Positions 1 through 64,000 of a stretch of DNA of 64,000 bases are shown here, piece after piece (within the stretch, counting starts at the first letter, position 1; every line of letters starts with the position of its first letter). The stretch lies in contig CALMJI010000018.1 of NCBI GenBank assembly GCA_937864235.1, positions 73,955 to 137,954 of the forward strand, given 5' to 3'. The DNA is from an uncultured bacterium. GTDB lineage: Bacteria > Patescibacteriota > Minisyncoccia > SW-4-49-11. Position numbers and translations under genes: made by a program. The notes below the pieces were generated by a model. The model did not search any database. It had not been told where the DNA came from and was given only the letters and a program-made list of their open reading frames with translations.

Positions 1-26
1 TAATAAGTGGAATTTAGTATAACTAT

Positions 27-1412
27 ATGAAGAAATGGTATAATACAATCAAAGAAATTGCCGGACCATTAGTAGTAGTGGAAAAGGTACCTCAAGTAGC
101 CTTTGAGGAAATTGTCGAAATTAGAGATTCCAAAGGTAATATCAGGAAAGGAAGAGTACTAGAAGCTGGAAAAGATACCGCAGTAGTGCAGTTATTCACC
201 AGCACCGACGGACTAGATGTAGAGTCTGCTGAAATAGCTTTCTTGGGAGAAACCTTAAAATTCGGGGTGTCAGATAGTATGTTAGGACGAGTCTTCACCG
301 GAGCTGGGAAAGTCAAAGACGGAGGACCCGAGATTATAGCTGAGAAATATCTAGATATCAATGGCTCCCCTATTAATCCAGGAATGCGACAATTCCCAAG
401 CGAATTTATCCAAACTGGAATCTCTACCATAGATGGACTCAATGCCCTAGTAAGAGGACAAAAACTTCCAATTTTCTCAGGATCTGGATTACCACATTCC
501 GAAATAGCCACCCAAATTGCCGAACAAGCTCAAGTGGTAGCCCTACAAAATGGTACAGATTTAGTACAAGCTGAAGAACCTTTTGTAGTAATCTTTGCCG
601 CTATGGGAGTGACTTTTGAGGAAGCACAATTCTTCATAGATTCTTTTGAAAAAACAGGAGCTATGGAGCGAGCAGCTTTGTTTATCAATACCGCAAGCGA
701 CCCAATTGTAGAGAGAATTACTCTGCCGCGATTGGCACTTACCTTAGGAGAATATCTAGCCTTTGAGAAAAATATGCATGTACTTGTCATCCTAACCGAT
801 ATGACAAACTATGCCGATGCCCTAAGAGAAGTATCAGCCTCTCGAAAAGAAATTCCAGGACGACGAGGATATCCGGGGTATCTATATACCGACCTCGCAA
901 CTCTTTATGAAAGAGCCGGGATAGTCAAAGGTTCCACAGGTTCCCTGACCCAAATTCCTATCCTGACAATGCCAGATGATGACAAACAACATCCAATCCC
1001 AGATTTAACCGGATACATCACCGAGGGACAAATTATGGTCAATCGAGAATTACATAATCAAGGAATATACCCACCGATACAACCAATCGGATCCTTATCA
1101 CGAATTGGAGTTAATAAAAAATACAGCCGAGAAGATTTATCCGCCGTCAAAGAGCAAATGGCTTCCTCCTATGCCAAAGGTATAGAAATCAAAGAATTAG
1201 CCCTAATTCTGGGAGAATCAGCCCTATCCGAGACAGATAAAGCATATATCAAGTTCGCTGAAGCCTTTGAAAATAGATATATAAGACAAGGAAGACGAGA
1301 AAACCGTACAATTCTAGATACACTAGATTTATCTTGGGACTTATTATCAATCCTACCGAAAAAAGAACTCAAGAAAATCAAGCCCGAGTTTATAGATAAA
1401 TACTCCAAATAA
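27..1412 (+). CDS. atpB: V/A-type ATP synthase subunit B
   Basis: 461 aa ORF with conserved V-ATPase B blocks ([47 protein letters not shown]). Confidence 0.9.
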
Positions 1413-1414
1413 GT

Positions 1415-2029
1415 ATGCCCGCCGTCAAACCGACCAGACAAGAAGCCCTCAAACTCAAAAAGAAGATTAAAACCGCTTCTCGCGGACATAGTTTGCTCAC
1501 TGACAAAAGAGATGGACTAATCCAAGAATTTCTAGCCATTATCCAAGAAGTAATCAAATTAAGAGGAGAATTAACCCCCAAAATTGTAGAAGCCATACAA
1601 TTATTTGAATTCGCTCAAACCAAAATCTCCACCGAAGCTATCCAAGAGCTAATACATCTCTCCCAAGCCAAAACTTATCTAGAATTACAAAAAAAATCTA
1701 TTATGGGAGTCACTATCCCACATATAATCACCCATTTACAGGGAGACCCTTTTCAATATGGAACATTAGGCACCCCCAAAGATTTAGACCACGCCCTCTT
1801 AACCTTACAAAATATACTACCACTATTAGTCAAATTAGCAGAGATAGAATTCACCGCCAGACTACTAGCCGAGGAAATAGAAGCCACCAGACGACGAGTC
1901 AATGCACTAGAATATGTCATTATTCCCGAGATGAAAACCAATCTCAAATCCATCCAAAATGCCCTAGACGAACTCACCCGCCAAGAAAAAGTCACAATTA
2001 TGAAGGTGAAAGAAATTTTGGGGCTGTAA
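1415..2029 (+). CDS. atpD: V/A-type ATP synthase subunit D
   Basis: 204 aa ORF starting 3 nt after the B-subunit stop; N-terminus MPAVKPTRQEALKLKKKIKTASRGHSLL is typical of V-type D subunits. Confidence 0.8.
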   Translation: MPAVKPTRQEALKLKKKIKTASRGHSLLTDKRDGLIQEFLAIIQEVIKLRGELTPKIVEAIQLFEFAQTKISTEAIQELIHLSQAKTYLELQKKSIMGVTIPHIITHLQGDPFQYGTLGTPKDLDHALLTLQNILPLLVKLAEIEFTARLLAEEIEATRRRVNALEYVIIPEMKTNLKSIQNALDELTRQEKVTIMKVKEILGL

Positions 2030-2043
2030 TTAAGTATACTTAC

Positions 2044-3129
2044 TCAGCTCTGACTATTGCTTGAATATTTTTCTTTTACAGACTCCCAGAGTCTTTTTGC
2101 AAATTCTAATTTTTGCTCATCTGGAGCATTTTTGATAAATGGCATTCTTTTACCTAAGTAGTTATATTTATTTAAATTATATAGGAAGTAATTTATAAAT
2201 TGCTCTTCGGTTGGATTATCGGGGTGTTCTTTGAAAAACTTACCTATGAATGATCTATCATTTTCGTCTTTCTCCTCTTCAATATGTCTTAGTTCTTCCA
2301 TTCTATCTCTAAAACTATTCAGTAATGCATTCTCTCCATAAATACTAGCTGCAATTTCATTCACTGCTGGGATCAAATCTTTATTTTCTGCAATTCTAGA
2401 AGTCGTGAATTCTTTATTCCCATTCAAAGCAGATGCTAAATTACCCAAATATACTCTACCCCTACCTTCTTGTGCTGGCATTACTACAAAATGATCAAAG
2501 ACCGTATTAGTCCCATCCAAAAAGTCCGACTCTCTCAGAGTGTATTCTTGTATTTTACACTCAGCCATTGTATTAATATCCTTATAACCTTCCAAAGCTT
2601 GTTTTGGGAAAGTAAAATAAAGGTTATTATTGGCATCAAAATAAACTAAAGTATCCCCTGCTTGCTCTATAATTAAGAAAGTATGTCCAGGAGCCTGGAT
2701 GGTAGTATGCTCAATATTATGACTTTGCAGATAAGTTGAAGCTATCAATGTCCTACCAGCACATTCTAAATGTCCCGACTCCATAATAGACCTAATCAGC
2801 ACACCATCTTGAGGTGCATCTGGATCAAGTTCCGCTGTATCAGCATTGCTTTGCAGAAGCTTAAATAGTTCATAAGGCAAATCCTGTACCTCCACTCCCT
2901 CAAGACTTTGCTCAATTTCCTGATATCTTGGTAAAGCTTTGGTAGACTCTATCAGTGTACCTTCAAAATCATCTAATTTAATCTCCTCACTAATTCCCAA
3001 ACTCTCTAAAACGACCTTATTAGCCTCCTCCATTTGCTCTGGAGTAACTTCCTGTTCTACACCTGAGCCCTCAGCCAATTCTTCAGCTTCCTCAACTTTC
3101 CTAAAATTACCTCCATTTTCAATACCCAT
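2044..3129 (-). CDS. hypothetical protein (possible Cys/His peptidase-like motif SGHLECAGRTL...GHTFLI)
   Basis: 361 aa intact ORF convergent with the ATPase genes; no family confidently recognised. Confidence 0.4.
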   Translation of the reverse strand: MGIENGGNFRKVEEAEELAEGSGVEQEVTPEQMEEANKVVLESLGISEEIKLDDFEGTLIESTKALPRYQEIEQSLEGVEVQDLPYELFKLLQSNADTAELDPDAPQDGVLIRSIMESGHLECAGRTLIASTYLQSHNIEHTTIQAPGHTFLIIEQAGDTLVYFDANNNLYFTFPKQALEGYKDINTMAECKIQEYTLRESDFLDGTNTVFDHFVVMPAQEGRGRVYLGNLASALNGNKEFTTSRIAENKDLIPAVNEIAASIYGENALLNSFRDRMEELRHIEEEKDENDRSFIGKFFKEHPDNPTEEQFINYFLYNLNKYNYLGKRMPFIKNAPDEQKLEFAKRLWESVKEKYSSNSQS

Positions 3130-3183
3130 ATTTTTTAGTTTACTATATTGATTATATCATACTCTGTGGGAGAATCTTAAGAT

Positions 3184-4032
3184 TTAGACTTTTTTATCCT
3201 GATTCAAATAATTTTTAGACTTTTGTAATTTTTTTGCATTCTTAGGAGAAATAATACTTTTTCCTGTTTGTTTCTCTAATGTTATTCTTGCTTGTTTAGC
3301 AACATTACCCCCTTCTTTTGCTACTTTTTTGTTTTCATTCAATCCTTTTGGCTTTTGTTCTTTTGAAATTTCGGCAGTAGAGGCTTCGGCTAACATATTC
3401 AAAACTAGCTCAAGATTAGTCATATTATCTCTTAGATTTTGTTTTTTGAGACCTTTAAAATTTTTATATTGCCTTACTGATTTATCTGCCCAGGCTTTTG
3501 TGATTTCATCTGTTAAAATTGCATATTCTAAACCTTCTTGAACCCCTCTTTCAGTCCATTCATCAGTTAACTCTTTTCTAATCTCAATACTTTTTAATCT
3601 TTGATTAATCCAATTTGGAGAATATCCTTTCTTGAGATAAGTTTTCATTGCTCTTTCAAAAGCAAGCTCTGGATCCTCAGTCTCCTCTATTCTCTCATAT
3701 CCAACCTTTGCTAACCAAAGTTTGAAAGGTTCAGCTTTTGGGGATGGAATTGATTGAATGAGTCTTAAAATATTTTCCGTATCTAGTACATCAGTAAGGT
3801 AGCTTTTACCATCAGACGATTTCATTTTCAGTTGTCCGATTTTTTCGGACAACTGACTTCCTTCTTCTGAAAGCTTTTTTTTAAGATCATTCCAATACTT
3901 TCTAGGTCTTTGAGTGTCTGTTAAAATCTCAATTACATCCACAACCGAAAAATACCAGAGTTCTTTCTCTCCATCCCAAGTTCTACGAACCTGCTTTTGA
4001 TTGAATATTATTATGGAACTATCTTTTTTCAT
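3184..4032 (-). CDS. DinD-like DNA-damage-inducible protein (Bro-N domain)
   Basis: N-terminal Bro-N-like block (RTWDGEKELWYFSVVDVIEILT); C-terminal block RQYKNFKGLKKQNLRDNMTNLELVLNMLAEASTAEI resembles the E. coli DinD C-terminus. Confidence 0.6.
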   Translation of the reverse strand: MKKDSSIIIFNQKQVRRTWDGEKELWYFSVVDVIEILTDTQRPRKYWNDLKKKLSEEGSQLSEKIGQLKMKSSDGKSYLTDVLDTENILRLIQSIPSPKAEPFKLWLAKVGYERIEETEDPELAFERAMKTYLKKGYSPNWINQRLKSIEIRKELTDEWTERGVQEGLEYAILTDEITKAWADKSVRQYKNFKGLKKQNLRDNMTNLELVLNMLAEASTAEISKEQKPKGLNENKKVAKEGGNVAKQARITLEKQTGKSIISPKNAKKLQKSKNYLNQDKKV

Positions 4033-4092
4033 AGTTTTTAGTTTATACTATATAAATATTATAACATACTACCTATTTTTACTCCCAAAAAT

Positions 4093-4563
4093 CTATTTTC
4101 CCAATCTTTTATTATATTTTTGTAGGCATAATTGATAACCTTCATCTATTAGCGGAAGTATTGTCTTTAATGTAGAGTTTGTTGGGTTAATAACACATAT
4201 CCATGACATCCAACCATATACTGGATGTGGAATAATTATGTTTTTTGATGTAAAATCATAATTCATATCTATTACCTTTCCTGCTTGTGGGCGATTTGGT
4301 ATACAGCCAAACAACTTAATAAATGTCTCCCTGCTTATGCCTAAATTCAATCTATAAAGATCTGGACTTATATTAAGATTAGATGATTTATCATTATCTC
4401 CATCTTTCTGCTTAAAAGTTAATAAATAGACTCCTTTTTTTAATTTATGTTCTGGATTATAAAATAAACCTATTTCTCCCCAATTTTTATTGACTACAAA
4501 ACCAGAATACTGATTGGTGATTATTTGTATAATTTCGTCTATTGTAAGTATCTTATCTTTCAT
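4093..4563 (-). CDS. hypothetical protein
   Basis: 156 aa intact ORF with no recognised motif. Confidence 0.35.
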   Translation of the reverse strand: MKDKILTIDEIIQIITNQYSGFVVNKNWGEIGLFYNPEHKLKKGVYLLTFKQKDGDNDKSSNLNISPDLYRLNLGISRETFIKLFGCIPNRPQAGKVIDMNYDFTSKNIIIPHPVYGWMSWICVINPTNSTLKTILPLIDEGYQLCLQKYNKRLGK

Positions 4564-4564
4564 C

Positions 4565-7276
4565 TTACTTCCCCTCCAATCTCGCTCGCCATTTGTAGAG
4601 TTCGGCTACAGCTATGACTACGACGATGGAGATAATTCCATAGTAAATAGAATCATATAGAGAGACTGGGGTGAATTGTAATATTCGCTGTAGGAACGGG
4701 AGGGTTATCATAGCTGCTAAGATTAGAGCTGAGGCAGCAACGGCTAGATTTATTATCTTATTAGAGAAGAATCCGATGCTGAATAGAGATTCCTTTGGGG
4801 ATCTCATATTATAGGTGTTCGCTAATTGCATCAGGGATAAACAGAGGAAAAACATTGTTCTTGCCTGCTCAATTCCATTACCCAAATAGGCTAAGAAAAT
4901 CCAGAAGCCTAAAGCGGTCATAGTCAAGGTCATCAAGATAATATATGGATATGTATTAGGTGATACTACTTTCATATTAGCGGGGAGTGGTTTTTCTAAC
5001 AGAATTCCTTGATGACTTCGCTCGGTGGCAAGAGCAATATCTGAAATTCCATTGGTGACTAAATTTAGACACAACACCTGTATTGCCAAAAGTGGTAGCG
5101 GTAGCCCCAGGCTAAGTGTCAACATAAATAATAAAATCTCAGCAATACTAGTAGTAATGAGGAAAATACTAGTCTGTTGTACATTACGGAATATTACTCT
5201 CCCCTCTTCTAGAGCCGAGATAATACTGACAAAATTATCATCAGTGAGTACAATATCACTGGCTTCCCTTGCAACATCGGTGCCTCTGATGCCCATAGCT
5301 ATGCCTATATCGGCTTTTTTGAGGGCTGGGGCATCATTTACCCCATCTCCAGTCATAGCCACGATATGCTTGTGTTTTTGTAAAATACTAGCTACTCTGA
5401 GCTTACTTCTTGGGCTAAGCCTAGCTATCACAGAAATATTTTTTAATTTTTTATATAATTCTTTATCAGATAAAGCTTGGATTTCATCATCAGTCAAAGC
5501 TTCTCCTGTCTCGTCTATCAAATCAATAGATTTGGCAATCGCAAGAGCAGTATCTTTATGGTCTCCTGTCGCCATAATTACTCTGACTCCAGCTTTTTTG
5601 GCCTGTGCAATAGCCTCTGCTACTTCAGCTCTGGGAGGATCTATAATCCCAACTATACCTATAAAGACTAAATTTTGCACTTGCTCAGCTTGAATAGATT
5701 TTAGACCAGCCTGCTCATCCCTATAAGCAAGAGCTATGACTCGCATAGCTTGTTTTGAGAAATCTATTATTTGCTGATTAACCTCTTTTATATGCTCAGC
5801 AGTTAAGTCTACTATATTACCTTTTTTATCTAAAATTTTATTACTTAATTTGAGTAAAGTCTCACTAGCTCCTATCACCATCAACTGATGTAAATCCTGA
5901 TCCTGATTATATACATAGCTGGCTCGGAATTTATTCTCCGAGCGAAATGGTAAATCTGCTAATCTATGCCATTCATTGTCTAATACATCTTTATTTAGAT
6001 TAGCTTTTAGAGATAAGACAGACAATGCTACCTCTGTCGGGTCTCCGATACTTTTAGTGCTAGACTGACCATTATCCAAAACTTCTTCGTACAATTGACC
6101 ATTATGAGCTAACCCAGCAATATGTAATAATTTAGCAATAGAAGGACAGTCTAAGGGGAGAATTTCATTATTATTTTGTTTGAATTCACCTTGTTTCTCT
6201 AGCCCCCTACCAGTGACATCTACTATAGGCTCATCTAGTACATACAATTTTTGTACTGTCATATTATTCTCAGTCAAAGTCCCAGTTTTATCTGTAATAA
6301 TCGTATCCATCACGGCTAGAGATTCTGTAACAGGCAGAGATCTAATAATTGCTTTTTTATCACTCATTCTCTTAGCCCCTATGGCTAACACCACTACCAA
6401 AACTACTGGTAAACTCTCAGGTATTCCACCTACCAGAGCAGATAAAGTAAATCCTATCATCTCATCTAGAGGTAAATTCCTAAACCAAAACCCAATCACA
6501 AACAAGATTGCCGCCGAACTAAAAGCAAAAATTGCCAACTGACGAGCCAAAGTAGCAGTCTGGGTATGAAAATGAGTTTCCTCCAGTGGTACTTTTTGGA
6601 TGTCATCAGCAATAGAGCCAATTTGAGTATTCATACCAGTAGCTACTACAACAGCTTTTGCCCAACCAGTAGCCACTAAAGTACCCATCCAAACTAAATT
6701 ACTTCTATCCCCAATCCCAACTTCTTCTGTAATAATATCTATAGATTTAGAAGAAGGTTGAGACTCCCCTGTCAAAGCCGCCTCTATAGTCTGTAATTCT
6801 ACAGACTCAATCAGCCTAGCATCAGCTGGGACTTTATCTCCCTCCTCTAGAACAATAATATCTCCCGGCACCAAATCTTTAGCATTATGCTCTTCTAGAT
6901 GCCCATCCCGATACACTTTAGTCTTGACTAGAATTTTCTGAGCCAAAGCAGATACAGCCCGTTCAGCTCTATATTCCTGAGAGAACCCAATAATAGAATT
7001 AATTACCACTATTACAATAATAATCCAAAAATCAACCCAATGATTAAATACAGCCGACAGTATAGCCGACAATAATAAAACATAAACCAAGCCATTATGA
7101 AATTGTTTTAAGAATAGCCAAATTGGAGATTCTACTTGCTTTTCTGACAGTATATTCTCTCCAAACTTTACTCTCCTAGTTATAGCTTCCTTGGAAGTGA
7201 TTCCAGTAAAATTAGAGTTCATATCAGCTAAAGATTCCTCAACGGATAGCTGATAATAGTTTTTGAATTTTTGCAT
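4565..7276 (-). CDS. P-type cation-transporting ATPase (Ca2+/Mg2+ type, E1-E2)
   Basis: 903 aa; DKTGTLT phosphorylation motif (ITDKTGTLTEN), TGDGVNDAPALKKADIGIAMG hinge motif and about 10 TM helices. Confidence 0.9.
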   Translation of the reverse strand: MQKFKNYYQLSVEESLADMNSNFTGITSKEAITRRVKFGENILSEKQVESPIWLFLKQFHNGLVYVLLLSAILSAVFNHWVDFWIIIVIVVINSIIGFSQEYRAERAVSALAQKILVKTKVYRDGHLEEHNAKDLVPGDIIVLEEGDKVPADARLIESVELQTIEAALTGESQPSSKSIDIITEEVGIGDRSNLVWMGTLVATGWAKAVVVATGMNTQIGSIADDIQKVPLEETHFHTQTATLARQLAIFAFSSAAILFVIGFWFRNLPLDEMIGFTLSALVGGIPESLPVVLVVVLAIGAKRMSDKKAIIRSLPVTESLAVMDTIITDKTGTLTENNMTVQKLYVLDEPIVDVTGRGLEKQGEFKQNNNEILPLDCPSIAKLLHIAGLAHNGQLYEEVLDNGQSSTKSIGDPTEVALSVLSLKANLNKDVLDNEWHRLADLPFRSENKFRASYVYNQDQDLHQLMVIGASETLLKLSNKILDKKGNIVDLTAEHIKEVNQQIIDFSKQAMRVIALAYRDEQAGLKSIQAEQVQNLVFIGIVGIIDPPRAEVAEAIAQAKKAGVRVIMATGDHKDTALAIAKSIDLIDETGEALTDDEIQALSDKELYKKLKNISVIARLSPRSKLRVASILQKHKHIVAMTGDGVNDAPALKKADIGIAMGIRGTDVAREASDIVLTDDNFVSIISALEEGRVIFRNVQQTSIFLITTSIAEILLFMLTLSLGLPLPLLAIQVLCLNLVTNGISDIALATERSHQGILLEKPLPANMKVVSPNTYPYIILMTLTMTALGFWIFLAYLGNGIEQARTMFFLCLSLMQLANTYNMRSPKESLFSIGFFSNKIINLAVAASALILAAMITLPFLQRILQFTPVSLYDSIYYGIISIVVVIAVAELYKWRARLEGK

Positions 7277-7323
7277 ATTTTGGATATTAATTTATTTATA
7301 TAGTTATTATATCATAATTAATA

Positions 7324-8937
7324 TCAGTTTACATATTTATCTATAGGGGGGTGTTTGGGTAATTTAATTTCAAATAAAGCACCTTTATCTATTCCTGAGT
7401 TTTTAAATTTTAATGTCCCATGATGCAGCTCAACAATAGTTTTAGAAATAAACAAACCAAAGCCTGATCCATTAGGATTACGGTCATCTACTCCACCAGC
7501 TCTAAAGCCTGGATGGAAAATTTTATCTTTTACTCTTACATCAACCCCATTACCATTATCCCTAAACCTAATTCTTAATCTATCACCTTCATCAATCAAA
7601 GTAATCCAAACTTTGTTTTTGCCATAATAGATTGCATTAGATAATAGATTCTGAAACACACTTTTCATTCTAACATTATCTATATTAGCCAAAAAGCTTT
7701 CTCCTATAGTCTTCATAATAACTTTTGTGTTGAAATGATCCAAAATATGTTTATTATCTTGAATTAGATAGTTTAACTCTTCTCTAATATCAATATTTGG
7801 TCTAGTAACAACCCCAAATCTATTAGCTCTAATTGCATTCAAAGATAACACATCATTTACCAACTCTACTAATCTCTGAGTATTAATATATACTTTTACT
7901 ATATCGTTCTTGGTATACTCATTCATTTTATATTTACCTTGCCACTGTTCTAGAATTAGAGACAAAAATCCATTCAAAGAAGTAAGTGGAGTTCTAAGTT
8001 GATGAGAAGTCATTCTTAAGAATAAATCTTTTGACTCTATAGTCTCTAATAGTTTTTTATTAGAAATATCTAATTCTTTTTCTCTTTGAATCCCAGCCAA
8101 CAATTCTTTAAATAAATTATAAGCCAAAATAACGAAAATTATAAAGAATATAACACTAACTGCAAACTCATAAAAACTATTAGAAAGAAAAATATAGATA
8201 AATAAGATAATACCCATAATTCCGAGTAAAATTTCTGACAGAATCATCTTAATATTAAAGAGATGATGTTTGAAAATTGCGTAGGTGGTGAAGATTCCCA
8301 CAAATACCATACCCAGAGGACCAAATTTAGACAAATCAGAAGAGCCAAATATAAGAGGATAAATTAAGTTAGTAAATAACCCTATCCAAAAACTTAAAGA
8401 AATACCTATTACAAAAAATCTTAACTGTAATTTTTCTATTTTCTTTCTAGTAGTAAAAAATCTTTGTAGTATACGAATATAAGCATTTAAAAATAGAGAT
8501 AAATATGCAATTCCATATAATAAATAAAAATTACCATATTCAAATTTATATTGATTAATACCTATTACCACAACATCTTTCACAATAGCTGGAGTAAAAA
8601 TGAATATATAACCCAATATTAATATAATAAACCAGTATATTATAGGATTCCAAATTTTTTTCCTCAAATATACTCTTTCAAATAAAACTAATCCTGTAAC
8701 TGTTATTATGGCACCCCAAAAAGCTATTCTAATCAAGTACAAAGTATTGAGACCCAATATATTTGAGACAATATATACTCCTTCTTCATTATATATTAAA
8801 TTTAAAGACAACCCCCAAATAACTGCCCCTATAAGTGTAATCCCAAATAATTTACCTTTTGCTTTACTAGCTAAGACCAAAATAAACAAAGCTAGTATAA
8901 TTGTTATAACAGCTGTACTCAGTATTGTATACGACAT
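7324..8937 (-). CDS. sensor histidine kinase with N-terminal multi-TM (7TM-like) sensor region
   Basis: H-box HQLRTPLTSLNGF, N-box NLLSNAIYYG, G-boxes DNGNGV and GSGFGLFISK; about 270 aa hydrophobic N-terminus; no response regulator adjacent. Confidence 0.8.
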   Translation of the reverse strand: MSYTILSTAVITIILALFILVLASKAKGKLFGITLIGAVIWGLSLNLIYNEEGVYIVSNILGLNTLYLIRIAFWGAIITVTGLVLFERVYLRKKIWNPIIYWFIILILGYIFIFTPAIVKDVVVIGINQYKFEYGNFYLLYGIAYLSLFLNAYIRILQRFFTTRKKIEKLQLRFFVIGISLSFWIGLFTNLIYPLIFGSSDLSKFGPLGMVFVGIFTTYAIFKHHLFNIKMILSEILLGIMGIILFIYIFLSNSFYEFAVSVIFFIIFVILAYNLFKELLAGIQREKELDISNKKLLETIESKDLFLRMTSHQLRTPLTSLNGFLSLILEQWQGKYKMNEYTKNDIVKVYINTQRLVELVNDVLSLNAIRANRFGVVTRPNIDIREELNYLIQDNKHILDHFNTKVIMKTIGESFLANIDNVRMKSVFQNLLSNAIYYGKNKVWITLIDEGDRLRIRFRDNGNGVDVRVKDKIFHPGFRAGGVDDRNPNGSGFGLFISKTIVELHHGTLKFKNSGIDKGALFEIKLPKHPPIDKYVN

Positions 8938-8973
8938 AATTTTTGTTTTTTATTATTTTTATAATAATTATAA

Positions 8974-9840
8974 CTATCTAATAAAAAATTTTATTAATTG
9001 GTTCACTTCTAATTCTAATGTACAAACTTCTATTTCCTCAGATCTTGCAAAATACCCTTTAATTTCTTCTCTAGCTTTATAGTTATGTGGAGTTAAAGGT
9101 AACATTGTAGGAGATGTGAATTTAATATTAAAAACTTTCTCAATATGATTTTTTAATTTAGGATGTTTCAACATTACCATTATAAACCTTTTTCTACTTT
9201 TTAACAAATACAGATATAACTTCAGTCCCAATAATACAGTAACCAAAGGGTTTTTAGTCTTTTTTGCTCTATAATCTGGATCATTAACCCATCTACCAAC
9301 ATCCACATACTCTGTTAATTCATCCTCTGCTATATCTAAGTTAAAATAATTTAAAGTAGACAACCTAGTTAATTTATTATAAAAAATAATCCTCAATGTC
9401 CCGACAACCTTTTTATCTTTTATAACAACTAAGTTTGTAGAAAACGGATCATAATCATCAACAAAGATATTGTGTTCTTTTGAATCATTAATATATCCAG
9501 TCTCCAAATAAACCTTATGCCGTAATTTGTAAACTTCTTCTAATAGATGTCCATCCGCTTTTTGAACTTTAAATCCTTGTAAATGTGCTATACAATCTAA
9601 AAACCTTACAGCAATTTCAATAAATAAAATTTCAATAGATCGTATAATCTCTCTATAATTTATCAAAAACACAGACCAAGTTAAACCTAGGATTATAGCA
9701 ATATTCGTCCATATTGTAGCATCCCAAATAAAAAACTGTCCCAATATCAGTATGATTATAATAAATATAATCGCATTCAATAAAATATTTCCTACCATAA
9801 TTAAATCAATTCTACCAAATTTTCCCGCACTATACCACAT
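8974..9840 (-). CDS. membrane-anchored GNAT-fold acyltransferase (N-acyl amino acid synthase / autoinducer-synthase-like, PF13444-like)
   Basis: About 90 aa TM N-terminus followed by LEEVYKLRHKVYLETGYIN...FVDDYDPFS...VVIKDKKVVGTLRIIF pattern recalled for N-acyl amino acid synthases. Confidence 0.4.
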   Translation of the reverse strand: MWYSAGKFGRIDLIMVGNILLNAIIFIIIILILGQFFIWDATIWTNIAIILGLTWSVFLINYREIIRSIEILFIEIAVRFLDCIAHLQGFKVQKADGHLLEEVYKLRHKVYLETGYINDSKEHNIFVDDYDPFSTNLVVIKDKKVVGTLRIIFYNKLTRLSTLNYFNLDIAEDELTEYVDVGRWVNDPDYRAKKTKNPLVTVLLGLKLYLYLLKSRKRFIMVMLKHPKLKNHIEKVFNIKFTSPTMLPLTPHNYKAREEIKGYFARSEEIEVCTLELEVNQLIKFFIR

Positions 9841-9876
9841 TTATAAATTTTTGTCAATATCTGTCAAACAAAAATA

Positions 9877-10578
9877 TCATCTCAAAATCACCGTCATAGA
9901 CTTAAGTTCTCGTCTTGAATACTCTGTCAAAGAGTATACTATGATAATCAAGCCCATCATTTCCATAAACTCCTCGATATGTGACAATTCTACATACCAA
10001 TCACTCAAGCCCTGCGTAGACAAAACAAAGCCACCTATAGCCTCTACACCTATAGCTCCAGTTACATAAGTAAGTGTTCCCAATATCAAATAAACTTTTG
10101 TATAAATAGGTATTCGCCAAATAAATCTGCTATATATAATAGAAATCAAAATAACTAAAGCCATAGCAGGGATAACCCAAGCCTGATAAAGCCATGGACT
10201 AATATCCCAATTATCACGAATTGGATCAATAGCTAATTCATGGAATCCAGCCACCTCATCCATAGCAATATAAATTCCCATCAAAGCAATACCGCGCCAA
10301 GCCCAAGATGACTTACCTTGAGACTTGACGGCTGATGCAATCAGAGCTGCATTCATAGCTAAATATAGGGCTATAACTCCCGTAAACCAAGTTGGAATAT
10401 TTGCCTCCTGATCCACACTAAAAGTACGACTAGGGTCTGACATAGAATTGTAAGACAAAGATGCTTTTTTCTCCAACAATTCATCTCCTTTTGGTGAGAC
10501 AAATGCACTAACAGATACTAATATAACGGCAATTATAGCCATCAGTAACACCACCAATCTTTGATTCCAATATATCAT
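9877..10578 (-). CDS. hypothetical integral membrane protein
   Basis: 233 aa, about 6 predicted TM helices. Confidence 0.45.
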   Translation of the reverse strand: MIYWNQRLVVLLMAIIAVILVSVSAFVSPKGDELLEKKASLSYNSMSDPSRTFSVDQEANIPTWFTGVIALYLAMNAALIASAVKSQGKSSWAWRGIALMGIYIAMDEVAGFHELAIDPIRDNWDISPWLYQAWVIPAMALVILISIIYSRFIWRIPIYTKVYLILGTLTYVTGAIGVEAIGGFVLSTQGLSDWYVELSHIEEFMEMMGLIIIVYSLTEYSRRELKSMTVILR

Positions 10579-10710
10579 TCTATTCTTATCAGTTCTGTCT
10601 CAAGTATTTAAAATCTATTGTACTATAAAATAATCTTTTTGAATAGAGAAAAGCAATAGATTAGTAGTGCTTAGATAAATGAGATTATATAGCAAATTGA
10701 TATAATGTTT

Positions 10711-10971
10711 GTCCTCCTTTGGAGGAGGTGGTACGGAGTACCGGAGGTGTATTGAGCTAAATTCCCCTCTTGAGGGGTGTATTTCTACTATATTTATATA
10801 GTAGAAATACGGGGTGGAATAAAATATGAAAAAAACAATCTACTCCCATACGACACAAATGTTATTTTCTACTGTCCTCCTCCATCACCTTACGGTGCCA
10901 CCTACCTCCTAAATAAATATAGGATGGACTTAAAGCTCCCCCCTGCCTACCGCAAGTAGGCAAGGGAGGAC
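10711..10971. repeat. GC-rich modular intergenic repeat (stem-loop modules CCTCCT-ttgg-AGGAGG, GGTAC-gga-GTACC, CCCCTC-tt-GAGGGG) enclosing a perfect 15-bp inverted repeat at 10779-10810
   Basis: GC-rich palindromic modules in an AT-rich intergenic region; the same modules recur at more than 15 loci in the window. Confidence 0.8.
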
Positions 10972-11052
10972 AATTTATTTATTTTTTTACAATACATCTC
11001 ATCTTTTTCAGGAAAAAACCCGACAAATAACTACTTAAAAGATATATACAAC

Positions 11053-12159
11053 TTATAACGATACCAAACACTTATCTAATGCCTCTATAATCACCTTTTT
11101 GTCCATATTAGCTCCAATAAAGACAATTTTTTGTTCCCCCTTGCTTTCTCCAGCTTTAGATTTACTCCAATATCCATACGGATCAAGGTTGATAATATTC
11201 CCCGCTTGAGACCATAACAAAGCTGTTGTAAGATCAGAGTTATCCCAAGCAAACCCTTTAGACCGCACCACTCCTTGCAATGTTCCATTTTGTAATAATT
11301 CCATCAACTTTTGTCTATCAAAAGGCTTTTTACTCTCATAGACAAAACTACTAATTCCATATTCCTCAGTCTCTGGAGTATGTTCTCCTCTCATTTCTTT
11401 GAGCCAACCTATATTTTGAGAGGCTTTATCAAAATCAAATAATCCCGTATTGAGAATTTTCTCAAGAGAAATATCCCCTTTGACAGCCTCAATAATACGA
11501 GCATCTGGATTGAGTTTAGCTACAATACCCCGAATAGTTCCCACAGTGTCTTTGGAAACCAAATCAACTTTAGACAATACAATTACATCAGCAAATTCAA
11601 TTTGATCCGTCAGAAGCCCCACAATAGTTCTGGTATCTTCTTCTCCCAGAGATTCATCCGTATCCTTCAGCTGATCCTCTGAGGCAAGATAATTCATAAA
11701 ATTAGCAGTATCCACAACCGTCACCATAGTGTCAAGACGAGCAAAATGAGACAGAATATCTCCCGATTCATCATCAAAAGTAAAGGTCTCAGCAATCGGC
11801 AATGGTTCAGAAATTCCCGTAGACTCAATCACCAGATAATCAAATTTATTCTCTAGAGCAAGTTTTTTGACCTCTATTAATAAATCCTCTCTTAGAGTAC
11901 AACAAATACATCCATTACTAAGCTCAACCAATTTTTCTTCTGTTTTACTCAGAGAAACATCATTATTCGCTATCAGCTCAGCATCAATATTCACCTCAGA
12001 CATATCATTTACAATCACCGCAACCTTAAGACCCTGCCTATTTTTAAGAATAGCATTAAGAATAGTGGTTTTTCCACTACCTAAGAATCCAGATAAAACT
12101 GTGACTGGTAAAAGTTTCTTTTGCTTATCTTGCATAATATTATCTAATTGACTTTTCAC
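11053..12159 (-). CDS. CobW/COG0523-family GTPase metallochaperone
   Basis: Walker A GFLGSGKTT, metal-binding GCICC motif and CobW C-terminal domain. Confidence 0.85.
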   Translation of the reverse strand: MKSQLDNIMQDKQKKLLPVTVLSGFLGSGKTTILNAILKNRQGLKVAVIVNDMSEVNIDAELIANNDVSLSKTEEKLVELSNGCICCTLREDLLIEVKKLALENKFDYLVIESTGISEPLPIAETFTFDDESGDILSHFARLDTMVTVVDTANFMNYLASEDQLKDTDESLGEEDTRTIVGLLTDQIEFADVIVLSKVDLVSKDTVGTIRGIVAKLNPDARIIEAVKGDISLEKILNTGLFDFDKASQNIGWLKEMRGEHTPETEEYGISSFVYESKKPFDRQKLMELLQNGTLQGVVRSKGFAWDNSDLTTALLWSQAGNIINLDPYGYWSKSKAGESKGEQKIVFIGANMDKKVIIEALDKCLVSL

Positions 12160-12193
12160 AGTATATCAAAAAATATATCTAAATGCAAATTAT

Positions 12194-12541
12194 TTGCAAT
12201 ATGATATAAAGAGTATACTTAATTATGCTATAATATTATTATCACCTAAATTTAATAATATGGCACATACAGATTCTAAAGACTTACAAGCCAAACTTGA
12301 GCCAACTCAATATAATATCGAGGTCGGAGCTTATTATCATCATTACAAAAATCCTCAAACTCATTATAAAGTACTCAATCTAGCCTTATCCGAATGGGAT
12401 GAAGAACCAGCAGTAGTGTACCAGAGTATGACAGATACCTTAATCTGGGTCAGAAGGATAAATGGTGAAAATGGTTGGAATACCCCCGTCACACTAGACA
12501 ATAGCCAAATTGTGAATAGATTTGAGAGGGTAGAGGGGTAA
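12194..12541 (+). CDS. DUF1653 domain protein
   Basis: GAYYHHYKNPQTHYKVLNLA...EPAVVYQSMTDTLIWVRRI matches the DUF1653 signature as recalled (GxYRHYKG...Y.V...A...E..VVY....W.RP). Confidence 0.55.
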   Translation: MQYDIKSILNYAIILLSPKFNNMAHTDSKDLQAKLEPTQYNIEVGAYYHHYKNPQTHYKVLNLALSEWDEEPAVVYQSMTDTLIWVRRINGENGWNTPVTLDNSQIVNRFERVEG

Positions 12542-12545
12542 GGGG

Positions 12546-13034
12546 TTATTTATTTTCTAATACAATGGTGTTAAAAATATAGTCACTAAGACTTCTACTA
12601 TTTTTACTCAACACAGTTACTCCTGAAATTATAATATATATTAAAAATAAGATAGGTCTTATAAAACATATAAATGTTAATAGGAATCTATAAGGCAACA
12701 ACCATTTATTAACCTCATTACCATTTTTATGTAGCACCTTTAAACCTAATAAATTTCTACCCAATGTATTTCCTGAAAATGAGTATGGGAAACCAGAGTA
12801 TATCAATATAGATGCAAATAAAGTATAATCAAATAATTTTGGAGTGTAACTTTCTTTTAATCCATTTTCAAATAAATCTAAAAACAAATTCTCTAGAAAT
12901 TTAATATCTGTAAACCTAACTAATAATGCCAGAAAAATTAGTAATATAGCAGTTAATACTAGTATGAAAAATATATCTAGTAATATAGCAATGGATCTTT
13001 TCCAAGCAGAGGCTAATTTATTATTCATATACAT
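12546..13034 (-). CDS. RDD-family membrane protein
   Basis: WKRSIAILLDIFFILVL and GRNLLGLKVL motifs; 3 TM helices. Confidence 0.5.
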   Translation of the reverse strand: MYMNNKLASAWKRSIAILLDIFFILVLTAILLIFLALLVRFTDIKFLENLFLDLFENGLKESYTPKLFDYTLFASILIYSGFPYSFSGNTLGRNLLGLKVLHKNGNEVNKWLLPYRFLLTFICFIRPILFLIYIIISGVTVLSKNSRSLSDYIFNTIVLENK

Positions 13035-13146
13035 TAAATTAATTATTATATTCTTATTCTACTATTTATGTTATAGTTTGTCTACGATGCATCTCATCTT
13101 ATTCACTATATTTTTCATCCTTTTCACTACATCTTTCAAGAAACCA

Positions 13147-13488
13147 TTATCTCTTTTTCCTCACCCCAAACCCAACTATATAGCAGGCGATAAAAATTGT
13201 AATACTATAAGTAAGTTGGCTAGAGGGAATTTGTACTTCCTTATCAATCAAATTATCTAATTGAGCCATCTCTAAATATAACATTTGTAAATAATACCAA
13301 TACAAGACTATAGCCACTAATACTAATATAATTTTATCTAGACTTTTTGCTTGCAAGGATATTTTAAAACCGATCAAGATTATAAAAGGTGCTATAAACT
13401 GACCAAACATAAATGGTAAAAAGTAGAATATTATTGCTATTACTAATATTATTGTGAGTTTTAGAAAGTTATTTTTGAGTATATTCAT
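13147..13488 (-). CDS. small hydrophobic membrane protein (hypothetical)
   Basis: 113 aa, 3 TM helices, very AT-rich. Confidence 0.35.
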   Translation of the reverse strand: MNILKNNFLKLTIILVIAIIFYFLPFMFGQFIAPFIILIGFKISLQAKSLDKIILVLVAIVLYWYYLQMLYLEMAQLDNLIDKEVQIPSSQLTYSITIFIACYIVGFGVRKKR

Positions 13489-13510
13489 TTACTAAGTATT
13501 TTTAATTTCT

Positions 13511-13816
13511 TCACTTATTCAAATCTCTTGCCTTACGAACAAGATATAATTGTCTTAACATCAGAATATAATTGAAAGTCGCCCAAATAAAATATTTTAT
13601 CCAATCAGATTCTCCTCCACTCAATCCATTATTATCTATATAAATAGCCTCAGCATAAGTGACAACTATTATACCTATAATCGAGACAAAAGATATTAAA
13701 CTAAACCAAATAAACTTTTTCCTATATCTAGATATATACATCAGCACGAATATAAACATAAATAATGGAATAATATAGATATAGAATAAAAATAAAGGGA
13801 CTATTAAATCATACAT
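13511..13816 (-). CDS. small hydrophobic membrane protein (hypothetical)
   Basis: 101 aa, 3 TM helices. Confidence 0.35.
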   Translation of the reverse strand: MYDLIVPLFLFYIYIIPLFMFIFVLMYISRYRKKFIWFSLISFVSIIGIIVVTYAEAIYIDNNGLSGGESDWIKYFIWATFNYILMLRQLYLVRKARDLNK

Positions 13817-13838
13817 ATCATAATTATATTACTTACAT

Positions 13839-14141
13839 TTATTTCTTCTTCATAATATACCATATCCGAAACAATCCAATATAACTTACTCCTGTTAAAA
13901 TCAAAACATACCATAAGCTAAATGGGTTTACAGACCTATTTAATTCATCAGCTATAATAGCTTGCAATATAACTATATAAATGATACTAATCTGATTAAT
14001 AATTAAATAGATACAATCACTTATTATCTTTTTATTTTTAAAACTATAAACCAAAGTCATACTTATACATATGGGTGGGAGTATGTATAAAAAGAAAATA
14101 TATATAATTGATATTAAGTCAAGGAAAATGTTGTATATCAT
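13839..14141 (-). CDS. small hydrophobic membrane protein (hypothetical)
   Basis: 100 aa, 3 TM helices. Confidence 0.35.
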   Translation of the reverse strand: MIYNIFLDLISIIYIFFLYILPPICISMTLVYSFKNKKIISDCIYLIINQISIIYIVILQAIIADELNRSVNPFSLWYVLILTGVSYIGLFRIWYIMKKK

Positions 14142-14150
14142 ATAACAAAT

Positions 14151-15080
14151 TTAAGGATTACATAATGCTGCTAAAGTTCTCAGATATCCCACATTAGGAC
14201 GAAATTCTTCCAGATTCCAATAATCCTTCAATGGAGCAATATCTATATGACATCTATACTGATTAAACATACTATTGTATCTTGATCCTGACCATCTTCT
14301 TCCTGACTTAGTATGTACTTCTAAAAACCCTCCTGAAAGATTATCCCCACCCCAAGCTCGAGCACATGATGTAGGTAAAATACTTAATGACTCTTCAGCT
14401 CCTCTACGAATCCATCCTGACCAAGCAACATATTGCGAACAATATACTGGATCTGCTAAAATAGGATATACTGCATTGGTAGTGTCTATATGTTGAATTA
14501 AGGTATTTCCATTCAAAGCATACCAAGTTTTTATATCATTCCCTTTAGCATCCTTAGCCCATGGTGGTAATATCCCTGATTCTATTTTACCTTTATCGTT
14601 AATAATATCTACTCCTCCTTGTGTATTTATTTTTAAGTTATAACCTTTAGCTATCTCTATTGGAAAATTATATACTTTTGGAGCTTCATTATTCTTAATA
14701 TTAATTACTTGTCTGATTCCACCTTCTATTCCCTGTACCACAACATCTACCTTGTCGGAACTATAAATAACTTGTCCTTCGGTTGTAGATATTGTTGCTT
14801 TTCCTATATCTGCTATTCCTATTGATACTGTACCCTTTTGGATATTTTTTACTTGTATCTTTTTCTTATTTTGATCTATAATTACCCCTATATCTCCTTT
14901 CCAGTATTCTGACTTTTGATTCAGCTTCTCTACTCTAAGTCTACTTGGATCTTGTTTCTCAATTCTTTGTATAGTTTTTATATTTTCTGAATCTTTTTCA
15001 TTCCCATAAGCTAAAACTGGAAATTGACTAATCAATACCATTATTACCACCATCTGTATAAGTCCTTGTTTTAAATTCAT
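14151..15080 (-). CDS. secreted protein with Cys-containing C-terminal domain (DUF2599-like?)
   Basis: Signal peptide MNLKQGLIQMVVIMVLISQFPVLAYG; C-terminal block CSQYVAWSGW...CARAWGG...YRCHIDIAPLKDYWNLEEFRP. Confidence 0.5.
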   Translation of the reverse strand: MNLKQGLIQMVVIMVLISQFPVLAYGNEKDSENIKTIQRIEKQDPSRLRVEKLNQKSEYWKGDIGVIIDQNKKKIQVKNIQKGTVSIGIADIGKATISTTEGQVIYSSDKVDVVVQGIEGGIRQVINIKNNEAPKVYNFPIEIAKGYNLKINTQGGVDIINDKGKIESGILPPWAKDAKGNDIKTWYALNGNTLIQHIDTTNAVYPILADPVYCSQYVAWSGWIRRGAEESLSILPTSCARAWGGDNLSGGFLEVHTKSGRRWSGSRYNSMFNQYRCHIDIAPLKDYWNLEEFRPNVGYLRTLAALCNP

Positions 15081-15137
15081 AGATATAATTTAGATATATA
15101 CTTTAATTCTATATTATTTGTCAGTTATTGTCAAACA

Positions 15138-15908
15138 TTAACTCCTCAACCCCACTCCTCGACGGAGTAAGACTATATCAGTAATGGATAAGACTAATAC
15201 TAACATTACCAACATAACTACCGAAACCTGAATTGAGACATCTGAGACTCCAAAAAATCCATATCTAAAACCATTTACCATATATAAAATTGGGTTTGCC
15301 TTGGATATATTTTGCCAGAATTCTGGGAGTGCATTGACCGAATAAAATACTCCCCCAAGATAAGTCAGCGGGGTCAAGACAAAGGTTGGCACAATTGCTG
15401 TATGATCAAATTTCTTCGCAAAGATTGCATTCAATAACCCACCTAAAGAGAAAACTGTAGCCGTCAAAATAGAAAATAACAACACCGCCCAAATATTCAT
15501 AACTTCTAATTTGGTAAAGGCTAAAGCTACGATTAAGACCAAAACTCCTACTCCTAAACCTCTAATTATCCCCCCTACTACATAGCCCCAGACAATCACC
15601 CAATTCGGAGTGGGTGAAACTAATAATTCTTCTATGCTTTTGCCAAACTTAGCCCCAAAAAATGATCCCACCACATTCATAAAAGAGTTCGTAATAATTG
15701 CCATCATCACCAGTCCCGGGACTATGAATTGCATATAACTAATCCCCTCAATATCTCTAATCTGAGAGCCTACAAAAGAACCAAAAATCAAAAAATACAA
15801 ACTAGTAGTAATCACTGAAGGGAGCAAAGTCTGTGGCCAAATTCTAATAATTCGAATTAGCTCTTTATGAATAATTGTATATAGTGGTGTAAAAACTGGT
15901 GCTTTCAT
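15138..15908 (-). CDS. ABC-2 type transporter permease
   Basis: 256 aa, 6 TM helices, start abuts the upstream ATPase gene stop. Confidence 0.75.
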   Translation of the reverse strand: MKAPVFTPLYTIIHKELIRIIRIWPQTLLPSVITTSLYFLIFGSFVGSQIRDIEGISYMQFIVPGLVMMAIITNSFMNVVGSFFGAKFGKSIEELLVSPTPNWVIVWGYVVGGIIRGLGVGVLVLIVALAFTKLEVMNIWAVLLFSILTATVFSLGGLLNAIFAKKFDHTAIVPTFVLTPLTYLGGVFYSVNALPEFWQNISKANPILYMVNGFRYGFFGVSDVSIQVSVVMLVMLVLVLSITDIVLLRRGVGLRS

Positions 15909-15909
15909 A

Positions 15910-16815
15910 TTATTGTGAAACTTTATTGATAAATACTTCTTCTAACCTGTTCGTCTTATTCCTAATTCCTGTCACTCGCAATCCCTTGCTATGAAGTTCA
16001 TTGGTAATAGTATATAAATCCTCGCCCTGTAATAAATCTGTCTCTAGCCTCCCCTCTTCTATAACTCTGTATCTCTCTGGCAAATTCTTAACAGCTCCTA
16101 CCACATCTAGAACCAAAGTATCTTTTTTTAGCTCCGACAAAAGCTCTTTGACCGTACCAACTTCTAAGATATTACCCTTATTAATAATTCCCACTCTATC
16201 ACATAAATTCTCCGCCTCCTCCAGATAATGAGTAGTCAGGATAATAGTGACACCTTCCTGATTTAGTTCTCTTACAAATTCCCACATCTCTCGCCTCAAG
16301 TCCACATCCACTCCAGCAGAGGGCTCATCCAGTATAAGAATCTCGGGTTTATGAATTAGAGCACGGACAATCATCAGTCGCCTTTTCATACCTCCGGATA
16401 GCTTCATCGAGACAGTATCTCTTTTATCCCATAGCCCCAATCGCTTCAGTAAAATTTCAGCTCTTTCTTTAGCCTCTCCTGCCGGCATACCATAAAACCC
16501 TGCCTGCTGAATAACAATATCCTCCACCTTCTCAAACCAGTTAAAATTAAACTCTTGTGGTACCACCCCAAGATAAGTCTTGGCCTCTGAAGGGAATTTT
16601 TCAAAATCTAAACCATTAATTACAATATCACCTGAAGTTTTATTGGCAAGAGTTGTCAGCACATTGATAAGAGTAGACTTCCCCGCCCCATTAGGACCTA
16701 AAAGTCCAAAAATCTCCCCCTTATAAATAGTTAAATCTACTCCATTTAGAGCCTTAACTGCACCGTCCTTATAGGTTTTATATAAATTTTTAATCTCCAG
16801 AGCAACATCAGACAT
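15910..16815 (-). CDS. ABC transporter ATP-binding protein
   Basis: Walker A GPNGAGKST, signature LSGGMKRRL, Walker B ILILDEP. Confidence 0.9.
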   Translation of the reverse strand: MSDVALEIKNLYKTYKDGAVKALNGVDLTIYKGEIFGLLGPNGAGKSTLINVLTTLANKTSGDIVINGLDFEKFPSEAKTYLGVVPQEFNFNWFEKVEDIVIQQAGFYGMPAGEAKERAEILLKRLGLWDKRDTVSMKLSGGMKRRLMIVRALIHKPEILILDEPSAGVDVDLRREMWEFVRELNQEGVTIILTTHYLEEAENLCDRVGIINKGNILEVGTVKELLSELKKDTLVLDVVGAVKNLPERYRVIEEGRLETDLLQGEDLYTITNELHSKGLRVTGIRNKTNRLEEVFINKVSQ

Positions 16816-16881
16816 AAATATAATTTTATAATTTATATTTTTATATTATACCACAAAAACATATCAAAAACAATCTATGGT

Positions 16882-17628
16882 TTGACACTAAATATTGACA
16901 ACATGCTTATCTTGTGGTATGAATTAACTTGCCCTTTCACAAGAGGAGGAGATTCAATGATTCTGAGAAGAGGGTCTATTTTGCAAGCATTGGAAAATAC
17001 ATTCCACTCCTTAGCTATAATCAATATTAATAGTAATCTAAGTGATGAAGAGTTGGATCACATAGTTGATATTTTATTAAGTCAAAATCCTAGACTTAGA
17101 AGAGACAAAAATATTTATCATTGTCTATTGATAGGAAATAAATATCTTATTTTACCTTTGATAGGACAACTTGATAGAATCTATTATATTGAATGGATTG
17201 GAGATGAATATTGCATGCTAACATACATTTCCCCTCATTGCATAGAAATACCTATAGCTAAGGTATCCAAGCAACCTAATAGTTTAGAGGTATCTCTGTA
17301 TGGGTATAAAATACTCTATATACCCCAGATAATACAACTGCAAAATTATATTAGCCTATTCAAATTACTAAGAATAGATGCTAATGAATTTGATATGATA
17401 TGTAGCGTGAATACACATAACATAGATAATGAATATACAGAAGGCTGCTACCACTTTATGGATCATAATATCGGTAGCCCTGGATTACATTACTTTATAC
17501 CTCAAGTAAAGGTCCATGTGTTAGATGGACATGATGTAATGTTCAATAATTATTACGCTAACTTTAGTATATCAATAATACAGCTCCCCGATCAAATAGA
17601 AGAACTTGAAAACTATTTAACTCACTGA
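16882..17628 (+). CDS. hypothetical protein (Cys-containing, very AT-rich)
   Basis: 248 aa intact ORF with no recognisable family. Confidence 0.35.
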   Translation: MTLNIDNMLILWYELTCPFTRGGDSMILRRGSILQALENTFHSLAIININSNLSDEELDHIVDILLSQNPRLRRDKNIYHCLLIGNKYLILPLIGQLDRIYYIEWIGDEYCMLTYISPHCIEIPIAKVSKQPNSLEVSLYGYKILYIPQIIQLQNYISLFKLLRIDANEFDMICSVNTHNIDNEYTEGCYHFMDHNIGSPGLHYFIPQVKVHVLDGHDVMFNNYYANFSISIIQLPDQIEELENYLTH

Positions 17629-17662
17629 TCTCCTAAAGCCCAACCAGAACCTTCTGAGTGGG
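17629..17662 (+). terminator. putative rho-independent terminator
   Basis: AGCCCA...TGGGCT stem followed by TTTTTATTTT. Confidence 0.4.
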
Positions 17663-17733
17663 CTTTTTATTTTGTATTCAAGATATTAGATTATATGCTA
17701 TAATCAAAATATCCAATTGTTCTTTTACAAAAA

Positions 17734-18443
17734 TGAATGAATTTGAAATTGTTAATTTTTTTTCTCTTTGTGTTATTGACATATCTAAACTAAGGGGTAT
17801 AAATTTAAGAGATTTCTTAGAACTTGGGGACACTCCCGAGTACTATCTCATAATTAGCCCTCGTCATCTGTCTACAGAGTATCTACTCTTTAATTTACCT
17901 GAAAATTATAGAGTTCAGGCTGTATGTGGTAAGTTTTACATAGCCTCTCATATTGGAAGTGAAGATTACTATATCCCAGAAGCTGGGTATGCTTTAGTAA
18001 ATGTCACAAGCAAGGTGTCTGGGATAATTCTAAATATACGAGACATAAGAGTACTATATATTAATCTGGAAGGATGTGATTTTTCAGAAAGACAAACTGT
18101 ATATAGTGTGATTGATAAAATGCATATACCTCAATACAAAATACATCTTGTTTGCCTACAGTCTAGTGATATTAAAAGTTTAAGTTTAAAAAATTGGAGA
18201 TATCATCCTCTTGATAGCAAAGAATACTGCTTAAATTATCCAATCATCTTGCATTTTTTAGTTAATAATAATACTAGAATGTTTAAGACTGATACAAGTA
18301 TATTCACTCGAGATTGTATCACTCAAGATGGGAATGTAGGAATGACAATTTATATTCCATATATACCTAAAGGGTTGTTAGATTATCTTAAAAGGTGTTT
18401 AGAATTAAAGAACTCGTCCAATAACTCCTATAACCCCCCTTAA
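17734..18443 (+). CDS. hypothetical protein
   Basis: ORF frame 17658-18443; 17658 lies inside the terminator, so the start is more likely Met at 17734 (MNEFEIV). Confidence 0.3.
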
Positions 18444-18457
18444 GTCGTACGATTAAT

Positions 18458-19216
18458 TCATACGGCTTTTTTCTTTTCTAATAATTTCTTTTTCTTCACT
18501 TGCCTCTGATAATACCGAATAATTCTAAGGCGATAAAAAATCCCAAGAGTATCTATAAAAGTATCCCTTACAGTTTTATAATTTATACCACTGGAGGTAA
18601 GGTTTATGTACAATCTCACAGGCACTTCCAAAATCGGATAACCATAATAACGAGCCAGTACCAACATCTCAATATCAAAAGCATATCTTTTGACCAACAT
18701 CTGATCCATAATAAATGTAATTTTATCTCGCTCAAAACCTTTCAGCCCAACCTGAGTATCCTTAACTCCCAAACCGAATAAACCAAAGGTTATTAACTGC
18801 CCAATAGAACTAATTATTTTTCTGAAAAATGGATATTTTATAACTGATCCCCTAGCTCGTTTGGAGCCTATAACAATTGGGCATTCGGTAATCTGTAAGG
18901 TTGCAATCACCAAAGAAATATTCTCAACCGGGAAATCAAGTCCTGCATCATAGAAAATTACATATTCGCCCTTAGCAAAAGAAAGCCCATATTTCAGAGC
19001 CCACCCTTTCCCCTGATTAGGAGTAGAGAGATTAACTGAGGTCAATTCAGATTCATAAGGATAAGCCGCATCAAAAGTCTCCTGACACCCGTCAATAGCA
19101 ATAATAATCTCAATATTATATGGCTGTTGAATCGCATAAGCCTCGAGAGCTTGAATTGTCCTGGCAATATTATCCTTCTCTTTATAAGCAGGCACAACAA
19201 TACTAATATCCACCAT
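18458..19216 (-). CDS. family 2 glycosyltransferase (dolichol-phosphate sugar synthase-like)
   Basis: ISIVVPAYKEKDNI...IIIAIDGCQE GT2 N-terminal signature. Confidence 0.8.
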   Translation of the reverse strand: MVDISIVVPAYKEKDNIARTIQALEAYAIQQPYNIEIIIAIDGCQETFDAAYPYESELTSVNLSTPNQGKGWALKYGLSFAKGEYVIFYDAGLDFPVENISLVIATLQITECPIVIGSKRARGSVIKYPFFRKIISSIGQLITFGLFGLGVKDTQVGLKGFERDKITFIMDQMLVKRYAFDIEMLVLARYYGYPILEVPVRLYINLTSSGINYKTVRDTFIDTLGIFYRLRIIRYYQRQVKKKKLLEKKKAV

Positions 19217-19279
19217 AAAATAGCTTTATTTATAAACTTAAATTTATAATATCATAAAAATAATATTTTGGCTAAATTT

Positions 19280-19480
19280 TTGTCTCCTTTATTTTGTCTC
19301 CCTCCATATTTCGTAGGGGCGACCTTTCAGTCGCCTGTGTTTTTTCTAAAATTCCCCTATTGAGGGCTTTAAGTCCCTCCTATATTTATTTAGGAGGGGG
19401 TGGCACGGAGTGCCGGGGGTGGACTGTATTTGTATTTCTGTCCTCCCTTGGGGGAGGTGCCCGCAGGGCGGAGGAGGACA
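19280..19480. repeat. GC-rich modular intergenic repeat (modules GGCGAC-loop-GTCGCC, CCCCT-a-ttGAGGG, GGCAC-gga-GTGCC, CCTCCC-ttgg-GGGAGG)
   Basis: Same module family as the other loci. Confidence 0.8.
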
Positions 19481-19485
19481 TTCCA

Positions 19486-19854
19486 TTACAATCTATCCCT
19501 CACTATATCTTCAAGAATTATCATAACTCCATTTATAGACTTTAGAACTTCTTCATCAGTAAATCTAATTACCATAAAACCTAAATTCTCTAAATATTTT
19601 TGTCTAATAATGTCATTATCATAAATCTCTGGATGATTATGACTTTCTCCATCTACTTCTATAATTATTTTTAATTCTAGACATACAAAATCTACAATAT
19701 ATCTACCAACCGGTCTTTGTCTTCTAAAAATAACACCTAGTTTTTTACTCTTTAGACCATATTTCCATAAACAAGCTTCAGCTTTGGTCATAGAAGATCT
19801 TAATTTGTAAGCAACTGGTTTTAATCTTTTATTATAACTATTATTTTCTTTCAT
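19486..19854 (-). CDS. DUF559 endonuclease-domain protein (Vsr-like fold)
   Basis: RYIVDFVCLELKIIIEVDGESH...KYLENLGFMVIRF DUF559 signature. Confidence 0.8.
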   Translation of the reverse strand: MKENNSYNKRLKPVAYKLRSSMTKAEACLWKYGLKSKKLGVIFRRQRPVGRYIVDFVCLELKIIIEVDGESHNHPEIYDNDIIRQKYLENLGFMVIRFTDEEVLKSINGVMIILEDIVRDRL

Positions 19855-19907
19855 ATCGAGGGGTATATAATATATCTATATACTTTAGTACTGTCCTCCT
19901 CCGTCAC

Positions 19908-22283
19908 CTACCTCCTCACAACAAATTTCCCAATATTCCAAAGCCCCGCCCCAACTGCAGCACCAAACAATCCATAAAAAATCCAATCAGCTACCAGCAC
20001 AGCCCAAGGTTTATGATAACCAAACTCACATTCCGAATTAGCAGGTAAAATAGAGGCTTGGATTAGCCCATCTTTCTCTGAATTAGACTCCACTATCTTG
20101 TCCCCATTACAAGTCCACTGGAATTGAGGTGAATAAATCTCCGCTACTCGAACTTTTTGCTTCTCAGCTCCAGTCTTCACAATAGGATTATAAGAAAATT
20201 CCTGAGTAATCCCCTCTCCTGAGATATAAGCCTTCACATCTTTTACTTCATAAATACTATACCCCTCTACAGTAGAAGTAATTCTATTCAAACCATCTCT
20301 TTTTTGTAATAAATAGCAACTAATAAGATTCTTGTCATTTTCTAATCTATCTTCGCAATAATCATCATAACCACTAAATACAATATATTTAACATTATAA
20401 TCTCTCAAAATTTTAGTCCAATCTTGAGCTGAATAATTCATCAAAACTTTATCAAATTCATTAAAATACCTCTGCCCTTCCGACATCACCCGAGTATGAT
20501 TCCAAGAGCCATCATCATCACGAGTCAAATCTAGAATCCTATATTCCATATTCGGATTTAGCTCATCTAGAATTTTTTTAGCTCGCTCTACCCCTTCCAT
20601 ATGATAATCCATCGACGGAATAGTACGAAAAGTATACATCTGCCCCGCCTGATACCTAACCGAGATCAGTACCAGAATCAAAGCCACAGCCCCAGCAAAG
20701 GCCGAACTCAATTTCCAAGCTCTAGACTTAAATTCATTCGCACTATAATACCAAATCACCCCTCCCAACACACTCACTCCCAGAGCAAATATCATCATAA
20801 ATCTACCTGGGGTTCTAAGTCCCCAAAAATAAGGAAAATACTCATTCAAAACTCTATACAACCAAGAATTGCTATAACCAAGAGCCAGATACCCAGCCAA
20901 TCCAGAGCCAAGCCAAAGAGCTAAAATATATTTATTCCTCTTCAACCAGAAAATCCCTCCCACAGCTAAAGAAACCCAAAACAGCCAAATCAGACGATTA
21001 TCCAAAGGCACCGACCGCAAATCATAACCAATTTCCTCAGATACAATCCCCTCTTTATTCTGTAAATAAAATAATTCCTCAAAAGTCGGAGAATAGTAAT
21101 CCTTCACAAAAGGCACAATTCTCTCTTCAGTCTGAGAGTCATCTAGAATTCCATCAGCCTGACGATAACCAAAGAAAGTAGGGACCAAAACATGCAAGCC
21201 CATCAGCCCCACCACCATCCAAACCGCTCCAAACAAAATCCCCCTGCGTAACAATTCCCTCTTGGATTCAATATTCACCAAAGCCATCCCAAGCATAATC
21301 ACCAGAAGTGGCAAAACATTAGTAAATACCAAAGTAATCCCTGACACCAAAGTTGCAAAAGCTACCAAAACCCCCAAGACAATAATTCTAAGAACATTCT
21401 CCCACCATTTCACTTCATTCCTATGAAGAATTCGCAGCCAAGCCAAGACAATCCAAGGGAGAAGACTATAAGCCACCCCGAACTCTATCACCCCACTCAA
21501 AACCGACAAAAAGAAAGGGTTTAGAGCATAGACTAAAGCCACCAAAATCTGCCCAGATATACCAGCAATTCTATTTTCTAATTTTGGCATAATAGCCCTA
21601 TACAAAACAATAGCCCCAATACCTGCAATAACAATACTATTGAATTGATGAATTTTAATCCCTAAGTACAAATCCCCAGCAATCCAACTCAAAAACTCTG
21701 TATCCAAAACCGCCCAATTACTAGTCAAGATATTCCAAGCCCGCCCAAACTGATAAAACCAACCCGAGCTAAACTGCTCCCAGACATCCGACAAAACCAC
21801 CATACCCCCCATATCCAAAAAGCTATTATGAGGAATCTCAGACTTTACAAAATACCTACCAGAAACCAATACTAAACCAGCTAAACCAAATCCAGCAATC
21901 CACATCCAATCTTTAATTTTAGACACCCATCTCACAACCCAAGACATAATCCCATCCAAAAAATTCTCCAACCAAGGCCAAGACAATTTATGATTACTCC
22001 AGATTTCACTAAAGACCATAATACACAACAGATAATACACATTCACCGCAAAAGCCTCAGCCAACTCGTCCAATTTTAGAGACAAAGCAATTGGAGTCAA
22101 AGTCAAAAGCCCCAAAGCCACATACCCAGCCGGACGATTATCTATCCGAAACAAAATCACCCCAGCCACATAAGCCCATAGTAAAGCCCCCCACACCTCA
22201 CCAAAAGACCAAAATAACAAAACAAATACCACCCCAACCACAGCAAGCCTCAACCAATCTAACCCCGAAATCTTAGATTTCAT
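19908..22283 (-). CDS. large polytopic membrane protein (YfhO/PMT-like putative glycosyltransferase or polymerase)
   Basis: 791 aa, more than 12 TM helices in the N-terminal 520 aa plus a soluble C-terminal domain; 3' end overlaps a short GC repeat module. Confidence 0.45.
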   Translation of the reverse strand: MKSKISGLDWLRLAVVGVVFVLLFWSFGEVWGALLWAYVAGVILFRIDNRPAGYVALGLLTLTPIALSLKLDELAEAFAVNVYYLLCIMVFSEIWSNHKLSWPWLENFLDGIMSWVVRWVSKIKDWMWIAGFGLAGLVLVSGRYFVKSEIPHNSFLDMGGMVVLSDVWEQFSSGWFYQFGRAWNILTSNWAVLDTEFLSWIAGDLYLGIKIHQFNSIVIAGIGAIVLYRAIMPKLENRIAGISGQILVALVYALNPFFLSVLSGVIEFGVAYSLLPWIVLAWLRILHRNEVKWWENVLRIIVLGVLVAFATLVSGITLVFTNVLPLLVIMLGMALVNIESKRELLRRGILFGAVWMVVGLMGLHVLVPTFFGYRQADGILDDSQTEERIVPFVKDYYSPTFEELFYLQNKEGIVSEEIGYDLRSVPLDNRLIWLFWVSLAVGGIFWLKRNKYILALWLGSGLAGYLALGYSNSWLYRVLNEYFPYFWGLRTPGRFMMIFALGVSVLGGVIWYYSANEFKSRAWKLSSAFAGAVALILVLISVRYQAGQMYTFRTIPSMDYHMEGVERAKKILDELNPNMEYRILDLTRDDDGSWNHTRVMSEGQRYFNEFDKVLMNYSAQDWTKILRDYNVKYIVFSGYDDYCEDRLENDKNLISCYLLQKRDGLNRITSTVEGYSIYEVKDVKAYISGEGITQEFSYNPIVKTGAEKQKVRVAEIYSPQFQWTCNGDKIVESNSEKDGLIQASILPANSECEFGYHKPWAVLVADWIFYGLFGAAVGAGLWNIGKFVVRR

Positions 22284-22414
22284 AACTTATACCATAAATT
22301 TTAATATTCTAATTATATCACAAACACCACACTATTCTCAATTCAAAAATATATATATCACCTATATTTTGATTTTACAAAATCATAATATTATGATATC
22401 ATCAATCCGTCATT

Positions 22415-23239
22415 TTGCACATTAATAAAATGTTATTCAAAATAGTGTCTCATTCAGTAGTCCAAATTCTAGAGTTTTACCTAAAATGCTCTTGGCTTGA
22501 ACCTACACCATATTCACGACAAGCAATTTATAAAGAAGCAGAAGCTTTTAAAAAGCTAAAACAATGCTCCCCATTTGCAATCCCATGGAATATGGAAATA
22601 AAGTTAGGACCATATATTTGTATCCTAACCCGAAATGCTGGGACTTCATTAGCCACTCTATTAGATTCATCACAAAGTGAAGAATATATCCACTATCTAG
22701 CAGATTTTCTAAGCAACCTAGAAAATTGGATTATAAGTACAAGCTATGAAGTGTCTATAGAATCTTTAACCATAAATCCTTGGTTAAAAACTAAAGAAAA
22801 AATAATATCTCTACTCAATGAAGGAGATAATCATCACTCATTACATCAAGTAAAAACAAACCTACAGACTCCCCCAACAGCAAGAGTATTTGAAGAACAC
22901 GGAGACCTAAACCTAGAGAACATTATGTTCAAGCAAGGCAAAATAACACTCATTGACCCTAGATTTGGAGTATACCCAATAGCATTTCCTTATCTCAAAA
23001 TGTTATATATGTGGACATTACTACATAGCGGGGCAGACTGCTCACACTTAGTCGTACAAAAGATATTAGAATCTATACAAAAGATGGGATTGTCCGAAGA
23101 GATAAAAGTTCTACTACCCACAACCCTACTCAGGATAAAATATCCTCAAATGATGGAGCCCAAATTCCATCATCTACTCAACCCTACAAAATCAGATGAA
23201 GTCATAGCAATATTAGACTTTATTTGGAGTAATCTATAA
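22415..23239 (+). CDS. phosphotransferase (APH/choline-kinase-like kinase fold)
   Basis: Catalytic loop HGDLNLENIM and IDPRFG metal-binding motif. Confidence 0.5.
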   Translation: MHINKMLFKIVSHSVVQILEFYLKCSWLEPTPYSRQAIYKEAEAFKKLKQCSPFAIPWNMEIKLGPYICILTRNAGTSLATLLDSSQSEEYIHYLADFLSNLENWIISTSYEVSIESLTINPWLKTKEKIISLLNEGDNHHSLHQVKTNLQTPPTARVFEEHGDLNLENIMFKQGKITLIDPRFGVYPIAFPYLKMLYMWTLLHSGADCSHLVVQKILESIQKMGLSEEIKVLLPTTLLRIKYPQMMEPKFHHLLNPTKSDEVIAILDFIWSNL

Positions 23240-23240
23240 A

Positions 23241-23267
23241 AGGAAGAAATTTTCTTCCTTTTTTTCT
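23241..23267 (+). terminator. rho-independent terminator
   Basis: AGGAAGA...TCTTCCT hairpin followed by a T7 run, directly after the stop codon. Confidence 0.6.
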
Positions 23268-23307
23268 TTTTATATGATAATCTACAGATAATATTTATAC
23301 ACTATAT

Positions 23308-23949
23308 ATGAATCAATATAATCTCAGAATTTTATTCATCAGGCATGCAGAAAGCCAAGCCAATACCACCCCAGATATAATAGTAGGCAGACAAGCAGAA
23401 TCCCCACTAACAGAATTAGGAGAACAACAAGCACAATTACTAAGACATAGATTAGAAGAAATCTCTGATCCATATATATACACCTCAAATCTAATCAGAT
23501 CTCAAGCCACCACGACACTAGCCATAGCCCCAGATTTGCATCACAAAATCAAAATAATACCTCAGCTACAAGAATTCACCAATGGAGACTGGGATGGGAA
23601 ATCTCGTAAAGAAATCTACACCCCCCAACAATTAAACCAAATCAATACAGCAGGATACCTATTCATACCACCAAATGGAGAATCCCAAAGAATGGTACAA
23701 AGAAGAGCCTCTAATTGGCTAGAAGATGAAATACTATACAATCCAGAATTCCAAGGAACCCAAGAAAAAACAATTTTAATCTTTTCACATGGACTAGTAA
23801 TCAAAAGCCTACTCCACTATATATTAGGATTCTCAGATAGATATATATATCGTTTTAAATTAGTCAATACTGGAATATGTGAATTCAAATACACAGAAGA
23901 AGGCTGGTTCCCTATAGCTATCAATGATACAAAACATCTAGTAAAATAA
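23308..23949 (+). CDS. histidine phosphatase family protein (phosphoglycerate-mutase-like)
   Basis: RHAESQAN catalytic RHG-type motif at the N-terminus. Confidence 0.75.
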   Translation: MNQYNLRILFIRHAESQANTTPDIIVGRQAESPLTELGEQQAQLLRHRLEEISDPYIYTSNLIRSQATTTLAIAPDLHHKIKIIPQLQEFTNGDWDGKSRKEIYTPQQLNQINTAGYLFIPPNGESQRMVQRRASNWLEDEILYNPEFQGTQEKTILIFSHGLVIKSLLHYILGFSDRYIYRFKLVNTGICEFKYTEEGWFPIAINDTKHLVK

Positions 23950-24009
23950 TCCACCTCCCCACAAAATATGCTATAATAAACACATACCAATTAATCCTAA
24001 ATTAATATT

Positions 24010-24327
24010 ATGCTACTCACAACCACATCCCAAATCTCAGGAAAAGAAATCACAGAGTATAAAGGAATAGTCAACGGCGAAGTCATCCTAGGAGCCAACG
24101 TCTTCCGAGACATTATGGCCTCAATCAGAGACTTCATCGGAGGGAGGTCAGCCGCCTATGAAGAAGTACTCAAAAAAGCCAAAGAAGAAGCCTTTCAAGA
24201 AATACAACAAGAAGCCAAAAAACTCGGAGCCAATGCCATAATCGGAATCGATATAGACTATGAAATGATCGGAACCGGAATGCTCATGGTAGCCGTCAGC
24301 GGAACCGCCGTCGTAACCAAAGAGTAA
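24010..24327 (+). CDS. YbjQ/UPF0145 family protein
   Basis: 105 aa; [11 protein letters not shown]...[13 protein letters not shown] signature. Confidence 0.8.
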
Positions 24328-24338
24328 TCTCAACTGAT

Positions 24339-24611
24339 AAATTCCCCTCTCGAGAGATAGCAGGCTTTGCCTGACGGGGTGGAGTATTTCTGTACTTCAC
24401 CTTTCTGTCTCCCTTTGGAGGGAGTACCCGTAATAGACTGAAAGTCTGGGAAAGGGGTCGGGAAAACGGCAGTTTTCCCGTGGAGGAAGGCTGGGAAACC
24501 GTGAGGTTTCACAAGAGCAAATCTCATTTGCGACGGGGGAGGGTGGATAAAACACAAACTAAAACTCTATCCACCTCCGGCACTCTGTGCCACCTCCTCC
24601 AAAGGAGGACA
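24339..24611. repeat. GC-rich modular intergenic repeat (includes GCAAATctcATTTGC hairpin module)
   Basis: Shares modules with 25248-25492, 37190-37300 (inverted) and 60200-60290. Confidence 0.8.
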
Positions 24612-24736
24612 ATTACTATCCAATTTACTGTTATTAGTCTAGTAATGTATATAATCCCTTTTGTCGACGATTACCTCATCTCGCACATAAACTTGACAAA
24701 ATATTAAGTTTAAGTTAATATTGAGATACAAATTGC

Positions 24737-24780
24737 CACTCGGCACGACCCTTATTAGGAATATTTCCCGATAAGGGGTT
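24737..24780 (+). terminator. rho-independent terminator (plus-strand orientation) abutting the 3' end of the mazF-like gene
   Basis: CCCTTAT...ATAAGGGG hairpin followed by TTATTTTTTTAT. Confidence 0.45.
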
Positions 24781-25186
24781 ATTTTTTTATAAATATATCT
24801 AAAAAGGCCTGCTTCACTATATCAAAATCCTGAGGAGACATAATACCTTTTCTATAATGTAATCGTTTAGCATCTAAAACTCTCATCTGAGATATTAATG
24901 CTGAATATTGCTTCCCTTTATATATGAACGGAATATAAAATTGATTATTTGGTTTTATTTTAGTACTGGTTGGAATAGCAAAAAATAGTTTTTGATTAAA
25001 TTTGTGCAACACAATAACTGGTCTATGGAAATTAGAATTTCTTCCACTCATTTCAAAACCCACATTCTCACCTAAATAACTCATCCAAATTTCTCTTTCT
25101 CTAAAAGCTGGCAATTTAGCAGATGATATATCTATTTTCTCTTTTAATCCAATCCACTCCTGAAATCTTTTTATAAACTTTTGCAT
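24779..25186 (-). CDS. MazF/PemK-family endoribonuclease toxin-like protein (copy 1)
   Basis: REIWMSYLGENVGFEMSGRNSNFHRPVIVL...AIPTSTKIK...ISQMRVLDAKRL matches the MazF/Kid/EndoA fold signature. Confidence 0.65.
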   Translation of the reverse strand: MQKFIKRFQEWIGLKEKIDISSAKLPAFREREIWMSYLGENVGFEMSGRNSNFHRPVIVLHKFNQKLFFAIPTSTKIKPNNQFYIPFIYKGKQYSALISQMRVLDAKRLHYRKGIMSPQDFDIVKQAFLDIFIKK

Positions 25187-25250
25187 ATTATATTTTTGAT
25201 TATTATTTACCTAGTATATACCCAAAACTTTATTAAAGCAAAAGTTTCTG
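25187..25250 (-). promoter_or_regulatory. conserved promoter/5' leader module (TTGCTT-17-TATACT ... TATAAT-ATG) shared by three toxin genes
   Basis: About 60 nt nearly identical at 25187-25250, 25983-26045 and 28833-28895, continuing into the first codons ATGCAAAAgTTT. Confidence 0.55.
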
Positions 25251-25492
25251 TCCACACCCACCGCTATGCGGCCCACTCGCCGGCGAGGGACAGTTTTTTG
25301 GGGGGCTCGGCGGTAACTTTGTCCTCCCTTCGGAGGGAGTACCCGTAGGGTGAGGGTGGATGGGCTATTTTTGTCCTCCCTTGGGGGAGGTGGCCGTCAG
25401 GCCGGAGGAGGACAGGAGCAAATCTCATTTGCGACGACGGAGTGAGGACTTGCTCACTGCCCTTTTACGATAAAAGGCATACCCAAGATAGT
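25248..25492. repeat. GC-rich modular intergenic repeat
   Basis: Modules CTCCCT-tcgg-AGGGAG, GCAAATctcATTTGC and CCTTTTAcgaTAAAAGG-catacccaagatag. Confidence 0.8.
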
Positions 25493-25583
25493 AAATCTAA
25501 ACTTGACAATCAATACTATATATTGTAATATAGTTACATATTTGGGATTGTCCCACGTACCTCTCCTCGGAGAGGACTATTTT

Positions 25584-25982
25584 TTATCTATAGAGATTAG
25601 AAAATCCCTTTTTTATATCAAAAAAGTCCTTATTATCTAAATCACCCATATAGGTTGTTAGTCTTCTAAAATCTATTGTCCTTGCTTGAGCTAAATTTAC
25701 AACTTGGGCTCTGCCCCGATGAGTAAATGAAACATACCAAGAGCCCTCTTTTATTTTTGTAGAACAAGGTAAGACCATAAACTGATATCTACTTAGTTTT
25801 TTCAAAATTACAACTGGTCTAGTAAAACTATCGTTTTTACCACTAACCTCAGTACCTATGTTTTCTCCCACACTACACCACCAAATCTGCCCCTCCTTAG
25901 TAAAGGGAGGTTTGCTATTAGATTGATCTAATTTAGGCTTTATAGCTAACCACTCCTGAAATCTTTTTATAAACTTTTGCAT
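25584..25982 (-). CDS. MazF/PemK-family endoribonuclease toxin-like protein (copy 2, paralog)
   Basis: Identical first 11 aa (MQKFIKRFQEW) to copy 1; GQIWWCSVGENIGTEVSGKNDSFTRPVVIL...LPCSTKIK...AQARTIDFRRL. Confidence 0.65.
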   Translation of the reverse strand: MQKFIKRFQEWLAIKPKLDQSNSKPPFTKEGQIWWCSVGENIGTEVSGKNDSFTRPVVILKKLSRYQFMVLPCSTKIKEGSWYVSFTHRGRAQVVNLAQARTIDFRRLTTYMGDLDNKDFFDIKKGFSNLYR

Positions 25983-26045
25983 ATTATATTTTTGATTCTT
26001 ATCTATCTAGTATATCCTAAATATTTTAGTAAAGCAAAAGCTTCT
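25983..26045 (-). promoter_or_regulatory. conserved promoter/5' leader module (copy 2)
   Basis: See 25187-25250. Confidence 0.55.
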
Positions 26046-26192
26046 GTCCTTCGCCCTTTTGTCCCCCTTCGGAGGGGGTGCCTGCAAGGTGGGGGTGGCT
26101 TGTATTCTGACCCTCACTGCCCTTCTGTCCCTCGCTTTTTAATCCGCCTTGGGAGGAAGCGAGGGTGGCACGGAGTGCCGGGTGTGGACTGT
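26044..26192. repeat. GC-rich modular intergenic repeat
   Basis: CCCCCT-tcgg-AGGGGG, aatccgccttgggaggaagcgaggg and GGCAC-gga-GTGCC modules. Confidence 0.8.
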
Positions 26193-26220
26193 ATTTTTCT
26201 TTCCTATCTACAAACCTAAT

Positions 26221-27291
26221 TCACCCAATACTTTGAAAATAATTATTCACAGCAAATTCATATTGCTCTATGAATATCTTTTTGAAATAAGTAATATTAT
26301 TAGTCTCATAAAATAATATACTAGCCTTTTTATACTCAGCCTCAGATACCCCTCTATAAGACAATGGCGTATAATCATAAGCAATCAACATAGCATTAGA
26401 TACAAGTCTAGCAGTCCTTTTATTCCCATCCTCAAAACCCTGTATATATGACAATAAAATTAAGCTGAAAAACGCCTTCTCAAACACATTAGAAGTCCCA
26501 TTCACCAATTTTACCATAGACTTTATAGCCTCCTCAATATGAAACATATTATCTATTGGCCTATAATTAGTCCCCACAATACCAACTGGAGACTTTCTCA
26601 AATTATGAGTAATATTCAAATTTTTAACCAAAATCTGATGAGCTTTTTCAATAAAAGCCTGCTTCAAAACTTTAAAACTCTTTTTATGAGCTATCACAAA
26701 ATCAAAAGCCTCCTTATGATTAAGAATCATTTGAGTCTCCTCCTGACTTTTACCAACCGCACTTTGATGATTGACAATCAAAGACTCCGTATCCAAAAGA
26801 GAATAAGTGTTTCCCTCAATCTGAGAAGATTTCCAAGCAAACTCAATAATTATCCTTTCAAACTCCTTATGCTTAATCACCTCACTATCTATACCCTCCA
26901 GATTACTAACAAAAGTTTTATGCAAACTCTCCAAATAACTCATTTCCTCCTCCGTAAAAACTGAAGTCTCCGCCAAAAGTTTAAAAATATCAAAATTAAA
27001 TTTACTACTAACTATCCTCTCATCCTGAGGAATAGCAAAATACTTCTCCACATCTACAGGCCTCAAAATAGCATAGCTAGGAGACAAATGATACTCCACA
27101 CCGCGACCAGCACCAGTCTGTACCAAATACCCAAGATCACATAATAATTGCAAATCCCTGACAATAGTCACACGAGAAACCTCCTCAGCCAAAAACCCCA
27201 TTATATCCAAAACCGCCCCACTACCATGAGACTCAAAAAACTCCATAACTCTAAGCTGGCGAACATTAAGCACAATATTATCCTGCTTCAT
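26221..27291 (-). CDS. Fic/DOC family protein with N-terminal wHTH, inhibitory-helix-like SxxxEGN motif and degenerate Fic motif
   Basis: QGFEDGNKRTAR in place of canonical HPFx(D/E)GNGRxxR (His to Gln); SSQIEGNTYS upstream resembles the class II inhibitory motif. Confidence 0.65.
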   Translation of the reverse strand: MKQDNIVLNVRQLRVMEFFESHGSGAVLDIMGFLAEEVSRVTIVRDLQLLCDLGYLVQTGAGRGVEYHLSPSYAILRPVDVEKYFAIPQDERIVSSKFNFDIFKLLAETSVFTEEEMSYLESLHKTFVSNLEGIDSEVIKHKEFERIIIEFAWKSSQIEGNTYSLLDTESLIVNHQSAVGKSQEETQMILNHKEAFDFVIAHKKSFKVLKQAFIEKAHQILVKNLNITHNLRKSPVGIVGTNYRPIDNMFHIEEAIKSMVKLVNGTSNVFEKAFFSLILLSYIQGFEDGNKRTARLVSNAMLIAYDYTPLSYRGVSEAEYKKASILFYETNNITYFKKIFIEQYEFAVNNYFQSIG

Positions 27292-27374
27292 ATAAAATAA
27301 TTAAATCATTAATTCAATCTAATTGTATCATAAATGATACAATTAAGCAATTGCAGTGATATAATTAAATATCG

Positions 27375-27680
27375 TCATCTCCACCCTTCGTAGGGGCGAC
27401 CTCTCAGTCGCCTGTATTTTGTACTAAATTCCCCTCTCCTCCCAAGGCGGATTTCATTGAGGGGTGGACAGCTTCGCTGGACGGGGTGGAGTGTATTTTT
27501 GTCCCCCTTTGGAGGGGGTACCTGCAAGGTGGGGGTGGATTGTATTCTGCCCCTCACTGCCCTTTTGTCCCTCGTTTTTTAATCCGCCTTGGGAGGAGGC
27601 GAGGGTGGCACGGAGTGCCGGGTGTGGACTGAGCTTCCCTCCCCTTTTACGATAAAAGGCATACCCAAGATAGTAAATCT
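27375..27680. repeat. GC-rich modular intergenic repeat (largest mosaic copy)
   Basis: Contains nearly all modules seen elsewhere, including a nested insertion of the aatccgccttgggaggag module inside the CCCCTC...GAGGGG hairpin. Confidence 0.85.
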
Positions 27681-27810
27681 AATTTTGACAAAATCAAACA
27701 ATAGAGTTATTATTATTATATATTCGGCATTAGCCGCGACCCTCTTGAAATATAGAGGGGTTATAAATAGGTAGACTAAGAGATCCTGGGCTACCTATTT
27801 TATATTATAA

Positions 27811-27990
27811 CTACTTACCCTCTGATTTAGCTTGTTTTTCCTTCATCATCTGCTCATATTTTCTAAGCATACGATTCTGATCCTCTGAAGATTGTTCAAC
27901 AGCTTTATATACAGCTCTTCTTTGGTTCTCCTCACTAAATAGTTCCATTAGGTATTCTCTATTCCTTTGCTCTTCTTTTACCTTGTCCAT
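27811..27990 (-). CDS. small charged helical protein downstream of the zeta-like gene (possible antitoxin or partner)
   Basis: 59-aa ORF (MDKVKEEQRNREYLMELFSEENQRRAVYKAVEQ...) translated by me and absent from the supplied track; start lies 21 nt after the zeta-like stop; analogous to the small ORF at 37417-37623. Confidence 0.3.
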   Translation of the reverse strand: MDKVKEEQRNREYLMELFSEENQRRAVYKAVEQSSEDQNRMLRKYEQMMKEKQAKSEGK

Positions 27991-28010
27991 ACTTGTTATA
28001 TTAATTATAC

Positions 28011-28832
28011 CTATCTTATATCATCTATTAGATTTTGTAAAGTGTCAGGAGTATATACTTTGATCAACCCATCTGACTTACAACCCTCTAAATAACTCTC
28101 CACATTTTGAATATTATATTCATATTTTTTAATTTTATTATCATCTGACTTTATTACAATATTGACATTCACTCTGTCTTCAAAATCTTCTTTAACTCTA
28201 ATAATATTTTGTTGGGATTGAAAAAACTGATCTATAAACTTATCTTTTAGAATGTTCCTCCCTTCTGTATATTCTCTAGCTACCGTAAATCTCCAAGCTA
28301 CAATAGGATCAAGATAAAGATAATATATATTTATAATTCTATTCTGTTTCAAAGACTTAGTAATTAACTTTTTCATAGTAGAGTAATTACTAAAAGTTCC
28401 ATCATGCAAAAAAGAAATATCATTTTTAAAACAATAATCTCTAATAATATCCAAGCCCTTGTTCGCAGCCTTCTGCACCACCTCAGCATTTCCCTTAATA
28501 TTATTATCCAAATCCGTCACACTATATTGAGGGATAAAAGTTCTAATCTCATCCACATCAATATGAATAAAAGGCATCTTCACATTAGAAGCAATCCCAT
28601 CTGAATTGAAGTCAATATTCAATTTTCCTTCAAAAATAGCCGGAATATATCTCCTCACAAATTCAGTTTTACCAGCTCCGGGGGAGCCAGCCATAAATAA
28701 AGAAATTCCACCCCCTATAGCCAAAGGATTATATCTTTTTACAAAATGATTTATCAGAGAATCTTTATTATCTAACACAAAGTCCAAAGCCTCTTGCTCC
28801 AACTCTAATTTTCTTTGACTAAAATTTTGCAT
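28011..28832 (-). CDS. zeta-toxin-like P-loop kinase (PF06414-like)
   Basis: Walker A FMAGSPGAGKTE, about 270 aa, zeta/PezT-like layout. Confidence 0.65.
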   Translation of the reverse strand: MQNFSQRKLELEQEALDFVLDNKDSLINHFVKRYNPLAIGGGISLFMAGSPGAGKTEFVRRYIPAIFEGKLNIDFNSDGIASNVKMPFIHIDVDEIRTFIPQYSVTDLDNNIKGNAEVVQKAANKGLDIIRDYCFKNDISFLHDGTFSNYSTMKKLITKSLKQNRIINIYYLYLDPIVAWRFTVAREYTEGRNILKDKFIDQFFQSQQNIIRVKEDFEDRVNVNIVIKSDDNKIKKYEYNIQNVESYLEGCKSDGLIKVYTPDTLQNLIDDIR

Positions 28833-28895
28833 ATTATATTTTTGATTCTTATCTATCTAGTATATCCTAAATATTTTAGTAAAGCAAAAACTCCT
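28833..28895 (-). promoter_or_regulatory. conserved promoter/5' leader module (copy 3, on the zeta-like gene)
   Basis: See 25187-25250. Confidence 0.55.
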
Positions 28896-29150
28896 GTCCT
28901 AAAATTCCCCTCTTTTGGCAATCCGCCTACCTACGGCAGGTAAACCTTGGGAGGAGAGGGGTGGACAGCTTCGCTGGACGGGGTGGAGTATTTTATACTT
29001 TTCTCTTGCCCTTCTGTCCCCCTTTGCCTGCCTGCGGTAGGCAGGGAGGGGGTGCCTGCAAGGTGGGGGTGGATGTTCTCTTTCTGTTCCCCAGTGGACT
29101 ACCCCTTCCCTCCCCTTTTACGATAAAAAGAATACCCAAGATAGCCATTG
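28893..29150. repeat. GC-rich modular intergenic repeat
   Basis: Modules shared with 27375-27680. Confidence 0.8.
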
Positions 29151-29153
29151 AAA

Positions 29154-30806
29154 TTATTTTATATCCTTAAAATAATTTATAGTCTTTTGCAAACGATTTA
29201 ATCTTTCTTTTTTTTCATCATCTAATGTATCAAGATCAATATCTTTAATCTGACTCTGTATATCTTTATAAAAATTATCATCCAACTTGTAAATTTGTTT
29301 TAATAAGACTATAGTGTTATTTATTTCTATTTTATCAATTTTATTTTCATATTCTCTATTTTCTTCTGGACTTCCATTATCTACATTACTAATAATCCCC
29401 CAAAATACTTGTTTTTTCAAATACTCCTTCACATTATCTTTTACTACTCTTTTAAACCATATCAATTCCAAAACTCTTATAAATAAAATTGGGTTAATAT
29501 CTGGGACAAAAGCATTAATTAGAATATTTACTTTTCTAATATCTTTAAATTCTAATTTTTTATATGAATTATAAAATACCTTTTCTTTCCAAGTCTCATA
29601 TATATATTCTAACATTATATTAAGCCAATAATATGTGATTTTATTATCTTCTTCTGATTGTAAATTAGATAAATTAATTTGCCACTTTATATCTGACTTA
29701 ATCCAGTGATAGTTTAAGACATCCTTTGCAATAAACTCATCCTTTGAACTCAATATCTCTGTAATTACTCTTTGTCCAAAATATTTGAAAAATTCCAAGT
29801 ATTCCTTATTCTCTCCTTTGAGCTGAACAACTTTGTCTTTATGTCCCTGAATATGTCTATCCAAAGACTCAAAAAAATCTATTGTAGCAGAGACTGGATG
29901 TGGATCTTGTAGAGACTTCTGTAAAATTTTGATCAGAATCTCCTCAGAAATCCTATATATCTCATATAATTCAATACTTTTACTTGCATTATCTTCATTT
30001 TCAGCAGACTCTTGATATTGATACCAAAAACTATAACTGTATTCAAATAGTTTGGTGATAAATTTTTTATTTTGATACTTAAAATTAATCTTGGCAATAT
30101 TATGATAGATAATATTTAATAGTTTATAAATACTTTGATATTCATTTGTTTTAATATATTTATTTACTTGACCTAATATTAGTTCCATAAAGCTTTTCTC
30201 TTCTTCAAAATTCCAGTCTGCAAAACCTTCACCATCACTTTGATATGACTGTTTTTCTATGTTTGCTTTATCATTTGGAATTGCATTAAAGATGTCATTA
30301 ATATTATCTATAAATGATTTATCTTCTTTTTTTATAATATCAAGCCAGTACTTTGTTTTATTAGTGCTATTAATATATTTGCCAGATTCATCTATAGAAT
30401 ATACTAAAAAAACATTAGCCCCAACCCATAAAATCAAACCAATAAGTTTTAAGTAAATATAATCAATATCTACTAATATTACTGAAATTATTGTAATAAC
30501 AATAATACAAATATTTGATCTTACATTAAAGATTTCTGAGAAGATAACTCTTAACTCAATATTGAAACTGGGTTTTTCTTTTTTACTCAATATTGACTCT
30601 ATAATTGAGATAGCGATTGGTATATATAAGCTATAAAGTAGCATTGTCCCTCCTTGTAATAATTGTGATATGTTATTCATTTTATCATTTATCATTAAAG
30701 TAAATATATATCCTCCAATCCACCAAAGAATACAAATAAATATAATTACAATATTAACAATATATATATACTTCTTAGTTGCTCTATCTTGATCTCTATA
30801 GTTCAT
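29154..30806 (-). CDS. hypothetical membrane-anchored protein (last gene of the glycan operon)
   Basis: 550 aa, about 4 N-terminal TM helices then a helical soluble region; extremely AT-rich. Confidence 0.4.
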   Translation of the reverse strand: MNYRDQDRATKKYIYIVNIVIIFICILWWIGGYIFTLMINDKMNNISQLLQGGTMLLYSLYIPIAISIIESILSKKEKPSFNIELRVIFSEIFNVRSNICIIVITIISVILVDIDYIYLKLIGLILWVGANVFLVYSIDESGKYINSTNKTKYWLDIIKKEDKSFIDNINDIFNAIPNDKANIEKQSYQSDGEGFADWNFEEEKSFMELILGQVNKYIKTNEYQSIYKLLNIIYHNIAKINFKYQNKKFITKLFEYSYSFWYQYQESAENEDNASKSIELYEIYRISEEILIKILQKSLQDPHPVSATIDFFESLDRHIQGHKDKVVQLKGENKEYLEFFKYFGQRVITEILSSKDEFIAKDVLNYHWIKSDIKWQINLSNLQSEEDNKITYYWLNIMLEYIYETWKEKVFYNSYKKLEFKDIRKVNILINAFVPDINPILFIRVLELIWFKRVVKDNVKEYLKKQVFWGIISNVDNGSPEENREYENKIDKIEINNTIVLLKQIYKLDDNFYKDIQSQIKDIDLDTLDDEKKERLNRLQKTINYFKDIK

Positions 30807-30825
30807 CTAAATATTCTTCATAACA

Positions 30826-33105
30826 TCAGAATTTTTTTATAGCAGCCCTCATTTTTTTACGGCTCAAGTTATAGCCAATATATCCAAGGCTTAACACCAA
30901 AGTAGTGCCAGAAATTGTATATAGTATATTATTGTATCTAATAGGTTCAAATACTAAATCTAGTTCTAAATTAATACTTCCATCTTGATTAAGAGTATAT
31001 CCTTGATTATTCTTTATAATATCTTCATAGTTAATATAAAAACTATTTGCATAATCAAATTTTTTTGTGTTTTTAAAGATATTATAATCTATATCCTTAT
31101 TAGATAATCTCCACATTTTATGATATATGTCTAAGAAATTAAGATATGAATCAGATTTTAAATTTTCTATATAAATTTTATAATGTCCTTCATTAATTCT
31201 TTCATATGTAATATTATCATTATATTCTCTACTCAATTCATTCAAACTATCACTAAGATGAATTTTATTATAAGAATAGTCTTTATTGATATTATATAAT
31301 GAGTATCTACCAAAATCTCTAACCTTATCACCTAATAATTTATCTTTTATCTCTTGCTGTACCGCATACAAGTCTCCTGATGATCTGTAGCTATAAACAT
31401 AACTATCTTTAATTTCAGTAGGTAAGTCATTATAAACAATAATATAATTTACATTCATCTTAGCAAAAAAATTCAATAAATGTTCATAATCTTTATTTAA
31501 TATTTTATCTCCAATATTTTCACCCTGTGATAAAAATCCTAATATCCCAGTAAAATCAGTTTTATTAGACACAACCTTAAGTGGCGACACCCCAAAATAA
31601 AACCCATTTTTATTACTCACATCCTGAATGAATACATAATTAGCTTTATTTAATGGATACCATAAATACTTACCATTATTATCCTCATTGTCTTTTATAA
31701 AATTAGCCAAATCTATAAAATCGCTATTAAGTTCATTTACTTTTGGATATATATTTTGTGTTGTCCATATAGGTAGATTAAAGTAATCACCTCTGAAAAA
31801 AGGTATAGAATTTAATAGTATGACTAGAATAAATATAAAATAAAGTATATTTTTATAAAAAATTTTTAGATCAGCTATTATATATAATGATATAGCAAAT
31901 AAAAATGCATATATAAATGCCATTGATATAGCAAATTTATCATACATATTTCTAAAGAGTGTAAATAGAGGGATTTTTTCACTCAAGAATATAAATATAT
32001 TTATACCCTCTTTCCCAATATTAGCCGTATATAAATATAGTATTATTAAAAATATTAATAAAGAATAAATATATATAGTATGTTTTTTTATTTTTGCTCT
32101 AAAAAATATTATAGGGGCTAAGATTATTATTAAATAGATATAATTAAAGTTAAAAAACTTTAGATGCCATCCCTCATAGATTGATAATGTGTTCCAAGAA
32201 AAATCTTTTTGTATAGAATAATGTGGCAAATTTAATAATGGATATAATACATTATTATTTTTTGAAACCGATATTATTGTATTTTTATTTGCTTCTATAA
32301 ATTCCTGAGAAGTTAGAGAATTAACTATATCATTATCTTTAATATCATTATTTCTAGAGTTTAGTAGATGATATATCCAATATATATTTAACAATAATAA
32401 TATTATTATGAATATGAATAGGTGCTTGAGAAATATTTTATAATCTTTTTTAATTAAATATATAATTACTGGTAAAGATGTAATTGTTAAAGCCAAAGCC
32501 CATGGCACAGACAATATCAAAGTACTAAATATACTTAGTATTATTGTACTAAGTAAGGTATAAATATATTTGTTTTCAAGAACTCCTTTAGAAAATATAT
32601 ATAAAACTATAGGGAATATTGATATAAAATATATTGCGAATAATTGATTACCCCAACCCGATATAAAAGTAAATGTAGAAAATATATACATTAATGAGGA
32701 TATAGACTTAATGTATATGTTTTTTATATTAGTTGTTTTAATAAATATCCCAAGTAATAAGTACATGCCTAAAAAACCAAAAGCTAGGTTTAGCGACAAC
32801 ATTAAATACTGTATATTTACAGCTCCAAAAGATATAGTTTTAATAATATATATTAAAAATGAAAAAGATAGTATGTAGGATTGGGGGAAATAAAATCCTA
32901 AGCCACCTATATTATTTTCAGATATAATTGATGTAGTAAAGTTTTTAAAATATTCATACGGATACATATAATATAATCTTCCATCATCACCCCCAACAAA
33001 GTAGTCTTTTCCCCAAAATAAAATAGGTATTAATATTAAACATAAAAATACAAAAGTAATAGAAAAAACTTCTATCTTAGCTATTTTTTTGCTATCACCA
33101 AACAT
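30826..33105 (-). CDS. large polytopic membrane protein (putative polysaccharide polymerase / membrane glycosyltransferase)
   Basis: 759 aa, more than 12 TM helices, embedded in the glycosyltransferase operon. Confidence 0.45.
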   Translation of the reverse strand: MFGDSKKIAKIEVFSITFVFLCLILIPILFWGKDYFVGGDDGRLYYMYPYEYFKNFTTSIISENNIGGLGFYFPQSYILSFSFLIYIIKTISFGAVNIQYLMLSLNLAFGFLGMYLLLGIFIKTTNIKNIYIKSISSLMYIFSTFTFISGWGNQLFAIYFISIFPIVLYIFSKGVLENKYIYTLLSTIILSIFSTLILSVPWALALTITSLPVIIYLIKKDYKIFLKHLFIFIIILLLLNIYWIYHLLNSRNNDIKDNDIVNSLTSQEFIEANKNTIISVSKNNNVLYPLLNLPHYSIQKDFSWNTLSIYEGWHLKFFNFNYIYLIIILAPIIFFRAKIKKHTIYIYSLLIFLIILYLYTANIGKEGINIFIFLSEKIPLFTLFRNMYDKFAISMAFIYAFLFAISLYIIADLKIFYKNILYFIFILVILLNSIPFFRGDYFNLPIWTTQNIYPKVNELNSDFIDLANFIKDNEDNNGKYLWYPLNKANYVFIQDVSNKNGFYFGVSPLKVVSNKTDFTGILGFLSQGENIGDKILNKDYEHLLNFFAKMNVNYIIVYNDLPTEIKDSYVYSYRSSGDLYAVQQEIKDKLLGDKVRDFGRYSLYNINKDYSYNKIHLSDSLNELSREYNDNITYERINEGHYKIYIENLKSDSYLNFLDIYHKMWRLSNKDIDYNIFKNTKKFDYANSFYINYEDIIKNNQGYTLNQDGSINLELDLVFEPIRYNNILYTISGTTLVLSLGYIGYNLSRKKMRAAIKKF

Positions 33106-33734
33106 GTAGATATAAGATTTTTAAATGGTAAAAATAACGGAATTCTAAAATTTAAATTCTTATTTATTCTCCATAAATATGGAAGATATGTCATGGGATA
33201 TAGTTTTACATCTGAGAATCTATTATTCTTAAATATCCTCTCCCAATTTAAAGGATGTAATACAGATACATGAGTATCATCCGCTAAAATATTTTTTTTA
33301 TATGGATATGGAGTTGTCCCTATAAAGAAAGACTCCTGTTTTTCATCTAGTAAATTATATATATTTTTAACTGCCAAAGAAGGGTTCTCTAAATGCTCTA
33401 AAACTTCAAAAGCAAATATATATTTATATCTATTTTTTGTATTTAAATCTTCAATTCTACTATTTTTAAAAACATTTGTTTTAAAAAATAAATTAGATTC
33501 ATTGACTACTTCTTTATCTACTTCAATACCTTCATATTGATTTGGTTTGTCTAAAATATTATACCACCCTCCAAAACCAGAGCCTATTTCTAAAATATTT
33601 TTACTTTTATCTATATTTAGATTATTATTTATAAATCTATATTGTGCAGACATCCATTTACAATAATCATCAATATCTTTCTGTGTAAAAGTATATTTAT
33701 AATGTTTTTTAAAATAACCCTTATAATTTTCCAT
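33081..33734 (-). CDS. class I SAM-dependent methyltransferase
   Basis: Motif I ILEIGSGFGGW and post-I acidic residue. Confidence 0.7.
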   Translation of the reverse strand: MENYKGYFKKHYKYTFTQKDIDDYCKWMSAQYRFINNNLNIDKSKNILEIGSGFGGWYNILDKPNQYEGIEVDKEVVNESNLFFKTNVFKNSRIEDLNTKNRYKYIFAFEVLEHLENPSLAVKNIYNLLDEKQESFFIGTTPYPYKKNILADDTHVSVLHPLNWERIFKNNRFSDVKLYPMTYLPYLWRINKNLNFRIPLFLPFKNLISTCLVIAKK

Positions 33735-33736
33735 AA

Positions 33737-34774
33737 TTAATTAATATCTTTATAATCACCTAATTTCCCGTTTAGTAATTTTATGTAATAATCTAGATTT
33801 GGCTCTCTTAAAAGGTATTTGTTAATTTTTTTATCAGATAGTTTTCTATTTGCTTGTATTTCTAATCTTTTTTTAATATTCTTATTTATATGTAAAATAT
33901 TCCACCAAACAGCCTTATATAGGGCTAAAAAATGCTTATTTTTTCCCTTTACCAACCAAAACAAAGATAATCCTATCATTATAATAAGATGAATAAACAA
34001 TACATAAAATAAATAAAAACCACTAAAATTTTTTATAAATGACATTATTTTATTTTTAAAATTATGAAACTGAATTACATGGTTATTAAATTTTGAAGAA
34101 GTACCCTTTTCTGCATGATAGCATGTTGAGACAGGATAATACCAACACTCATATCCACTAATCCACATTCTGTGATTTAAGTCGGTTTCTTCGTAATATG
34201 CCCAGAAATCATCATCAAAAGCTCCTATTTCATCTAAAACAGATTTTCTCATAAACACTGAAGCTGCTTTAGTGGAAAACACCTTGTATGTCTGATTATA
34301 TTTTTCTAAGTCAGCTGATTTATTAGATCCATAATGATATAATAAAGTAGAGTTAGACCAAAAACTACCAGCTGAATCAATTTTATTATCCTCATTCATA
34401 AGCTGAATTTTTGTTTGTATTGTAGCAATTTTATCAGACTTTTCAAAAAACTTAATGGTTTTTTCTATAATATCTTTCTCTACCCAAGTATCATTATTTA
34501 GTAAATATAAATATTCACCTTTGGCTTCTTTTATACCGATATTATTTCCGCCTGCAAAACCAGAATTTTCTTTATGTTTTATAATTTTAATTCTTTTGTC
34601 TTTATAATTTGTTTCTAAAAAATCTATACTATCGTCACTAGAGTTATTATCTACAAAGATAATTTCAAAGTTTTTGTATGTTTGATTTAATAAAGAATCG
34701 AAACATTTCTTTAGCCACTTCTGACCGTTGAAATTAACTATTATCACCGATACTAATGGGTCTGCTTTACTCAC
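33737..34774 (-). CDS. family 2 glycosyltransferase
   Basis: VSVIIVNFNGQKWLKKCFDSLLNQTY...DNNSSDDS GT2 signature. Confidence 0.8.
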   Translation of the reverse strand: MSKADPLVSVIIVNFNGQKWLKKCFDSLLNQTYKNFEIIFVDNNSSDDSIDFLETNYKDKRIKIIKHKENSGFAGGNNIGIKEAKGEYLYLLNNDTWVEKDIIEKTIKFFEKSDKIATIQTKIQLMNEDNKIDSAGSFWSNSTLLYHYGSNKSADLEKYNQTYKVFSTKAASVFMRKSVLDEIGAFDDDFWAYYEETDLNHRMWISGYECWYYPVSTCYHAEKGTSSKFNNHVIQFHNFKNKIMSFIKNFSGFYLFYVLFIHLIIMIGLSLFWLVKGKNKHFLALYKAVWWNILHINKNIKKRLEIQANRKLSDKKINKYLLREPNLDYYIKLLNGKLGDYKDIN

Positions 34775-34783
34775 AAAAATGTT

Positions 34784-35884
34784 TTAATTAATAATTTTTA
34801 TAAAATCTTTATAACTTTGTTCAAAAGTTATAGTTTTACTAAATTTATGACCTTCTTGTCTTAGTTTAGCATATAATTTTTGATCTGAGAATAGTTTGGT
34901 TATGTTTTGGGCTAGATTTGCTGGAGTGTTGGTGCTACAGACTAATCCTGTCTGATTATGGATGACTGAGTCTCTGAGACCGTCTACATCATAGACTATG
35001 GCTGGGGTGCCTTGTGAATTGGCTTCCGTGACTATAAGTCCCCATCCTTCTTTGACTGAGGTGACTAGGATTATATGGGATTGTTGCATTAATTCTATTT
35101 TCTTTTGTTTGGAGACTTTGCCTAGATATTGTATGTCTTTTTTGTATTCGGATTTTTGTATTTCTTGTAAAAATTCTTGTCCATAGGGATCATTGCTATC
35201 TCCTGCTATTAACAGTTCTAGATTTGGTATGGATTGTTTGGCTAGATTATAGGCTTGGAGTATGTCTTTGGTTCTTTTCATGGCTCGTATTGAACCTAGG
35301 CTTAGTATTGTGGGGTTGGGGTATTTGGTGATTGTGTCTAAGTTGTCTACTGGTTCTATTTCTATTCCTTCGCTGATTATTTGGATATCTTTGAATCCTA
35401 ATTTTTGTAATTCTTGCTTGGTGCTATTGGAGATGGTGATGACTTTTATATCATTTAGTAGTCTTAGGTAAATTGGTTCTATGATATACCCGATCCAGTT
35501 CAATGGGAAAAACATCTGATAAAACCATATTTCTCGACAGAGTTGATGGATGAATAGGATGTTTTTTTCTTTTACATAAAATTTAGCAAAAAATGGGACA
35601 GTGTTGATTTCATCTATTACTAAATCTGCCCAGCCTTTGAGATGTTTCTGATAATATTGGTAGGCCTGCCAATATACTGTCCATCTCCCGCCTACTCGGA
35701 TTATTTCATAGCCGTCTATAACTTCTCTTGCTTCTGCCCCTGTGTAACCTCCTACTATTAGTTTGACTTGGTGCCCGTCTTGTACTAGTCTTTTGGCTAA
35801 TTCTTCATTGACTATTTCAGCTCCTCCTGTGAGAGGATTTTTTTTATCTTTCCATGTGAGCCAGAGAATCTTTTTCTTTTTCAT
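34784..35884 (-). CDS. family 4 (GT-B) glycosyltransferase
   Basis: EGWGLIVTEANSQGTPAIV E-X7-E-like motif. Confidence 0.8.
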   Translation of the reverse strand: MKKKKILWLTWKDKKNPLTGGAEIVNEELAKRLVQDGHQVKLIVGGYTGAEAREVIDGYEIIRVGGRWTVYWQAYQYYQKHLKGWADLVIDEINTVPFFAKFYVKEKNILFIHQLCREIWFYQMFFPLNWIGYIIEPIYLRLLNDIKVITISNSTKQELQKLGFKDIQIISEGIEIEPVDNLDTITKYPNPTILSLGSIRAMKRTKDILQAYNLAKQSIPNLELLIAGDSNDPYGQEFLQEIQKSEYKKDIQYLGKVSKQKKIELMQQSHIILVTSVKEGWGLIVTEANSQGTPAIVYDVDGLRDSVIHNQTGLVCSTNTPANLAQNITKLFSDQKLYAKLRQEGHKFSKTITFEQSYKDFIKIIN

Positions 35885-35892
35885 AAATTTAT

Positions 35893-36816
35893 CTATCCTC
35901 TACTCTTAAAGTATTCTACAGTTTGGAGTAGGCCTTGTTGTAGATTGGTTTGGGGTTGCCAGTTGATAGCTTGGTGGATTTTGTCGTATGAGAGGCAACT
36001 ATGTTGTTGTTCTCCTAGTTTGGCTTCTCTATTTTGTCTGGTGATGGTGGTACTGGTGAGTTGATGTAGGATATCAAAGATTTGGTTGATATTGGTTTGG
36101 GTGGCGGTGGCTATATTGTAGCTTCCTGAGAGGTCGCCTAGTATGGCTTGGATATTGGCTTCTACTACGTCTTGTACGTATACAAAGTCTCGGGTGTTGT
36201 TGCCGTCTCCGTTTATATAGCATTGTTGGTTTTGGAGCATTTTGCTGATGAATAGGGCGATGACTCCGGCTTCTCCTTGGGTGTTTTGTCTTGGGCCGTA
36301 GACATTGGAGTATCTAAGGGCGGTGTAATCTATATTATAGATAGTTTTGTAGTAGTGGGCGTATTTTTCCATTACTAATTTGGCTATGCCATAGGGTGAG
36401 ATAGGGTCGGTGGGATGTGTCTCTGGGGTTGGGAGCATGTCTGTGTCTCCGTATATGGCTCCACCTGAGGAGGCGAAGACTACTTTTTTGACTCCGTTTT
36501 TGTGGGCGGCTTCGAATAGGTTGATGGTGCCGATTATGTTGACTTGCGCGTCGTATTGTGGGTCTTGAACTGATTTTCTGACGTCTAGTTGGGCTGCTTG
36601 ATGGCAGATGACTTCGATTTGATGTTGTTGTATTATTTTGTTGACTTGTTCTGCATTGGTGATGTCTTCTTGATAAAAGACTGCTTGGGGGTTGATAAGA
36701 TCTGTCTGTCCTGTGACTAGGTTATCTATGATGATGACTTGATGTCCCTTGGCGATGAGTTGGTCTACTATATGTGAGCCGATGAATCCTGCTCCTCCTG
36801 TGACTAGTATGTTCAT
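35893..36816 (-). CDS. NAD-dependent epimerase/dehydratase (UDP-sugar 4-epimerase-like)
   Basis: TGGAGFIGSH Rossmann motif and YxxxK catalytic pair (SPYGIAK). Confidence 0.85.
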   Translation of the reverse strand: MNILVTGGAGFIGSHIVDQLIAKGHQVIIIDNLVTGQTDLINPQAVFYQEDITNAEQVNKIIQQHQIEVICHQAAQLDVRKSVQDPQYDAQVNIIGTINLFEAAHKNGVKKVVFASSGGAIYGDTDMLPTPETHPTDPISPYGIAKLVMEKYAHYYKTIYNIDYTALRYSNVYGPRQNTQGEAGVIALFISKMLQNQQCYINGDGNNTRDFVYVQDVVEANIQAILGDLSGSYNIATATQTNINQIFDILHQLTSTTITRQNREAKLGEQQHSCLSYDKIHQAINWQPQTNLQQGLLQTVEYFKSRG

Positions 36817-36917
36817 ATATTTTTAGGGTTATTGTTTTATTATAGCATGGGTTGGGGTGTGTGTGAATTATAAATGGTGAATTATGAGTTTGTAGGGGCT
36901 AAAATGCAAAAGCAAAA

Positions 36918-37390
36918 CTCAATCCACCCCGTCCAGCGTAGCTGTCCACCCCTCGAGAGGGGAATTAGCTCAGTCCTACTCCGGCCTATCGGCCACCTCC
37001 CCCGAGGGAGGACAAGAGGGCAAGTTGCAAAGTACATCCACCCTCCCCCTTCGGGGACTCCCTCCTAAGGGAGACAGAAGCTCTGAAGGCCAGAAATCCA
37101 ATATTCAAAATACACTCCACCCCGTCCAGCATAGCTGTCCACCCCTCAAGAGGGGAATTTAGCTCAGGCTGCAAAATACGGTCCTCCTCCGCCGTCGCAA
37201 ATGGGATTTGCTCCTGTGAAACCTCTCGGTTTCCCAACCTTCCTCAACGGGAAAACTTCTGTTTTCCCAACCCCTTTCCCAGACTTTCAGTCTACTTCGT
37301 GCCACCTCCCCCAAGGGAGGACAAGAGGGCAAGTTGCAAAGTATCAAATACAGGCGACTGAGAGGTCGCCCCTACGAGATGGGAGGGTAG
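36918..37390. repeat. GC-rich modular intergenic repeat (about 470 bp, two tandem composite copies)
   Basis: Module set similar to 38420-38645; contains an inverted copy of the GCAAAT..ATTTGC / gtttcccaaccttcctc module seen at 24430-24540. Confidence 0.8.
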
Positions 37391-37416
37391 AAATTTTATA
37401 ATTAAAGCTTATTATA

Positions 37417-37623
37417 TTAAATAGTTTTTTTCTTAATTTTTGCCCATTTTTTCATATTGTCTTGTTGTTCTTTATTTGCAAATTCAGATACTTTTTGTAA
37501 CCAATAAAGTCGCTCTTCTAGCGGAGCTTTATTCATTATATAATCAATAGTTGGTCGTTTTTCTCGACTCTTAAAATTCAGTGATTTAGTTATATTCTTA
37601 TAAATATCTAATACTTTTTTCAT
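37417..37623 (-). CDS. small helical protein overlapping (4 nt) the 3' end of the zeta-like gene
   Basis: 68 aa; translationally coupled; weak resemblance to the 59-aa ORF at 27811-27990. Confidence 0.35.
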   Translation of the reverse strand: MKKVLDIYKNITKSLNFKSREKRPTIDYIMNKAPLEERLYWLQKVSEFANKEQQDNMKKWAKIKKKTI

Positions 37624-38324
37624 AATAATTGTTCTAATTCTTCTTTATTATATACTTTTTGTAATGCTTCATCAAGTTGTTTTATATTTGTAATTGGAAT
37701 AAGGTTAAGATTTTCAGTGGATTTTATATCTACTCGATTGAATAGTAATATTTCTACTTCTTCATTAGAAAAAGTTTCTCTTATACTTCTTACTGTTTGA
37801 TATGCTCCAATATATTTTTGGATAAAAGTTTCTTTGAGAATACGGCGACCTTCTTCTTTTTCTCTATTTTGAGTATATTGCCAAGCATATTCGGGTTGCA
37901 GGTAAATATAAATAACAGTGACTTTTCTTTGCCTTCTGAGTGATCTTATGATATTTTCTTTAGCTCTATGTTTATCTGAGAATGTGCCATCTAGGATAAA
38001 GGAGATATTTTGGTCTAAAAGCCTATCATGAATATAACTTACAAGTTTACTCATAGCTTTTTGGAAGAGATGAGAGTTATTACCTTCATATCCTGGCAAT
38101 ATAGATCGGTATAAATCTCCATCCAGATGTAAAATATTGCCATCTAATAATTCCACTACTCCCCTAGCCCATTCGGTCTTACCTGCACCGGGAGAACCTG
38201 CCATAAAAATTGAAAGTGGCACATCTACTGAAGTATAATCTAGGAGTAAATCTTTAGTGATATTTTGTTTGTGTTTGCGGATATAGTTAATAGCTTCTTG
38301 ACTAATATCTTTTTCTTTAGCCAT
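37620..38324 (-). CDS. zeta-toxin-like P-loop kinase (second paralog)
   Basis: Walker A FMAGSPGAGKTE; 234 aa. Confidence 0.65.
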   Translation of the reverse strand: MAKEKDISQEAINYIRKHKQNITKDLLLDYTSVDVPLSIFMAGSPGAGKTEWARGVVELLDGNILHLDGDLYRSILPGYEGNNSHLFQKAMSKLVSYIHDRLLDQNISFILDGTFSDKHRAKENIIRSLRRQRKVTVIYIYLQPEYAWQYTQNREKEEGRRILKETFIQKYIGAYQTVRSIRETFSNEEVEILLFNRVDIKSTENLNLIPITNIKQLDEALQKVYNKEELEQLL

Positions 38325-38419
38325 AAAATTTTGTTTATAGTTTAGTGTATGGATTTATTGTAGCATGGTTTGGGGGAAATTGGGAATTGGTGGGTTTGTA
38401 GGAGCAAAAATACAAAGAC

Positions 38420-38645
38420 AAAACTCAATCCACCCCGTCAGTCAAACCTACCACCCCTCGAGAGGGGAATTTAGCTCAAGTCCTCCTCCGTCACCTACGG
38501 TGACACCTCCCCCAAGGGAGGACAGAAAATAGAAGTCCAGAAACACATCCACCCTCCCCCTTCGGGGACTCCCTACAAAGGGAGACAAAAGCTCAGTCCA
38601 CACCCGTCGACTTCCTCGCTACCCTCGCCAGCGAGGGACAGAAAA
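38420..38645. repeat. GC-rich modular intergenic repeat
   Basis: Shares more than 100 nt with 36918-37140. Confidence 0.8.
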
Positions 38646-38659
38646 CATTCACAAATTAA

Positions 38660-38692
38660 AAAGGAGGTCTGTCTAACCTCCTTTGATTGTAG
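38660..38692 (-). terminator. rho-independent terminator for the 38697-38987 gene
   Basis: AGGAGGT...ACCTCCT hairpin followed by a T-run on the minus strand. Confidence 0.5.
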
Positions 38693-38696
38693 CTTT

Positions 38697-38987
38697 TTAT
38701 GTGACTGTGATTGGCACTCCGAGGTGTTGAAATATTTGTTCAATGGTCCAATTTTCTGGAATTTCTTTATACTCTTCTGAGACTAATTCTGTATGCTCAA
38801 TTCTTGGGGTAAGTATGTCTTTACCAAATACTGTGTATGTCTCATTAGATGACACGCATTTACAATGATACTCTTGGTCTGGTTTAGGGTGTCGACTATC
38901 AGCTTCAAATCTAACCCATATATGACTATATCCTACTACAATGCAGGCATGTATTTTATACAAAAAGCTATAAACAGGGATAATCAT
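38697..38987 (-). CDS. hypothetical protein
   Basis: 96 aa ORF with its own terminator. Confidence 0.3.
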   Translation of the reverse strand: MIIPVYSFLYKIHACIVVGYSHIWVRFEADSRHPKPDQEYHCKCVSSNETYTVFGKDILTPRIEHTELVSEEYKEIPENWTIEQIFQHLGVPITVT

Positions 38988-39051
38988 TGGCTACAATTCC
39001 CTACCTTGGGTAGGGGCGAATATGGACAATATTATTGTACAATGATATTAT

Positions 39052-39342
39052 ATGAATGTCCAATTACTCTTCTTTTTCATTATGTGCTATTATGCCATCG
39101 TCAGAGAAGAAGTAAAAGAATTGTATAATTTCGAGTGCCAACTTTGCTATACAGTTTTTGAACGTAGAAAATTACAAATACACCATATTTTAAGAAAATG
39201 TGACGGTGGTACTAATCACCACCACAACCTTATACCATTTTGTTCTGATTGCCATATCCAGGTTCATAGTGATGGGATTACACACAATAGCCGAGGTACT
39301 AGAATTATGCATCTTGCATCAAATGCTTATCTAAGGGCTTAA
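39052..39342 (+). CDS. stand-alone HNH endonuclease
   Basis: CQLCYTVF...HHILRKCDGGTNHHHNLIPFCSDCH HNH/zinc-finger signature. Confidence 0.65.
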   Translation: MNVQLLFFFIMCYYAIVREEVKELYNFECQLCYTVFERRKLQIHHILRKCDGGTNHHHNLIPFCSDCHIQVHSDGITHNSRGTRIMHLASNAYLRA

Positions 39343-39359
39343 CAAGTCCTTTTTTTATT

Positions 39360-40534
39360 TTACCAACTACCTCCACCGCCTCCGCGACCAAAGCCACCTC
39401 CGCCTCCAATACCAGTTCCAAAGAATCCTCCGCCACTATTATTAGAGTCATATGAACTACTATTCAATTTAGTCATAGAATGCCCAGTACTATAAATAAT
39501 ATCACTATAAAACCAAGAGGATGAAAATGTATGATCATATTTAGCTGTACTTTCGAACCAATCTGGGTTATCTACAACTATTCCTTCAAAGGCTTTTTCC
39601 CATACTTTTGTATGTCCTAGAGCTATAGCATATGGCAGAATTTCAAAGAATAGATAATTTTTACCTTGGAAATCTAATCGATGTTTTTCTGCTACTACTA
39701 TATATTCTTCTAATCCTAATATATATGCAATCATTTCATCTCCAGCTTGTGTTCTTTTTGGTTTCAGTCTATTTAATATGATTGATGTTATTACTATTAT
39801 TAAACTAGCTATTGCACTTATAGAATATCCTGATATATAAATTATAAGCACCCCAAAACCACCTAGTAGAGGGATTAGATTTAGAAGTACTTTGATTACA
39901 GTAGGTATTTTGATGTAATATTGTGCGACTTCTTCTAAATATATAGCTTGGTATATTTCATTGAATTGATTGCTTTTAGGTAATATAGAATATATTATTG
40001 CAATTATTACTAAAAAAATGAGCTCAATTTGAAATATATAGCCTAGAATTATTAGAATTGCTACCAATATTAGGATATTTATTGTTGCTTGTTGTCTATC
40101 TTTTCTGGATATAAGGGCTCTTGTTTCTAAAAATAGTCTATTATTGGTCATTAAATAATATCTAAAAAGACTTTCTATCAAAAATGCCTCTCCCATATAA
40201 TTAACTCCTCTGGCTTTTTCTTTATCTACCATATCAAAGGTATATTTGGATTGTTGCCAAAATTTCTTATCAAAGTTTTGTTTAATTTTGATAATACCTT
40301 GTCTGGCCAAGGATATCATAAGGGCTGAAATCAGTCTTGGGTGTGGTCTTTGGTATCTTAAATACCCCACTCCTGCTGGGCTTAGGTTTGCCGGAGGAGT
40401 ATATTGGACTATACTTTCGTATTTTATACTTTTATTCCTATACTTTGAGAGTCAAAACCTACAATTCTCTCGGCTAAAGCTATATTGGGTGCTAATAATA
40501 TTGCTAAAGTTATTAGTATGGATTTTAGTTTCAT
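39360..40534 (-). pseudogene. DUF2207-like membrane protein gene remnant: signal-peptide fragment (40427-40534) plus C-terminal TM/Gly-tail portion (39360-40370) in different frames
   Basis: C-terminal Gly-rich tail GGGFFGTGIGGGGGFGRGGGGGSW typical of DUF2207 as recalled; a 35-codon signal-peptide ORF (MKLKSILITLAILLAPNIALAERIVGFDSQ...) ends in a stop 57 nt upstream and out of frame. Confidence 0.35.
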
Positions 40535-40544
40535 ATTTTTATAT

Positions 40545-41273
40545 CTATAAATAATCTAATATCCTATCGTAATCTAGGAATTTGAAGGTTTTGAAGATAA
40601 AGCGACCGAGGACTTCGAGGCTATTGGTGATGAACAGTATTCCGATTAGGACTAGGAATATCCCACTGATTATACGGATGATTGGGGTTAGATTTTCGAT
40701 TTTTTGTAATAACTGTCTGCCTTGCGCTAGTAGTATAGCGGTAATTAAAAATGGGATGGCAAGTCCTATAGAGAATATAAACATCAATATAGCTCCGTCT
40801 GCTACTGTTCCTTTGTTGATGAGGAAGGTTAGAATTGTTCCTAATATTGGTCCTACACAGGGTGTCCAGCCAATTCCGAGTAGAGCTCCGAGTAAAACTG
40901 AGCTTTGTGGTGTCCCGGCTTTAAGTCCTTTGATCCTTGGGTTCCAAGTGGTTTGGAAAATTTTATGTTTGAATATTCCTATCATCTCGAGCCCCCAGAT
41001 TAAGATTAGTGCTCCTGCGATACGACTGATTAGTAATCTCGTGTCTGGATTGAATAAGTTAGACAAACTACTAGCAAATACTCCTAAAATTACGAATATC
41101 CCCATAAATCCTAGTACAAACAGTGCCCCATTTCGTATAGTTTGCAATCTAGTTAATTTACCATCTCCTGTAATAAACCCAATATAAGCAGGGATTAAAG
41201 GAAAGGTACAGGGGGCTAAAAATGTTAGCACCCCTGCTACTAAACTCCCGACCAAAAGAGATGTACTGAGCAT
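40545..41273 (-). CDS. ccdA: cytochrome c-type biogenesis / thiol-disulfide transporter CcdA (DsbD-like)
   Basis: Two conserved Cys in TM1 (LAPCTFPLIP) and TM4 (GWTPCVGPIL); 6 TM helices. Confidence 0.85.
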   Translation of the reverse strand: MLSTSLLVGSLVAGVLTFLAPCTFPLIPAYIGFITGDGKLTRLQTIRNGALFVLGFMGIFVILGVFASSLSNLFNPDTRLLISRIAGALILIWGLEMIGIFKHKIFQTTWNPRIKGLKAGTPQSSVLLGALLGIGWTPCVGPILGTILTFLINKGTVADGAILMFIFSIGLAIPFLITAILLAQGRQLLQKIENLTPIIRIISGIFLVLIGILFITNSLEVLGRFIFKTFKFLDYDRILDYL

Positions 41274-41279
41274 ATTAAT

Positions 41280-42458
41280 TTATTTTTTTCTATATTCTAT
41301 AACTAGAGCTCCAAAAGCTATATAGGTTAGAGTTAGTCCTGTAACTACTCCGATAATTGGGATGAATTTCAATAGATACATTATGATATATATTCCTAAA
41401 GCTACTAGGAAGATTTGTACTTTACCTTGTTTGAGGTCATATTTGTGATTCAACCAATTGGAGATGATTAAACTGGTTATGGATTGAGAGAAGAATACCA
41501 TAGATAGGTAGGCAAAGGTCACAAATAAAGCTACTGGGATTCCAATTATGCTTACAAATAATAATACTATGATTGAAATTGGAAGGAAGAATAGTAGTAT
41601 TCCGTAGAAAAAGGCTTGTCTGAAATCTTTTCCACTTTGTATGTTTTTGACTGCTCTAGATATAAATTTACCTGATAACCATGCTACTAAAAGAATTACT
41701 AAAGCGGCTGAGAATATTCTAAAGACCAGCATTCCTGAGAACATATTGTTCATTATGTCTTGTCTTGTGGTTCTTGGTTGCAATAGTTCTGGGTCAAAAT
41801 TAGCACTTACCCCTTCTTCTAGATTAGGTTTGAGATCTAATTCTTTTGTGTGACCGTAATTAACTGTGTTTCCAAATTTGGCTGATTCTGTTATATTAAC
41901 ACTTTGCTCAGCTACAAATTCTGTTTTACCTGCTAATATTCCCTCTAGGCTAAAATCTGCTGTTCTAATTTTGGTATCTCCTAAAACTGTTCCAGTAATG
42001 TTACTGTCTACACTAGCAATTTTGATATTACCACTAACTGTACCATCTAATTGGAACTTGGAAACAAACGCGATTATATCTCCTGAGATTGTAACATCTT
42101 TGTCTATGATTAAAGTATCTGCAAAGACTATAACATCTCCTTTGACATTGGCTTTGATGATTACAGAATTTCCTGCCAATCTAACATCATCTCCAATTTC
42201 TTGGTTGATAGTGATTTTATCTCCAGCAATAATGGCATCTTGAGTTATGGATGAATCTATGTCTACAACACCTCCAGCAATTATAGCATCCCCTTCTATT
42301 CCTTCTTGGACTCTGACTGTTTGCCCAGCTAAGTAGGCATCTCCTTCTACTTTTTCTCTGATATCCACCGAATCTCCAGCATCTAGCATCAGTGCTGAGA
42401 CTGATTGTATATTCAACACAAAGGCTAGAGCTATAAGTATTGAAAGATATTTTTTCAT
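41280..42458 (-). CDS. secreted/membrane-anchored protein with bactofilin-like (polymer-forming cytoskeletal) beta-helical repeats
   Basis: Signal peptide; repeated G-D-x-x-I-x-G motifs (GDAYLAGQTVRV, GDAIIAGGVVDI, GDKITINQEIGD and others); C-terminal TM helices. Confidence 0.5.
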   Translation of the reverse strand: MKKYLSILIALAFVLNIQSVSALMLDAGDSVDIREKVEGDAYLAGQTVRVQEGIEGDAIIAGGVVDIDSSITQDAIIAGDKITINQEIGDDVRLAGNSVIIKANVKGDVIVFADTLIIDKDVTISGDIIAFVSKFQLDGTVSGNIKIASVDSNITGTVLGDTKIRTADFSLEGILAGKTEFVAEQSVNITESAKFGNTVNYGHTKELDLKPNLEEGVSANFDPELLQPRTTRQDIMNNMFSGMLVFRIFSAALVILLVAWLSGKFISRAVKNIQSGKDFRQAFFYGILLFFLPISIIVLLFVSIIGIPVALFVTFAYLSMVFFSQSITSLIISNWLNHKYDLKQGKVQIFLVALGIYIIMYLLKFIPIIGVVTGLTLTYIAFGALVIEYRKK

Positions 42459-42558
42459 AGATTAAATATATAGCTTATACATAATAATTATATATGTTAT
42501 TGTACAAATTTGTCAAACTATGATATAATTAAATCATAATTAAAAATAATATACAAAT

Positions 42559-43284
42559 ATGATTGAAATCAAAGGTGTATCCAAAAAATTCAAAGATAAA
42601 ACTATTATTCATAGTTTGGATTTGTCTATCAAAAAAGGTGAATTTTATGCCCTAATTGGTCCTAATGGAGCTGGTAAGAGCACTTTGATCAAATTATTAT
42701 CTGGATTGTTACAGCCTACTAAGGGAGAAATTCTTTTGGATGGGATTAATATTGTAGAAAACCCAAAAGAGGCTAAGGCTTTGATTGGATATATTCCTGA
42801 CGAGCCGACTGTGTGGGATGGAATGACTGGATTTGAATTTATGAACTTTGTGGGTGCATTGTATAATATCCCTGCTAATGAAAGAGAAAAAGATATCAAA
42901 AAACTATTGAAAATTTATAATATAACAGGCACAGAGCATCAATTATATCAGGATTATTCTCGTGGAGTGAGGCAAAAATATTCTATTCTAGCAGCTCTAT
43001 TACATAATCCTAGTATATTATTGATTGACGAGCCTATTGTTGGTCTTGATCCTATTAGTATTGATATTACTAAAAATATTCTGGATGAATTTGTAAAGGA
43101 TGGTGGGACGGTCTTGATGGTGACTCATACTTTATTTGTAGCTCAAGAATTAGCAACTAGAATTGGTCTGTTTGAAAAGGGTAAAATAAAGATTGAAGGT
43201 ACTTATAAGGAGTTGGTAGATAAAGCTCATTTACCTGCTAAGACCTCTCTAGATGATGTTTATAAAAATTATTTAGCTAAATAA
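42559..43284 (+). CDS. ABC transporter ATP-binding protein
   Basis: Walker A GPNGAGKST, signature YSRGVRQK, Walker B LLIDEP. Confidence 0.85.
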   Translation: MIEIKGVSKKFKDKTIIHSLDLSIKKGEFYALIGPNGAGKSTLIKLLSGLLQPTKGEILLDGINIVENPKEAKALIGYIPDEPTVWDGMTGFEFMNFVGALYNIPANEREKDIKKLLKIYNITGTEHQLYQDYSRGVRQKYSILAALLHNPSILLIDEPIVGLDPISIDITKNILDEFVKDGGTVLMVTHTLFVAQELATRIGLFEKGKIKIEGTYKELVDKAHLPAKTSLDDVYKNYLAK

Positions 43285-43289
43285 ATACT

Positions 43290-44966
43290 ATGTCAGAATC
43301 ATTTGGATTATTATTGTCTTATCCTGGACAAGTTATCAAAAGGTACTTGGCTCGTGAAAAATTTACTCGTATCTTTGCTATTTTTATATTATTACTGATT
43401 ATTCTATTTATAGGGGTTTCAATTTATGTTACCACAATTGAAGGACTAAACTTTATTAGTAGAGATATTGAATTGAGAGATGCTTTATACTTTTATATAG
43501 CGCAACTGTTTTATTTACTTGTTTTTGTATTAAGTTTTGGGAATAGCATTCTAGTAATTGCTGCCTCTTTTGCTCGTAAATCTCATCAGTGGATTATGGC
43601 TACACCGTCCTTCTCTATTATGGCTTTTGTGAATTTATTCCAATTGTTAGCTTCTAGTCTGTGGATTTTTCTTGCTGTTATTATTCCTGTCTTAATGGGA
43701 ATTGCTCAATTTATGGGAGTGGATGGATTACAATTGTTTTTGAGTTTTGTATTGACTACAGCTTTGATTATTGTTGAGAGTATTTGTGGGGTTCTGGCTT
43801 ATATGCTTAGTGTTTATCTGTTGAGATATTTATCTACATTAATTGGTCGAAATATTGTTTCTCAGTCTCTGGCTATTATTTTGCTTGTAATTAGCTCAGT
43901 TCTGATGATTGCTTTATTCTGGAGAATTGCTATTCCTCAAGATTTTGTAAAATTCTTTGATGGTAATTATATTGTCCAAATGCAAACTATGAAGGAGCAG
44001 TTAATTTATCTACCTACTTTTGGTATAGCTCAAGTTTTACATGATTTATTGTTCTGCTCCAATATATTTGGTACTACTTATACTATAATCTTTACTGGTT
44101 TAACTTTGGGGTTATTGATAACTGTATATGTTTTATTAGATAAAAGTTATCTGGTAATGTGGCAATTATTACAGGAGGGTAATTATATAGCTGGACAGGA
44201 TAATAAGAGAATCAATACCTATAAATCCTATAATTTCCCAGCTATCAATGCAGTTCATAATATTATTGATAAAGAATTATTGTTAATCTGGAGAGATAAA
44301 AAAAATCTACTTTGGTTTGTAATTGTAATTGGATTATGGTTAGCTCAGACTGCGGTTAGCTGGAGAGTTACTGCTAATGCTAACAATTATGGTGATGGCT
44401 ATATCTTTCCTGACTTTGTATATGCTTTGATTCTAGCTATTGGGCTATACTTTATTAGTGCCCTGTCTCTGAGATTTGTATTTCCTACCTTTAGTGCAGA
44501 GAGAAAAGTAGCTTGGATTCTAGGAGTTGCTCCAATTTCTCCTTGGAATATTGCAGTTGGTAAATTATTGATTTATACAGGAATATTTTTATTCTTAGGT
44601 AGTCCGATTTTGATTGCTAATTTTGTGATATTAGGTTTTGGATTCTTCCCTGCTCTATTGTATTGGATTGTATTTAGCTTATCTGTAATTCTAATAGTAT
44701 TGCTCGCTATCTATTTGTCTATTGCCTATCCTAATAGATTTTCTAGTGACCCTGAAACTTTATCCACTACCCTACCTGGATTAGCCTTTACTAGCTTGGC
44801 CTTGGGTGGAACAATTATTATTGCTAATATTATGTATTTGGTTCTGTCTAATGTAGATTTGGTAGTACTTCTAATATTATTGATTACTGTTCTAAATTTG
44901 TTGCTTACAAGTTTGACATATAATGCTAGTGAGAAATTTGAATATGCTGGTGAAATTATTGCCTAA
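43290..44966 (+). CDS. large ABC-exporter-like permease (polytopic membrane protein)
   Basis: 558 aa, more than 10 TM helices, immediately downstream of the ATPase. Confidence 0.5.
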   Translation: MSESFGLLLSYPGQVIKRYLAREKFTRIFAIFILLLIILFIGVSIYVTTIEGLNFISRDIELRDALYFYIAQLFYLLVFVLSFGNSILVIAASFARKSHQWIMATPSFSIMAFVNLFQLLASSLWIFLAVIIPVLMGIAQFMGVDGLQLFLSFVLTTALIIVESICGVLAYMLSVYLLRYLSTLIGRNIVSQSLAIILLVISSVLMIALFWRIAIPQDFVKFFDGNYIVQMQTMKEQLIYLPTFGIAQVLHDLLFCSNIFGTTYTIIFTGLTLGLLITVYVLLDKSYLVMWQLLQEGNYIAGQDNKRINTYKSYNFPAINAVHNIIDKELLLIWRDKKNLLWFVIVIGLWLAQTAVSWRVTANANNYGDGYIFPDFVYALILAIGLYFISALSLRFVFPTFSAERKVAWILGVAPISPWNIAVGKLLIYTGIFLFLGSPILIANFVILGFGFFPALLYWIVFSLSVILIVLLAIYLSIAYPNRFSSDPETLSTTLPGLAFTSLALGGTIIIANIMYLVLSNVDLVVLLILLITVLNLLLTSLTYNASEKFEYAGEIIA

Positions 44967-44971
44967 TTAAA

Positions 44972-45982
44972 TTGCTTATGAAATTATTAGCCTTTGAAAT
45001 AGATGCTGCTGAAAAAGTATATTTACAAGAAAATTTAACTGTTGATTTACACCAGGAATACTATGAAGATACTCTATCAATCGAGGCTTTAGATAATAAA
45101 CAAGATACTACTCATTTGGTGGTATTTGTATACTCTAGGGTAAATACTGAGGTGTTAGATAAATTGCCTAACTTAAAGGCCATATTTACTATGTCTACTG
45201 GTTATGACCATATTGATATAGAAGATTGTAAAGCTCGTGGAATTACTGTGCATTCCGTCCCCTTTTATGGGGAAAATACCGTAGCGGAGCATACTTTTGC
45301 TTTGATTCTAGCTCTTTCTAGACAATTGATAGAGTCAATTGAGAGGACTAAGACCTTTGATTTTAATCCAGCTGGACTAGAGGGTTTTGATTTGAGAGGT
45401 AAGACTTTGGGAATTATCGGTATGGGTAGAATTGGGAGCTTTGTAGCTAAAATGGCTAAAGGTTTTGATATGAAAATTCTAGCTTATGATGCTTTTGTAA
45501 AAGATGAATTGGCTCGAGAGATTGGATTTGAATATGTTAGTTTAGAGGATTTATTAGCAAAATCAGATATTGTAACTTTGCATACTGCCTATAGACCTGA
45601 GACTCATCATATTATTAATCGCGAGTCTATCCAATTAATGAAAAAGGGGGCTTATATTATTAATACTGCTCGTGGTGGCCTGATTGAGACTTCTGCCTTG
45701 ATAATGGCTTTAGAAGAAGGGATTTTAGCAGGAGCTGGATTGGATGTATTGGAGGAAGAGTGTTTTATAAAAGAAGAAAAAGAATTACTATCTCAGGCTT
45801 TTTTGAAGACTTGTGATTTACAAACAGTGGTACAAGATCATCTTTTAATTCAAGACAAGCGAGTAATTGTGACTCCACATAATGCTTTTAATTCAAGAGA
45901 GGCTATCTTGAGAATACTTGAGACTACCATAGATAATATACAAACTCAGATTAAGGGTGAGATGTTGAATTTGGTGAAGTAG
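44972..45982 (+). CDS. D-isomer-specific 2-hydroxyacid dehydrogenase (D-lactate/phosphoglycerate DH family)
   Basis: NAD-binding GIIGMGRIGS; catalytic Arg/Glu/His context (TARGGLIE...VTPHNA). Confidence 0.85.
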   Translation: MLMKLLAFEIDAAEKVYLQENLTVDLHQEYYEDTLSIEALDNKQDTTHLVVFVYSRVNTEVLDKLPNLKAIFTMSTGYDHIDIEDCKARGITVHSVPFYGENTVAEHTFALILALSRQLIESIERTKTFDFNPAGLEGFDLRGKTLGIIGMGRIGSFVAKMAKGFDMKILAYDAFVKDELAREIGFEYVSLEDLLAKSDIVTLHTAYRPETHHIINRESIQLMKKGAYIINTARGGLIETSALIMALEEGILAGAGLDVLEEECFIKEEKELLSQAFLKTCDLQTVVQDHLLIQDKRVIVTPHNAFNSREAILRILETTIDNIQTQIKGEMLNLVK

Positions 45983-45989
45983 GGACAAA

Positions 45990-46100
45990 AATACTGTCCT
46001 ACCTTGGGGGAGGACAGAAATAAACTGCCCCTCGCTTTGTAATCCGCCTTGTGAGGAGGCGAGGGTGGACCACGTCAGTGGGTGGGTGTGGACAGTTTTG
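45990..46100. repeat. GC-rich modular intergenic repeat
   Basis: CCTACC-ttgg-GGGAGG and aatccgccttgtgaggaggcgaggg modules. Confidence 0.75.
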
Positions 46101-46179
46101 GACTATGTACTAATAATAACTTTTACATCTAAAAAGAGAGATAATATCCCTCTTTTTATCTGGACTTTAGAATATAAGA

Positions 46180-46611
46180 TTAGCTCTTATTTAGGCTGAT
46201 TACCTTCTTGCTAGAGTCTGACTTTTGCTGTACTCTGATGGTTATCTCTCCATCTTTATAGTCAGCTGTCACTGAATCTTCATCTATATCTCCGGGCAAT
46301 TGGACTGATCGGCTAAAAGATTCTTTGGAAATAGATTTGAAGTAATAATGTCTATCTTTATCCTCTTTTTCCTCTTCGGATGAGACTTTACCTTCTATGG
46401 TCAAGACTCTATTATCTAAAGTGATTTCTAAATTTTCTTCCTTGAATCCTGGAGCTTGTAGTCTAACGACTAGCTCAGACCCATCTTGATACATTTCCAT
46501 ATCATTGATAGATCTTGTAAGGCTCGGAAAGGATGTCTCGAATATTTCATCGAATAGCCTACTTGGGCTTAATTCAAAAGTATTTAATGTTGGTAGATTG
46601 CGAATCCTCAT
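46180..46611 (-). CDS. Hsp20/alpha-crystallin small heat-shock protein
   Basis: ACD domain blocks (ELVVRLQAPGFKEENLEI...VLTIEGK). Confidence 0.85.
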   Translation of the reverse strand: MRIRNLPTLNTFELSPSRLFDEIFETSFPSLTRSINDMEMYQDGSELVVRLQAPGFKEENLEITLDNRVLTIEGKVSSEEEKEDKDRHYYFKSISKESFSRSVQLPGDIDEDSVTADYKDGEITIRVQQKSDSSKKVISLNKS

Positions 46612-46692
46612 ATATGTATAACTTAATATTACTAATATGTGATGTACATCTGTCTGGAGGGGACCCTCCTTATTAATATTATAACTCTAATT

Positions 46693-46719
46693 TTAGCAGT
46701 GTCAAGATGTGGCTGCTAA
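46693..46719. promoter_or_regulatory. CIRCE-like inverted repeat (putative HrcA operator) upstream of hsp20
   Basis: TTAGCAGTG-N9-GGCTGCTAA versus CIRCE consensus TTAGCACTC-N9-GAGTGCTAA; about 80 nt upstream of the hsp20 start. Confidence 0.35.
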
Positions 46720-47271
46720 TTACTTCACCGTGATTTCACTTAAGATTTTTGCCCATTTGAGGTCTAAAAAGTGTCCGCTATTAGGTGTAGTGATTAGCTC
46801 GGCTTGCAAATCTGTAGCTATATTCTGAGCTTGAATATATGGAATATTGGAATCATCCTCGGAGCCGATGACTTTAATCTTCCCTTTTATCTTGGATTTG
46901 ACCTGATTAATATCTACCAAATGCTCAAAAAAGTTAGCATAATTGCCATTGCGGAAACTGGCGTTGGCAAGGGTATTATCAAAAGGGGCTATAAGTACTA
47001 TATTTTGTACTGTCTGTCTAGTTTGCTCCAAGAATAACAAAACGGCTCTAGTACCCAGACTATGTCCAACTAAAATTACTGAATTCTTTGCCCCTGACAC
47101 TGCTTGCTCTATAATTGGATACCATTCTCTAAAAACTGGATATTTACCTCCAGGCAAATTAAGGGTTATCACCTCGCTACCAGATTCTATAATATATTTA
47201 CGGAAGTCTGGATGCCACATACTCTCACTATTATGATTATATCCTGGGATATCTATAATAGTATAGGCCAT
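46720..47271 (-). CDS. alpha/beta-hydrolase (RBBP9/YdeN-like serine hydrolase)
   Basis: GHSLG nucleophile elbow; 183 aa. Confidence 0.7.
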   Translation of the reverse strand: MAYTIIDIPGYNHNSESMWHPDFRKYIIESGSEVITLNLPGGKYPVFREWYPIIEQAVSGAKNSVILVGHSLGTRAVLLFLEQTRQTVQNIVLIAPFDNTLANASFRNGNYANFFEHLVDINQVKSKIKGKIKVIGSEDDSNIPYIQAQNIATDLQAELITTPNSGHFLDLKWAKILSEITVK

Positions 47272-47272
47272 A

Positions 47273-47479
47273 TTATTTTTTGAAGTAATTGATAATTAAC
47301 TGCAAACAACCAACGATTCCAATCACTACCCCTAATCCCATCAAAATTGGGAATATAATCTGTGCTGCAAAATTAGCAATGAATGAGAATAAAAATAATC
47401 CAAGACCACCCCAAATTAGTAACTGTGGCTTAGACTTTAAATTTTTACTATTATTGCCTCCTATAATTCTAATTTCCAT
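47273..47479 (-). CDS. small membrane protein (hypothetical)
   Basis: 68 aa with 2 TM helices, abutting the upstream gene. Confidence 0.3.
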   Translation of the reverse strand: MEIRIIGGNNSKNLKSKPQLLIWGGLGLFLFSFIANFAAQIIFPILMGLGVVIGIVGCLQLIINYFKK

Positions 47480-47624
47480 ATTTAAAAAAATATTCTACTT
47501 AACATTTATATTATATCATATTTGCACAAAACAAAAACTCCCTCGAGGGGAGTCTTTGTAAAAATTTATAAAAGAGCTTGTGTATTATATAAATTTTAGG
47601 GTTTTGTGTCAAGGGAATAATATC

Positions 47625-48272
47625 CTACTCCTTTACCACTTTAGCGGAGATGATTTTGACATCTTCTACGGGTCTATCTTGTACACCAGTTTGGACAGTA
47701 GAGATGGTCTCAGCGATGTCTAGTCCTCCGATCACTTTACCGGCATTAGTGTGTGCTCCGTCTAGCCAAGGTGTGGATGCAGTGGTGACGATGAAGAATT
47801 GGGATCCATTGGTATCTGGTCCTGAATTAGCCATAGCAAAACTTCCTTTAACTAGTGGCTCGTCATTGATTTCATCATCAAACTTTTCTCCGGCATCTCC
47901 AGTTCCATATAAAGCAGATTTACTTGGGTCTTTGGTATTAGGGTCTCCTCCTTGTATCATAAAATCTTTGATCACTCTATGGAATAAGGTATTGTCATAG
48001 ACTCCTTCTTTGGTGTATTTGATAATTTTGCTGGCTGTGTTGGGTGAGAGGTCGCTGAATAATTCTACGGTGATTTTACCTTTGCTAGTGTTGAATTCTA
48101 TAATTGGTCGCTCTTTCATAATGTCTTCATTTAATTTGGTAATTTGTTGAGTTTGCTCGAGACTAGCCTTGATAGCTTCATTGCCTTTTTCACTAAAGTC
48201 TTTATTGATAAAAACTGTTATCCCAAGTACTAAAAAGGTTATCCCTAAGGCAAAATATCCGAATTGTTTCAT
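47625..48272 (-). CDS. peptidyl-prolyl cis-trans isomerase, cyclophilin type (membrane-anchored/secreted)
   Basis: FHRVIKDFMIQGGDP cyclophilin signature; N-terminal TM/signal. Confidence 0.9.
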   Translation of the reverse strand: MKQFGYFALGITFLVLGITVFINKDFSEKGNEAIKASLEQTQQITKLNEDIMKERPIIEFNTSKGKITVELFSDLSPNTASKIIKYTKEGVYDNTLFHRVIKDFMIQGGDPNTKDPSKSALYGTGDAGEKFDDEINDEPLVKGSFAMANSGPDTNGSQFFIVTTASTPWLDGAHTNAGKVIGGLDIAETISTVQTGVQDRPVEDVKIISAKVVKE

Positions 48273-48369
48273 ATCTGTATTCTCTTATTGATATATTATA
48301 TTTTGTATTTTTATTATAGCATAGAAAGAAAAATTTTTGAATGGGTTGTATGGTGTTTTTAAATTTCCC

Positions 48370-48750
48370 TGTCCTCCTCCGTCACTTTACGGTGCCACCT
48401 CCCCCAAGGGAGGACAGTAATTTTGTCCCTCGCCGGCGAGGGTGGCACGGAGCGCCGGGTGTGGACTTGTCTTTGATAGGTATTTTTTATCCACCCTCCC
48501 ACTACGGGTACGCCCTCCCTGCCTACCGCAGGCAGGCAAAAGGAGACAAAAAGCAGAGTTCAGGCGACTGAAAGGTCGCCCCTACGAGGACAGAATATAC
48601 TATTTAACTCTATCCACCTCCGGCCTAAAGGCAACCTCCTCCTAAGGAGGACACGATCTCCAATGCAGGACAATCCACCCCGTCAATAAAAGATTTCCAC
48701 CCCTCAATGAAATCCGCCTTGGGCGGAGAGGGGAATTTTAATATAGCCCC
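48370..48750. repeat. GC-rich modular intergenic repeat
   Basis: Modules shared with 19280-19480 and 10872-10971 (ctgcctaccgcaggcaggc, GGCAC-gga-GCGCC). Confidence 0.8.
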
Positions 48751-48755
48751 CACCT

Positions 48756-49424
48756 CTACACTTTCAAATAGTCTAGGTGGGCGGTATCATTGTATGTGAT
48801 TAGTTTCCAACCGGTATATGGATATTCTGGATGATAATGTAGCACTACTATTCCTGTATTTTCTAGCCAATATTGTTCTTGTAATCTCTTATAAATATCT
48901 GGAGTTAATGCATCACCTAAAATCACTTTTATAATTAAAGCATTTAAGAAAAATTGATGCGTGACTACTCCTAAAACTGGCTCTGGCTTTAATTTTAAGA
49001 ATTCTATGGCTTGCTCTGCTCTTGCTAACATACTATCATAACTATCTCCGTCTTCAATCTGGGTATTAGGCTCAAAAAGACTATTGACCCAATTCTTTTC
49101 TATTTCTAATATTCTTGGTTCTTGTCTAATTTGTCCTATGATTGAACTGGGCTTTTGTTTTTCTATAAATAAATCTGAATATTCTATATCTAAATTTGTG
49201 ATTGAACTTATTATTTTAGATGTTTCTTTCGCTCTAGTCAGGGTGCTAGATATGAGATATGATAATTGTAAATACTTGATTCTCTCAGCTAATTTAATAG
49301 CCTGTGATTTACCTACTTCTGTTAAATACTGCTCTCTTACATGAATATTTTTATTTTTGTTAATATTCTCATCACTCTGAGCATGACGAAAAAAATATAT
49401 TGTTTTTTGTGGTTTTGTATACAT
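48756..49424 (-). CDS. histidine phosphatase family protein (second paralog)
   Basis: RHAQSDEN motif; C-terminus NDTAHL shared with the 23308-23949 product. Confidence 0.7.
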   Translation of the reverse strand: MYTKPQKTIYFFRHAQSDENINKNKNIHVREQYLTEVGKSQAIKLAERIKYLQLSYLISSTLTRAKETSKIISSITNLDIEYSDLFIEKQKPSSIIGQIRQEPRILEIEKNWVNSLFEPNTQIEDGDSYDSMLARAEQAIEFLKLKPEPVLGVVTHQFFLNALIIKVILGDALTPDIYKRLQEQYWLENTGIVVLHYHPEYPYTGWKLITYNDTAHLDYLKV

Positions 49425-49471
49425 AATTAAGTTAAGTAAAGAGATATTTTATTATAAAAGAAAGTAGTTTG

Positions 49472-49544
49472 TGGACCGTACTGGGATCGAACCAGCGACC
49501 TCTTCCATGCCATGGAAGCGCGCTACCAACTGCGCCAACGGCCC
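49472..49544 (-). tRNA. tRNA-Ala (anticodon GGC)
   Basis: Hand-folded cloverleaf: acceptor GGGCCGT/ACGGTCC with the G3:U70 Ala identity pair, D-arm GCGC-AGTTGGTA-GCGC, anticodon loop AT-GGC-AT, T-arm GCTGG-TTCGATC-CCAGT; CCA not encoded. Confidence 0.8.
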
Positions 49545-49655
49545 TTTAATATTTGTATTATATCAGTATATATTATATCTGGCAATATGTATTGAGTTTG
49601 AATCTTGGCTGTATTTGTATTATAATATATATACTTATTCATTAATTTTACAATT

Positions 49656-50009
49656 ATGTCTAATAAATCTTTATTCGGGTCTATATTAGTTGGAATTGGA
49701 ATTGTGTGGTTACTTGATAGTTTTGGAGTAATTGATGCTCCTAGTTTTGGGCAGTGGTTGCCGATTATTTTGATAGCTTTTGGTGTATGGAGATTTCTGT
49801 CATCTCAGTTTAAAGCTATTGTGGAAGCTATAATCTGGATTGGATCTGGAGTAACTATTGGATTATTGCAATTAGACATCATTACTGTTAGACAACTTTT
49901 TAGAGCCTTTTGGCCTGTAATTGTGATTCTGATTGGTTTATGGGTTTTGAGTTCTGGCAATAAAAAGAGTATTGAAAAAGAAGGAGAGAAAGAGGAGAAA
50001 AAGAGTTAA
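49656..50009 (+). CDS. small membrane protein (LiaF/DUF5668-like TM region?)
   Basis: 117 aa, 4 TM helices, WPVIVILIGLWVL motif; located just upstream of the heliorhodopsin gene. Confidence 0.45.
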   Translation: MSNKSLFGSILVGIGIVWLLDSFGVIDAPSFGQWLPIILIAFGVWRFLSSQFKAIVEAIIWIGSGVTIGLLQLDIITVRQLFRAFWPVIVILIGLWVLSSGNKKSIEKEGEKEEKKS

Positions 50010-50121
50010 AATCAAAAGAGTAGTCCTCATCAGGAGGAAAACAAAATAAACTATTGCTTACTTTTTAAGTATCCTCCCAAGTAGCATTAAAAAGCAAGGG
50101 TCAACATATTCCTAAAACTCA

Positions 50122-50150
50122 TTGACATTTTACAACTTTTGTTTCATAAT
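50122..50150 (+). promoter_or_regulatory. sigma70-like promoter of the heliorhodopsin gene
   Basis: TTGACA-17 nt-CATAAT located 30 nt upstream of the ATG. Confidence 0.5.
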
Positions 50151-50180
50151 ATAAGAGGTTATTAAATAAATATTAAATAT

Positions 50181-51011
50181 ATGATTGGTTTCCGTGCACA
50201 CAATGGTTTTGCCCGCCTTAAAATGTATAATGGTATTATGGGTGCCTTGCACTTCTTTCAAGCTGGTTTGATGCTATATGTATCTAAAGAAGCTTTATTC
50301 CCTGTAACGACTAATTACCTTGACTTTGATTCTGCTACTCGTAGTGCAGCTCCTGTTACAGAGAAGTTTTTTGATATAAATCTTGGTCCAGCAGTAGCTT
50401 TGTTTTTGTTATTATCTGCTATTGCCCACTTTATTACAATATTACCGAATGTTTATCCTTGGTATATCAAGAATCTTAAAAATCATATCAATGTCATCCG
50501 ATGGTATGAATATGCTCTATCTTCTTCTGTGATGATTGTACTTATTTCTATTTTAGTAGGAATTTATGACTTCTCTACTCTATTATTGTTATTTGGAATC
50601 AATGCTAGCATGAACTTGTTTGGGCTAATAATGGAGCAGATTAATCAGGATCGTAAAGATGTTAATTGGCTTCCTTACATCTTTGGATGTATTGCTGGGA
50701 TTATACCTTGGATTGTAATTTTCCTACATTTCCAAGGAGCTATTTCATCCGCTGAGGTGGAAGTTCCTACTTTTGTCTACTTTATTGTATTCTCTCTATT
50801 CGCGGTATTCAATGTATTTGCACTTAATATGTTCTTACAGTATAAGAAAATTGGTCCTTGGAAATCTTATGTATTCGGAGAAAAATTCTATATTTTCTTA
50901 TCCCTATTTGCTAAGTCTCTCTTAGCTTGGCAAGTGTGGTCAGGGACTCTAAGAGGTACTGAGAATGAAGTATCTGCTATTATCTCTAATATATTTAGTA
51001 TATTTTCATAA
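50181..51011 (+). CDS. heliorhodopsin (7TM retinal protein, inverted topology)
   Basis: Blocks as I recall them from heliorhodopsin 48C12: RLKMYNGIMGALHFFQ (N-terminal), IRWYEYALSSSVMIVLI, FGINASMNLFG, FGCIAGIIPW, and retinal-Lys block LFAKSLLAWQVWSGTL in TM7. Confidence 0.75.
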   Translation: MIGFRAHNGFARLKMYNGIMGALHFFQAGLMLYVSKEALFPVTTNYLDFDSATRSAAPVTEKFFDINLGPAVALFLLLSAIAHFITILPNVYPWYIKNLKNHINVIRWYEYALSSSVMIVLISILVGIYDFSTLLLLFGINASMNLFGLIMEQINQDRKDVNWLPYIFGCIAGIIPWIVIFLHFQGAISSAEVEVPTFVYFIVFSLFAVFNVFALNMFLQYKKIGPWKSYVFGEKFYIFLSLFAKSLLAWQVWSGTLRGTENEVSAIISNIFSIFS

Positions 51012-51036
51012 AATATTTAGTATAATACTCTAGCAA

Positions 51037-51066
51037 ACAAAAAACCCGGTATGAGCCGGGTTTTTT
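51037..51066. terminator. bidirectional rho-independent terminator between convergent genes
   Basis: AAAAAACCCGGtatgaGCCGGGTTTTTTG hairpin flanked by A- and T-runs. Confidence 0.7.
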
Positions 51067-51078
51067 GTTATCGAGGAC

Positions 51079-51330
51079 TTATTCTCGAGGCTTAGCAGGT
51101 TGGATAGAGATTTCTCTTTCTAAAAGAGATGCTCCATCTAACTGTTGTATTGCTCTTTCAGCTTCCTCTTCAGTGGCAAATTCTACAAATCCATAACCTT
51201 TGCTACGATTTTGCTCTTTGTCAAAGATGATTTTTGCTGAAACTACAGTTCCAACAGTCTCAAAAAGAGATTGTAAGTCCTGATTAGTTGCTTTGTACGC
51301 AATATTTCGTACAAATAAATTCTTGTTCAT
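51079..51330 (-). CDS. RRM-type RNA-binding protein
   Basis: RNP2 LFVRNI and RNP1 KGYGFVEF motifs. Confidence 0.85.
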   Translation of the reverse strand: MNKNLFVRNIAYKATNQDLQSLFETVGTVVSAKIIFDKEQNRSKGYGFVEFATEEEAERAIQQLDGASLLEREISIQPAKPRE

Positions 51331-51460
51331 AATTTACGATTTTGAAGAAAGATTGCTCTTTCTTACTAACGGTTACCCTCCTGTCGACCTGCCTAAGCCA
51401 AGGATTAAATGTATTATATCATATTTTTATATCTTTGTATAATACTTATCCACAATTATT

Positions 51461-53065
51461 TTAATTTGAATTACAACTAGTAGCCCATAATCCTTTTTTA
51501 TTTACTTTAGCCTCTTGTTCTAAAGCTTTATAATTAGCTTGGCTCTGATAAGAGGCACCATTATATGTATATTCCTTAGCAAAACCTTCTTTTAATAGAT
51601 ATTCTTGCAAAGATCTCCCATCTTCTAAATACACATATCTTAGGAGTCTATTATAGTCATCTCTATCTTCTTTGAGAGGATCTTTGACTAAAGAGACTCG
51701 ATTACTAGCGATTAGATTTTTTAGAGCCTTATATGCCTCTACCCCATAACAATAGTTGGGGCTGATAAAACTATCCAGTTCTGGAGCATCTATGCCCAAT
51801 AATTTCACCCCTTCAATTTTACCATTGATATTAACTACTATATCATCTCCATCATTGACCGTTATGACATTATATTTATCATTGGATATATCGCTAATTA
51901 CATTTCCTGTGGGGTATTGATTGAATTCATTCACTCTGAGAGGAATAATATCTGACCATTTATATCCGAGACTTAGAAATATATTGGGACTCCCAATTGG
52001 CTTTTTATAATCATTGGCAATTAAATATACTCCTCCATTGTAAGAAACTACTGTTCCGTCTTGAAACAATTTATTGGCTCCAACTGGGTATTGTTGTAAT
52101 ACATTGGCAGGGATTTTTATAATTTCATCCCACCTATAGTTTAATTTTTCAAATATAAATGGGCTGGGTATATATCTAAGTACGCCTGTTGTGTCTACTA
52201 CATAAGTAGCTGAGCTTCCTGTGGGTGAGATTAAAACTCTAGAACGATAATTTTTTATTTCCGATATGGGTTGACCTTCTGGAATTATAGATAGCTCATA
52301 ATCTGTAGCTCTTCTAATTTGCCCCCACTTAAAACCATAACTCTCAAACACGGCCGGTGAGGTAATTGGTAATCGTTGATTTTTTTGCATCAGGAATACT
52401 CCTGTCGCACTAGATATTAGCAAGCCGTCAGGATAATATTCATCACTCCCTCGAGGGTAAGAATCTATGATTACTTGTGAAACTGGAATTAAATACTCCC
52501 ATCTATACCTTGAGTCAAAAATTAATGGAGATGGAATATATCTTCTTAAACCTGATTCCAACTTATATACAGCTCCTCCGGGCGCTAATAATAAACTTCC
52601 ATCTGGATAATTATCTTCTTCTCTTAAGCTATCTCCTTTTTGATGTAGGGATAATTCTGCATTGCTGACTGGGATAATATTATTCCATTTATATCCTTTA
52701 GATAAAAATGCTTGTGGGGATGTTATTGGTCTGACTCTAGCATTAGAGACTACATATACTGTTCCATTATTAGATAACAAAGATCCATCTCTAAATGTCA
52801 TAGGAGTTCCTAAGGCAATTGCATCTAATTCTACTGGCGATACTTCAATCAAATCTTGCCAACGGAATTGTGAAATTAGCATGTTGGGCGACTCTATAGG
52901 CCTTTTTGTGTTATTTTCTATATAATATACCTTTGGATTATTAACTGATTTTACTATAATTCCATTGGGATAATTTGGTATTTGTCTGGCTGATATATTA
53001 TTTGGCAAAATAAAATTTAGGGTTATAAAGGTAATGACTAGCAATACTTTATATTTAATTTGCAT
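51461..53065 (-). CDS. secreted thermonuclease (SNase-like) with six N-terminal ~58-aa repeats
   Basis: Signal peptide; C-terminal SNase blocks (VKLLGIDAPEL...RLLRYVYLEDGRSLQEYLLKEGFA); six tandem repeats of the pattern G.vY.v.n..rRpI.SP..F.s.gYkW..IipVs..el..yp.G. Confidence 0.7.
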   Translation of the reverse strand: MQIKYKVLLVITFITLNFILPNNISARQIPNYPNGIIVKSVNNPKVYYIENNTKRPIESPNMLISQFRWQDLIEVSPVELDAIALGTPMTFRDGSLLSNNGTVYVVSNARVRPITSPQAFLSKGYKWNNIIPVSNAELSLHQKGDSLREEDNYPDGSLLLAPGGAVYKLESGLRRYIPSPLIFDSRYRWEYLIPVSQVIIDSYPRGSDEYYPDGLLISSATGVFLMQKNQRLPITSPAVFESYGFKWGQIRRATDYELSIIPEGQPISEIKNYRSRVLISPTGSSATYVVDTTGVLRYIPSPFIFEKLNYRWDEIIKIPANVLQQYPVGANKLFQDGTVVSYNGGVYLIANDYKKPIGSPNIFLSLGYKWSDIIPLRVNEFNQYPTGNVISDISNDKYNVITVNDGDDIVVNINGKIEGVKLLGIDAPELDSFISPNYCYGVEAYKALKNLIASNRVSLVKDPLKEDRDDYNRLLRYVYLEDGRSLQEYLLKEGFAKEYTYNGASYQSQANYKALEQEAKVNKKGLWATSCNSN

Positions 53066-54010
53066 TTATCCTACTAATATATCTTGTAAGTTGGTAATAA
53101 GATCCAGTGCCTGTTCTCTTGGTCTCTGAAAAGCATTGCGCCCCATAATACTCCCAAAAGCTCCACCTTCACGAATGGCTCGCATTTCATAAGATAGATT
53201 TTCAGGATTAGCAAAGTCACCTCCAGAGTGAATAACTATTCTATGTCCATTGTAAGCAGTCTTCATTACTAATTTAATTCTTTCAGTAAGAGTTTGAGTT
53301 GGGACTTTGTCATAAATACCCATTTCCTGATTAGATACTATGCCATATCCATCTACTGGTAATTTCACCTTAATAATCTGAGCTCCTAAACTTACTCCGA
53401 GAGCTACTCCATAAGCTATCACGTCTACAGCTCGCTCTTGTCCTTTGATAAGCCCTGCTCCTCTTGGATAAACCCAAAGAATTGTAATAAGACCTGCCCT
53501 ACGAGCATCTGCGATCAATTCTTTAGCCTGTTGCTCCATTTCATTGCTATACAGAGACCCTGGATATAGAGTAAAACCTACAGCGGAGCATCCTAGTCTT
53601 ACAGCATCATCTACCCAAGAATGAATGGATGGTTTTGGATTCTCATTATCTGGGATCATCAGAGTATGGGAATTGACCTTGAGAATAGTAGGTACATTAT
53701 GTTTAGCTAAAACTTCATAGGCTCGCTCTAGAGAACCAAGCGGTGCTGCATAAGCATTAAAACCACCATCTACAGCAAATTGAGCTTGCTCTAATGGGTC
53801 ATACATTACTGGATTTGGCTCAAAAGCCCGTCCAGGTCCATGCTCTAAAATTTGGTCTATTGGCAAAATCATTAGCTTACCGGTACCCCCTATTCGGCCA
53901 TAGTTCAAGATTTTAGCTAAATTTTCTTGTTGTTCTGGGGTATTAGTGTGTTTGTACCAAGATAAAATTTCTTCTACTCTTTCTTTGTGTTGAGGGTTTG
54001 TGGATGGCAT
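53066..54010 (-). CDS. fbaB: class I fructose-bisphosphate aldolase (FbaB/DhnA family)
   Basis: YGRIGGTGKLMILPIDQILEHGPGRAFEPNPVMYDP aligns with E. coli FbaB ([36 protein letters not shown]). Confidence 0.85.
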   Translation of the reverse strand: MPSTNPQHKERVEEILSWYKHTNTPEQQENLAKILNYGRIGGTGKLMILPIDQILEHGPGRAFEPNPVMYDPLEQAQFAVDGGFNAYAAPLGSLERAYEVLAKHNVPTILKVNSHTLMIPDNENPKPSIHSWVDDAVRLGCSAVGFTLYPGSLYSNEMEQQAKELIADARRAGLITILWVYPRGAGLIKGQERAVDVIAYGVALGVSLGAQIIKVKLPVDGYGIVSNQEMGIYDKVPTQTLTERIKLVMKTAYNGHRIVIHSGGDFANPENLSYEMRAIREGGAFGSIMGRNAFQRPREQALDLITNLQDILVG

Positions 54011-54022
54011 AGTTGTATGATT

Positions 54023-54709
54023 TTATATATGTTCTTTGGATATGATATTATTATCATTATCTAAATTATAAACCAAAATATCTCCAATAGCAAATTCAAC
54101 TCCTTCTATTTCGCTGTCACTGAGCCTATCAAAGTATTTTAGTATAGCTCTGAGAGTATTACCGTGTAGAGATAGTATAATATTTTCATTGTCCGCAAGA
54201 CAGCTCATAATATGCCCTTCTAGATAAGGTATAATTCGCTTATAAGCATCATCCAGACTCTCAGTGCGAGGCAATAATTCTCTTGGGATAGAGGAATACT
54301 TAGGGTCAAAAAAGGCATTCCTTGGATCATCCATTTCTAAAGCCGCTGGTCTAGTATAATACCCTCGACGATAACCATGTAATTGTTCCCAAGAAAGCTC
54401 ATCCAGAATATCTACTTTAGACTTACCTTGTAATTTGCCATAATGTCTTTCATTTAGCCTCCAGTCTCGAATAATTTGGATATTTTTTTGTCCTATTTCT
54501 TCTAGAATCAAATCTAATGTAAGGACGGCTCGCTTTAAAACAGAAGAGTAGGCTTTATTAAATTGAATGTTTTGGCTTTTTAATCTATGTCCCATCAAAC
54601 GAGCATCTTCTATACCTTTAGATGTCAAATCTACATCCGTCCAACCTGAAAATAAACTCTGCTTATTCCATAAACTCTCTCCGTGCCTTACTAGTACTAT
54701 CTTCTTCAT
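54023..54709 (-). CDS. gpmA: 2,3-bisphosphoglycerate-dependent phosphoglycerate mutase
   Basis: LVRHGESLWNKQSLFSGWTDVDLTSKG matches the GpmA N-terminus. Confidence 0.85.
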   Translation of the reverse strand: MKKIVLVRHGESLWNKQSLFSGWTDVDLTSKGIEDARLMGHRLKSQNIQFNKAYSSVLKRAVLTLDLILEEIGQKNIQIIRDWRLNERHYGKLQGKSKVDILDELSWEQLHGYRRGYYTRPAALEMDDPRNAFFDPKYSSIPRELLPRTESLDDAYKRIIPYLEGHIMSCLADNENIILSLHGNTLRAILKYFDRLSDSEIEGVEFAIGDILVYNLDNDNNIISKEHI

Positions 54710-55485
54710 TTATATAGATCTAATTCTAATACAACTGGACAATGATCAGAACCATAAACTTCCGGGAGTATATATGCATTTTTGACCTTATCTTTAAGAG
54801 ACTGACTTACAAAAAAGTAGTCTATTCTCCAACCCACATTCCTGTCTCTGGCTCTAGTCTTCATATCCCACCAAGTATATAACTCTCCCTCTTTAGTAAA
54901 CATTCTAAGAGTGTCGATAAAGCCATATTGCTGGGTCAATTTATCTAACCAAGCACGCTCTTCTGGCAGGAATCCTGAGACTTTCTGATTCTCTTTTGGG
55001 CGTGCTAAGTCAATCTCAGTATGGGCAGTATTGACATCGCCTGTGATGATAATATTTTTATGAGTATAGTCTATATTCTCTAAATATTGTAGTAAAGCTT
55101 CATAGAACTTAAGCTTATAATTAAGCCTCTCCTCCCCCGAGCCCCCATTAGGGAAATAAATATTGATCAAAATAAATTGTTCATAATCAGCGATTTGAAT
55201 TCTACCTTCTCTATCATAAATATCATCAATCTGAAAGCCATTTTGAATAGACTTTGGCTTAGTTTTAGAATAAATAGCTACACCACTATACCCCTTTCTA
55301 ACTCCCGATTCAAAGTAAGGATTATAGCCATCAATGCTCGTAATATCCGAAGACAGCTGTTCTATATGTGACTTCGTCTCCTGCATACACAATATATCTG
55401 GCTGATATTTTTCTAAAAAGGGATAAAATAACTCCTTACGATGCAAAGCCCGCAAGCCATTCACATTCCATGATATTAATTTCAT
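54706..55485 (-). CDS. xth: exodeoxyribonuclease III
   Basis: MKLISWNVNGLRA...QETK... ExoIII/AP-endonuclease family signature; 259 aa. Confidence 0.9.
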   Translation of the reverse strand: MKLISWNVNGLRALHRKELFYPFLEKYQPDILCMQETKSHIEQLSSDITSIDGYNPYFESGVRKGYSGVAIYSKTKPKSIQNGFQIDDIYDREGRIQIADYEQFILINIYFPNGGSGEERLNYKLKFYEALLQYLENIDYTHKNIIITGDVNTAHTEIDLARPKENQKVSGFLPEERAWLDKLTQQYGFIDTLRMFTKEGELYTWWDMKTRARDRNVGWRIDYFFVSQSLKDKVKNAYILPEVYGSDHCPVVLELDLYK

Positions 55486-55561
55486 AAACTTTCTGTAATT
55501 TATGTTTATATTATATCATAAAAATTAGAGATTTAGAATTGTGTTGGGTTATGAAGTTTTG

Positions 55562-55650
55562 TTCCTCGCCAATTTTTCCGTAGGGGCGACCTCTCAGTCG
55601 CCTGTGTTTTCGTAGAGGAGAGTGACTTCCCTCAACACACCCCAATTATT
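55562..55650. repeat. GC-rich repeat module (GGCGAC-ctctca-GTCGCC type)
   Basis: Same module as 27387-27410, 19313-19335, 37355-37378 and 56430-56455. Confidence 0.75.
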
Positions 55651-56338
55651 TTCGCTAATTACCCTTGACAAAATTAGGAAAATGTGGTATATACACCATA
55701 CCTTTCGCTTTGCGAAAATGCCTAAATTGGAAAGTTGGGTGATGGCAGGTATCCGCCGTCAATCCACTTGGTGGAAACACCAAGAAATCAGGCTCTTCTG
55801 GGAGCCTGACATTCATCTAGCTACCGTCAGGGTAGTAATCGATGAACTGAACCTGCTATGCCAAGCAATTGGCCTGCAGTTCAAACTGATCCCATTCGGA
55901 TCACACCAGAGTGCCATGATACAGCTCAAAGCTGTCACTCATGACAATCAAATTGACTATAATCGTTTTTTCGATATAGTCGTTGCCGAGGATTGGAGGA
56001 ATGAGAGTATCGGCGGGCGAGAGCACGGAGATATTTTCATAACTACCAAACACCTCCTTGATGACCCAGTGTCATTAGGATGTGCAAGTTACACAGATGG
56101 TTGTATTCTCTTTGCTCTCCATGGGCAAAGTCAACACAACCATACTCTCCTAAGGAGACTAGTTCGCCACGAGGCAACTCATCTTCTGGGACTTGGACTG
56201 CATTGTAATGAATTCCCTGTACAGGGATATCATTACAATGATAGGTGTAACATGCACTACCACCTTCCCTCTGGGGAAACTTGCCCCAAGTGCTTGGATT
56301 ACCTTCGAGCATTTTGGACACATCTAGGTAGATTATGA
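55622..56338 (+). CDS. putative zinc metallopeptidase (metzincin/archaemetzincin-like HExxHxxGxxxH plus C-terminal Cys cluster); compositionally GC-richer than neighbours
   Basis: VRHEATHLLGLGLHC ... CNM ... CPKC; the true start may be an internal Met (MWYIHH or MPKLESW) because the 5' end overlaps the repeat. Confidence 0.4.
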   Translation: MTSLNTPQLFSLITLDKIRKMWYIHHTFRFAKMPKLESWVMAGIRRQSTWWKHQEIRLFWEPDIHLATVRVVIDELNLLCQAIGLQFKLIPFGSHQSAMIQLKAVTHDNQIDYNRFFDIVVAEDWRNESIGGREHGDIFITTKHLLDDPVSLGCASYTDGCILFALHGQSQHNHTLLRRLVRHEATHLLGLGLHCNEFPVQGYHYNDRCNMHYHLPSGETCPKCLDYLRAFWTHLGRL

Positions 56339-56359
56339 TTCATCATCTACCCCCACCAA

Positions 56360-56393
56360 CCCCTCGTCTCCAGACGAGGGGTTTTTCTTTTTT
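56360..56393 (+). terminator. rho-independent terminator
   Basis: CCCCTCGTCTccaGACGAGGGG hairpin followed by TTTTTCTTTTTT. Confidence 0.75.
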
Positions 56394-56429
56394 ATAAAAT
56401 ATATTTTTTGTTTCAAAACACAAACACTA

Positions 56430-56562
56430 CGGGCGACTGAGAGGTCGCCCCTACGAAGCACAAAATACATCCACCCCCGCCTTTCAGGCTTCCCCCTCCG
56501 AAGGGGGACAAAAAATCAACCACTCCACTACAAAATAAATGTCGGCGAGGTCGCCGACTCTA
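56430..56562. repeat. GC-rich modular intergenic repeat
   Basis: gggcgactgagaggtcgccc and GTCGGCGAggTCGCCGAC hairpins. Confidence 0.75.
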
Positions 56563-56570
56563 CACAAGAT

Positions 56571-57860
56571 TTACTCCCTCTCCCCTAAATCCTCAAGTAA
56601 TAGAATTCCCTGCTCGCCTGTTTGCATATTTTTGACAAGTACTTCTCCGGCTTTTGCTTCATCAGAGCCAAAAAATATAGCTTCGGTATAATTTTTGCGG
56701 TTGGCGTATTGTAGAGCTTTTTTGAAACTGACAATTTCTGGATAGAGGTCAAAGGCTACTCCGTATTCATCTCTGAGCTCTATAATTGTCTGCATTGTCT
56801 GGGGTAAATTCTCTTCACTCAATATAAAAACTACCCTCTTTGGCTCTGAATAATTCATAGCCTTGAACCAATCCTCTTCTCGTAAAATTCCAAATAGTCT
56901 ACTAACTCCAATCGAGGCTCCAAATCCTGTAATCGGAGTATCTATATAATTCCCAACCAGATTATCATATCTACCTCCAGAGCAAACACTACCATAGGCT
57001 TCTAACCCTTCAAGATTGCTCTCGAATACTGTGCCAGTATAATAATCCTGTCCGCGGACTATAGATAAGTCTATTTTGTATTTTCTAATTTCAAATAATT
57101 CTAGGTATTGCACTAGTTCCTGTAATTCTTTTAAGCCGTCTAGATACAGCGGGTGTTGGCAATTTTGATCTTGTAATAGATTAAAGACTTCCTGAACCTC
57201 ACCCTTAGCACTGACAAAATTATATAAAGTATCTATAAATTTTTCCTCTATTTGCAAGTCTCGTAGAGCTTGTAGCCAATCTGTTTTGGATAATTTCTCA
57301 TATTTATCTATAATTCTCAGTACCCCAGCCTGATCTTGAATTTTATACTCTTCTAACAACCCCGACAAAATCTTACGATTACTAATTCTAAAAGTAATCT
57401 CTGGCAAGTCTAAAATAGTAAAAATATTCTGGATAATTGACAACATCTCAGCCTCAGCCAATCTACTATTATTGCCAAGTATATCTATATCTGCCTGATA
57501 TAGCTCGCGGTATCTACCTTTTTGAGGTTTCTCAGCCCGCCAAGACTTGCCTATCTGATAAATTTTAGCTGGCATAGCTATATCTCGATGATGCTCGGCT
57601 ATGTATCTTGCCATCGGTACAGTGAGGTCAAATCTAAGGCTAAGATCCCGACTACCTTTTTGGAAGCGATAGATCTCCTTATCCATCTCGCCACCGGCTT
57701 TGGCTAATAATACTTCTGAATATTGAATAGAAGCCGCCTCCAGCGGAGTAAATCCAGCGAATTCATACTCGTCTTGAATTGTTCTCAAGATATGGTTGAA
57801 TTTCACCTGTTCATCTAGGCTATATTCGATAAAACCAGAAGGTAGCTGGTGTTTTGGCAT
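56571..57860 (-). CDS. hisS: histidine--tRNA ligase
   Basis: Class II motif 2 (WRAEKPQKGRYRELYQADIDILG) and HisRS motif 3 (GGRYD); 429 aa with a C-terminal anticodon-binding domain. Confidence 0.85.
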   Translation of the reverse strand: MPKHQLPSGFIEYSLDEQVKFNHILRTIQDEYEFAGFTPLEAASIQYSEVLLAKAGGEMDKEIYRFQKGSRDLSLRFDLTVPMARYIAEHHRDIAMPAKIYQIGKSWRAEKPQKGRYRELYQADIDILGNNSRLAEAEMLSIIQNIFTILDLPEITFRISNRKILSGLLEEYKIQDQAGVLRIIDKYEKLSKTDWLQALRDLQIEEKFIDTLYNFVSAKGEVQEVFNLLQDQNCQHPLYLDGLKELQELVQYLELFEIRKYKIDLSIVRGQDYYTGTVFESNLEGLEAYGSVCSGGRYDNLVGNYIDTPITGFGASIGVSRLFGILREEDWFKAMNYSEPKRVVFILSEENLPQTMQTIIELRDEYGVAFDLYPEIVSFKKALQYANRKNYTEAIFFGSDEAKAGEVLVKNMQTGEQGILLLEDLGERE

Positions 57861-57872
57861 ATTGTATAATAA

Positions 57873-58325
57873 TTAAACTAAAGCTAGAATTTGACTAGCA
57901 TGCTTGAGTGGATTAACTTTCTCAAAATGTTGAATCAACTTCCCCTCTTCATCAATTAGGAAAGTGTCCCGTTGTATTCCCATATATTTTTTCCCAAACA
58001 TTGACTTTTCTTTCCAAACTCCATAGGCTTGGACGACAGTTTTCTCAGTATCAGCCAAGAGCGGAAAATTTAGATTATGCTTCTCGACAAATTTCTTATG
58101 AGATTTGACATCATCTACACTTACTCCTAACACTACAATTCCTTTAGCCTCGAGATCATTCATAGAATCTCTCATCCCCTCCGCCTGAACAGTACATCCA
58201 GGAGTCATATCCTTGGGGTAAAAGTACAAAACTACCTTTTTACCTCGGTATTGAGACAAAGTGTGACTCTTCTCATCTTGGTCTATTAGAGTAAAATCTG
58301 GGACTAATTCTCCTACCTGCAACAT
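57873..58325 (-). CDS. bcp: peroxiredoxin Bcp (thiol peroxidase)
   Basis: FYPKDMTPGCTVQA peroxidatic Cys motif. Confidence 0.85.
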   Translation of the reverse strand: MLQVGELVPDFTLIDQDEKSHTLSQYRGKKVVLYFYPKDMTPGCTVQAEGMRDSMNDLEAKGIVVLGVSVDDVKSHKKFVEKHNLNFPLLADTEKTVVQAYGVWKEKSMFGKKYMGIQRDTFLIDEEGKLIQHFEKVNPLKHASQILALV

Positions 58326-58375
58326 ATATGTATTGGTTAATTGTATATCTTGTATTATACCATATTTTTACTAAA

Positions 58376-58900
58376 TTAGCAATTCCTGAGCCTAGCTCTG
58401 TAATCAGAGTAATCTGGGCAATAGGTGGCGACTATATTCCAAAATCTCTTGGAATGATTCATCTCTACTAGATGAGCTAATTCGTGGATAATTACATAGT
58501 CCATCAGCTCGGGGTCTAGGAATATGAGTTTGTAGGAAAAATTTAGATTTCTCTTACTAGAACAACTACCCCAGCGAGTATTGGTATGTCTGATACTAAG
58601 CCGATTATAACTAAGCCCCATAATCTGAGCCCAATCTTGCACTCGAGCTGAGATAATTTTCCTGGCTTTTTCTTTATGCTGTTTATAATGCTCCTGAGTA
58701 TAGATATTATCTGGTATAGTAGCCAATTTCTCCTCAATCCAAGCTTGTTTTTGAACTATAAACTGCTTAGCCAAATATTCGGGGAAACGAGCCGGCATAG
58801 TCAAAGTCACTTGCCGATTCTGATCAATTCGGATACTTACCCTTTTGGCTTTAGATGATTTTTTGATTCTATACTGTAACATATAGAGATAGTATAGCAT
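58376..58900 (-). CDS. YgjP/DUF45-family metal-dependent hydrolase (M48-like HExxH)
   Basis: WGSCSSKRNLNFSYKLIFLDPELMDYVIIHELAHLVEMNHSKRFW; the ORF frame extends to 58963 into the GC repeat, so the start is placed at the internal Met at 58900 (or 58882). Confidence 0.7.
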   Translation of the reverse strand: MLYYLYMLQYRIKKSSKAKRVSIRIDQNRQVTLTMPARFPEYLAKQFIVQKQAWIEEKLATIPDNIYTQEHYKQHKEKARKIISARVQDWAQIMGLSYNRLSIRHTNTRWGSCSSKRNLNFSYKLIFLDPELMDYVIIHELAHLVEMNHSKRFWNIVATYCPDYSDYRARLRNC

Positions 58901-58937
58901 AAAATAATTTTGATTATATATTTTTTGTACTGTGATT

Positions 58938-59060
58938 CTGTCCTCCTTCGGAGGAGGTGGCACGGAGTGCCGGAGGTGGATAGAGTTTGAGTTTGTATTT
59001 TATCCACCCTCCCTCCTAAGGGGGACAAAAAGCAGAATAAAGGCGACTGAAATATCCCAC
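58938..59060. repeat. GC-rich modular intergenic repeat
   Basis: CCTCCT-tcgg-AGGAGG, GGCAC-gga-GTGCC and aggcgactgaaa modules. Confidence 0.75.
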
Positions 59061-59135
59061 TAAAAAATATTTGCTATAAAATAAATTTATGCTATACTCA
59101 AAATAAGTTAAGTATAAAAATATGGAATTAAATAA

Positions 59136-59651
59136 ATGGACTTTTTGGGGACTGTTACTGGTATATTGTTTTGTTTCTTTTTATTTATATTTATATACCT
59201 CTGGTGGATGGCGTGCCTTTTACTTATTCATCATAATAAGCATATTTTACTCTATAATTTTAGGAACTACATTAATAACAAATATTTCTATATCATATAT
59301 AAAAAAGACTTGAAGCTAAAAATATCATGGTTATTTTTAGCTATACTACTAATCGTACTTATAAGTCAAACTATTCTACTAATTAATAGTGTTGGAGACT
59401 GTGGGGATGGAGATGGATCGTATAGGTTTTATGAAAGATTAATCGGTACGAATGGTTCGGAATACTGTAATACAGGTAAAAAAGCAGCGCCTCCTTTAAA
59501 TTTTGGAATATTAAATAGCATAGGTCTTTATTCTAATTTTTTAGCATTAACTATACTTATTATTCAAGTTTACTATAGAGCTGTTATAATAATTATCAAA
59601 AGCATTCCTAATACTATTAATAATATACTAAATTATATTTTTAAGATCTAG
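59136..59651 (+). CDS. hypothetical small membrane/secreted Cys-containing protein
   Basis: ORF frame 59136-59651; a shorter product from TTG near 59293 (MKLKISWLFLAILLIVLISQ, signal-peptide-like) is possible. Confidence 0.3.
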   Translation: MDFLGTVTGILFCFFLFIFIYLWWMACLLLIHHNKHILLYNFRNYINNKYFYIIYKKDLKLKISWLFLAILLIVLISQTILLINSVGDCGDGDGSYRFYERLIGTNGSEYCNTGKKAAPPLNFGILNSIGLYSNFLALTILIIQVYYRAVIIIIKSIPNTINNILNYIFKI

Positions 59652-59738
59652 AGACTATATAGACACCCCATTCCCCAACATATATTGACTAAATTGATTT
59701 TATTATGTAAAATAAACAAGTACCTTAGAAAACTTAAT

Positions 59739-60141
59739 TCCGCGATAGCTCAGCGGTAGAGCAGTCGGCTGTGAATGCCTTCTTGAGTCGTCGTAAAATA
59801 ATTATATTTTTATGTCTGACAAAAGAAAATATTCTGATCGTGCTGAATATCTTTTTTAGAAATTCACTCCGATCTAGTCGCAGCCTCTTCTGGTAACAGA
59901 AGTTGAAACACGAGGTGAATTGCTGGAAGCCTAAGGTAGTAATACTAAGGCAATCAGCAGCCAAGTCTAGCAAAACTAGAAAGGTTCAGAGACTATCCCA
60001 AAAGGGAGTACATTGTAGCAATACAGTGGAAGCGCCTCGCTCCATCAAAACGATGGATGATGATATAGTCCACGCCTATTAGAAATATTAGGACAAGGTG
60101 TAACCGATTGGTCGTAGGTTCGAATCCTACTCGCGGAGCCA
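59739..60141 (+). tRNA. tRNA-Asn (anticodon GUU) interrupted by an intron in the anticodon loop (exons 59739-59772 and 60101-60141, CCA encoded)
   Basis: Exons fold as a cloverleaf: acceptor TCCGCGA/TCGCGGA (U1-A72, discriminator G73 as in E. coli tRNA-Asn), D-arm GCTC-AGCGGTA-GAGC, anticodon stem GTCGG/CCGAT, spliced loop CTGT|TAA giving anticodon GTT, variable loop TGGTC, T-arm GTAGG-TTCGAAT-CCTAC. Confidence 0.7.
59773..60100 (+). ncRNA. group I (IC3-like) self-splicing intron inside tRNA-Asn
   Basis: 5' exon ends in U and the intron ends in G; IGS GCAGCC (59879-59884) complements exon GGCUGU; P2 hairpin TCTTCTGgtaaCAGAAG; core blocks GTGAATTGCTGGAAGCCTAAGG and GGCAATCAGCAGCCAAGTC resemble Azoarcus/Tetrahymena P3-P4 and J6/7; CAGAGACTA (P7 5') paired with TAGTC (60066-60070); P8 TCCCaaaaGGGA; P9 hairpin before omega-G. 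Confidence 0.6.
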
Positions 60142-60153
60142 AAATATAAAAGG

Positions 60154-60174
60154 GGAGATTTTGTCTCCTTTTTT
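60154..60174 (+). terminator. rho-independent terminator after tRNA-Asn
   Basis: GGAGAttttGTCTCC hairpin followed by T6; near-identical copy at 63438-63461. Confidence 0.65.
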
Positions 60175-60194
60175 ATATTTCTTGTCTTTTGAGA

Positions 60195-60319
60195 GAGTAG
60201 GATGAGAACCTGGGGAAGGGGTCGGGAAACGAGAGTTTCCAGTGGCGGAGGTATTGGAACCGAGGGGTTCCAAGGAGTGAATCCCATTCACGACTGGTTT
60301 GCAATCCTACTCGCGGAGC
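60195..60319. repeat. GC-rich repeat module followed by a partial direct copy of the tRNA-Asn 3' end (60295-60319)
   Basis: GGTTTGCAATCCTACTCGCGGAGCA versus tRNA GGTTCGAATCCTACTCGCGGAGCCA. Confidence 0.7.
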
Positions 60320-60330
60320 AAAATCCCTTT

Positions 60331-60355
60331 AAACAGCTTATCTTAGCTGTTTTTT
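60331..60355 (+). terminator. rho-independent terminator
   Basis: AACAGCTtatcttAGCTGTT hairpin followed by T6. Confidence 0.7.
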
Positions 60356-60391
60356 GGTCTGTAATACTTATCTATATAAATATGACAATGA

Positions 60392-60453
60392 TTGACATAT
60401 TTAATTTTATATGCTAATGTTTTCTAGTCCTTGTTCTTTCACATCACAGGAGG
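60392..60453 (+). promoter_or_regulatory. sigma70-like promoter plus RBS of the radical SAM gene
   Basis: TTGACA (60392-60397), 17-nt spacer, TAATGT (60415-60420); AGGAGG at 60448-60453, 6 nt before the ATG. Confidence 0.55.
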
Positions 60454-60459
60454 CTTTCC

Positions 60460-61629
60460 ATGAAACTACTTCTTCGTAAAGAGTCCTTTGGAGGAACCCT
60501 CTTCGTACCCTCTAGTGGTAAAAGATTCTATCTTAACACAAAAGAGTACTCAGAGTTAACCTCTACTCACAAATTGCCACCTGATATTGAAAAATCTCTT
60601 GGATTGCAAAATCTGACTAATATCGACCTGATAGTTGTAGAACCTGATTTCTTGCCTATAGAGAACTTTAGCAGCCCAGACAAAGTATTTTTTGAACTTA
60701 CTCGCAGGTGTAATTTAACCTGTATTCAGTGTTTAAATGACTCAGGTTCAGAACTAAGTGATGAACTAAATCATTCCCAAAAGGTAAAGATTATTTCTGA
60801 CTTAGCACAGTCTGGAATACAAGAAGTTCGATTTACGGGTGGAGAACCTTTGGCTGACAAGTCTTGGTTTGAAATCGCCAAAGAGGCAAAAAAATACGGC
60901 TTAAGAGTATCTTTCGGATCAAATGGCACCCTGATAACTGAGCCTGTTGTAAAGCTGATGCAATCAATTGGAGTTAATTCAGTTATTACGAGCCTAGATG
61001 GTCTCAAAGACACACATGAAGCAATTAGAGGATATGCATCGTGGGAAAAAACTATTCTTGCTATTAGTCTTCTCAAAGAAGCAAACATAGAGGTAAGAGT
61101 TAACTTTGTACTAATGAGAGAAAATATTCATGAGGTTTATGACCTCTGTGAATTTATTCTGTCAAAAGGGGTTCCTGTTTTTCTCAGACGATTCATACCC
61201 AGCGGTAGAGGTTCAGGAAGTTTTCATCAAATACTCACTCAAAAAGAATATGATCTTTTGAACCAGTCTCTTAGCCCACTAATTCATCAGTTTGGAAGCC
61301 TAATTCAAGGCCACTATATCAACGAGTCTCCTGTACTATCTAGAATCCCTCTCCCATTTAAAAGAAAAAGCTGTAGTGCAGTGCACAGAGGAATGGTAGT
61401 ACTCCCAAATGGGAAGCTATCAAGCTGTGGTTTTCTTGCAGACCTAGGAGAAGGAGAGATTGGAGACCTTCAAAAGGAGTCCTTCCTTTCCATTTGGAGG
61501 CATCTAAATGAAACTCAATACGTTCATACATTTGAAAGTAGGGTAGGAAAGTTTAACCAATCAAATCCAGGACCAGCTAATGGATGCCTAGCTCTTGCCC
61601 ATGCATACACCAATAAAGGAGAAGGTTAA
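60460..61629 (+). CDS. radical SAM enzyme with N-terminal PqqD-like (RRE-like) extension and C-terminal Cys-containing auxiliary (twitch/SPASM-like) domain
   Basis: CxxxCxxC (RRCNLTCIQC) at about residue 83; N-terminal LLLRKESFGGTLFVPSSGKRFYLNTKEYSELT resembles PqqD/RRE strands; C-terminal Cys (KSCSAV, SSCGF, NGCLA); GGE-like FTGGEPL block. Confidence 0.75.
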   Translation: MKLLLRKESFGGTLFVPSSGKRFYLNTKEYSELTSTHKLPPDIEKSLGLQNLTNIDLIVVEPDFLPIENFSSPDKVFFELTRRCNLTCIQCLNDSGSELSDELNHSQKVKIISDLAQSGIQEVRFTGGEPLADKSWFEIAKEAKKYGLRVSFGSNGTLITEPVVKLMQSIGVNSVITSLDGLKDTHEAIRGYASWEKTILAISLLKEANIEVRVNFVLMRENIHEVYDLCEFILSKGVPVFLRRFIPSGRGSGSFHQILTQKEYDLLNQSLSPLIHQFGSLIQGHYINESPVLSRIPLPFKRKSCSAVHRGMVVLPNGKLSSCGFLADLGEGEIGDLQKESFLSIWRHLNETQYVHTFESRVGKFNQSNPGPANGCLALAHAYTNKGEG

Positions 61630-62156
61630 TGATCGTCTTAACAGGACTACATGGCTCAGGAAAAAGCCACCTCTGTTCTATTTTAAAATCAGAAGGGTGT
61701 TACATTGTTAATAAACGAGAAATTTTATCAAGGATGTTCCTAGATCAAGGTAAAGGATATTCATTCGATGATTGGATGAAGCATCAGTATACTACCCCTG
61801 GGAATGATGCAGCAAATATGATGTTACGGATATTGGATTACGTACCAAAAGATCAGTTGATTCAAAATATGCTTCTGGTCTTTGATGCAATTCACAACCT
61901 AGCAGAATGGGAAGTGATTTATACAAAGTATCCAAATAGCATCTTAGCCCTTGTAGCATCACCGTTAAATGTGAGAGCTAGTAGGAACTCTATTGAGGAT
62001 GAGATCCTCGATAAAAAAAGAGTACAGTACTGGCATGAGAGTTCTGTAGAAGGGAAATCAAGCTGCTTAATGTCACACGTAGAAGCTTGCTTTAATGGAA
62101 ACATATCAGACACAGTTCAAACACAAATAGTGCGAGAGTTTATATCAACCTTATAG
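61629..62156 (+). CDS. P-loop NTPase/kinase-like protein
   Basis: Walker A GLHGSGKS at the N-terminus; start overlaps the rSAM stop (ATGA), indicating translational coupling. Confidence 0.5.
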   Translation: MIVLTGLHGSGKSHLCSILKSEGCYIVNKREILSRMFLDQGKGYSFDDWMKHQYTTPGNDAANMMLRILDYVPKDQLIQNMLLVFDAIHNLAEWEVIYTKYPNSILALVASPLNVRASRNSIEDEILDKKRVQYWHESSVEGKSSCLMSHVEACFNGNISDTVQTQIVREFISTL

Positions 62157-62230
62157 TCTAGTCGCTCTATCTAATCAAGGAAGATGTAACAACATCTTCC
62201 TTTTCCATATCTATTATATATCTTTACTAT

Positions 62231-62932
62231 ATGAAAAAAGTTTTAGCAGTATTATCTCTAAATAATGACTATTCTGAAGCTATTAGCAAGCTAAATGCTG
62301 TGTCAGAAGAAATATTGTTTGAAATAACTTATATCGAGAACTTATCTCTATCTAAACTTAATAATATGCATTATTATGATGCTATTTATATTGTAAATAA
62401 TAATGATCTGACAAGACAATTCTTACCAATCCTAAACCATAAGACAAAATTTTTAATTAATAAGACTTATTGGTTTGAAAACTTTAGTAAGGTTACAGCT
62501 CAACAAAATTTAAAAATCAATAATATTTTAGCGCCTTCCATAATCTACCCTCTGCCAACAGACTATATAGAGGAATATTTTATTAAATCTATATCTCATA
62601 CAGTAGGAGTAATTCATCCAAAGGACGCTCAAAAGAATTTTAATAAATGTAATAAACTTCAATATTACCTAGAAGAACAAGTTATAACTGGGAAAGAAGA
62701 GAAGATATATGTTGTAAATAATGAATGCTCTCTCAACAATCTCCCATATAATGACTTTAGTAAAGATATCGAGAGAATATCTACGATATTAGGACTCAAT
62801 GTTTTTTCAGCAGATGTGTTTATTGATAATGATAGTATAAATATAGTTGATGTAAACCCTGCATCTTGTTTTTTTAAGGATGATTATGCAAGACATAAGT
62901 TTATAGATTACCTCAAGATTATGTTATACTAA
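62231..62932 (+). CDS. ATP-grasp-like protein (putative ligase)
   Basis: C-terminal block EKIYVVNNECS...LGLNVFSADVFIDNDSINIVDVNPAS resembles the ATP-grasp Mg/ATP-binding C-domain (xxEVNxxPG-like); low-complexity AT-rich. Confidence 0.35.
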   Translation: MKKVLAVLSLNNDYSEAISKLNAVSEEILFEITYIENLSLSKLNNMHYYDAIYIVNNNDLTRQFLPILNHKTKFLINKTYWFENFSKVTAQQNLKINNILAPSIIYPLPTDYIEEYFIKSISHTVGVIHPKDAQKNFNKCNKLQYYLEEQVITGKEEKIYVVNNECSLNNLPYNDFSKDIERISTILGLNVFSADVFIDNDSINIVDVNPASCFFKDDYARHKFIDYLKIMLY

Positions 62933-62965
62933 TGTTATGTATTTACAAATTTATAACCTACCCCC

Positions 62966-63370
62966 ATGCAAAAACTTAAATCTGGAGCAATTATACTCTC
63001 AAATGACTCTACTAAAATCCTTCTTGTCTATAGAGGTAAAGAAGCTGATTGGTCTTTTCCTAAAGGACATATTGAGGAAAATGAGATTCCAGTAGACGCT
63101 ATGAAAAGAGAAGTAAAGGAAGAAACTGGTTTAGAGGTGTCTACAGTAATCACAGAATTGACTCCTATAGAGTATATAGATAGCAAAAATATCCTATGCC
63201 GTACGCATTATTTTCTATGTACAGCTCATGAGGGAGAACTTATTACTGAAAAACCTGATGATAAATTAGAGTGGATAGAAATAAATTTAGTACACGATAC
63301 TCTATCTTATGACAATCTCAAAGAGTATTGGAAAGAGAATGTATTGCCTAATCTACCAAGAAAAGCTTAA
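62966..63370 (+). CDS. Nudix hydrolase
   Basis: Nudix box GHIEENEIPVDAMKREVKEETGL (Gx5Ex7REUxEExGU). Confidence 0.8.
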   Translation: MQKLKSGAIILSNDSTKILLVYRGKEADWSFPKGHIEENEIPVDAMKREVKEETGLEVSTVITELTPIEYIDSKNILCRTHYFLCTAHEGELITEKPDDKLEWIEINLVHDTLSYDNLKEYWKENVLPNLPRKA

Positions 63371-63397
63371 TTTTAGTTCTAAAGATCCCCACTCAAT

Positions 63398-63465
63398 AGT
63401 TCGAAACATATCCACGAGAGGGAGCAAAAATATAAAAGAGGAGATTTCTGTCTCCTTTTTTATAT
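63398..63465 (+). repeat. decayed direct repeat of the tRNA-Asn 3' end plus its terminator (putative attR-like island boundary); also a bidirectional terminator
   Basis: AGTTCGAAACATATCCACGAGAGGGAGCAAAAATATAAAAGAGGAGATTTCTGTCTCCTTTTTTATATTA versus 60118-60180 GGTTCGAATCCTACTCGCGGAGCCAAAATATAAAAGGGGAGATTTTGTCTCCTTTTTTATATTT. Confidence 0.5.
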
Positions 63466-63467
63466 TA

Positions 63468-64000
63468 TCATATATACTTCTGAGCCTCTCCCCATTCCTC
63501 CTCAGATAAATTTCCTTTAATCACAAGAGATTTAATATGAGATGATAGAAATTGTTTTGCTAGAGCTATAACTTCTTCATAAGATATTGCTCTTATATCC
63601 TTATAGAAATCTTCTAAGGTAATATGTATTCCATCATTATAAGGTAACTGTAACCCATAAAAAGATTGTATTTCATATATGCTACCATCTTGAGTTTTTG
63701 CATCACTGATATAAATAGTTTTATATCTTTCTATATCTTGTGGTGTTATCAGAGACGCCAGATTGTTAATAGAGTTATAGATAATTTGCAATGATTCTAT
63801 TAACTTTTCTTTTTCTATTTTATATTGAAATTGTATATCTATACTATTAGGATGTACAGTTGAATACGAATCAATCCAATATACTAAATTATTCTTAATA
63901 CGTAATTCTTGTAATAATACTGAGGTCCAAAAATTAGCTAAAGCTGTTCGTAAAATTGATAACGTAGTGCTTGTTCTAAGATTTATCGTATTGGGGATGG
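63468..64000 (-). CDS. partial gene (runs off the window end): C-terminal domain reminiscent of M16-family (insulinase-like) peptidase
   Basis: The 63468-63791 frame has ITLEDFYKDIRAISYEEVIALAKQFL, typical of M16 C-terminal domains; coding continues upstream in another frame or beyond the window. Confidence 0.25.
   Translation of the reverse strand, partial: IPNTINLRTSTTLSILRTALANFWTSVLLQELRIKNNLVYWIDSYSTVHPNSIDIQFQYKIEKEKLIESLQIIYNSINNLASLITPQDIERYKTIYISDAKTQDGSIYEIQSFYGLQLPYNDGIHITLEDFYKDIRAISYEEVIALAKQFLSSHIKSLVIKGNLSEEEWGEAQKYI

What the first reader, a model, noticed from the sequence alone, without database searches (positions are those of the whole stretch)
10711..60296. Pervasive family of GC-rich, modular, hairpin-forming intergenic repeats in an AT-rich genome
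At least 17 intergenic loci carry mosaics of the same GC-rich modules. The loci include 10711-10971, 19280-19480, 24339-24611, 25248-25492, 26044-26192, 27375-27680, 28893-29150, 36918-37390, 38420-38645, 45990-46100, 48370-48750, 55562-55650, 56430-56562, 58938-59060 and 60195-60296. The modules are: CCCCTC-tt-GAGGGG (often preceded by aaatt and followed by tggacagcttcgctggacggggtggagt); CCNCCN-ttgg/tcgg-NGGNGG; GGCAC-gga-GTGCC followed by gg(g/t)gtggactg; cgtaGGGGCGACctctcaGTCGCCtgt; GCAAAT-ctc-ATTTGC followed by gacgg; aatccgccttgggaggag(g)cgagggtgg; and cccttttacgataaaaggcatacccaagatag. Modules occur in both orientations, in different orders and nested within each other; for example the aatccgcc module is inserted inside the CCCCTC/GAGGGG hairpin at 27430-27470. 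They sit at 3' ends and between convergent or divergent genes, around housekeeping and toxin genes alike. This resembles REP/BIME, Correia, RUP or rickettsial RPE elements, but the sequences appear unrelated to those.
Basis: seen in the sequence. Interest (0 to 1): 0.7.

Follow-up and report, generated by a model that had tools for sequence, protein, structure and literature searches.

The report
Modular hairpin/triplex repeats in Paceibacteria
The GC-rich intergenic repeats are real, and are a fast-evolving family of self-folding DNA repeats in one group of tiny freshwater bacteria, built from two kinds already known elsewhere (REP-type hairpins and BoxC-type triplex motifs), so they are a new variant rather than a new kind.

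Summary
Confirmed. About 3.3 kb of the window (5%, roughly 37% of its non-coding DNA) is arrays of GC-rich modules. 96% of repeated bases are non-coding. Module counts are 6-18 against 0-0.2 in shuffles.

The same stretch is identical in three independent assemblies. The modules recur in at least 8 Paceibacteria (CPR) species-level MAGs and are absent from 662 kb of distant control DNA.

There are two module kinds:
- GTAG-tagged palindromes, which are REP-type.
- "Head-cargo-tail" units: a pyrimidine/purine hairpin, a second hairpin or larger insert, and a purine tail ending GGAY.

The tail is the mirror image of the hairpin's purine strand, with A mirrored by A or T. This is the code of a class II purine-motif intrastrand triplex, as in E. 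coli BoxC/PIT/TM-ECO. The Rfam whalefall-1 seeds follow the same rule. Window units hit that model only below threshold (21.7 bits; gathering 37).

Orientation is random relative to genes. Arrays abut stop codons. Array content differs in every species at one orthologous locus downstream of HisRS.

Best reading: REP/BIME- and BoxC-like selfish or structural DNA repeats. No mobilising enzyme was found. This is a new variant of a known kind.

The parts
10709..10975 (.). Array: d-type unit (+) 10710-10752; M2 unit with an AT-rich cargo hairpin (+) 10760-10820; complex b-type unit with a nested hairpin (-) 10874-10972.
19294..19480 (+). Array: GTAG palindrome M1 19312-19335; M2-like head; unit 19373-19424; b-type unit 19439-19479. 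It abuts the stop codon of the DUF559 gene.
19893..19909 (+). Fragment identical to the tail-side half of a minus-sense b-type unit (same 17-mer as 38480-38496), at the 3' end of ORF 19908-22283.
24340..24612 (.). Array between convergent genes: M2 (+) 24340-24385; a-type unit carrying the 110-nt three-hairpin M4 cargo (+) 24407-24548; d-type unit (-) 24569-24610, tail to tail with the a-type unit.
25246..25463 (+). Array: e-type unit (-) 25250-25292; a-like unit (+) 25321-25361; b-type unit (+) 25373-25413; partial M4 hairpin 25412-25448.
26043..26195 (+). Array: c-type unit 26061-26100; e-type unit with nested aatccgcc hairpin 26127-26189. It is a 95% duplicate of 27497-27631.
27372..27650 (+). 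Array: M1 27389-27412; M2 with nested insert 27427-27491; c-type unit 27501-27540; e-type unit with nested insert 27567-27629.
28903..29090 (+). Array: M2 with two levels of nested hairpins 28903-28989; c-type unit with nested hairpin 29015-29074.
36915..37392 (-). Largest array: M2 36922-36966; b/d-like unit 36973-37014; a-type unit 37036-37075; M2 37115-37159; b-type unit with M4 cargo 37181-37322; M1 37353-37376.
38425..38647 (-). Array: M2 38428-38471; b-type unit 38480-38523; a-type unit 38547-38586; e-type unit 38596-38639.
45992..46103 (+). Array between convergent genes: simple head hairpin without cargo or tail 45995-46016; e-like unit with nested insert 46026-46093.
48367..48739 (.). 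Array: b (-) 48371-48415; e (+) 48425-48466; a with nested hairpin (-) 48489-48548; M1 (-) 48563-48586; d (-) 48612-48652; M2 with nested hairpin (-) 48673-48737.
55579..55602 (+). Solitary GTAG palindrome M1 in a divergent intergenic region.
56421..56569 (-). Array downstream of HisRS: GTAG palindrome variant 56541-56563; c-type unit 56469-56509; M1 56432-56455. This is the locus compared across species.
58934..59066 (.). Array: d-type unit (+) 58940-58981; cargo-less unit (-) 59002-59027, tail to tail with the d-type unit; degenerate M1 (-) 59038-59066.
60200..60294 (+). M4-like three-hairpin element without head or tail. It is closed by GAGTAGG/CCTACTC and followed by a copy of the 3' end of the neighbouring tRNA.

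Best explanation
These are lineage-specific, multi-copy, non-coding DNA repeats of the REP/BIME and BoxC kind. They are not genes for a dedicated RNA.

Two sorts of self-folding module build the arrays:
1. GTAG-tagged palindromes (REP-type). Their TCGTAG tag stays constant while the stems differ.
2. Head-cargo-tail units. Each has a pyrimidine strand, a 4-nt loop and the complementary purine strand (hairpin 1). Next comes one T, then a second hairpin (usually with a G/A-N-A triloop) or a larger insert. Last is a purine tail ending in GGAY.

The tail is the mirror image of the purine strand of hairpin 1. On the single G-rich DNA strand it can therefore fold back into hairpin 1 as the third strand of an antiparallel purine-motif triplex (G.GC, A.AT, T.AT), with hairpin 2 acting as the connecting loop.

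Inferred steps:
- The modules are copied as DNA, next to one another or into one another's loops, in either orientation. This probably happens while the DNA is single-stranded. A trans-acting enzyme is the likely agent (RAYT-like for the GTAG modules); recombination or template switching at stalled forks is the alternative.
- Selection removes copies from coding and promoter DNA. Arrays therefore pile up just after stop codons and turn over quickly.
For: Shown directly:
- Repeats are 96% non-coding. They lie 6-50 nt from the upstream stop codon but leave 60-130 nt before the next start.
- There is no strand preference relative to flanking tandem genes in 233 kb: heads 15 sense / 9 antisense, M1 11/10, M2 10/8.
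- Inverted pairs occur, and the whalefall-1 seeds also come as inverted pairs.
- Nested inserts sit in hairpin loops, up to three levels deep. The same 110-nt cargo is found inside both a-type and b-type frames, and each time the tail matches its own head.
- At the orthologous site downstream of HisRS the array differs in every species (HisRS 77-95% aa identity), and one species has an empty site. The array downstream of the epimerase gene also differs between the window and L023.
- Units are identical or 85-97% identical between species whose coding DNA is about 66-88% identical.
- Protein-anchored (unbiased) relatives carry 24 heads in 88 kb, against 0 in 662 kb of distant controls.
- GTAG is the commonest 4-mer 5' of GC-rich hairpins, and it tags at least 4 different stems.

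Mirror rule:
- 36 of 40 anchored units fit at 5 of 6 positions or better.
- At the level of unit types the score is 46/48 for mirror and 19/48 for direct. Only 2 of 40320 permutations of tails among types reach 46.
- Minimum-energy folds give two adjacent hairpins and a free purine tail.

Precedent: E. coli BoxC/PIT/TM-ECO has the same Y-R-R order and triad code. It is intergenic, occurs in both orientations and in inverted pairs, varies between strains, and forms a stable triplex as single-stranded DNA in vitro (PMC4666352).
Against: - No transposase or RAYT was found. Pfam scans of window ORFs were negative. No multi-copy gene is linked to the repeats. Whole genomes could not be searched.
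- No target-site duplications or clean insertion junctions were identified.
- No insertion polymorphism exists among three near-clonal assemblies.
- High between-species identity could also reflect a strongly selected function.
- Compensatory changes in hairpins fit an RNA as well as single-stranded DNA.
- Weinberg et al. rated whalefall-1 as certainly an RNA (PMC2864571).
- TM-ECO triplexes were not detected in vivo (PMC4666352).
- Only about 8 independent unit types underlie the mirror rule.
Confidence: 0.6

Rival explanations
1. The units are functional structured RNAs. They could be whalefall-1-type small RNAs, or cis-acting 3'-UTR elements that stop exonucleases or terminate transcription. 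On this view the repeats are many copies of a useful RNA domain.
For: - Sub-threshold hits to RF01762 fall exactly on the units, in the G-rich sense.
- Both hairpins show compensatory changes.
- The M4 cargo has GNRA-like loops and 4 covarying pairs.
- Arrays sit at gene 3' ends.
- M1 in its own sense scores as terminator-like.
- The G-rich sense folds more stably than the C-rich sense (-136 vs -118 kcal/mol).
Against: - Orientation relative to flanking genes is random, so half the copies would be transcribed as the C-rich strand.
- The density of about 45 modules in 64 kb, the nested inserts and the turnover at orthologous loci do not look like RNA genes.
- The genome has ordinary intrinsic terminators elsewhere, at 56340-56385 and 60148-60175.
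- The mirror rule uses T opposite A. That fits only the purine motif, which is reported not to form with RNA strands (PMC4666352, citing Semerad and Maher 1994).
- G.U and A.C mismatch counts in M4 are equal, 5 vs 4.
- PIT elements showed no terminator or promoter activity in E. coli (PMC4666352).
Confidence: 0.2
2. The repeats are host-retained DNA structural sites. Examples would be binding sites for a nucleoid or topology protein, replication or recombination pause sites, or DNA-uptake signals. On this view they are kept because they are useful to the cell rather than because they spread.
For: - Unit sequences are strongly conserved between species.
- The invariant frame TGTCC...GGAY and the constant TCGTAG tag look like recognition sites.
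- TM-ECO sites are linked to local genome variability (PMC4666352).
- E. coli BIMEs are known, from my own knowledge, to bind IHF and gyrase.
Against: - Array content is not conserved at orthologous loci, and one relative has none there.
- A relative with 77% HisRS identity has no units in 7.4 kb.
- No regular spacing along the chromosome was seen.
- No candidate binding protein was identified.
Confidence: 0.1
3. The arrays next to the PemK, Fic and Zeta toxin genes are RNA antitoxins (type III, ToxI-like repeats) or integron-type cassette recombination sites (attC).
For: Five toxin genes at 24.7-29 kb and 37.6-38.3 kb lack obvious antitoxin partners, and each is flanked by arrays.
Against: - The same modules flank HisRS, cyclophilin, an epimerase, cobW and, in relatives, BipA.
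- The arrays are mosaics, not uniform tandem repeats.
- Both orientations occur.
- No integrase is present in the window, and no GTTRRRY-type core sites were noticed.
- The shared toxin upstream regions are explained by segmental duplication (D1 and D4).
Confidence: 0.03
4. The repeats are an assembly artefact (collapsed or chimeric reads).
For: None found.
Against: The arrays are identical in three independent assemblies. Related but different arrays occur in many MAGs and metagenome contigs.
Confidence: 0.01

Closest known systems
E. coli BoxC / PIT elements / TM-ECO (class II purine-motif intrastrand triplex repeats; Hoyne et al. 2000; Holder et al. 2015, PMC4666352)
   Same: - Same strand order: 5' pyrimidine stem, loop, purine stem, loop, purine stem.
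- Same triad code (G.GC, A.AT, T.AT).
- GC-rich, intergenic, found in both orientations and often as inverted pairs.
- No link to the function of neighbouring genes; variable between close relatives.
- One whalefall-1 seed (CCUCUCC / GGAGAGG / GGUGAGG) is nearly the TM-ECO core.
   Different: - Stems are 6 nt rather than 9, and the sequences differ.
- The second loop is itself a hairpin of 11-17 nt or a 110-nt insert, instead of 3 nt. The published finder (loops 1-6 nt) would therefore miss these units.
- The units carry a fixed frame (TGTCC...GGAY), form long mosaic arrays with REP-type modules, and sit in a 34% GC CPR genome.
GTAG-tagged REP elements and BIME mosaics (Di Nocera et al. 2013, PMC3733652)
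   Same: - Module M1 and its variants are palindromes with 6-7 bp stems and an unpaired terminal GTAG.
- They occur singly, as a head-head dimer, or grouped with other repeats.
- They lie mostly between unidirectional and convergent genes, downstream of coding regions.
- Loops can hold further self-complementary inserts.
   Different: - No RAYT gene was found.
- The phylum (Patescibacteria) is not among the 8 reported.
- M1 is a minority component here; most of the array is triplex-type units.
Whalefall-1 RNA motif (Rfam RF01762; Weinberg et al. 2010, PMC2864571)
   Same: [quoted passage not shown]
- AT-rich flanks and inverted pairs on the same contig.
- The seeds obey the same mirror rule.
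   Different: - Window units score 14.5-21.7 bits against a gathering score of 37.
- Hairpin 2 is short with G/A-N-A triloops, not a 9-bp stem with a CUUG loop.
- The motif was described as a non-coding RNA, whereas the evidence here points to a DNA-level repeat.
GC-rich hairpin elements of AT-rich organelle genomes (yeast mitochondrial GC clusters, PMC4478555; sponge repetitive hairpin-forming elements, PMC2800124)
   Same: Short GC-rich hairpin-forming repeats that invade the intergenic DNA of an AT-rich, compact genome and vary between close relatives. This rests on titles and abstracts only.
   Different: The sequences and hosts are unrelated, and no triplex-type mirror tail is described for them. 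This is an analogy, not a homology.

Membership tests
GTAG-tagged REP (PMC3733652) | Short palindrome, stem 6-13 bp, high copy number. | tested here: met
   M1 is GGCGAC / 6-nt loop / GTCGCC. It has 6 copies in the window against 0 in shuffles, and 31 further copies in 24 loci from 8 MAGs.
GTAG-tagged REP (PMC3733652) | Unpaired GTAG motif at one end of the palindrome. | tested here: met
   The tag (T)CGTAG is present in all 6 window copies. The same tag precedes at least 4 different stems: GGCGAC, GTCGGCG, GGAGGG and CAGAGGG, and CGGGTC in L108.
GTAG-tagged REP (PMC3733652) | Extragenic, mainly between unidirectional or convergent genes, downstream of coding regions. | tested here: met
   96% of repeat bases are non-coding. 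Repeats occur in 9 of 17 tandem, 3-4 of 5 convergent and 2 of 7 divergent regions. The numbers are small.
GTAG-tagged REP (PMC3733652) | A cognate RAYT (Y1/HUH transposase) gene in the genome, flanked by the repeats. | tested here: inconclusive
Whole genomes were not searchable.
BoxC / PIT / TM-ECO intrastrand triplex motif (PMC4666352) | Three consecutive blocks, 5' Y - R - R 3' (class II), with the third block antiparallel to the second and GGC, AAT or TAT triads. | tested here: met
   36 of 40 anchored units fit at 5/6 or better. Type-level score is 46/48 for mirror against 19/48 for direct, and 2 of 40320 permutations reach 46. Perfect six-triad motifs number 13 in the 64-kb window, 31 in 249 kb of relatives and 5 in 662 kb of controls.
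BoxC / PIT / TM-ECO intrastrand triplex motif (PMC4666352) | Formal ITxF criteria: stems 6-15 nt and both loops 1-6 nt. | tested here: not met
   Stems (6 nt) and loop 1 (4 nt) pass. Loop 2 is 12-18 nt (a hairpin) and reaches 114 nt with M4 cargo.
BoxC / PIT / TM-ECO intrastrand triplex motif (PMC4666352) | TM-ECO consensus CCCTCNCCC N3-6 GGGNGAGGG N3 GGGNGAGGG. | tested here: not met
   The unit sequences differ: CCTCCT, CCTCCC, CTCCCT, CCCCCT and CCCTCG heads.
BoxC / PIT / TM-ECO intrastrand triplex motif (PMC4666352) | Triplex formation by the isolated single strand (CD, NMR, melting). | not testable with these tools
   Nearest-neighbour folding shows only two hairpins and a free tail. It cannot model triplexes.
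Whalefall-1 RNA (RF01762) | [quoted passage not shown] | tested here: met
Whalefall-1 RNA (RF01762) | Covariance-model score at or above the gathering score (37 bits). | tested here: not met
   The best scores are 21.7, 20.6, 19.0 and 14.5 bits.
Whalefall-1 RNA (RF01762) | Second hairpin with a 9-bp stem, often a CUUG tetraloop. | tested here: not met
   Hairpin 2 has 3-6 bp stems, and the loops are mostly G/A-N-A triloops.
Whalefall-1 RNA (RF01762) | Acts as an RNA. | not testable with these tools
   No expression data were available. Random orientation and the purine-motif code argue against an RNA role.
MITE | Terminal inverted repeats plus target-site duplication. | tested here: inconclusive
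   The ends GTCC...GGAC are complementary over only 4 nt. No duplication was evident at the junctions compared.
Type III toxin-antitoxin RNA repeats | Uniform tandem direct repeats immediately upstream of the toxin gene only. | tested here: not met
   The arrays are mosaics, and the same modules sit next to housekeeping genes.

The most novel reading that the evidence does not exclude
The selected feature of these units, and of the orphan Rfam family whalefall-1, may be a fold of single-stranded DNA rather than an RNA. The fold would be a hairpin capped by its own mirror-image purine tail as a purine-motif triple helix, with a second hairpin or a whole structured insert carried as the connecting loop.

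Three-way covariation (pyrimidine strand, purine strand, tail) across at least 8 unit types would then be natural evolutionary evidence that intrastrand triplexes form in vivo. They could act as the structure that an unknown enzyme recognises to copy the units. Alternatively they could act as fork-stalling sites that drive the rapid array turnover seen here.

On this reading whalefall-1 would have to be reclassified from RNA gene to DNA repeat.
Probability: 0.35. Interest if true: 0.75.

Novelty: new variant of a known kind. Interest (0 to 1): 0.55.

Why it matters
- CPR/Patescibacteria genomes are regarded as small and streamlined. Here about a third of the non-coding DNA is a fast-evolving repeat family that seems not to have been described: four full-text searches found nothing on such repeats in this phylum.
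- The finding ties three separate literatures together: GTAG-REPs, BoxC/PIT intrastrand-triplex repeats, and the orphan whalefall-1 RNA motif.
- It gives whalefall-1-like elements a likely taxonomic home and suggests they are DNA-level repeats.
- The head/tail covariation across unit types is comparative evidence that a triplex fold is under selection. For BoxC this has only been shown in vitro.
- On the practical side, the arrays are useful strain markers, a cause of assembly breaks in CPR MAGs, and a trap for screens that look for non-coding RNAs as GC-rich intergenic regions.

Tried and rejected
1. Alternative Watson-Crick pairing of the tail with the 5' strand (a switch or attenuator). The registers are inconsistent between types, and it fails for the e-type and for whalefall type II (my reading of alignment A2 and the seed alignment).
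2. The tail as a direct repeat or target-site duplication of the purine strand. This fits types a, c and d only if A-to-T changes are allowed, and fails for b, e, M2 and the whalefall seeds. The anchored score is 19/48 against 46/48 for the mirror model.
3. G-quadruplex. The G-tract patterns of types a and c do not fit.
4. Pyrimidine-motif triplex on the C-rich strand. It is excluded because T in the tail lies opposite A.T pairs.
5. A Shine-Dalgarno mimic that regulates downstream genes. Only about 4 of 53 start codons have any SD-like sequence, and orientation is random.
6. Orientation set by the direction of replication. Unit sense flips between 29 and 37 kb, but neighbouring arrays agree only 22:15 overall, and the GC skew follows gene strand.
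7. Linked mobilising genes. The DUF559 endonuclease sandwiched at 19486-19854 does not recur. The only multi-copy gene next to M1 resembled a formylglycine-generating-enzyme (sulfatase-modifying) type protein by eye and was not scanned. The gene flanked by inverted M1 copies in L018 is BipA.
8. M4 as a fragment of a group I intron. It has no similarity to the intron in this window and no Rfam hit.
9. Phage carriage. M1 is absent from viral contigs, and only two viral contigs hold a unit.
10. SNP enrichment in repeats. There is none; the strains are near-clonal.
11. Automated parsing of hairpin 2 shifted the tail register. It was replaced by anchoring on the terminal GGAY.

Full report
**Observation.** The window is 34% GC. 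Self-comparison finds 2622 repeated bases, and 2516 of them (96%) lie in the 13.7% of the window that is non-coding. Fifteen of 32 intergenic regions of 60 nt or more carry repeats. Adding up the arrays gives about 3.3 kb, which is 5% of the window and about 37% of its non-coding DNA.

Module counts far exceed dinucleotide shuffles:
- the GTAG palindrome, 6 vs 0
- GGTGGCACRGAGYGCCGG, 7 vs 0
- the head pattern TGTCYYCCYTNNGRGGRRG, 18 vs 0
- the tail GGRGGTGGAY, 8 vs 0.21

By hand curation the window holds about 29 head-cargo-tail units, 9 M2 units and 8 GTAG palindromes.

**Source and reality.** One window protein is encoded on 13 public contigs. Three independent assemblies match window 25893-46816 at 99.8-99.96% with no indels, and none of the mismatches falls in a repeat region. 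A species-representative genome scan for the GTAG palindrome returned 24 loci in 8 different MAGs. Most are labelled Paceibacteria or Parcubacteria, two are labelled Saccharibacteria, and several MAG names point to freshwater lakes. Those loci also carry the other modules at 85-97% identity, although shared coding DNA is only about 66-88% identical. A 44-nt b-type unit is identical in the window, L012 and L027.

An unbiased sample was anchored on HisRS rather than on repeats. It gave 24 heads in 88 kb for relatives with 82-95% HisRS identity (none in the one 77%-identity locus, L035), and none in 662 kb from distant organisms.

**Anatomy.** There are two module kinds.

(i) GTAG palindromes. 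M1 is TTCGTAG-G-GGCGAC-CTYTCA-GTCGCC-TGT. The same TCGTAG tag precedes other stems (GTCGGCG, GGAGGG, CAGAGGG, and CGGGTC in a viral contig), and GTAG is the most frequent 4-mer 5' of GC-rich hairpins. L026 has an inverted pair with the tags on the outside.

(ii) Head-cargo-tail units. The plan is TGT-[pyrimidine strand]-[4-nt loop]-[purine strand]-T-[hairpin 2 or insert]-[purine tail]-GGAY. The types are:

| Type | Pyrimidine strand / purine strand / tail |
|---|---|
| a | CTCCCT / AGGGAG / GAGGGT |
| b | CCTCCC / GGGAGG / GGAGGA |
| c | CCCCCT / AGGGGG / GGGGGT |
| d | CCTCCT / AGGAGG / GGAGGT |
| e | CCCTCG / CGAGGG / GGGTGT |
| M2 | AAATT-CCCCT / AGGGG / GGGGT-GGAGT |

- Hairpin 1 has three pairs with double compensatory changes.
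- Hairpin 2 has many different stems, and its loops are mostly G/A-N-A triloops.
- Hairpin 2 can be replaced by an AT-rich hairpin (10760-10820) or by a conserved 110-nt three-hairpin module, M4. M4 occurs inside both a-type and b-type frames, and each time the tail matches its own head.
- Hairpin-1 loops hold nested hairpins up to three levels deep (28903-28989).
- Minimum-energy folds of single units give two adjacent hairpins and a free 12-14 nt purine tail.

**The mirror rule.** The six bases before the terminal GGAY are the mirror image of the purine strand of hairpin 1. They are neither its copy nor its complement. A is mirrored by A or T.
- 36 of 40 anchored units fit at 5 of 6 positions or better.
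- In the frame of alignment A2, the covarying column pairs (27,47), (26,48), (25,49) and (23,51) all satisfy i + j = 74. That is the signature of an antiparallel interaction.
- The 16 whalefall-1 seeds fall into three types, and all obey the rule: GGGGAGA/AGAGGGA, GGAGGGA/AGGGUGA, and GGAGAGG/(G)GGUGAGG.
- At the level of 8 types the mirror model scores 46/48 and the direct-copy model 19/48. Only 2 of 40320 permutations of tails among types reach 46.
- A b-type head in viral contig L109 carries the exact mirror tail GGAGGG.

This is the code of an antiparallel purine-motif triplex (G.GC, A.AT, T.AT) in the class II order Y-R-R. T opposite A rules out the pyrimidine motif on the C-rich strand. 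Hairpin 2 brings the end of the purine strand next to the start of the tail, which is what the geometry needs (inference).

**Distribution and dynamics.** Arrays start 6-50 nt after the upstream stop codon and leave 60-130 nt before the next start. They are scarce between divergent genes. Orientation relative to flanking tandem genes is random (heads 15:9, M1 11:10, M2 10:8). Within arrays the orientation is mostly coherent (85:23, inflated because the head and tail of one unit are both counted). Between neighbouring arrays it is not (22:15).

At the orthologous site downstream of HisRS the content differs in every species:

| Sequence | Array content |
|---|---|
| window | GTAG hairpin + c + M1 |
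| L028 (95% aa) | an a-type unit in inverted orientation, and only a degenerate, 5'-truncated remnant of M1 |
| L031 | other units in place of c |
| L030 | M2(-) + e(-) + b(+) |
| L033 / L050 | decayed units |
| L035 (77%) | none |

The array downstream of the epimerase gene also differs between the window and L023, whose epimerase DNA is 88.6% identical. Part of the multiplicity at 25-29 kb is segmental duplication of toxin cassettes (D1 and D4).

**What it is.** The combination points to DNA-level repeats of the REP/BIME kind rather than RNA genes. The relevant features are extragenic location, random orientation, inverted pairs, nesting, mosaic arrays, rapid turnover and module sequences shared between species.
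- M1 meets the structural definition of GTAG-REPs, which are thought to be moved by RAYT transposases (PMC3733652).
- The head-cargo-tail units follow the strand order and triad code of E. coli BoxC/PIT/TM-ECO. Those elements are intergenic, occur in both orientations and in inverted pairs, vary between strains, form a very stable triplex as single-stranded DNA in vitro, and have not been shown to do so in vivo (PMC4666352).
- The units differ from TM-ECO in having shorter stems and a hairpin or larger insert as the second loop, so the published finder (loops 1-6 nt) would not list them.
- Rfam's whalefall-1 has the same plan, but window units reach only 14.5-21.7 bits against a gathering score of 37.
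- Purine-motif triplexes are reported not to form with RNA strands (PMC4666352). The mirror rule and the random orientation therefore together favour a single-stranded-DNA fold, for whalefall-1 as well. This step is inference.

**Mechanism (committed, partly inferred).**
- Shown: the units are self-folding, are copied between loci and between species, insert beside or inside one another, and survive only in dispensable DNA after stop codons.
- Inferred: copying happens on single-stranded DNA. A trans-acting HUH/RAYT-type enzyme that recognises the TCGTAG-hairpin and perhaps the triplex-capped units is the likely agent. Recombination or template switching at forks stalled by these structures is the alternative. 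The arrays have little or no sequence-specific benefit to the host.
- Not found: any transposase in the window or in 1.04 Mb of fetched DNA; target-site duplications; polymorphism among near-clonal strains.

**Rivals.** The main rival is an RNA function, either a whalefall-1-type sRNA or a 3'-UTR stabiliser (0.2). Compensatory pairs, GNRA-like loops in M4 and the 3'-end location support it. Random orientation, density, turnover and the triad code argue against it. Host-retained DNA sites (0.1), toxin-linked RNA antitoxins or attC sites (0.03), and artefact (0.01) are less likely, for the reasons given in their entries.

**Verdict.** The finding is a new variant of known kinds (GTAG-REP plus BoxC-type triplex repeats) in a phylum where I found no report of them. 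As a useful by-product it links and reinterprets the orphan whalefall-1 motif. Interest is moderate, 0.55.

Noticed in passing
window 59739-60141: A tRNA gene is split by a group I intron. The 5' half is at 59739-59770. The Rfam RF00028 hit covers 59794-60092 (86.5 bits). The 3' half, ending in CCA, is at 60104-60141, followed by a canonical terminator near 60148-60175. ARAGORN misses the gene. The anticodon is ambiguous: UGU if the 5' exon ends at U33, GUG if read straight through.
   Followed up: partly
window 60200-60320; L018:6075-6180; L011:770-880: M4-like three-hairpin elements without the head/tail frame sit just downstream of tRNA genes. Each is enclosed by a stem whose 3' arm copies the tRNA's own 3' end (CCTACTCGCGGAGC, CTGGTTTGTATCCCAGTCAGATCCA, TCCCCGCCA). 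They could be a tRNA-like small RNA or the remnant of a tRNA-targeted insertion. This is unexplained.
   Followed up: partly
window, upstream of 53 start codons: Almost no Shine-Dalgarno sequences: about 4 of 53 genes have a GGAG-like motif within 20 nt of the start. Translation initiation in this organism therefore looks largely SD-independent, even though its repeats are full of GGAGG.
   Followed up: partly
window 24693-29176: A toxin island holds PemK 24779-25186, PemK 25584-25982, Fic 26221-27291 and Zeta 28011-28832, with a further Zeta at 37620-38324. Three of the island toxins (PemK, PemK, Zeta) share a conserved 5' region (25125-25253, 25921-26049, 28771-28899). Near several of them is an AT-rich module (25461-25491, 27643-27673, near 29110); two copies are followed by TTGACA-17-TAnnAT promoter-like sites on the opposite strand (25503, 27685), with a similar site at 24693. 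At 25560-25575 a short terminator-like hairpin follows. These may be antisense or antitoxin small RNAs.
   Followed up: no
window 50181-51011; L036:6075-6908: A heliorhodopsin gene (Pfam E = 1e-95) is present and conserved in relatives. The window also starts with V/A-type ATPase B and D subunits (27-2029).
   Followed up: no
window 41178-43832: All 8-38 mismatches between the window and three other assemblies of the same organism cluster in this 2.7-kb stretch (the DUF8173 protein and ABC transporter genes). This suggests a recombination tract or a locus under diversifying selection.
   Followed up: no
window 19486-19854: A DUF559 (Vsr-like endonuclease) gene is sandwiched between a repeat array and a repeat fragment. 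It does not recur in related loci.
   Followed up: yes
L108:680-1190 and L109:5575-6095 (IMG/VR contigs): Two viral-classified contigs (48% and 43% GC) each carry a complete head-cargo-tail unit. L108 also has a TCGTAG-tagged hairpin with a different stem. The architecture therefore extends beyond this AT-rich clade.
   Followed up: partly
L028-L030, upstream of HisRS (e.g. L029:3122-4597): A large serine recombinase gene is present in three relatives but absent at the corresponding place in the window. It is probably an integrated element.
   Followed up: no

Follow-up and report, generated by a model that had tools for sequence, protein, structure and literature searches.

Covarying hairpins of a Paceibacteria genome resemble building blocks of a REP/BIME-like mosaic repeat family

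Short GC-rich hairpins that are extragenic and high in copy number typify the REP, BIME, and REPIN elements, and REPINs are mobile repeats in whose hairpins compensatory changes are common (PMC3116915). Hairpins of this kind populate the 64-kb stretch of a Paceibacteria (CPR) genome analyzed here, to which we refer as the window. As in BIMEs, they form mosaic clusters of alternating orientation; as in REPINs, they occur as inverted doublets with a spacer and fall into sub-families with compensated stems; and, as with REPs, a GTAG lies 5' of the hairpin in one module (module E) and a RAYT-like gene is found in the same genome. The dominant units, built of a hairpin A and a hairpin B, nevertheless differ from REPs in having two hairpins, no GTAG, and invariant TGT and TGGAY ends, and in that modules are recursively nested in loops. 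Furthermore, the REP-like pair lies within the RAYT-like ORF rather than flanking the gene, and the host is a small-genome CPR bacterium. On balance, we regard the hairpins as the parts from which a REP/BIME-like family of miniature mosaic repeats is assembled.

The closest described motif to the units is the whalefall-1 RNA (Rfam RF01762; Weinberg et al. 2010, PMC2864571). In both, a 5' GUGUC precedes a pyrimidine/purine hairpin whose loop is YNGG, after which come a variable second hairpin and a purine tail that ends in GGAY. The whalefall-1 sequence, GUGUCCCUCC-UUGG-GGAGGGAC followed by the second variable hairpin and the tail AGGGUGAGGAY, is in part common to the units. Whalefall-1 likewise has two sub-types in which the tail tracks hairpin 1, forms inverted pairs, and sits among other hairpin repeats. 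However, its hairpin 2 has 9 bp and a CUUG loop, against 4 to 5 bp and a GNA loop in the units, and its pairs are head-to-head whereas those of the units are mostly tail-to-tail. The RF01762 model reached at best 21.7 bits in the window, against a gathering threshold of 37, and gave no match above threshold in 18 related loci; the bona fide whalefall-1 copies examined, from two marine TARA contigs, scored 68 to 75 bits as a positive control. Cross-searches with sequence-only HMMs aligned hairpin A alone, and weakly. Among other miniature repeats, SDRs are listed as a related class in the REPIN paper (PMC3116915). Nostoc SDR, ERIC, NEMIS/Correia, and BOX elements are, like the units, tiny repeats dispersed between genes that could form hairpins, and those of the BOX type are also modular; the sequences of Nostoc SDRs and other miniature hairpin repeats are unrelated to the units. 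Nostoc SDRs may also resemble the units in loop nesting.

Each unit spans 41 to 43 nt in the order TGT, hairpin A, T, hairpin B, 5 nt, TGGAY. Hairpin A has 6 bp and a YNGG loop, hairpin B has 4 to 5 bp and, in most copies, a GNA loop, and a 10-nt purine tail follows the two. The punctuation at the unit ends, a TGT head and a TGGAY tail, is invariant and non-palindromic. The 5-nt segment 3' of hairpin B covaries with the version of hairpin A (its 3' arm), a feature that lies outside what a REP/BIME-like model explains. Units join other small hairpin modules (E, C, D, and mini-hairpins of 19 to 25 nt), and one module may be nested inside the loop of another. Every hairpin named in the original prediction is present, but the positions given there were off by 0 to 5 nt; the true starts are included in the map of the window below.

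10710..10749, plus strand: unit with hairpin A CCTCCT-ttgg-AGGAGG (start 10713) and hairpin B GGTAC-gga-GTACC (10729); sequence-only HMM, E=6e-8
19312..19337, plus: module E, CGTAG plus GGGCGACC-loop-GTCGCC, REP-like (GTAG and hairpin) and terminator-like
27389-27414 and 55579-55604, plus: other module E copies
37349-37377, 48559-48587, and 56428-56456, minus: module E copies
56543-56570, minus: module E variant, GTAGA-GTCGGCGA..TCGCCGAC
19390..19479, plus: two units (19390-19424 and 19439-19479) with GGCAC-gga-GTGCC (near 19401; also near 26169 and 27609) and CCTCCC-ttgg-GGGAGG (start 19442)
24338..24611, mixed strand: array of module C (plus), S3 unit, AT-rich spacer, and inverted S1 unit, the last two units forming a tail-to-tail doublet
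24406-24553, plus: the S3 unit of that array, with module D in its hairpin-B loop
24434-24545: module D, about 110 nt with four hairpins, in that loop
24569-24611, minus: the inverted S1 unit, after the 20-nt AT-rich spacer
25250..25411: three units, at 25250-25292 (minus), 25320-25361 (plus; CTCCCT-tcgg-AGGGAG, start 25324), and 25372-25411 (plus)
26060-26100, plus: S2 unit with CCCCCT-tcgg-AGGGGG (start 26063), in array 26060..26189
26126-26189, plus: S4 unit of the same array, with a 25-nt hairpin nested in the hairpin A loop
27389..27629, plus: array of E, C (nested hairpin in loop), S2 unit 27500-27540, and S4 unit 27566-27629 (nested); CCCCCT-ttgg-AGGGGG starts at 27503
28895..29074, plus: array of module C with nested inserts, then S2 unit 29015-29074
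29015-29074, plus: this S2 unit has the 19-nt hairpin GCCTGCCTGCGGTAGGCAG inside its TT^GG loop
36913..37377, minus: long array of E, unit with module D (37185-37295) in the hairpin-B loop, C, S3 unit 37036-37076, unit 36980-37014, and C
38419..38640, minus: array of C and units 38485-38524, 38547-38587, and 38596-38640
48362..48737, mixed orientation: unit 48377-48416 (minus), S4 unit 48424-48466 (plus), 22-nt spacer, S3 unit with nested 19-nt hairpin 48489-48549 (minus), E (minus), S1-like unit 48612-48653 (minus), and C with nested hairpin (minus)
56428..56570, minus: array downstream of the HisRS gene, with the GTAGA-hairpin REP variant, S2 unit 56469-56510, and E
58939..59030: tail-to-tail doublet of S1 unit 58939-58981 (plus), spacer, and hairpin-A-only unit (minus)

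An exact-pattern scan yielded 32 loci, nearly all labeled as Parcubacteria or Paceibacteria MAGs, and a sequence-only HMM found 137 copies across 310 kb, of which the window accounts for 25. Hairpin-repeat arrays make up about 5% of the window, with units scattered across more than 14 intergenic regions, and about 93% of units with scorable context are intergenic. Tail-to-tail neighbors number 23 pairs, 7 of which have a spacer of 20 to 24 nt, and the shortest doublet spacers have AT-rich sequence in common. The arrays also bracket toxin-type cassettes (two PemK, one Fic, and two Zeta). Individual stem versions and nested mini-hairpins reappear at many unlinked sites and in different MAGs, which points to dispersal of pre-formed modules and not to their local creation.

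That the arrays encode the guide RNAs of a CRISPR-like or TIGR-Tas-like system is an idea we find barely credible. TIGR-Tas is known from CPR bacteria, and its stem-loop arrays have variable yet consistently palindromic stems (PMC12045711), but the units here are dispersed among intergenic regions and form no single regular array, their loops of 3 to 4 nt are too small for dual spacers of 8 to 12 nt, and the "variable" parts amount to a small set of versions that recur across genomes. Nor did any Nop-domain (Tas) or Cas protein turn up when nearly every window ORF of 70 aa or more was scanned against Pfam, and such arrays are effectively refuted. Integron attC sites go with an IntI integrase, one to each cassette, and have a GTTRRRY core; the Pfam scan of window ORFs found no integrase, and the arrays are multi-module mosaics, not single sites.

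The original prediction was that copies differ by paired substitutions that preserve the stem, implying constraint on the hairpin rather than neutral decay of a mobile element. The paired changes and the constraint are confirmed. We compared 46 distinct hairpin A sequences from the window and 32 related Paceibacteria/Parcubacteria loci, gathered by unpaired anchors alone (TGTC[CT]...G[GT]GGA[CT]), with 4 to 5 false positives kept. The 6-bp stem was paired in 92.6% of cases versus 79.3 ± 1.1% in column shuffles, cells changed on both sides numbered 44 versus 12.4 expected, and the covariation score was 0.436 versus 0.198, values reached in none of 500 shuffles; slid-partner controls gave 61 to 72% pairing and scores of 0.13 to 0.19. 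Hairpin B, left free by the search pattern, formed a perfect stem, 4 bp or longer, in 58% of 33 distinct units versus 3.8% of shuffles, the perfect stems being drawn from at least eight different stem sequences. Covariation on the collected copies is thus above background, and stems are nearly always perfect.

What these paired changes represent is another matter. Of 78 copies, 69 carry one of five stem versions (27, 13, 11, 9, and 9), with almost no intermediates, and as the copies group into few sub-families, the independent compensatory events for hairpin A are few, about 4 to 6. The "compensatory changes" are differences among a small number of distinct stem versions, each perfectly paired, which are copied and exchanged as whole cassettes and do not arise by stepwise compensation at one site. 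Because they separate a few ready-made hairpin versions, paired changes are no proof of a conserved regulatory RNA. That the perfect stems are by-products of mutation, through template switching in hairpins or gene conversion between copies and with no selection on folding, is very improbable. Stems that are 98% Watson-Crick (459 of 468 hairpin A pairs in 78 copies, with 4 T.G and 3 C.A), the replacement of whole stems between identical flanks, and nested palindromes would all be expected of such processes, yet the versions and mini-hairpins recur at unlinked sites, as described above, and within sub-families loops are about eight times as variable as stems (deviation from consensus in 7.6% of loop cells versus 0.9% of stem cells).

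Comparison of orthologous sites, in genomes about 72 to 94% identical, between which gain and loss are indistinguishable so that apparent insertions could be deletions, reveals how the modules change. At the S2 unit 56469-56510, L016 has a 19-nt hairpin exactly at TC^GG in an otherwise identical unit, and the doublet 58939-59030 is missing at the syntenic site in L016. In the region 26060..26189, comparison with L015 shows the whole of hairpin A exchanged, CCCTCG..CGAGGG for CCTCCC..GGGAGG, between identical flanks and adjoining a Fic gene that is 94% identical, and upstream of Fic the arrays differ completely. In L026, as in the window, module D occupies the loop of a hairpin B. The arrays turn over far faster than adjacent genes. 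Around the Fic segment that is 94% identical, BLAST homology stops inside repeat modules on both sides; edges placed in this way suggest a part for the repeats in the shuffling of accessory genes.

Such edges, which fit recombination junctions, would also suit double-stranded DNA sites, that is, protein-binding palindromes or cruciforms for nucleoid organization, insulation, or recombination, with the symmetry itself under selection. Placement independent of orientation and the invariant, non-palindromic ends agree with sites of this type, which we nonetheless consider improbable. Stems differ freely among sub-families, as the range of hairpin B sequences illustrates, which is hard to square with one sequence-specific binding protein; stems of 4 to 6 bp are short for cruciform extrusion; and no candidate binding protein was identified.

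Selection on RNA pairing is likewise an unlikely explanation, although one with more in its favor. In this view the units would be modules of structured RNA, either small RNAs like whalefall-1 or elements of UTRs, serving as transcript stabilizers, processing sites, or terminators. Their architecture is that of the whalefall-1 seed, which Weinberg et al. rated "Y" for RNA (PMC2864571), but the Rfam scores given above fall short of the threshold. The covarying stems and a minimum-energy structure that is the two-hairpin fold fit RNA modules, yet the G-rich-strand folding z-scores of the units are unremarkable (-0.6 to -1.4), and T.G shows no excess over C.A among stem mismatches (4 versus 3, a small sample from 468 pairs). 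Wholesale replacement at orthologous sites, beside genes 94% identical, also speaks against conserved RNAs. Terminators or processing sites had been proposed as RNA-level roles; for the cited hairpins A and B this reading is not supported, as units between co-directional gene pairs show no orientation bias (20 sense, 25 antisense) and no U-run stands straight after the stem. Intrinsic (Rho-independent) termination by these hairpins finds no support either, given the same orientation counts and the 10-nt purine tail. Module E alone looks terminator-like, being a hairpin followed by a T-run, and it is often antisense to both neighboring genes. The loops of the G-rich strand, GNA and in some copies GNRA, together with the resemblance to whalefall-1, in its authors' rating a certain RNA, leave room for an RNA role.

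We therefore return to mobile mosaic repeats. While constraint on the hairpin stands, its contrast with a mobile element finds no support: discrete versions, both orientations, mosaic arrays, inverted doublets, nesting, changes at orthologous sites, and a RAYT-type transposase on the contig all argue against that part of the prediction. We infer that only fold-competent copies would be propagated or retained, most likely because an HUH/Y1 enzyme works in trans on the elements in the form of single-stranded DNA hairpins. The RAYT-like transposase encoded on this contig, whose gene is single-copy and syntenic, would be the obvious candidate for that enzyme. Effects on transcripts, if any, would be secondary. 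Lagging-strand transposition of single-stranded DNA might be expected to leave a GC-skew bias, and in the other loci unit orientation showed no association with local GC skew, a point against this model.

CPR bacteria are regarded as organisms with small, streamlined genomes. Hairpin-repeat arrays at the density seen in the window, with a RAYT homologue, would extend REP/BIME-type biology to CPR. The findings also advise caution in covariation-based RNA discovery, as a few perfectly paired sub-families of a mobile repeat can give strong statistics without a conserved RNA; the same may hold for the whalefall-1 motif, whose bona fide copies here came from two contigs. Loop-nested insertion and a REP pair inside a RAYT ORF are unusual. 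It is possible, though speculative, that they reflect a recursive "hairpin-in-loop" system in Paceibacteria, in which modules of 19 to 110 nt insert preferentially into the loops of others. The system would be driven by a domesticated RAYT-type enzyme, or co-evolve with it, and the enzyme's ORF would carry an inverted pair of its cognate GTAG-hairpins. If so, this would be a new organization of the REP/RAYT partnership, and the whalefall-1 "sRNA" class would really be such a repeat.

The RAYT-like gene (L001 2853-3401) lies about 6.6 kb upstream of window base 1. Its product matches NCBIfam REP_Tyr_transpos (E=1.9e-16, 60 bits, under the equivalog cut-off of 80) and Pfam Y1_Tnp (E=4.5e-4), and among PDB structures it matches 4ER8 (TnpA-REP) best, in an alignment that lines up the HUH and Tyr motifs. 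We found no paper linking RAYT to Patescibacteria in the library searched and no GC-rich repeats flanking the gene; an inverted GTAG-hairpin pair is found inside the ORF in all four orthologues examined. Module E has the REP signature of GTAG plus hairpin in several compensated stem variants (CGTAG-GGGCGAC.., GTAGA-GTCGGCG..), and a link between it and the enzyme is credible. The GTAG motif of RAYT substrates does not occur in the A/B units, which begin with TGTC, and a link to these is unproven. The protein has 694 homologues, many called RayT by their source. The gene keeps its syntenic position in a 55%-identical relative, where a unit doublet also occurs, and a homologue is present in a MAG with four of the repeat loci.

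The two kinds of hairpin singled out in the original prediction are halves of a single 41- to 43-nt unit, and every hairpin that it quoted is present in the sequence, starting 0 to 5 nt from where it had been placed. There are four main recurring sub-families of the unit (S1 to S4), which are mixed with other small hairpin repeats.

Components of the repeat arrays
Unit, 5' to 3': TGT, hairpin A, T, hairpin B, a 5-nt "third" segment, TGGA(T/C)
Hairpin A: 6 bp, 5' arm pyrimidine, 3' arm purine; loop TTGG, TCGG, TAGG, or CYGG
Hairpin B: 4 to 5 bp; G-N-A triloop in most
S1: hairpin A arms CCTCCT/AGGAGG (or CCTCCC/GGGAGG); third segment GGAGG
S2: hairpin A arms CCCCCT/AGGGGG; third segment GGGGG
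S3: hairpin A arms CTCCCT/AGGGAG; third segment GAGGG
S4: hairpin A arms CCCTCG/CGAGGG; third segment GGGTG
Module E: CGTAG + GGGCGACC-YTCAG-TCGCC
Module C: AAATTCCCCTC-TYGA-GAGGGGTGGA..hairpin..CGGGGTGGA
Module D: ~110 nt, four small hairpins
Mini-hairpins: 19 to 25 nt

The third segment covaries with the version of hairpin A, and hairpin B is interchangeable among the sub-families. A role for the third segment in pairing, or as a target-site duplication, was rejected, as it fits three sub-families but not cleanly S3 (AGGGAG/GAGGG); direct repeats (GGAGGT, GGGGGT, and GGGT) lie on both sides of hairpin B in three sub-families and not in S3. As arrays of 60 to 480 nt, units and modules occupy over 14 intergenic sites, amounting to ~3 kb, or ~5%, of a window that is AT-rich (~34% GC) and densely coding and has GC-rich islands in intergenic regions only. 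The window opens with a gene for the V-ATPase B subunit. An exact-pattern scan for the hairpin-B module in species-representative genomes returned 32 loci, mostly freshwater and nearly all labeled as Parcubacteria, Paceibacteria, or Minisyncoccia MAGs; the pattern had no match in viral contigs. These labels mark the host as a Paceibacteria-like member of the candidate phyla radiation.

The folding constraint on the unit hairpins is real. Units were gathered by their unpaired anchors only, to guard against circularity, and false positives were kept in. For hairpin A, 92.6% of cells are paired, versus 79.3 ± 1.1% in column shuffles, double-sided changes number 44 against 12.4 expected, and the covariation score is 0.436 against 0.198 in shuffles (0/500 for each measure), with slid controls giving 61 to 72% pairing and scores of 0.13 to 0.19. 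Hairpin B was left free of the search pattern in a set of 33 distinct units, and 58% of these have a perfect stem of 4 bp or more, compared to 3.8% of shuffles, with at least eight different stem sequences represented. Both tests bear out the proposal that copies differ by paired stem changes.

The variation is of a particular kind. With a pairing-blind, sequence-only profile, 310 kb yielded 137 copies. Simple hairpin-A copies number 78, of which 69 carry one of five stem versions (27, 13, 11, 9, and 9), and 459 of 468 pairs are Watson-Crick, the mismatches being four T.G, three C.A, and two C.T. Departure from the consensus within sub-families is 0.9% of cells in the stem, 0% in the TGT head, and 1.3% in the TGGAY tail, compared to 7.6% in loop A. 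With few discrete, perfectly paired versions and hardly any intermediates, the covariation falls almost wholly between versions. Selection at the RNA level on one strand predicts an excess of G.U over A.C; in this small sample there was no such asymmetry (four versus three mismatches).

Synteny between the window and several loci allowed orthologous sites to be compared. The related locus L016, ~72% identical to the window in nucleotide sequence, retains the S2 unit that lies downstream of HisRS, but the loop of the L016 copy is interrupted precisely at TC^GG by a 19-nt hairpin (GCCTGCCTGCGGTAGGCAG). This insert also occurs in loops of other window units (29015, 48489, and 10938). The HisRS region of L016 also has additional units, and the doublet at window 58939-59030 is absent from L016. 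A segment with a Fic gene (window 26164-27443) is 94% identical to positions 5437-6716 of L015, from a different Paceibacteria MAG, whereas the neighboring genes are only 67 to 72% identical and differ in order; the BLAST match stops within repeat modules at both ends. In the Fic-adjacent unit, the flanks, hairpin B, and the tail are the same in the two sequences but hairpin A differs, being CCCTCG plus a 25-nt nested insert plus CGAGGG in the window and CCTCCC-TTGG-GGGAGG in L015, while the arrays upstream of Fic agree only in their first modules (E plus the 5' half of C) and their last 50 nt. Module D lies inside a hairpin-B loop in another related locus, L026, as it does at window 24426-24546. 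These comparisons indicate that stems are swapped as cassettes, that modules are gained or lost in loops, and that arrays turn over faster than genes. Loops could be recurrent insertion points by insertion preference or by a survival filter sparing only inserts that preserve the parent hairpin.

The evidence best supports miniature mosaic repeats that make up a REP/BIME-like family, here in an unexpected host and with some unusual features. The most economical explanation of the folding constraint would be a copying filter, whereby foldable modules alone are propagated or retained, the form handled being most likely single-stranded DNA, as the substrate of an HUH enzyme. Compensatory changes are frequent in REPINs (PMC3116915). 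A conserved RNA that evolves by stepwise compensation fits the data less well than does such a filter. Of the interpretation first offered, constraint on folding stands, but the contrast drawn with a mobile element is not supported, given the discrete versions, cassette exchange, and array turnover.

That the units are a structured RNA we consider unlikely, although their architecture is common to the whalefall-1 motif, graded by its authors as certainly RNA (Weinberg et al. 2010, PMC2864571). At gathering thresholds, the Rfam matches in the window are a group I intron and tRNA-Ala and no others; in E-value mode, whalefall-1 matches recur below threshold, the units scoring 21.7 bits against the 37 bits required. 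In sequence-only HMM cross-searches between units and whalefall-1 seeds, hairpin A aligns alone and weakly, which argues against membership, and homology of the two is unproven. Bona fide whalefall-1 copies (68 to 75 bits) occur on two TARA ocean contigs, L034 (4130-4500) and L035 (430-560). Those on L034 are arranged head to head as an inverted pair, with another repeated hairpin (CGTTACGAACGTCTWCGTTCGTAATGCAGTCTGGAAGCTCTAGCT) on both sides, placing whalefall-1 also within hairpin-repeat mosaics and suggesting that it may itself be a repeat of the REP/BIME-like mosaic kind.

Placement and orientation were also considered. Of the copies whose context could be scored, ~93% lie between genes, and between co-directional genes, 20 units are sense and 25 antisense. 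No T-run directly follows hairpin A or B; module E has one after its hairpin and is often antisense to both neighboring genes. Adjacent units pair as tail-to-tail doublets, the common form joining S1 to S2 or S3, and the shortest spacers (20 to 24 nt) have a common AT-rich sequence, which is the pattern of REPINs and BIMEs. Window units are mostly on the plus strand at 10 to 30 kb and mostly on the minus strand at 36 to 60 kb. A tie to replication direction was rejected, as other loci show no link to local GC skew (odds ratio 0.94, p = 1). The predominant orientation flips across an island of very low GC content (22 to 28%; window ~29200-35000), which has genes for glycosyltransferases and a methyltransferase, together with a pair of large ORFs that lack a Pfam match (29154-30806 and 30826-33105).

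When essentially all window ORFs of 70 aa or more were scanned with Pfam, none matched a transposase, an integrase, or a Nop-domain or Cas protein. The CRISPR reading was rejected for want of a Cas protein among these ORFs, and an integron was set aside as improbable for want of an integrase there. TIGR-Tas arrays occur in the candidate phyla radiation (PMC12045711); this system was set aside, as Tas protein is absent from the window, room for spacers is lacking, and the units do not make up one regular array. A tblastn search with approximate sequences of RayT and IS608 TnpA matched a 182-aa ORF on the same contig (L001 2853-3401), ~6.6 to 7.1 kb upstream of window base 1. This ORF matches the NCBIfam REP-associated tyrosine transposase (E = 1.9e-16, 60 bits, under the 80-bit equivalog cutoff) and Pfam Y1_Tnp (E = 4.5e-4). 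Its top solved-structure match is Escherichia coli TnpA-REP (4ER8), with the HUH motif and catalytic-Tyr segment aligned, and many of its 694 homologues are named RayT by source. The gene order (CysRS, CCA-adding enzyme, RAYT, V-ATPase I) is the same in a 55%-identity relative, which also carries a unit doublet, and a homologue is found in MAG JAULZW01, the source of four repeat loci. The single-copy, syntenic pattern agrees with that described for RAYTs in 10.1101/2022.05.22.493013.

A GTAG placed 5' to a GC-rich hairpin is the hallmark of REPs and is present in module E, which has several compensated stem variants. An inverted pair of such REP-like sequences lies inside the RAYT-like ORF itself, and its two positions are shared by four orthologues; the stems differ between orthologues, with full compensation in both copies.

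RAYT-like ORFs with an internal inverted pair
L001 2853-3401 (same contig, upstream): stems GGAGGG/CCCTCC
L036 4001-4561 (orthologue): stems GTCGGCG/CGCCGAC
L038 2741-3313 (orthologue): stems GGAGGG/CCCTCC
L039 4001-4663 (orthologue): stems GTCGGCG/CGCCGAC; second copy tandemly multiplied

It is reasonable to infer that the RAYT-like protein is linked to module E. The A/B units are without GTAG, and a link of the protein to them is unproven. Further copies of the GTAGA-GTCGGCG..CGCCGAC variant occur at L039 1895 and 3502, inverted and ~1.6 kb apart; they fall inside called genes that belong to a type I restriction-modification operon.

The toxin-type genes flanked by arrays are two PemK, one Fic, two Zeta, and DUF559, and in the run PemK, PemK, Fic, Zeta (window 24779-28832), repeat arrays lie between all. 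Three strong promoter-like sites (TTGACA-17-TAATAT or TATTAT) occur on the plus strand at array edges (window ~24693-24795, 25503-25585, and 27685-27790), each followed by a short sequence, with a hairpin and T-run after the first two, and head toward or into the 3' ends of minus-strand PemK, PemK, and Zeta. Judged by sequence, they may yield antisense or antitoxin small RNAs.

Inverted E modules (window 55579-56456) bracket an ORF (55622..56338) that is higher in GC than its surroundings and absent from the syntenic site in L016. It has no Pfam match at E ≤ 1e-4; a transposase was rejected because HExxHxxGxxH (HEATHLLGLGLH) and Cys motifs in the translation point instead to what looks like an archaemetzincin-type peptidase. 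A tRNA gene at window 59730-60143 is split by a group I intron (59794-60092; Rfam, 86.5 bits), and the sequence downstream (window 60198-60320) has a D-like hairpin module and repeats the 3' end of the tRNA (aatcctactcgcggagc), resembling an integration scar. The syntenic region of L016 has ~230 nt more in the intron and ~680 nt more between the two tRNA ends. The window also encodes a heliorhodopsin (50181-51011; Pfam E = 2e-94), adjoining a gene for an RRM-domain protein (51079-51330).

Follow-up and report, generated by a model that had tools for sequence, protein, structure and literature searches.

In the 64-kb window (the whole stretch of DNA that was analysed, comprising 62 genes), an island that encodes two MazF/PemK-like endoribonucleases, an HTH-Fic protein, and a zeta-toxin-family kinase follows a conserved left flank (Table 1). 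All ORFs that a first-pass annotation had reported for this region exist at the positions it gave, and its toxin-family assignments hold in HMM searches, with PemK_toxin (two proteins), Fic, and Zeta_toxin (two proteins) passing their cut-offs; Pfam bit scores were judged against the gathering cut-off. Of the flanking trio read as kinase, phosphatase, and YbjQ, the last two are identified by Pfam, but the kinase is doubtful, its APH match falling below the cut-off.

Table 1. Coordinates of the features of the island, its left flank, and the second zeta locus in the window.
Feature	Position	Strand	Remarks
Left flank, conserved, outside the variable island	22415-24327	+	APH-like ORF, histidine phosphatase, YbjQ (Pfam)
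APH-like ORF	22415/22430-23239	+	APH 18.1 bits, cut-off 23.2
Histidine phosphatase	23308-23949	+	His_Phos_1 E 8e-38
YbjQ	24010-24327	+	YbjQ_1 E 1.6e-39
GC-rich hairpin mosaic, REP/BIME-like	24340-24615	+	G-rich strand on +; sub-units recur in the window and in L018/L019
Predicted promoter, small RNA copy 1	24693-24721	+	TTGACA-17-TAATAT; convergent with MazF-1
Small RNA copy 1	24723-24788	+	Covariance model R1 39.6 bits, E 3e-8
MazF/PemK-like endoribonuclease 1 (MazF-1)	24779-25186	-	135 aa; PemK_toxin E 1.2e-7, 32.3 bits, cut-off 23.1
P5 promoter/leader box, variant copy	25187-25253	-	5' of MazF-1
GC-rich hairpin mosaic	25231-25460	+	
3' box	25454-25531	+	CCCTTTTACGATAAAAGGCATACCCAAGATAG...; leads into promoter 25503-25531
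Predicted promoter, small RNA copy 2	25503-25531	+	TTGACA-17-TAATAT
Small RNA copy 2	25532-25586	+	R1 41.5 bits, E 7e-9
MazF/PemK-like endoribonuclease 2 (MazF-2)	25584-25982	-	132 aa; PemK_toxin E 7.6e-10
P5 promoter/leader box	25983-26050	-	5' of MazF-2; identical to zeta-1 copy
GC-rich hairpin mosaic	26031-26210	+	26057-26191 95% identical to 27497-27631
HTH-Fic protein	26221-27291	-	Fic E 1.3e-9; weak N-terminal HTH
Predicted Fic promoter	27320-27350	-	TTGCTT-17-TACAAT; overlapped by perfect 11-bp inverted repeat AATTGTATCAT-TT-ATGATACAATT
GC-rich hairpin mosaic	27379-27635	+	GTAG-type REP-like unit at 27389-27413
3' box and promoter	27636-27713	+	Promoter 27685-27713
Predicted promoter, small RNA copy 3	27685-27713	+	TTGACA-17-TATTAT; best match in region, 11/12
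Small RNA copy 3	27714-27805	+	Core 27714-27769; R1 50.5 bits, E 1e-11
59-aa charged helical ORF	27811-27990	-	Downstream of zeta-1; candidate protein partner/antitoxin of the kinase
Zeta-toxin-family kinase 1 (zeta-1)	28011-28832	-	273 aa; Zeta_toxin E 1.5e-27
P5 promoter/leader box	28833-28900	-	5' of zeta-1; identical to MazF-2 copy
GC-rich mosaic	28900-29162	+	Degenerate 3' box at its end (29107-29162)
68-aa ORF	37417-37623	-	Downstream of second zeta; ATGA overlap, ORF start on zeta stop
Second zeta-family kinase	37620-38324	-	Zeta_toxin E 5.4e-36

MazF-1 and MazF-2 are 41% identical. In the AlphaFold model of MazF-2 (pLDDT 78.5), an N-terminal helix is added to a MazF barrel, and the best Foldseek matches of this model are all MazF. 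The MazF profile also matches EndoA of B. subtilis, and among the aligned positions are an invariant Arg and a conserved Ser/Thr. Judged by these residues and by the model, both proteins look active and are candidate toxins. The likeness to the type II systems mazEF/pemIK extends to the Pfam family, the fold, and the Arg and Ser/Thr at the catalytic positions; the extra N-terminal helix, however, is a difference, as is the monocistronic MazF gene with its convergent small RNA. The MazE/PemI gene is also missing: no such antitoxin ORF was found in any module among the approximately 15 loci examined, nor an epsilon-type ORF in the modules of the island, where the sole additional ORFs are translated repeat mosaics. 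The earlier remark that canonical antitoxin ORFs are absent near the MazF-like and zeta-like genes is borne out by these searches.

Zeta-1 carries the Walker A motif GSPGAGKT and an IDVDEIR segment. The small ORF noted earlier downstream of it encodes 59 residues, for which Pfam and further searches gave no family match; it is kept in contigs L002 and L004, where the zeta gene is deleted, as well as in L019, where the kinase has a nonsense codon. The second zeta-like copy noted before is likewise a member of the family, and the 68-aa ORF that overlaps its stop codon had been missed. Each zeta kinase probably has its partner in the small ORF downstream of it.

The motif of the Fic protein is indeed degenerate, reading QGFEDGNKRTAR (QxFxDGNKR) as opposed to the canonical HxFx(D/E)GNGRxxR, whereas the inhibitory motif SxxxEGN is intact. 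Gln takes the place of the catalytic His in 119 of 120 Fic homologs, and the loss of this His argues against the toxin role proposed previously; the HTH-Fic protein probably regulates its own expression and has no AMPylating activity, with the 11-bp inverted repeat over its promoter as a putative operator for its own HTH domain.

A MazF endoribonuclease and a convergent small RNA form a conserved two-gene unit. The promoters and terminators of the small RNAs are predicted by consensus match; the + strand sites at 24693, 25503, and 27685 are the top three promoter matches in the region 24300-29300, and a convergent promoter with an exact TTGACA -35 just beyond the stop codon is found for 3 of the 62 genes of the window (both MazFs and the 59-aa ORF). 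Copy 1 consists of a leader, hairpin 1 (GCC/GGC), an ACGACC linker, and a terminator hairpin with a T-run that overlaps the MazF-1 stop by 10 nt. In copy 2, hairpin 1 (GGGA/TCCC) is followed by an ACGTACC linker and a terminator hairpin, the T-run of which ends on the MazF-2 stop codon, and copy 3 has a third hairpin with a T-run, ending just short of the stop of the 59-aa ORF. The covariance model R1 has exactly three significant matches in the 64-kb window, all within the island, and no Rfam family matched the RNA. The second zeta locus (37417-38324) has no R1 small RNA, and the Fic gene has neither a P5 box nor an R1 small RNA. In a typical module, the shared P5 box, one toxin- or defence-type gene, and the shared 3' box would be combined with a near-consensus sigma-70-type promoter that faces the 3' end of the gene from the other strand and would drive a two-hairpin RNA of 55-90 nt, with a terminator ending on the stop codon of the gene.

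The P5 box common to the MazF-1, MazF-2, and zeta-1 modules had been overlooked in the first-pass annotation, as had the small-RNA genes at the 3' ends of the MazFs.

All examined MazF homologs of this subfamily, to a lower limit of 44% identity, have the promoter and RNA unit at their 3' end, among them homologs 44-60% identical on unrelated contigs (L024, L025, L027, L028, L031, L032, and L033, the last with two copies). Outside the training set, R1 copies are convergent to every one of the five MazF paralogs of L017, one of them on the opposite strand. Two copies follow a 56-aa ORF in L017 and L005. Relative to the stop codon, the RNA terminates at -3 to +10 nt in eight of ten units. Conservation of the 3' flank (0.654) equals that of the coding region (0.656) and exceeds that of the 5' flank (0.575), a difference seen in 33 of 36 pairs. 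Both hairpins emerge from RNAalifold, and 8 of 9 pairs are compensatory; 87.4% of cells are pairing against 69.1% after shuffling (none of 500 shuffles being as high), 31 double-change cells are observed against 11.8 in shuffled alignments, and slid registers never pair above 66%, but these statistics, like those of conservation, are not independent, because the sequence pairs are related by descent. A 29-sequence alignment gives an agreeing picture of covariation. Across MazFs 44-60% identical, sequence conservation extends to hairpin 1 together with its flanks (AUAUU-YGGGAUUUCCCR-CG), and changes in the stem are compensated.

The convergent small RNAs are the best candidates for the "missing antitoxins". 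We infer that they are transcribed, that MazF is toxic, and that the RNA, most likely an antitoxin or a regulator for these MazE-less candidate toxins, neutralises it. An abundant cis-antisense RNA would most likely base-pair with the toxin mRNA at its 3' end, so that the duplex is cleaved or destabilised, or else act by transcriptional interference, in the manner of the 3'-overlapping type I systems of Bacillus. The full account, an accessory island of modules in which a MazF is joined to a convergent RNA that replaces MazE, is the best explanation that we can offer, and we consider it about equally apt to hold or to fail.

Antisense RNAs that overlap the 3' end of a toxin gene are known in type I systems, such as txpA/RatA and bsrG/SR4 of B. 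subtilis and par RNAI/RNAII of E. faecalis. Shared with them are the convergent arrangement of a toxin-type gene and a small RNA gene, the strong promoter of the RNA (here predicted), its complementarity to the 3' end of the toxin transcript, a terminator that is shared or at the junction, and the absence of a protein antitoxin. Type I toxins, however, are nearly always small hydrophobic peptides, whereas the candidate toxin here is a MazF-fold RNase of 132-135 aa; in addition, the hairpin of the predicted RNA is conserved in sequence and structure across distant loci.

An antisense RNA antitoxin, that of cjrA/cjpT, is experimentally validated on pVir of Campylobacter jejuni (Shen et al. 2016, pmid 27291507, as cited in PMC7826846 and PMC10470494), and the plasmid encodes, in addition, a MazF of this subfamily (34% identity). 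The validated pVir sRNA Cjpv2 lies near 25.2-25.4 kb, amid small hydrophobic ORFs (PMC5447181); since the MazF-like gene is located at 30.6 kb, the two loci are probably distinct. Visual inspection of the stop codon of the pVir MazF gene shows an extended -10 in antisense orientation as well as hairpins, and an R1 search of the flank gave no match.

In type III systems (ToxIN, CptIN, and TenpIN), an endoribonuclease related to Kid/MazF is neutralised by a structured small RNA and not by a protein; there, the toxin processes an RNA that consists of tandem repeats and is encoded ahead of it on the same strand. The related nuclease fold and the structured RNA, here a candidate antitoxin, are common to both. 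In a similar role, the RNA would bind the MazF-like RNase directly and inhibit it with no base pairing, perhaps once its single-stranded leader, UACA(A/U)AUU, has been cut, as in the case of ToxI and ToxN. The conservation of hairpin 1 and its flanks fits this role, since a purely cis-antisense function alone would not need it, and so do the complete co-occurrence with this MazF subfamily at the loci examined and the failure to find cognate-specific pairing of the RNA to the 5' UTR. Many leaders contain UACA, which we take to be the core of the MazF site of B. subtilis and S. aureus, but it is absent in L024, L025, L031, and L033a. The RNA is, moreover, convergent at the 3' end and single-copy (with two copies after the 56-aa ORF), and not a tandem array, and the protein matches MazF and not ToxN. 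Since R1 RNA also follows the 59-aa ORF of the zeta module, and convergent units non-homologous to it follow NYN and DUF3800 genes, a protein-independent mechanism is favoured. Direct inhibition is thus ranked below cis-antisense action and is, in our view, unlikely.

Those same units after unrelated genes bear also on the antisense reading, since they suggest that the unit may serve the 3' ends of these modules in general and not be an antitoxin specific to MazF. The hairpins would then be bidirectional terminators or 3'-end stabilisers, the convergent promoter would only insulate or interfere in a dense array, or be unused, and the MazFs would be stand-alone RNases, for example defence effectors controlled otherwise. 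Distant MazF homologs do sit amid restriction-modification and other defence-type genes, and PADLOC has no model that covers MazFs of this subfamily. The hairpins form near-palindromes, with about equal folding on the two strands; minimum free energy favours the RNA strand in 11 of 19, with no overall preference, so that the complementary hairpins could act in the 3' UTR of the mRNA instead. G.U pairs in three members, however, allow folding on the RNA strand only, and a terminator alone leaves unexplained a near-consensus promoter at fixed distance, rare among the genes of the window and retained where the other non-coding flank has diverged. Toxin-antitoxin biology further suggests that an active MazF would be hard to maintain with no inhibitor at all. 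We find the absence of any antitoxin role about as improbable as direct inhibition.

The island is accessory and strain-variable, not core, as anticipated in the first-pass annotation; it lies in the chromosome of a Candidatus Paceibacterota (CPR) bacterium, an affiliation that the distribution of the 3' box supports. The left-flank trio is present on all related contigs, even those with different island content, and the conserved flanks also include a 791-aa membrane protein on the left and a glycosyltransferase and membrane genes on the right. Between them, L017, L005, and L023 are without Fic and MazF-1, L002 and L004 carry NYN, the 59-aa ORF, DUF3800, and MazF, and MazF-2 is duplicated in tandem in L006. 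The MazF-2 module (26050 to 25436) is found in five contexts at ~96% identity, with boundaries at 26049/26050 (5') and 25436-25454, and the module of zeta and the 59-aa ORF (28900 to 27634) recurs in L019. Homology breaks off at identical nucleotides, on the borders of the GC mosaics. Modules would be gained, lost, duplicated, and reshuffled between strains, most likely through homologous recombination at the shared boxes and the generic GC-rich repeats around them.

The mosaics do border every gene of the island, as had been reported, yet the 64 kb contain about 20 such intergenic patches, in either orientation, some of them adjoining HisRS, cyclophilin, Hsp20, and epimerase genes. They are therefore generic, REP/BIME-like intergenic repeats and not dedicated cassette junctions. 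Chromosomal integron arrays, such as the Vibrio superintegron, are strain-variable sets of small units with one gene each, among which toxin-type genes are over-represented, and the island resembles them in these respects, as well as in the repeated element at each 3' end. The cassette array proposed initially, when read as integron-like, with mosaics as dedicated recombination junctions (or terminators or insulators) between promoterless toxin cassettes, would agree with discrete, polymorphic modules bounded by mosaics, with mosaics that are reshuffled combinations of common sub-units, and with the tandem duplication, but we consider it very improbable, as every module is provided with a promoter, the repeats also occur outside the array, neither the ORFs of the window nor the called genes of related loci include an integrase (such as IntI), a transposase, or a RAYT-like gene, and conserved attC-like core sites were not seen.

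The REP/BIME elements of proteobacteria are short, GC-rich, imperfect palindromes, intergenic and chromosome-wide, which form variable mosaics in both orientations. The mosaics of the island share these features, being solely intergenic, but they occur in a CPR genome of 35% GC and in a window without a RAYT gene, and often terminate in a defined box immediately upstream of a promoter. One type of unit has GTAG at its start, ahead of a palindrome (GTAGGGGCGACC...GTCGCC). In a scan of 185,579 GTDB species genomes, the 3' box was matched only in a Paceibacterota MAG.

All ORFs of the island, i.e., of the variable region of toxin-type genes between YbjQ and a 550-aa ORF, are present where the first-pass annotation placed them, and the toxin families that it assigned to them pass HMM testing with Pfam (PemK_toxin twice, Fic, and Zeta_toxin twice). 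Among the neighboring genes, the phosphatase and YbjQ are recovered as His_Phos_1 (23308-23949(+)) and YbjQ_1 (24010-24327(+)), but the proposed kinase at 22415-23239 gives only a weak APH match, below the gathering score. The small ORF noticed downstream of zeta-1 (59 aa) is indeed found, as are the GC-rich repeat mosaics between all island genes, and the statement that no canonical antitoxin ORF lies upstream of the MazF-like or zeta-like genes also holds, since neither a MazE/PemI nor an epsilon/PezA ORF is seen there. PADLOC, searched for known defence systems, matches only the Fic protein (SoFic/PDC-S04, with modest E-values), while MazF, zeta, and the 59-aa ORF remain without a match there; an NCBIfam search of the island proteins yields nothing above its cut-offs.

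Positions of the island genes, convergent promoters, and repeat units in the window, and of an antisense element in C. jejuni
Feature	Position	Strand	Remark
PemK_toxin (PF02452), MazF-1, 135 aa	24779-25186	(-)	32.3 bits, cut-off 23.1
PemK_toxin (PF02452), MazF-2, 132 aa	25584-25982	(-)	39.4 bits, cut-off 23.1
Fic with weak N-terminal HTH	26221-27291	(-)	Pfam
Zeta_toxin (PF06414), zeta-1	28011-28832	(-)	96.8 bits
Zeta_toxin (PF06414), zeta-2	37620-38324	(-)	124.4 bits
68-aa ORF	37417-37623	(-)	start overlaps zeta-2 stop; absent from first-pass annotation
Promoter TTGACA-17-TAATAT	24693	(+)	convergent with MazF-1
Promoter TTGACA-17-TAATAT	25503	(+)	convergent with MazF-2
Promoter TTGACA-17-TATTAT	27685	(+)	convergent with 59-aa ORF
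Repeat unit GTAGGGGCGACC-TCTCA-GTCGCC (families D13/D15)	19302-19358, 27379-27435, 55569-55625	(+)
Repeat unit GTAGGGGCGACC-TCTCA-GTCGCC (families D13/D15)	37349-37377, 48559-48587, 56428-56456	(-)
Antisense TGATATAAT	~31,119-31,138 of NC_005012 (C. jejuni 81-176)		by eye

The profile of the MazF subfamily matches EndoA/MazF of B. subtilis and other MazF structures; a search of PDB chains with the sequence of MazF-2 finds nothing, and MazF structures are reached by the family profile only. Residue R55 is invariant in 22 subfamily sequences, and the Ser/Thr in the P-x-S/T-T segment, aligned to EndoA positions, is conserved; the counterparts of the aligned Arg and Ser/Thr are R25 and T48, which we take to be the catalytic residues of B. 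subtilis MazF. The AlphaFold model of MazF-2 (pLDDT 78.5) adds an N-terminal helix to the MazF fold, and its top Foldseek matches in the PDB are all MazF (target TM ~0.7-0.78, E down to 5e-7). Both genes are assigned to the MazF/PemK family, with a predicted SH3-like barrel fold. The subfamily, of which this extra helix is a feature, counts no fewer than 298 clusters at 50% identity (E<=1e-30). No adjacent, co-transcribed MazE/PemI is found in the modules or in ~15 homologous loci, and the ORFs of at least 20 aa inside the modules, considered as hidden protein antitoxins, are repeat-derived or antisense artefacts.

Where the minus-strand genes end, the plus strand carries a common box (the 3' box) that leads into a near-consensus promoter, convergent with each MazF gene and with the 59-aa ORF. 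These three sites are the best promoter matches of the island region, and only 3 of the 62 window genes, the same three, have an exact TTGACA -35 element in a convergent promoter just past the stop codon. The 55-90 nt that follow the promoter carry a short hairpin, a short ACGACC-like linker, and a GC-rich hairpin whose T-run finishes on, or a few nucleotides inside, the stop codon of the convergent gene. The same combination of a convergent promoter and a two-hairpin unit is present in every distant MazF locus examined (44-60% protein identity); these loci often have restriction-modification genes around them, and one contig has Fic, DUF3800, and Schlafen-like genes. One of the distant contigs (L033, 1-6459) contains a SoFic-like Fic gene, DUF3800, two MazF genes, each with an RNA of this kind, an MmeI-type methyltransferase, and a Schlafen/AlbA_2 protein; this setting is defence-island-like, with the same gene families as in the island of the window.

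The stems of hairpin 1 covary among the loci (GGGA/TCCC, GCC/GGC, GGC/GCC, CGGC/GCCG, CCGA/TCGG, CGAC/GTCG). In a plain MAFFT alignment of 15 units, RNAalifold recovers both hairpins, with compensatory changes in eight of nine pairs. Paired cells amount to 87.4%, compared to 69.1% after shuffling (none of 500 shuffles as high), double-change cells number 31 versus 11.8 in the shuffles, and every slid register is at most 66% paired. A covariance model of the unit (R1) gives 32 matches at E<1e-6 over 198 kb, exactly three of them in the window (24723-24788, 25532-25586, and 27714-27769), and also finds units outside its training set. One of these, in a Candidatus Paceibacterota MAG (L017, 818-867), lies on the opposite strand and is convergent to a reversed MazF paralog, and in L017 and L005 the 56-aa ORF is followed by tandem copies. 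When the 29 distinct matches are taken together, in an alignment fitted to the model, the covariation looks the same. In conservation, the 3' flank equals the coding sequence, and it exceeds the 5' flank in 33 of the 36 pairs of loci, which are not independent of each other. Rfam 15 has no match at gathering score in the island and none at E<5 over the three RNA loci. As predicted from sequence, the existence of a structured small-RNA unit convergent with MazF and its linkage to these genes are well supported.

Three features suggest that the antisense strand is the one transcribed: the promoter itself, the T-run that comes after hairpin 2, and, in three members, G.U pairs whose counterparts on the opposite strand would be A.C mismatches. 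Folding energy does not decide the choice, as it favors the RNA strand in 11 of 19 cases and only the three G.U members discriminate. Trans pairing with the 5' UTR or start region of the toxin is rejected, because mean duplex energies, computed on DNA letters and meaningful only as a comparison of cognate with non-cognate pairs, show no specificity (-13.75 vs. -13.81 kcal/mol). The RNA is perfectly complementary to the 3' end of the toxin transcript, which, with no cognate-specific complementarity to the 5' UTR, is therefore its only guaranteed target; the 3'-overlapping type I systems of Firmicutes follow the same logic. We can propose that the small RNA would act as antisense to this 3' end, as an RNA antitoxin or regulator of MazF.

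Two other roles have to be weighed. The small RNA might be bound directly by the MazF-like RNase, in a type III-like manner, and both the conserved sequence of hairpin 1 and the frequent UACA in the single-stranded leader would agree with this; nevertheless, we consider such binding unlikely, as an RNA of this family also follows the 59-aa ORF, which is not a MazF, and this suits protein-independent antisense action or insulation, and unrelated convergent units of promoter and hairpin follow NYN and DUF3800 genes, which again suits a role independent of the protein. The same two observations speak for a unit that is a terminator or insulator only, to which we assign a similarly low probability. 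Since these observations pull both ways, we are half persuaded that the small RNA is an antitoxin or regulator, most likely an antisense one.

The NYN (PIN-like) and DUF3800 genes of related arrays (L018, 1-4300; L002, 7400-9700; L033, 1900-3000) each have their own 3' convergent promoter with a hairpin/terminator. The sequences of these units are unlike R1, and the convergent architecture is therefore general for such modules. A further near-consensus promoter, TTGACA-17-TATAAT (47612-47584(-)), is followed by a short hairpin and a T-run (47528-47612). This unit lies between the cyclophilin and serine-hydrolase genes, co-directional with both, matches R1 weakly (E 0.25), and may be a small RNA in its own right or an attenuator.

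MazF proteins are textbook type II toxins, neutralized by the protein MazE, and the protein antitoxin that defines type II mazEF is what the MazF genes described here lack. Compared to type I systems, the layout would work likewise, with a putative structured RNA that is predicted to run from a convergent promoter to a terminator at the stop codon, all of them conserved, but the type I toxin is a small hydrophobic peptide, whereas the candidate toxin here is a soluble MazF-fold protein of 132-135 aa. As in type III, an RNase is paired with an RNA; however, type III RNAs are tandem repeats located upstream on the same strand, whereas a single copy of this RNA lies convergent at the 3' end, and the MazF proteins do not have the ToxN fold. 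Among antisense RNAs, our literature searches returned only modulators of canonical mazEF or relBE loci, and they returned nothing on toxin-antitoxin RNAs of CPR.

Outside CPR, the MazF subfamily occurs on C. jejuni pVir (WP_011117588), in CJIE4 prophages, where the gene stands alone between those for terminase and portal, and on plasmids of Helicobacter and Nitratiruptor. These Campylobacterota genes are solitary, and an antisense extended -10 element with two hairpins at the stop codon can be discerned by eye. As R1 extended to these homologs finds no significant match and the reading was made by eye, the likeness is one of shared layout. Passages in PMC7826846 and PMC10470494 cite Shen et al. 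2016 for a validated antisense RNA antitoxin of pVir, cjrA, with the toxin cjpT. The validated pVir sRNA Cjpv2 (PMC5447181) maps ~5 kb from the MazF-like gene, in a gap that holds small hydrophobic ORFs; because of this distance and these ORFs, cjrA/cjpT probably represents another locus, of classical type I, and its identification with the MazF-like gene of pVir is disfavored by this indirect evidence. If CjpT were the MazF-like protein, the present finding would add new members to an already known kind.

We infer an antitoxin function for the convergent RNA. That MazE-less MazF endoribonucleases neutralized by a conserved convergent two-hairpin small RNA at the 3' end of their genes might form an unrecognized toxin-antitoxin class is a tentative proposal, which we hold with less than even confidence. 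If true, it would explain 'orphan MazF' annotations, a sizeable set recorded as type II toxins, and a MazF lineage in which a convergent structured RNA replaces the protein antidote would blur the boundaries between types I, II, and III. The RNA biology of CPR/Patescibacteria is, to our knowledge, almost unexplored, and a functional unit would be a rare example of a small regulatory RNA in this group.

The chromosome around the island is ordinary, with genes for A/V-type ATPase subunits, a P-type ATPase, HisRS, cyclophilin, Hsp20, glycosyltransferases, and heliorhodopsin, as well as a group I intron. Among GTDB species genomes, a 31-nt conserved island box is matched only in a Candidatus Paceibacterota (CPR) MAG. 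The region is accessory and not core, as the contigs compared for island content, i.e., those with an identical MazF-2 or YbjQ protein, differ in arrangement. Four of them (L001, L003, L009, and L010) are arranged as in the window; L005, L017, and L023 have zeta, a 56-aa ORF, MazF-2, and then YbjQ, with neither Fic nor MazF-1; in L006 MazF-2 is duplicated in tandem; and L002 and L004 present a wholly different setting, in which two large genes for membrane proteins enclose NYN, the 59-aa ORF, DUF3800, and MazF-2. The island of the Paceibacterota MAG includes five MazF paralogs, a zeta gene, and an ORF of 179 aa that has a convergent unit of its own, and this MAG has a further array of NYN, DUF3800, and KilA-N-like genes.

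In BLASTN comparisons between contexts, homology breaks off at fixed points, which delimit a MazF-2 module (26049/26050 to 25436-25454, ~96% identity in five contexts) and a module of zeta with the 59-aa ORF (28900 to 27634). Each module starts with P5, a promoter/leader box that is identical 5' of MazF-2 and zeta-1, differs by three mismatches 5' of MazF-1, and extends into the first codons of the module gene; the 3' box is common to all module ends. This organization would show how these reduced genomes bundle accessory genes of toxin and defence type into plug-in modules that have promoter and 3' boxes in common. The 550-aa ORF (29154-30806(-)) that adjoins the island is found only on contigs with the arrangement of the window and is absent from L002 and L017; it has no match in Pfam, NCBIfam, or PADLOC, and is possibly another variable module. 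A gene with a DUF559/Vsr-like endonuclease fold (19486-19854(-), Pfam E 8e-31), which stands alone between GC mosaics beside a 791-aa membrane-protein gene and is missing from L002, may be another accessory module.

The first-pass annotation had read the island as a cassette array with the repeats as junctions. Its modular, accessory, and repeat-bounded character is borne out, but the units are not integron-like and the repeats are generic throughout the window. An integron would have IntI beside the array and promoterless cassettes ending in attC, whereas the island modules have their own promoters and no integrase or transposase is found among the ORFs of the 64-kb window; with no recombinase there, both an integron and a transposon are rejected. 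The edges of the mosaics coincide with those of the modules, and the inter-module mosaics are reshuffled sets of common hairpin sub-units. The ~20 patches over 64 kb, in both orientations and also beside housekeeping genes, lead us to reject a dedicated cassette-junction system. Intergenic, dispersed, and composed of palindromic GC-rich units in mosaic combinations, they fit best the description of REP/BIME-like interspersed repeats. The unit of families D13/D15 (Table) consists of GTAG and a palindrome, the form typical of REP elements mobilized by RAYT transposases; no RAYT (Y1 transposase) gene lies within the 64-kb window. The mosaics probably supply homology for recombination and may serve as terminators or stabilizers. 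In the related MAG, the same mosaics and terminal box are located directly upstream of promoters of protein-coding genes.

Both zeta proteins, 31% identical to each other, keep the GSPGAGKT Walker A motif, and zeta-1 has no relative of known structure detectable by sequence among PDB chains. Upstream of neither gene is there an epsilon/PezA ORF; the small ORFs (59 and 68 aa) are downstream instead. In L002 and L004 the kinase is deleted to a 30-nt remnant and the 59-aa ORF is kept, and in the zeta-1 ortholog of L019 (1047-1871) an in-frame stop at codon 77, due to either toxin inactivation or an assembly error, interrupts a module otherwise 94% identical to that of the window. Retention of the small ORF without an intact kinase, seen in two cases, is the pattern expected if the kinase is a toxin and its antitoxin is encoded downstream.

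The HTH-Fic family of which the Fic protein is a member is very large, with at least 8000 relatives. Fic enzymes carry the motif HxFx(D/E)GNGRxxR, or HxFx(D/N)(A/G)NKR in Doc, with a catalytic His; the protein contains the Fic domain of Pfam but not this motif, its active-site loop, correctly described before as degenerate, reading QGFEDGNKRTAR. In 119 of the 120 best homologs the sequence is QxFxDGNKR, with Gln in place of the catalytic His, together with the inhibitory SxxxEGN motif. The gene has neither the P5 box nor the small RNA. Contrary to its earlier listing among the toxins, this protein is probably not one. A perfect 11-bp inverted repeat overlaps its promoter and, for this reason, suggests autoregulation.

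The group I catalytic intron (59794-60092(+), Rfam RF00028, 86.5 bits) lies between a 171-aa ORF (59136-59651) and a 389-aa ORF (60460-61629) and is followed by a GC mosaic (60191-60320). It is not located in a tRNA gene, because the sole tRNA that ARAGORN finds in the window is tRNA-Ala at 49471-49544. A full-length heliorhodopsin gene (50181-51011(+), PF18761, E 1e-95) is present in this CPR genome. The island genes are devoid of a Shine-Dalgarno sequence. For the Hsp20 gene, a consensus promoter and a leader are seen at 46612-46705(-), and AAGGAGG is placed inside a GGAGGG-TCCCCTCC hairpin of this leader, which looks like an arrangement of the RNA-thermometer type.
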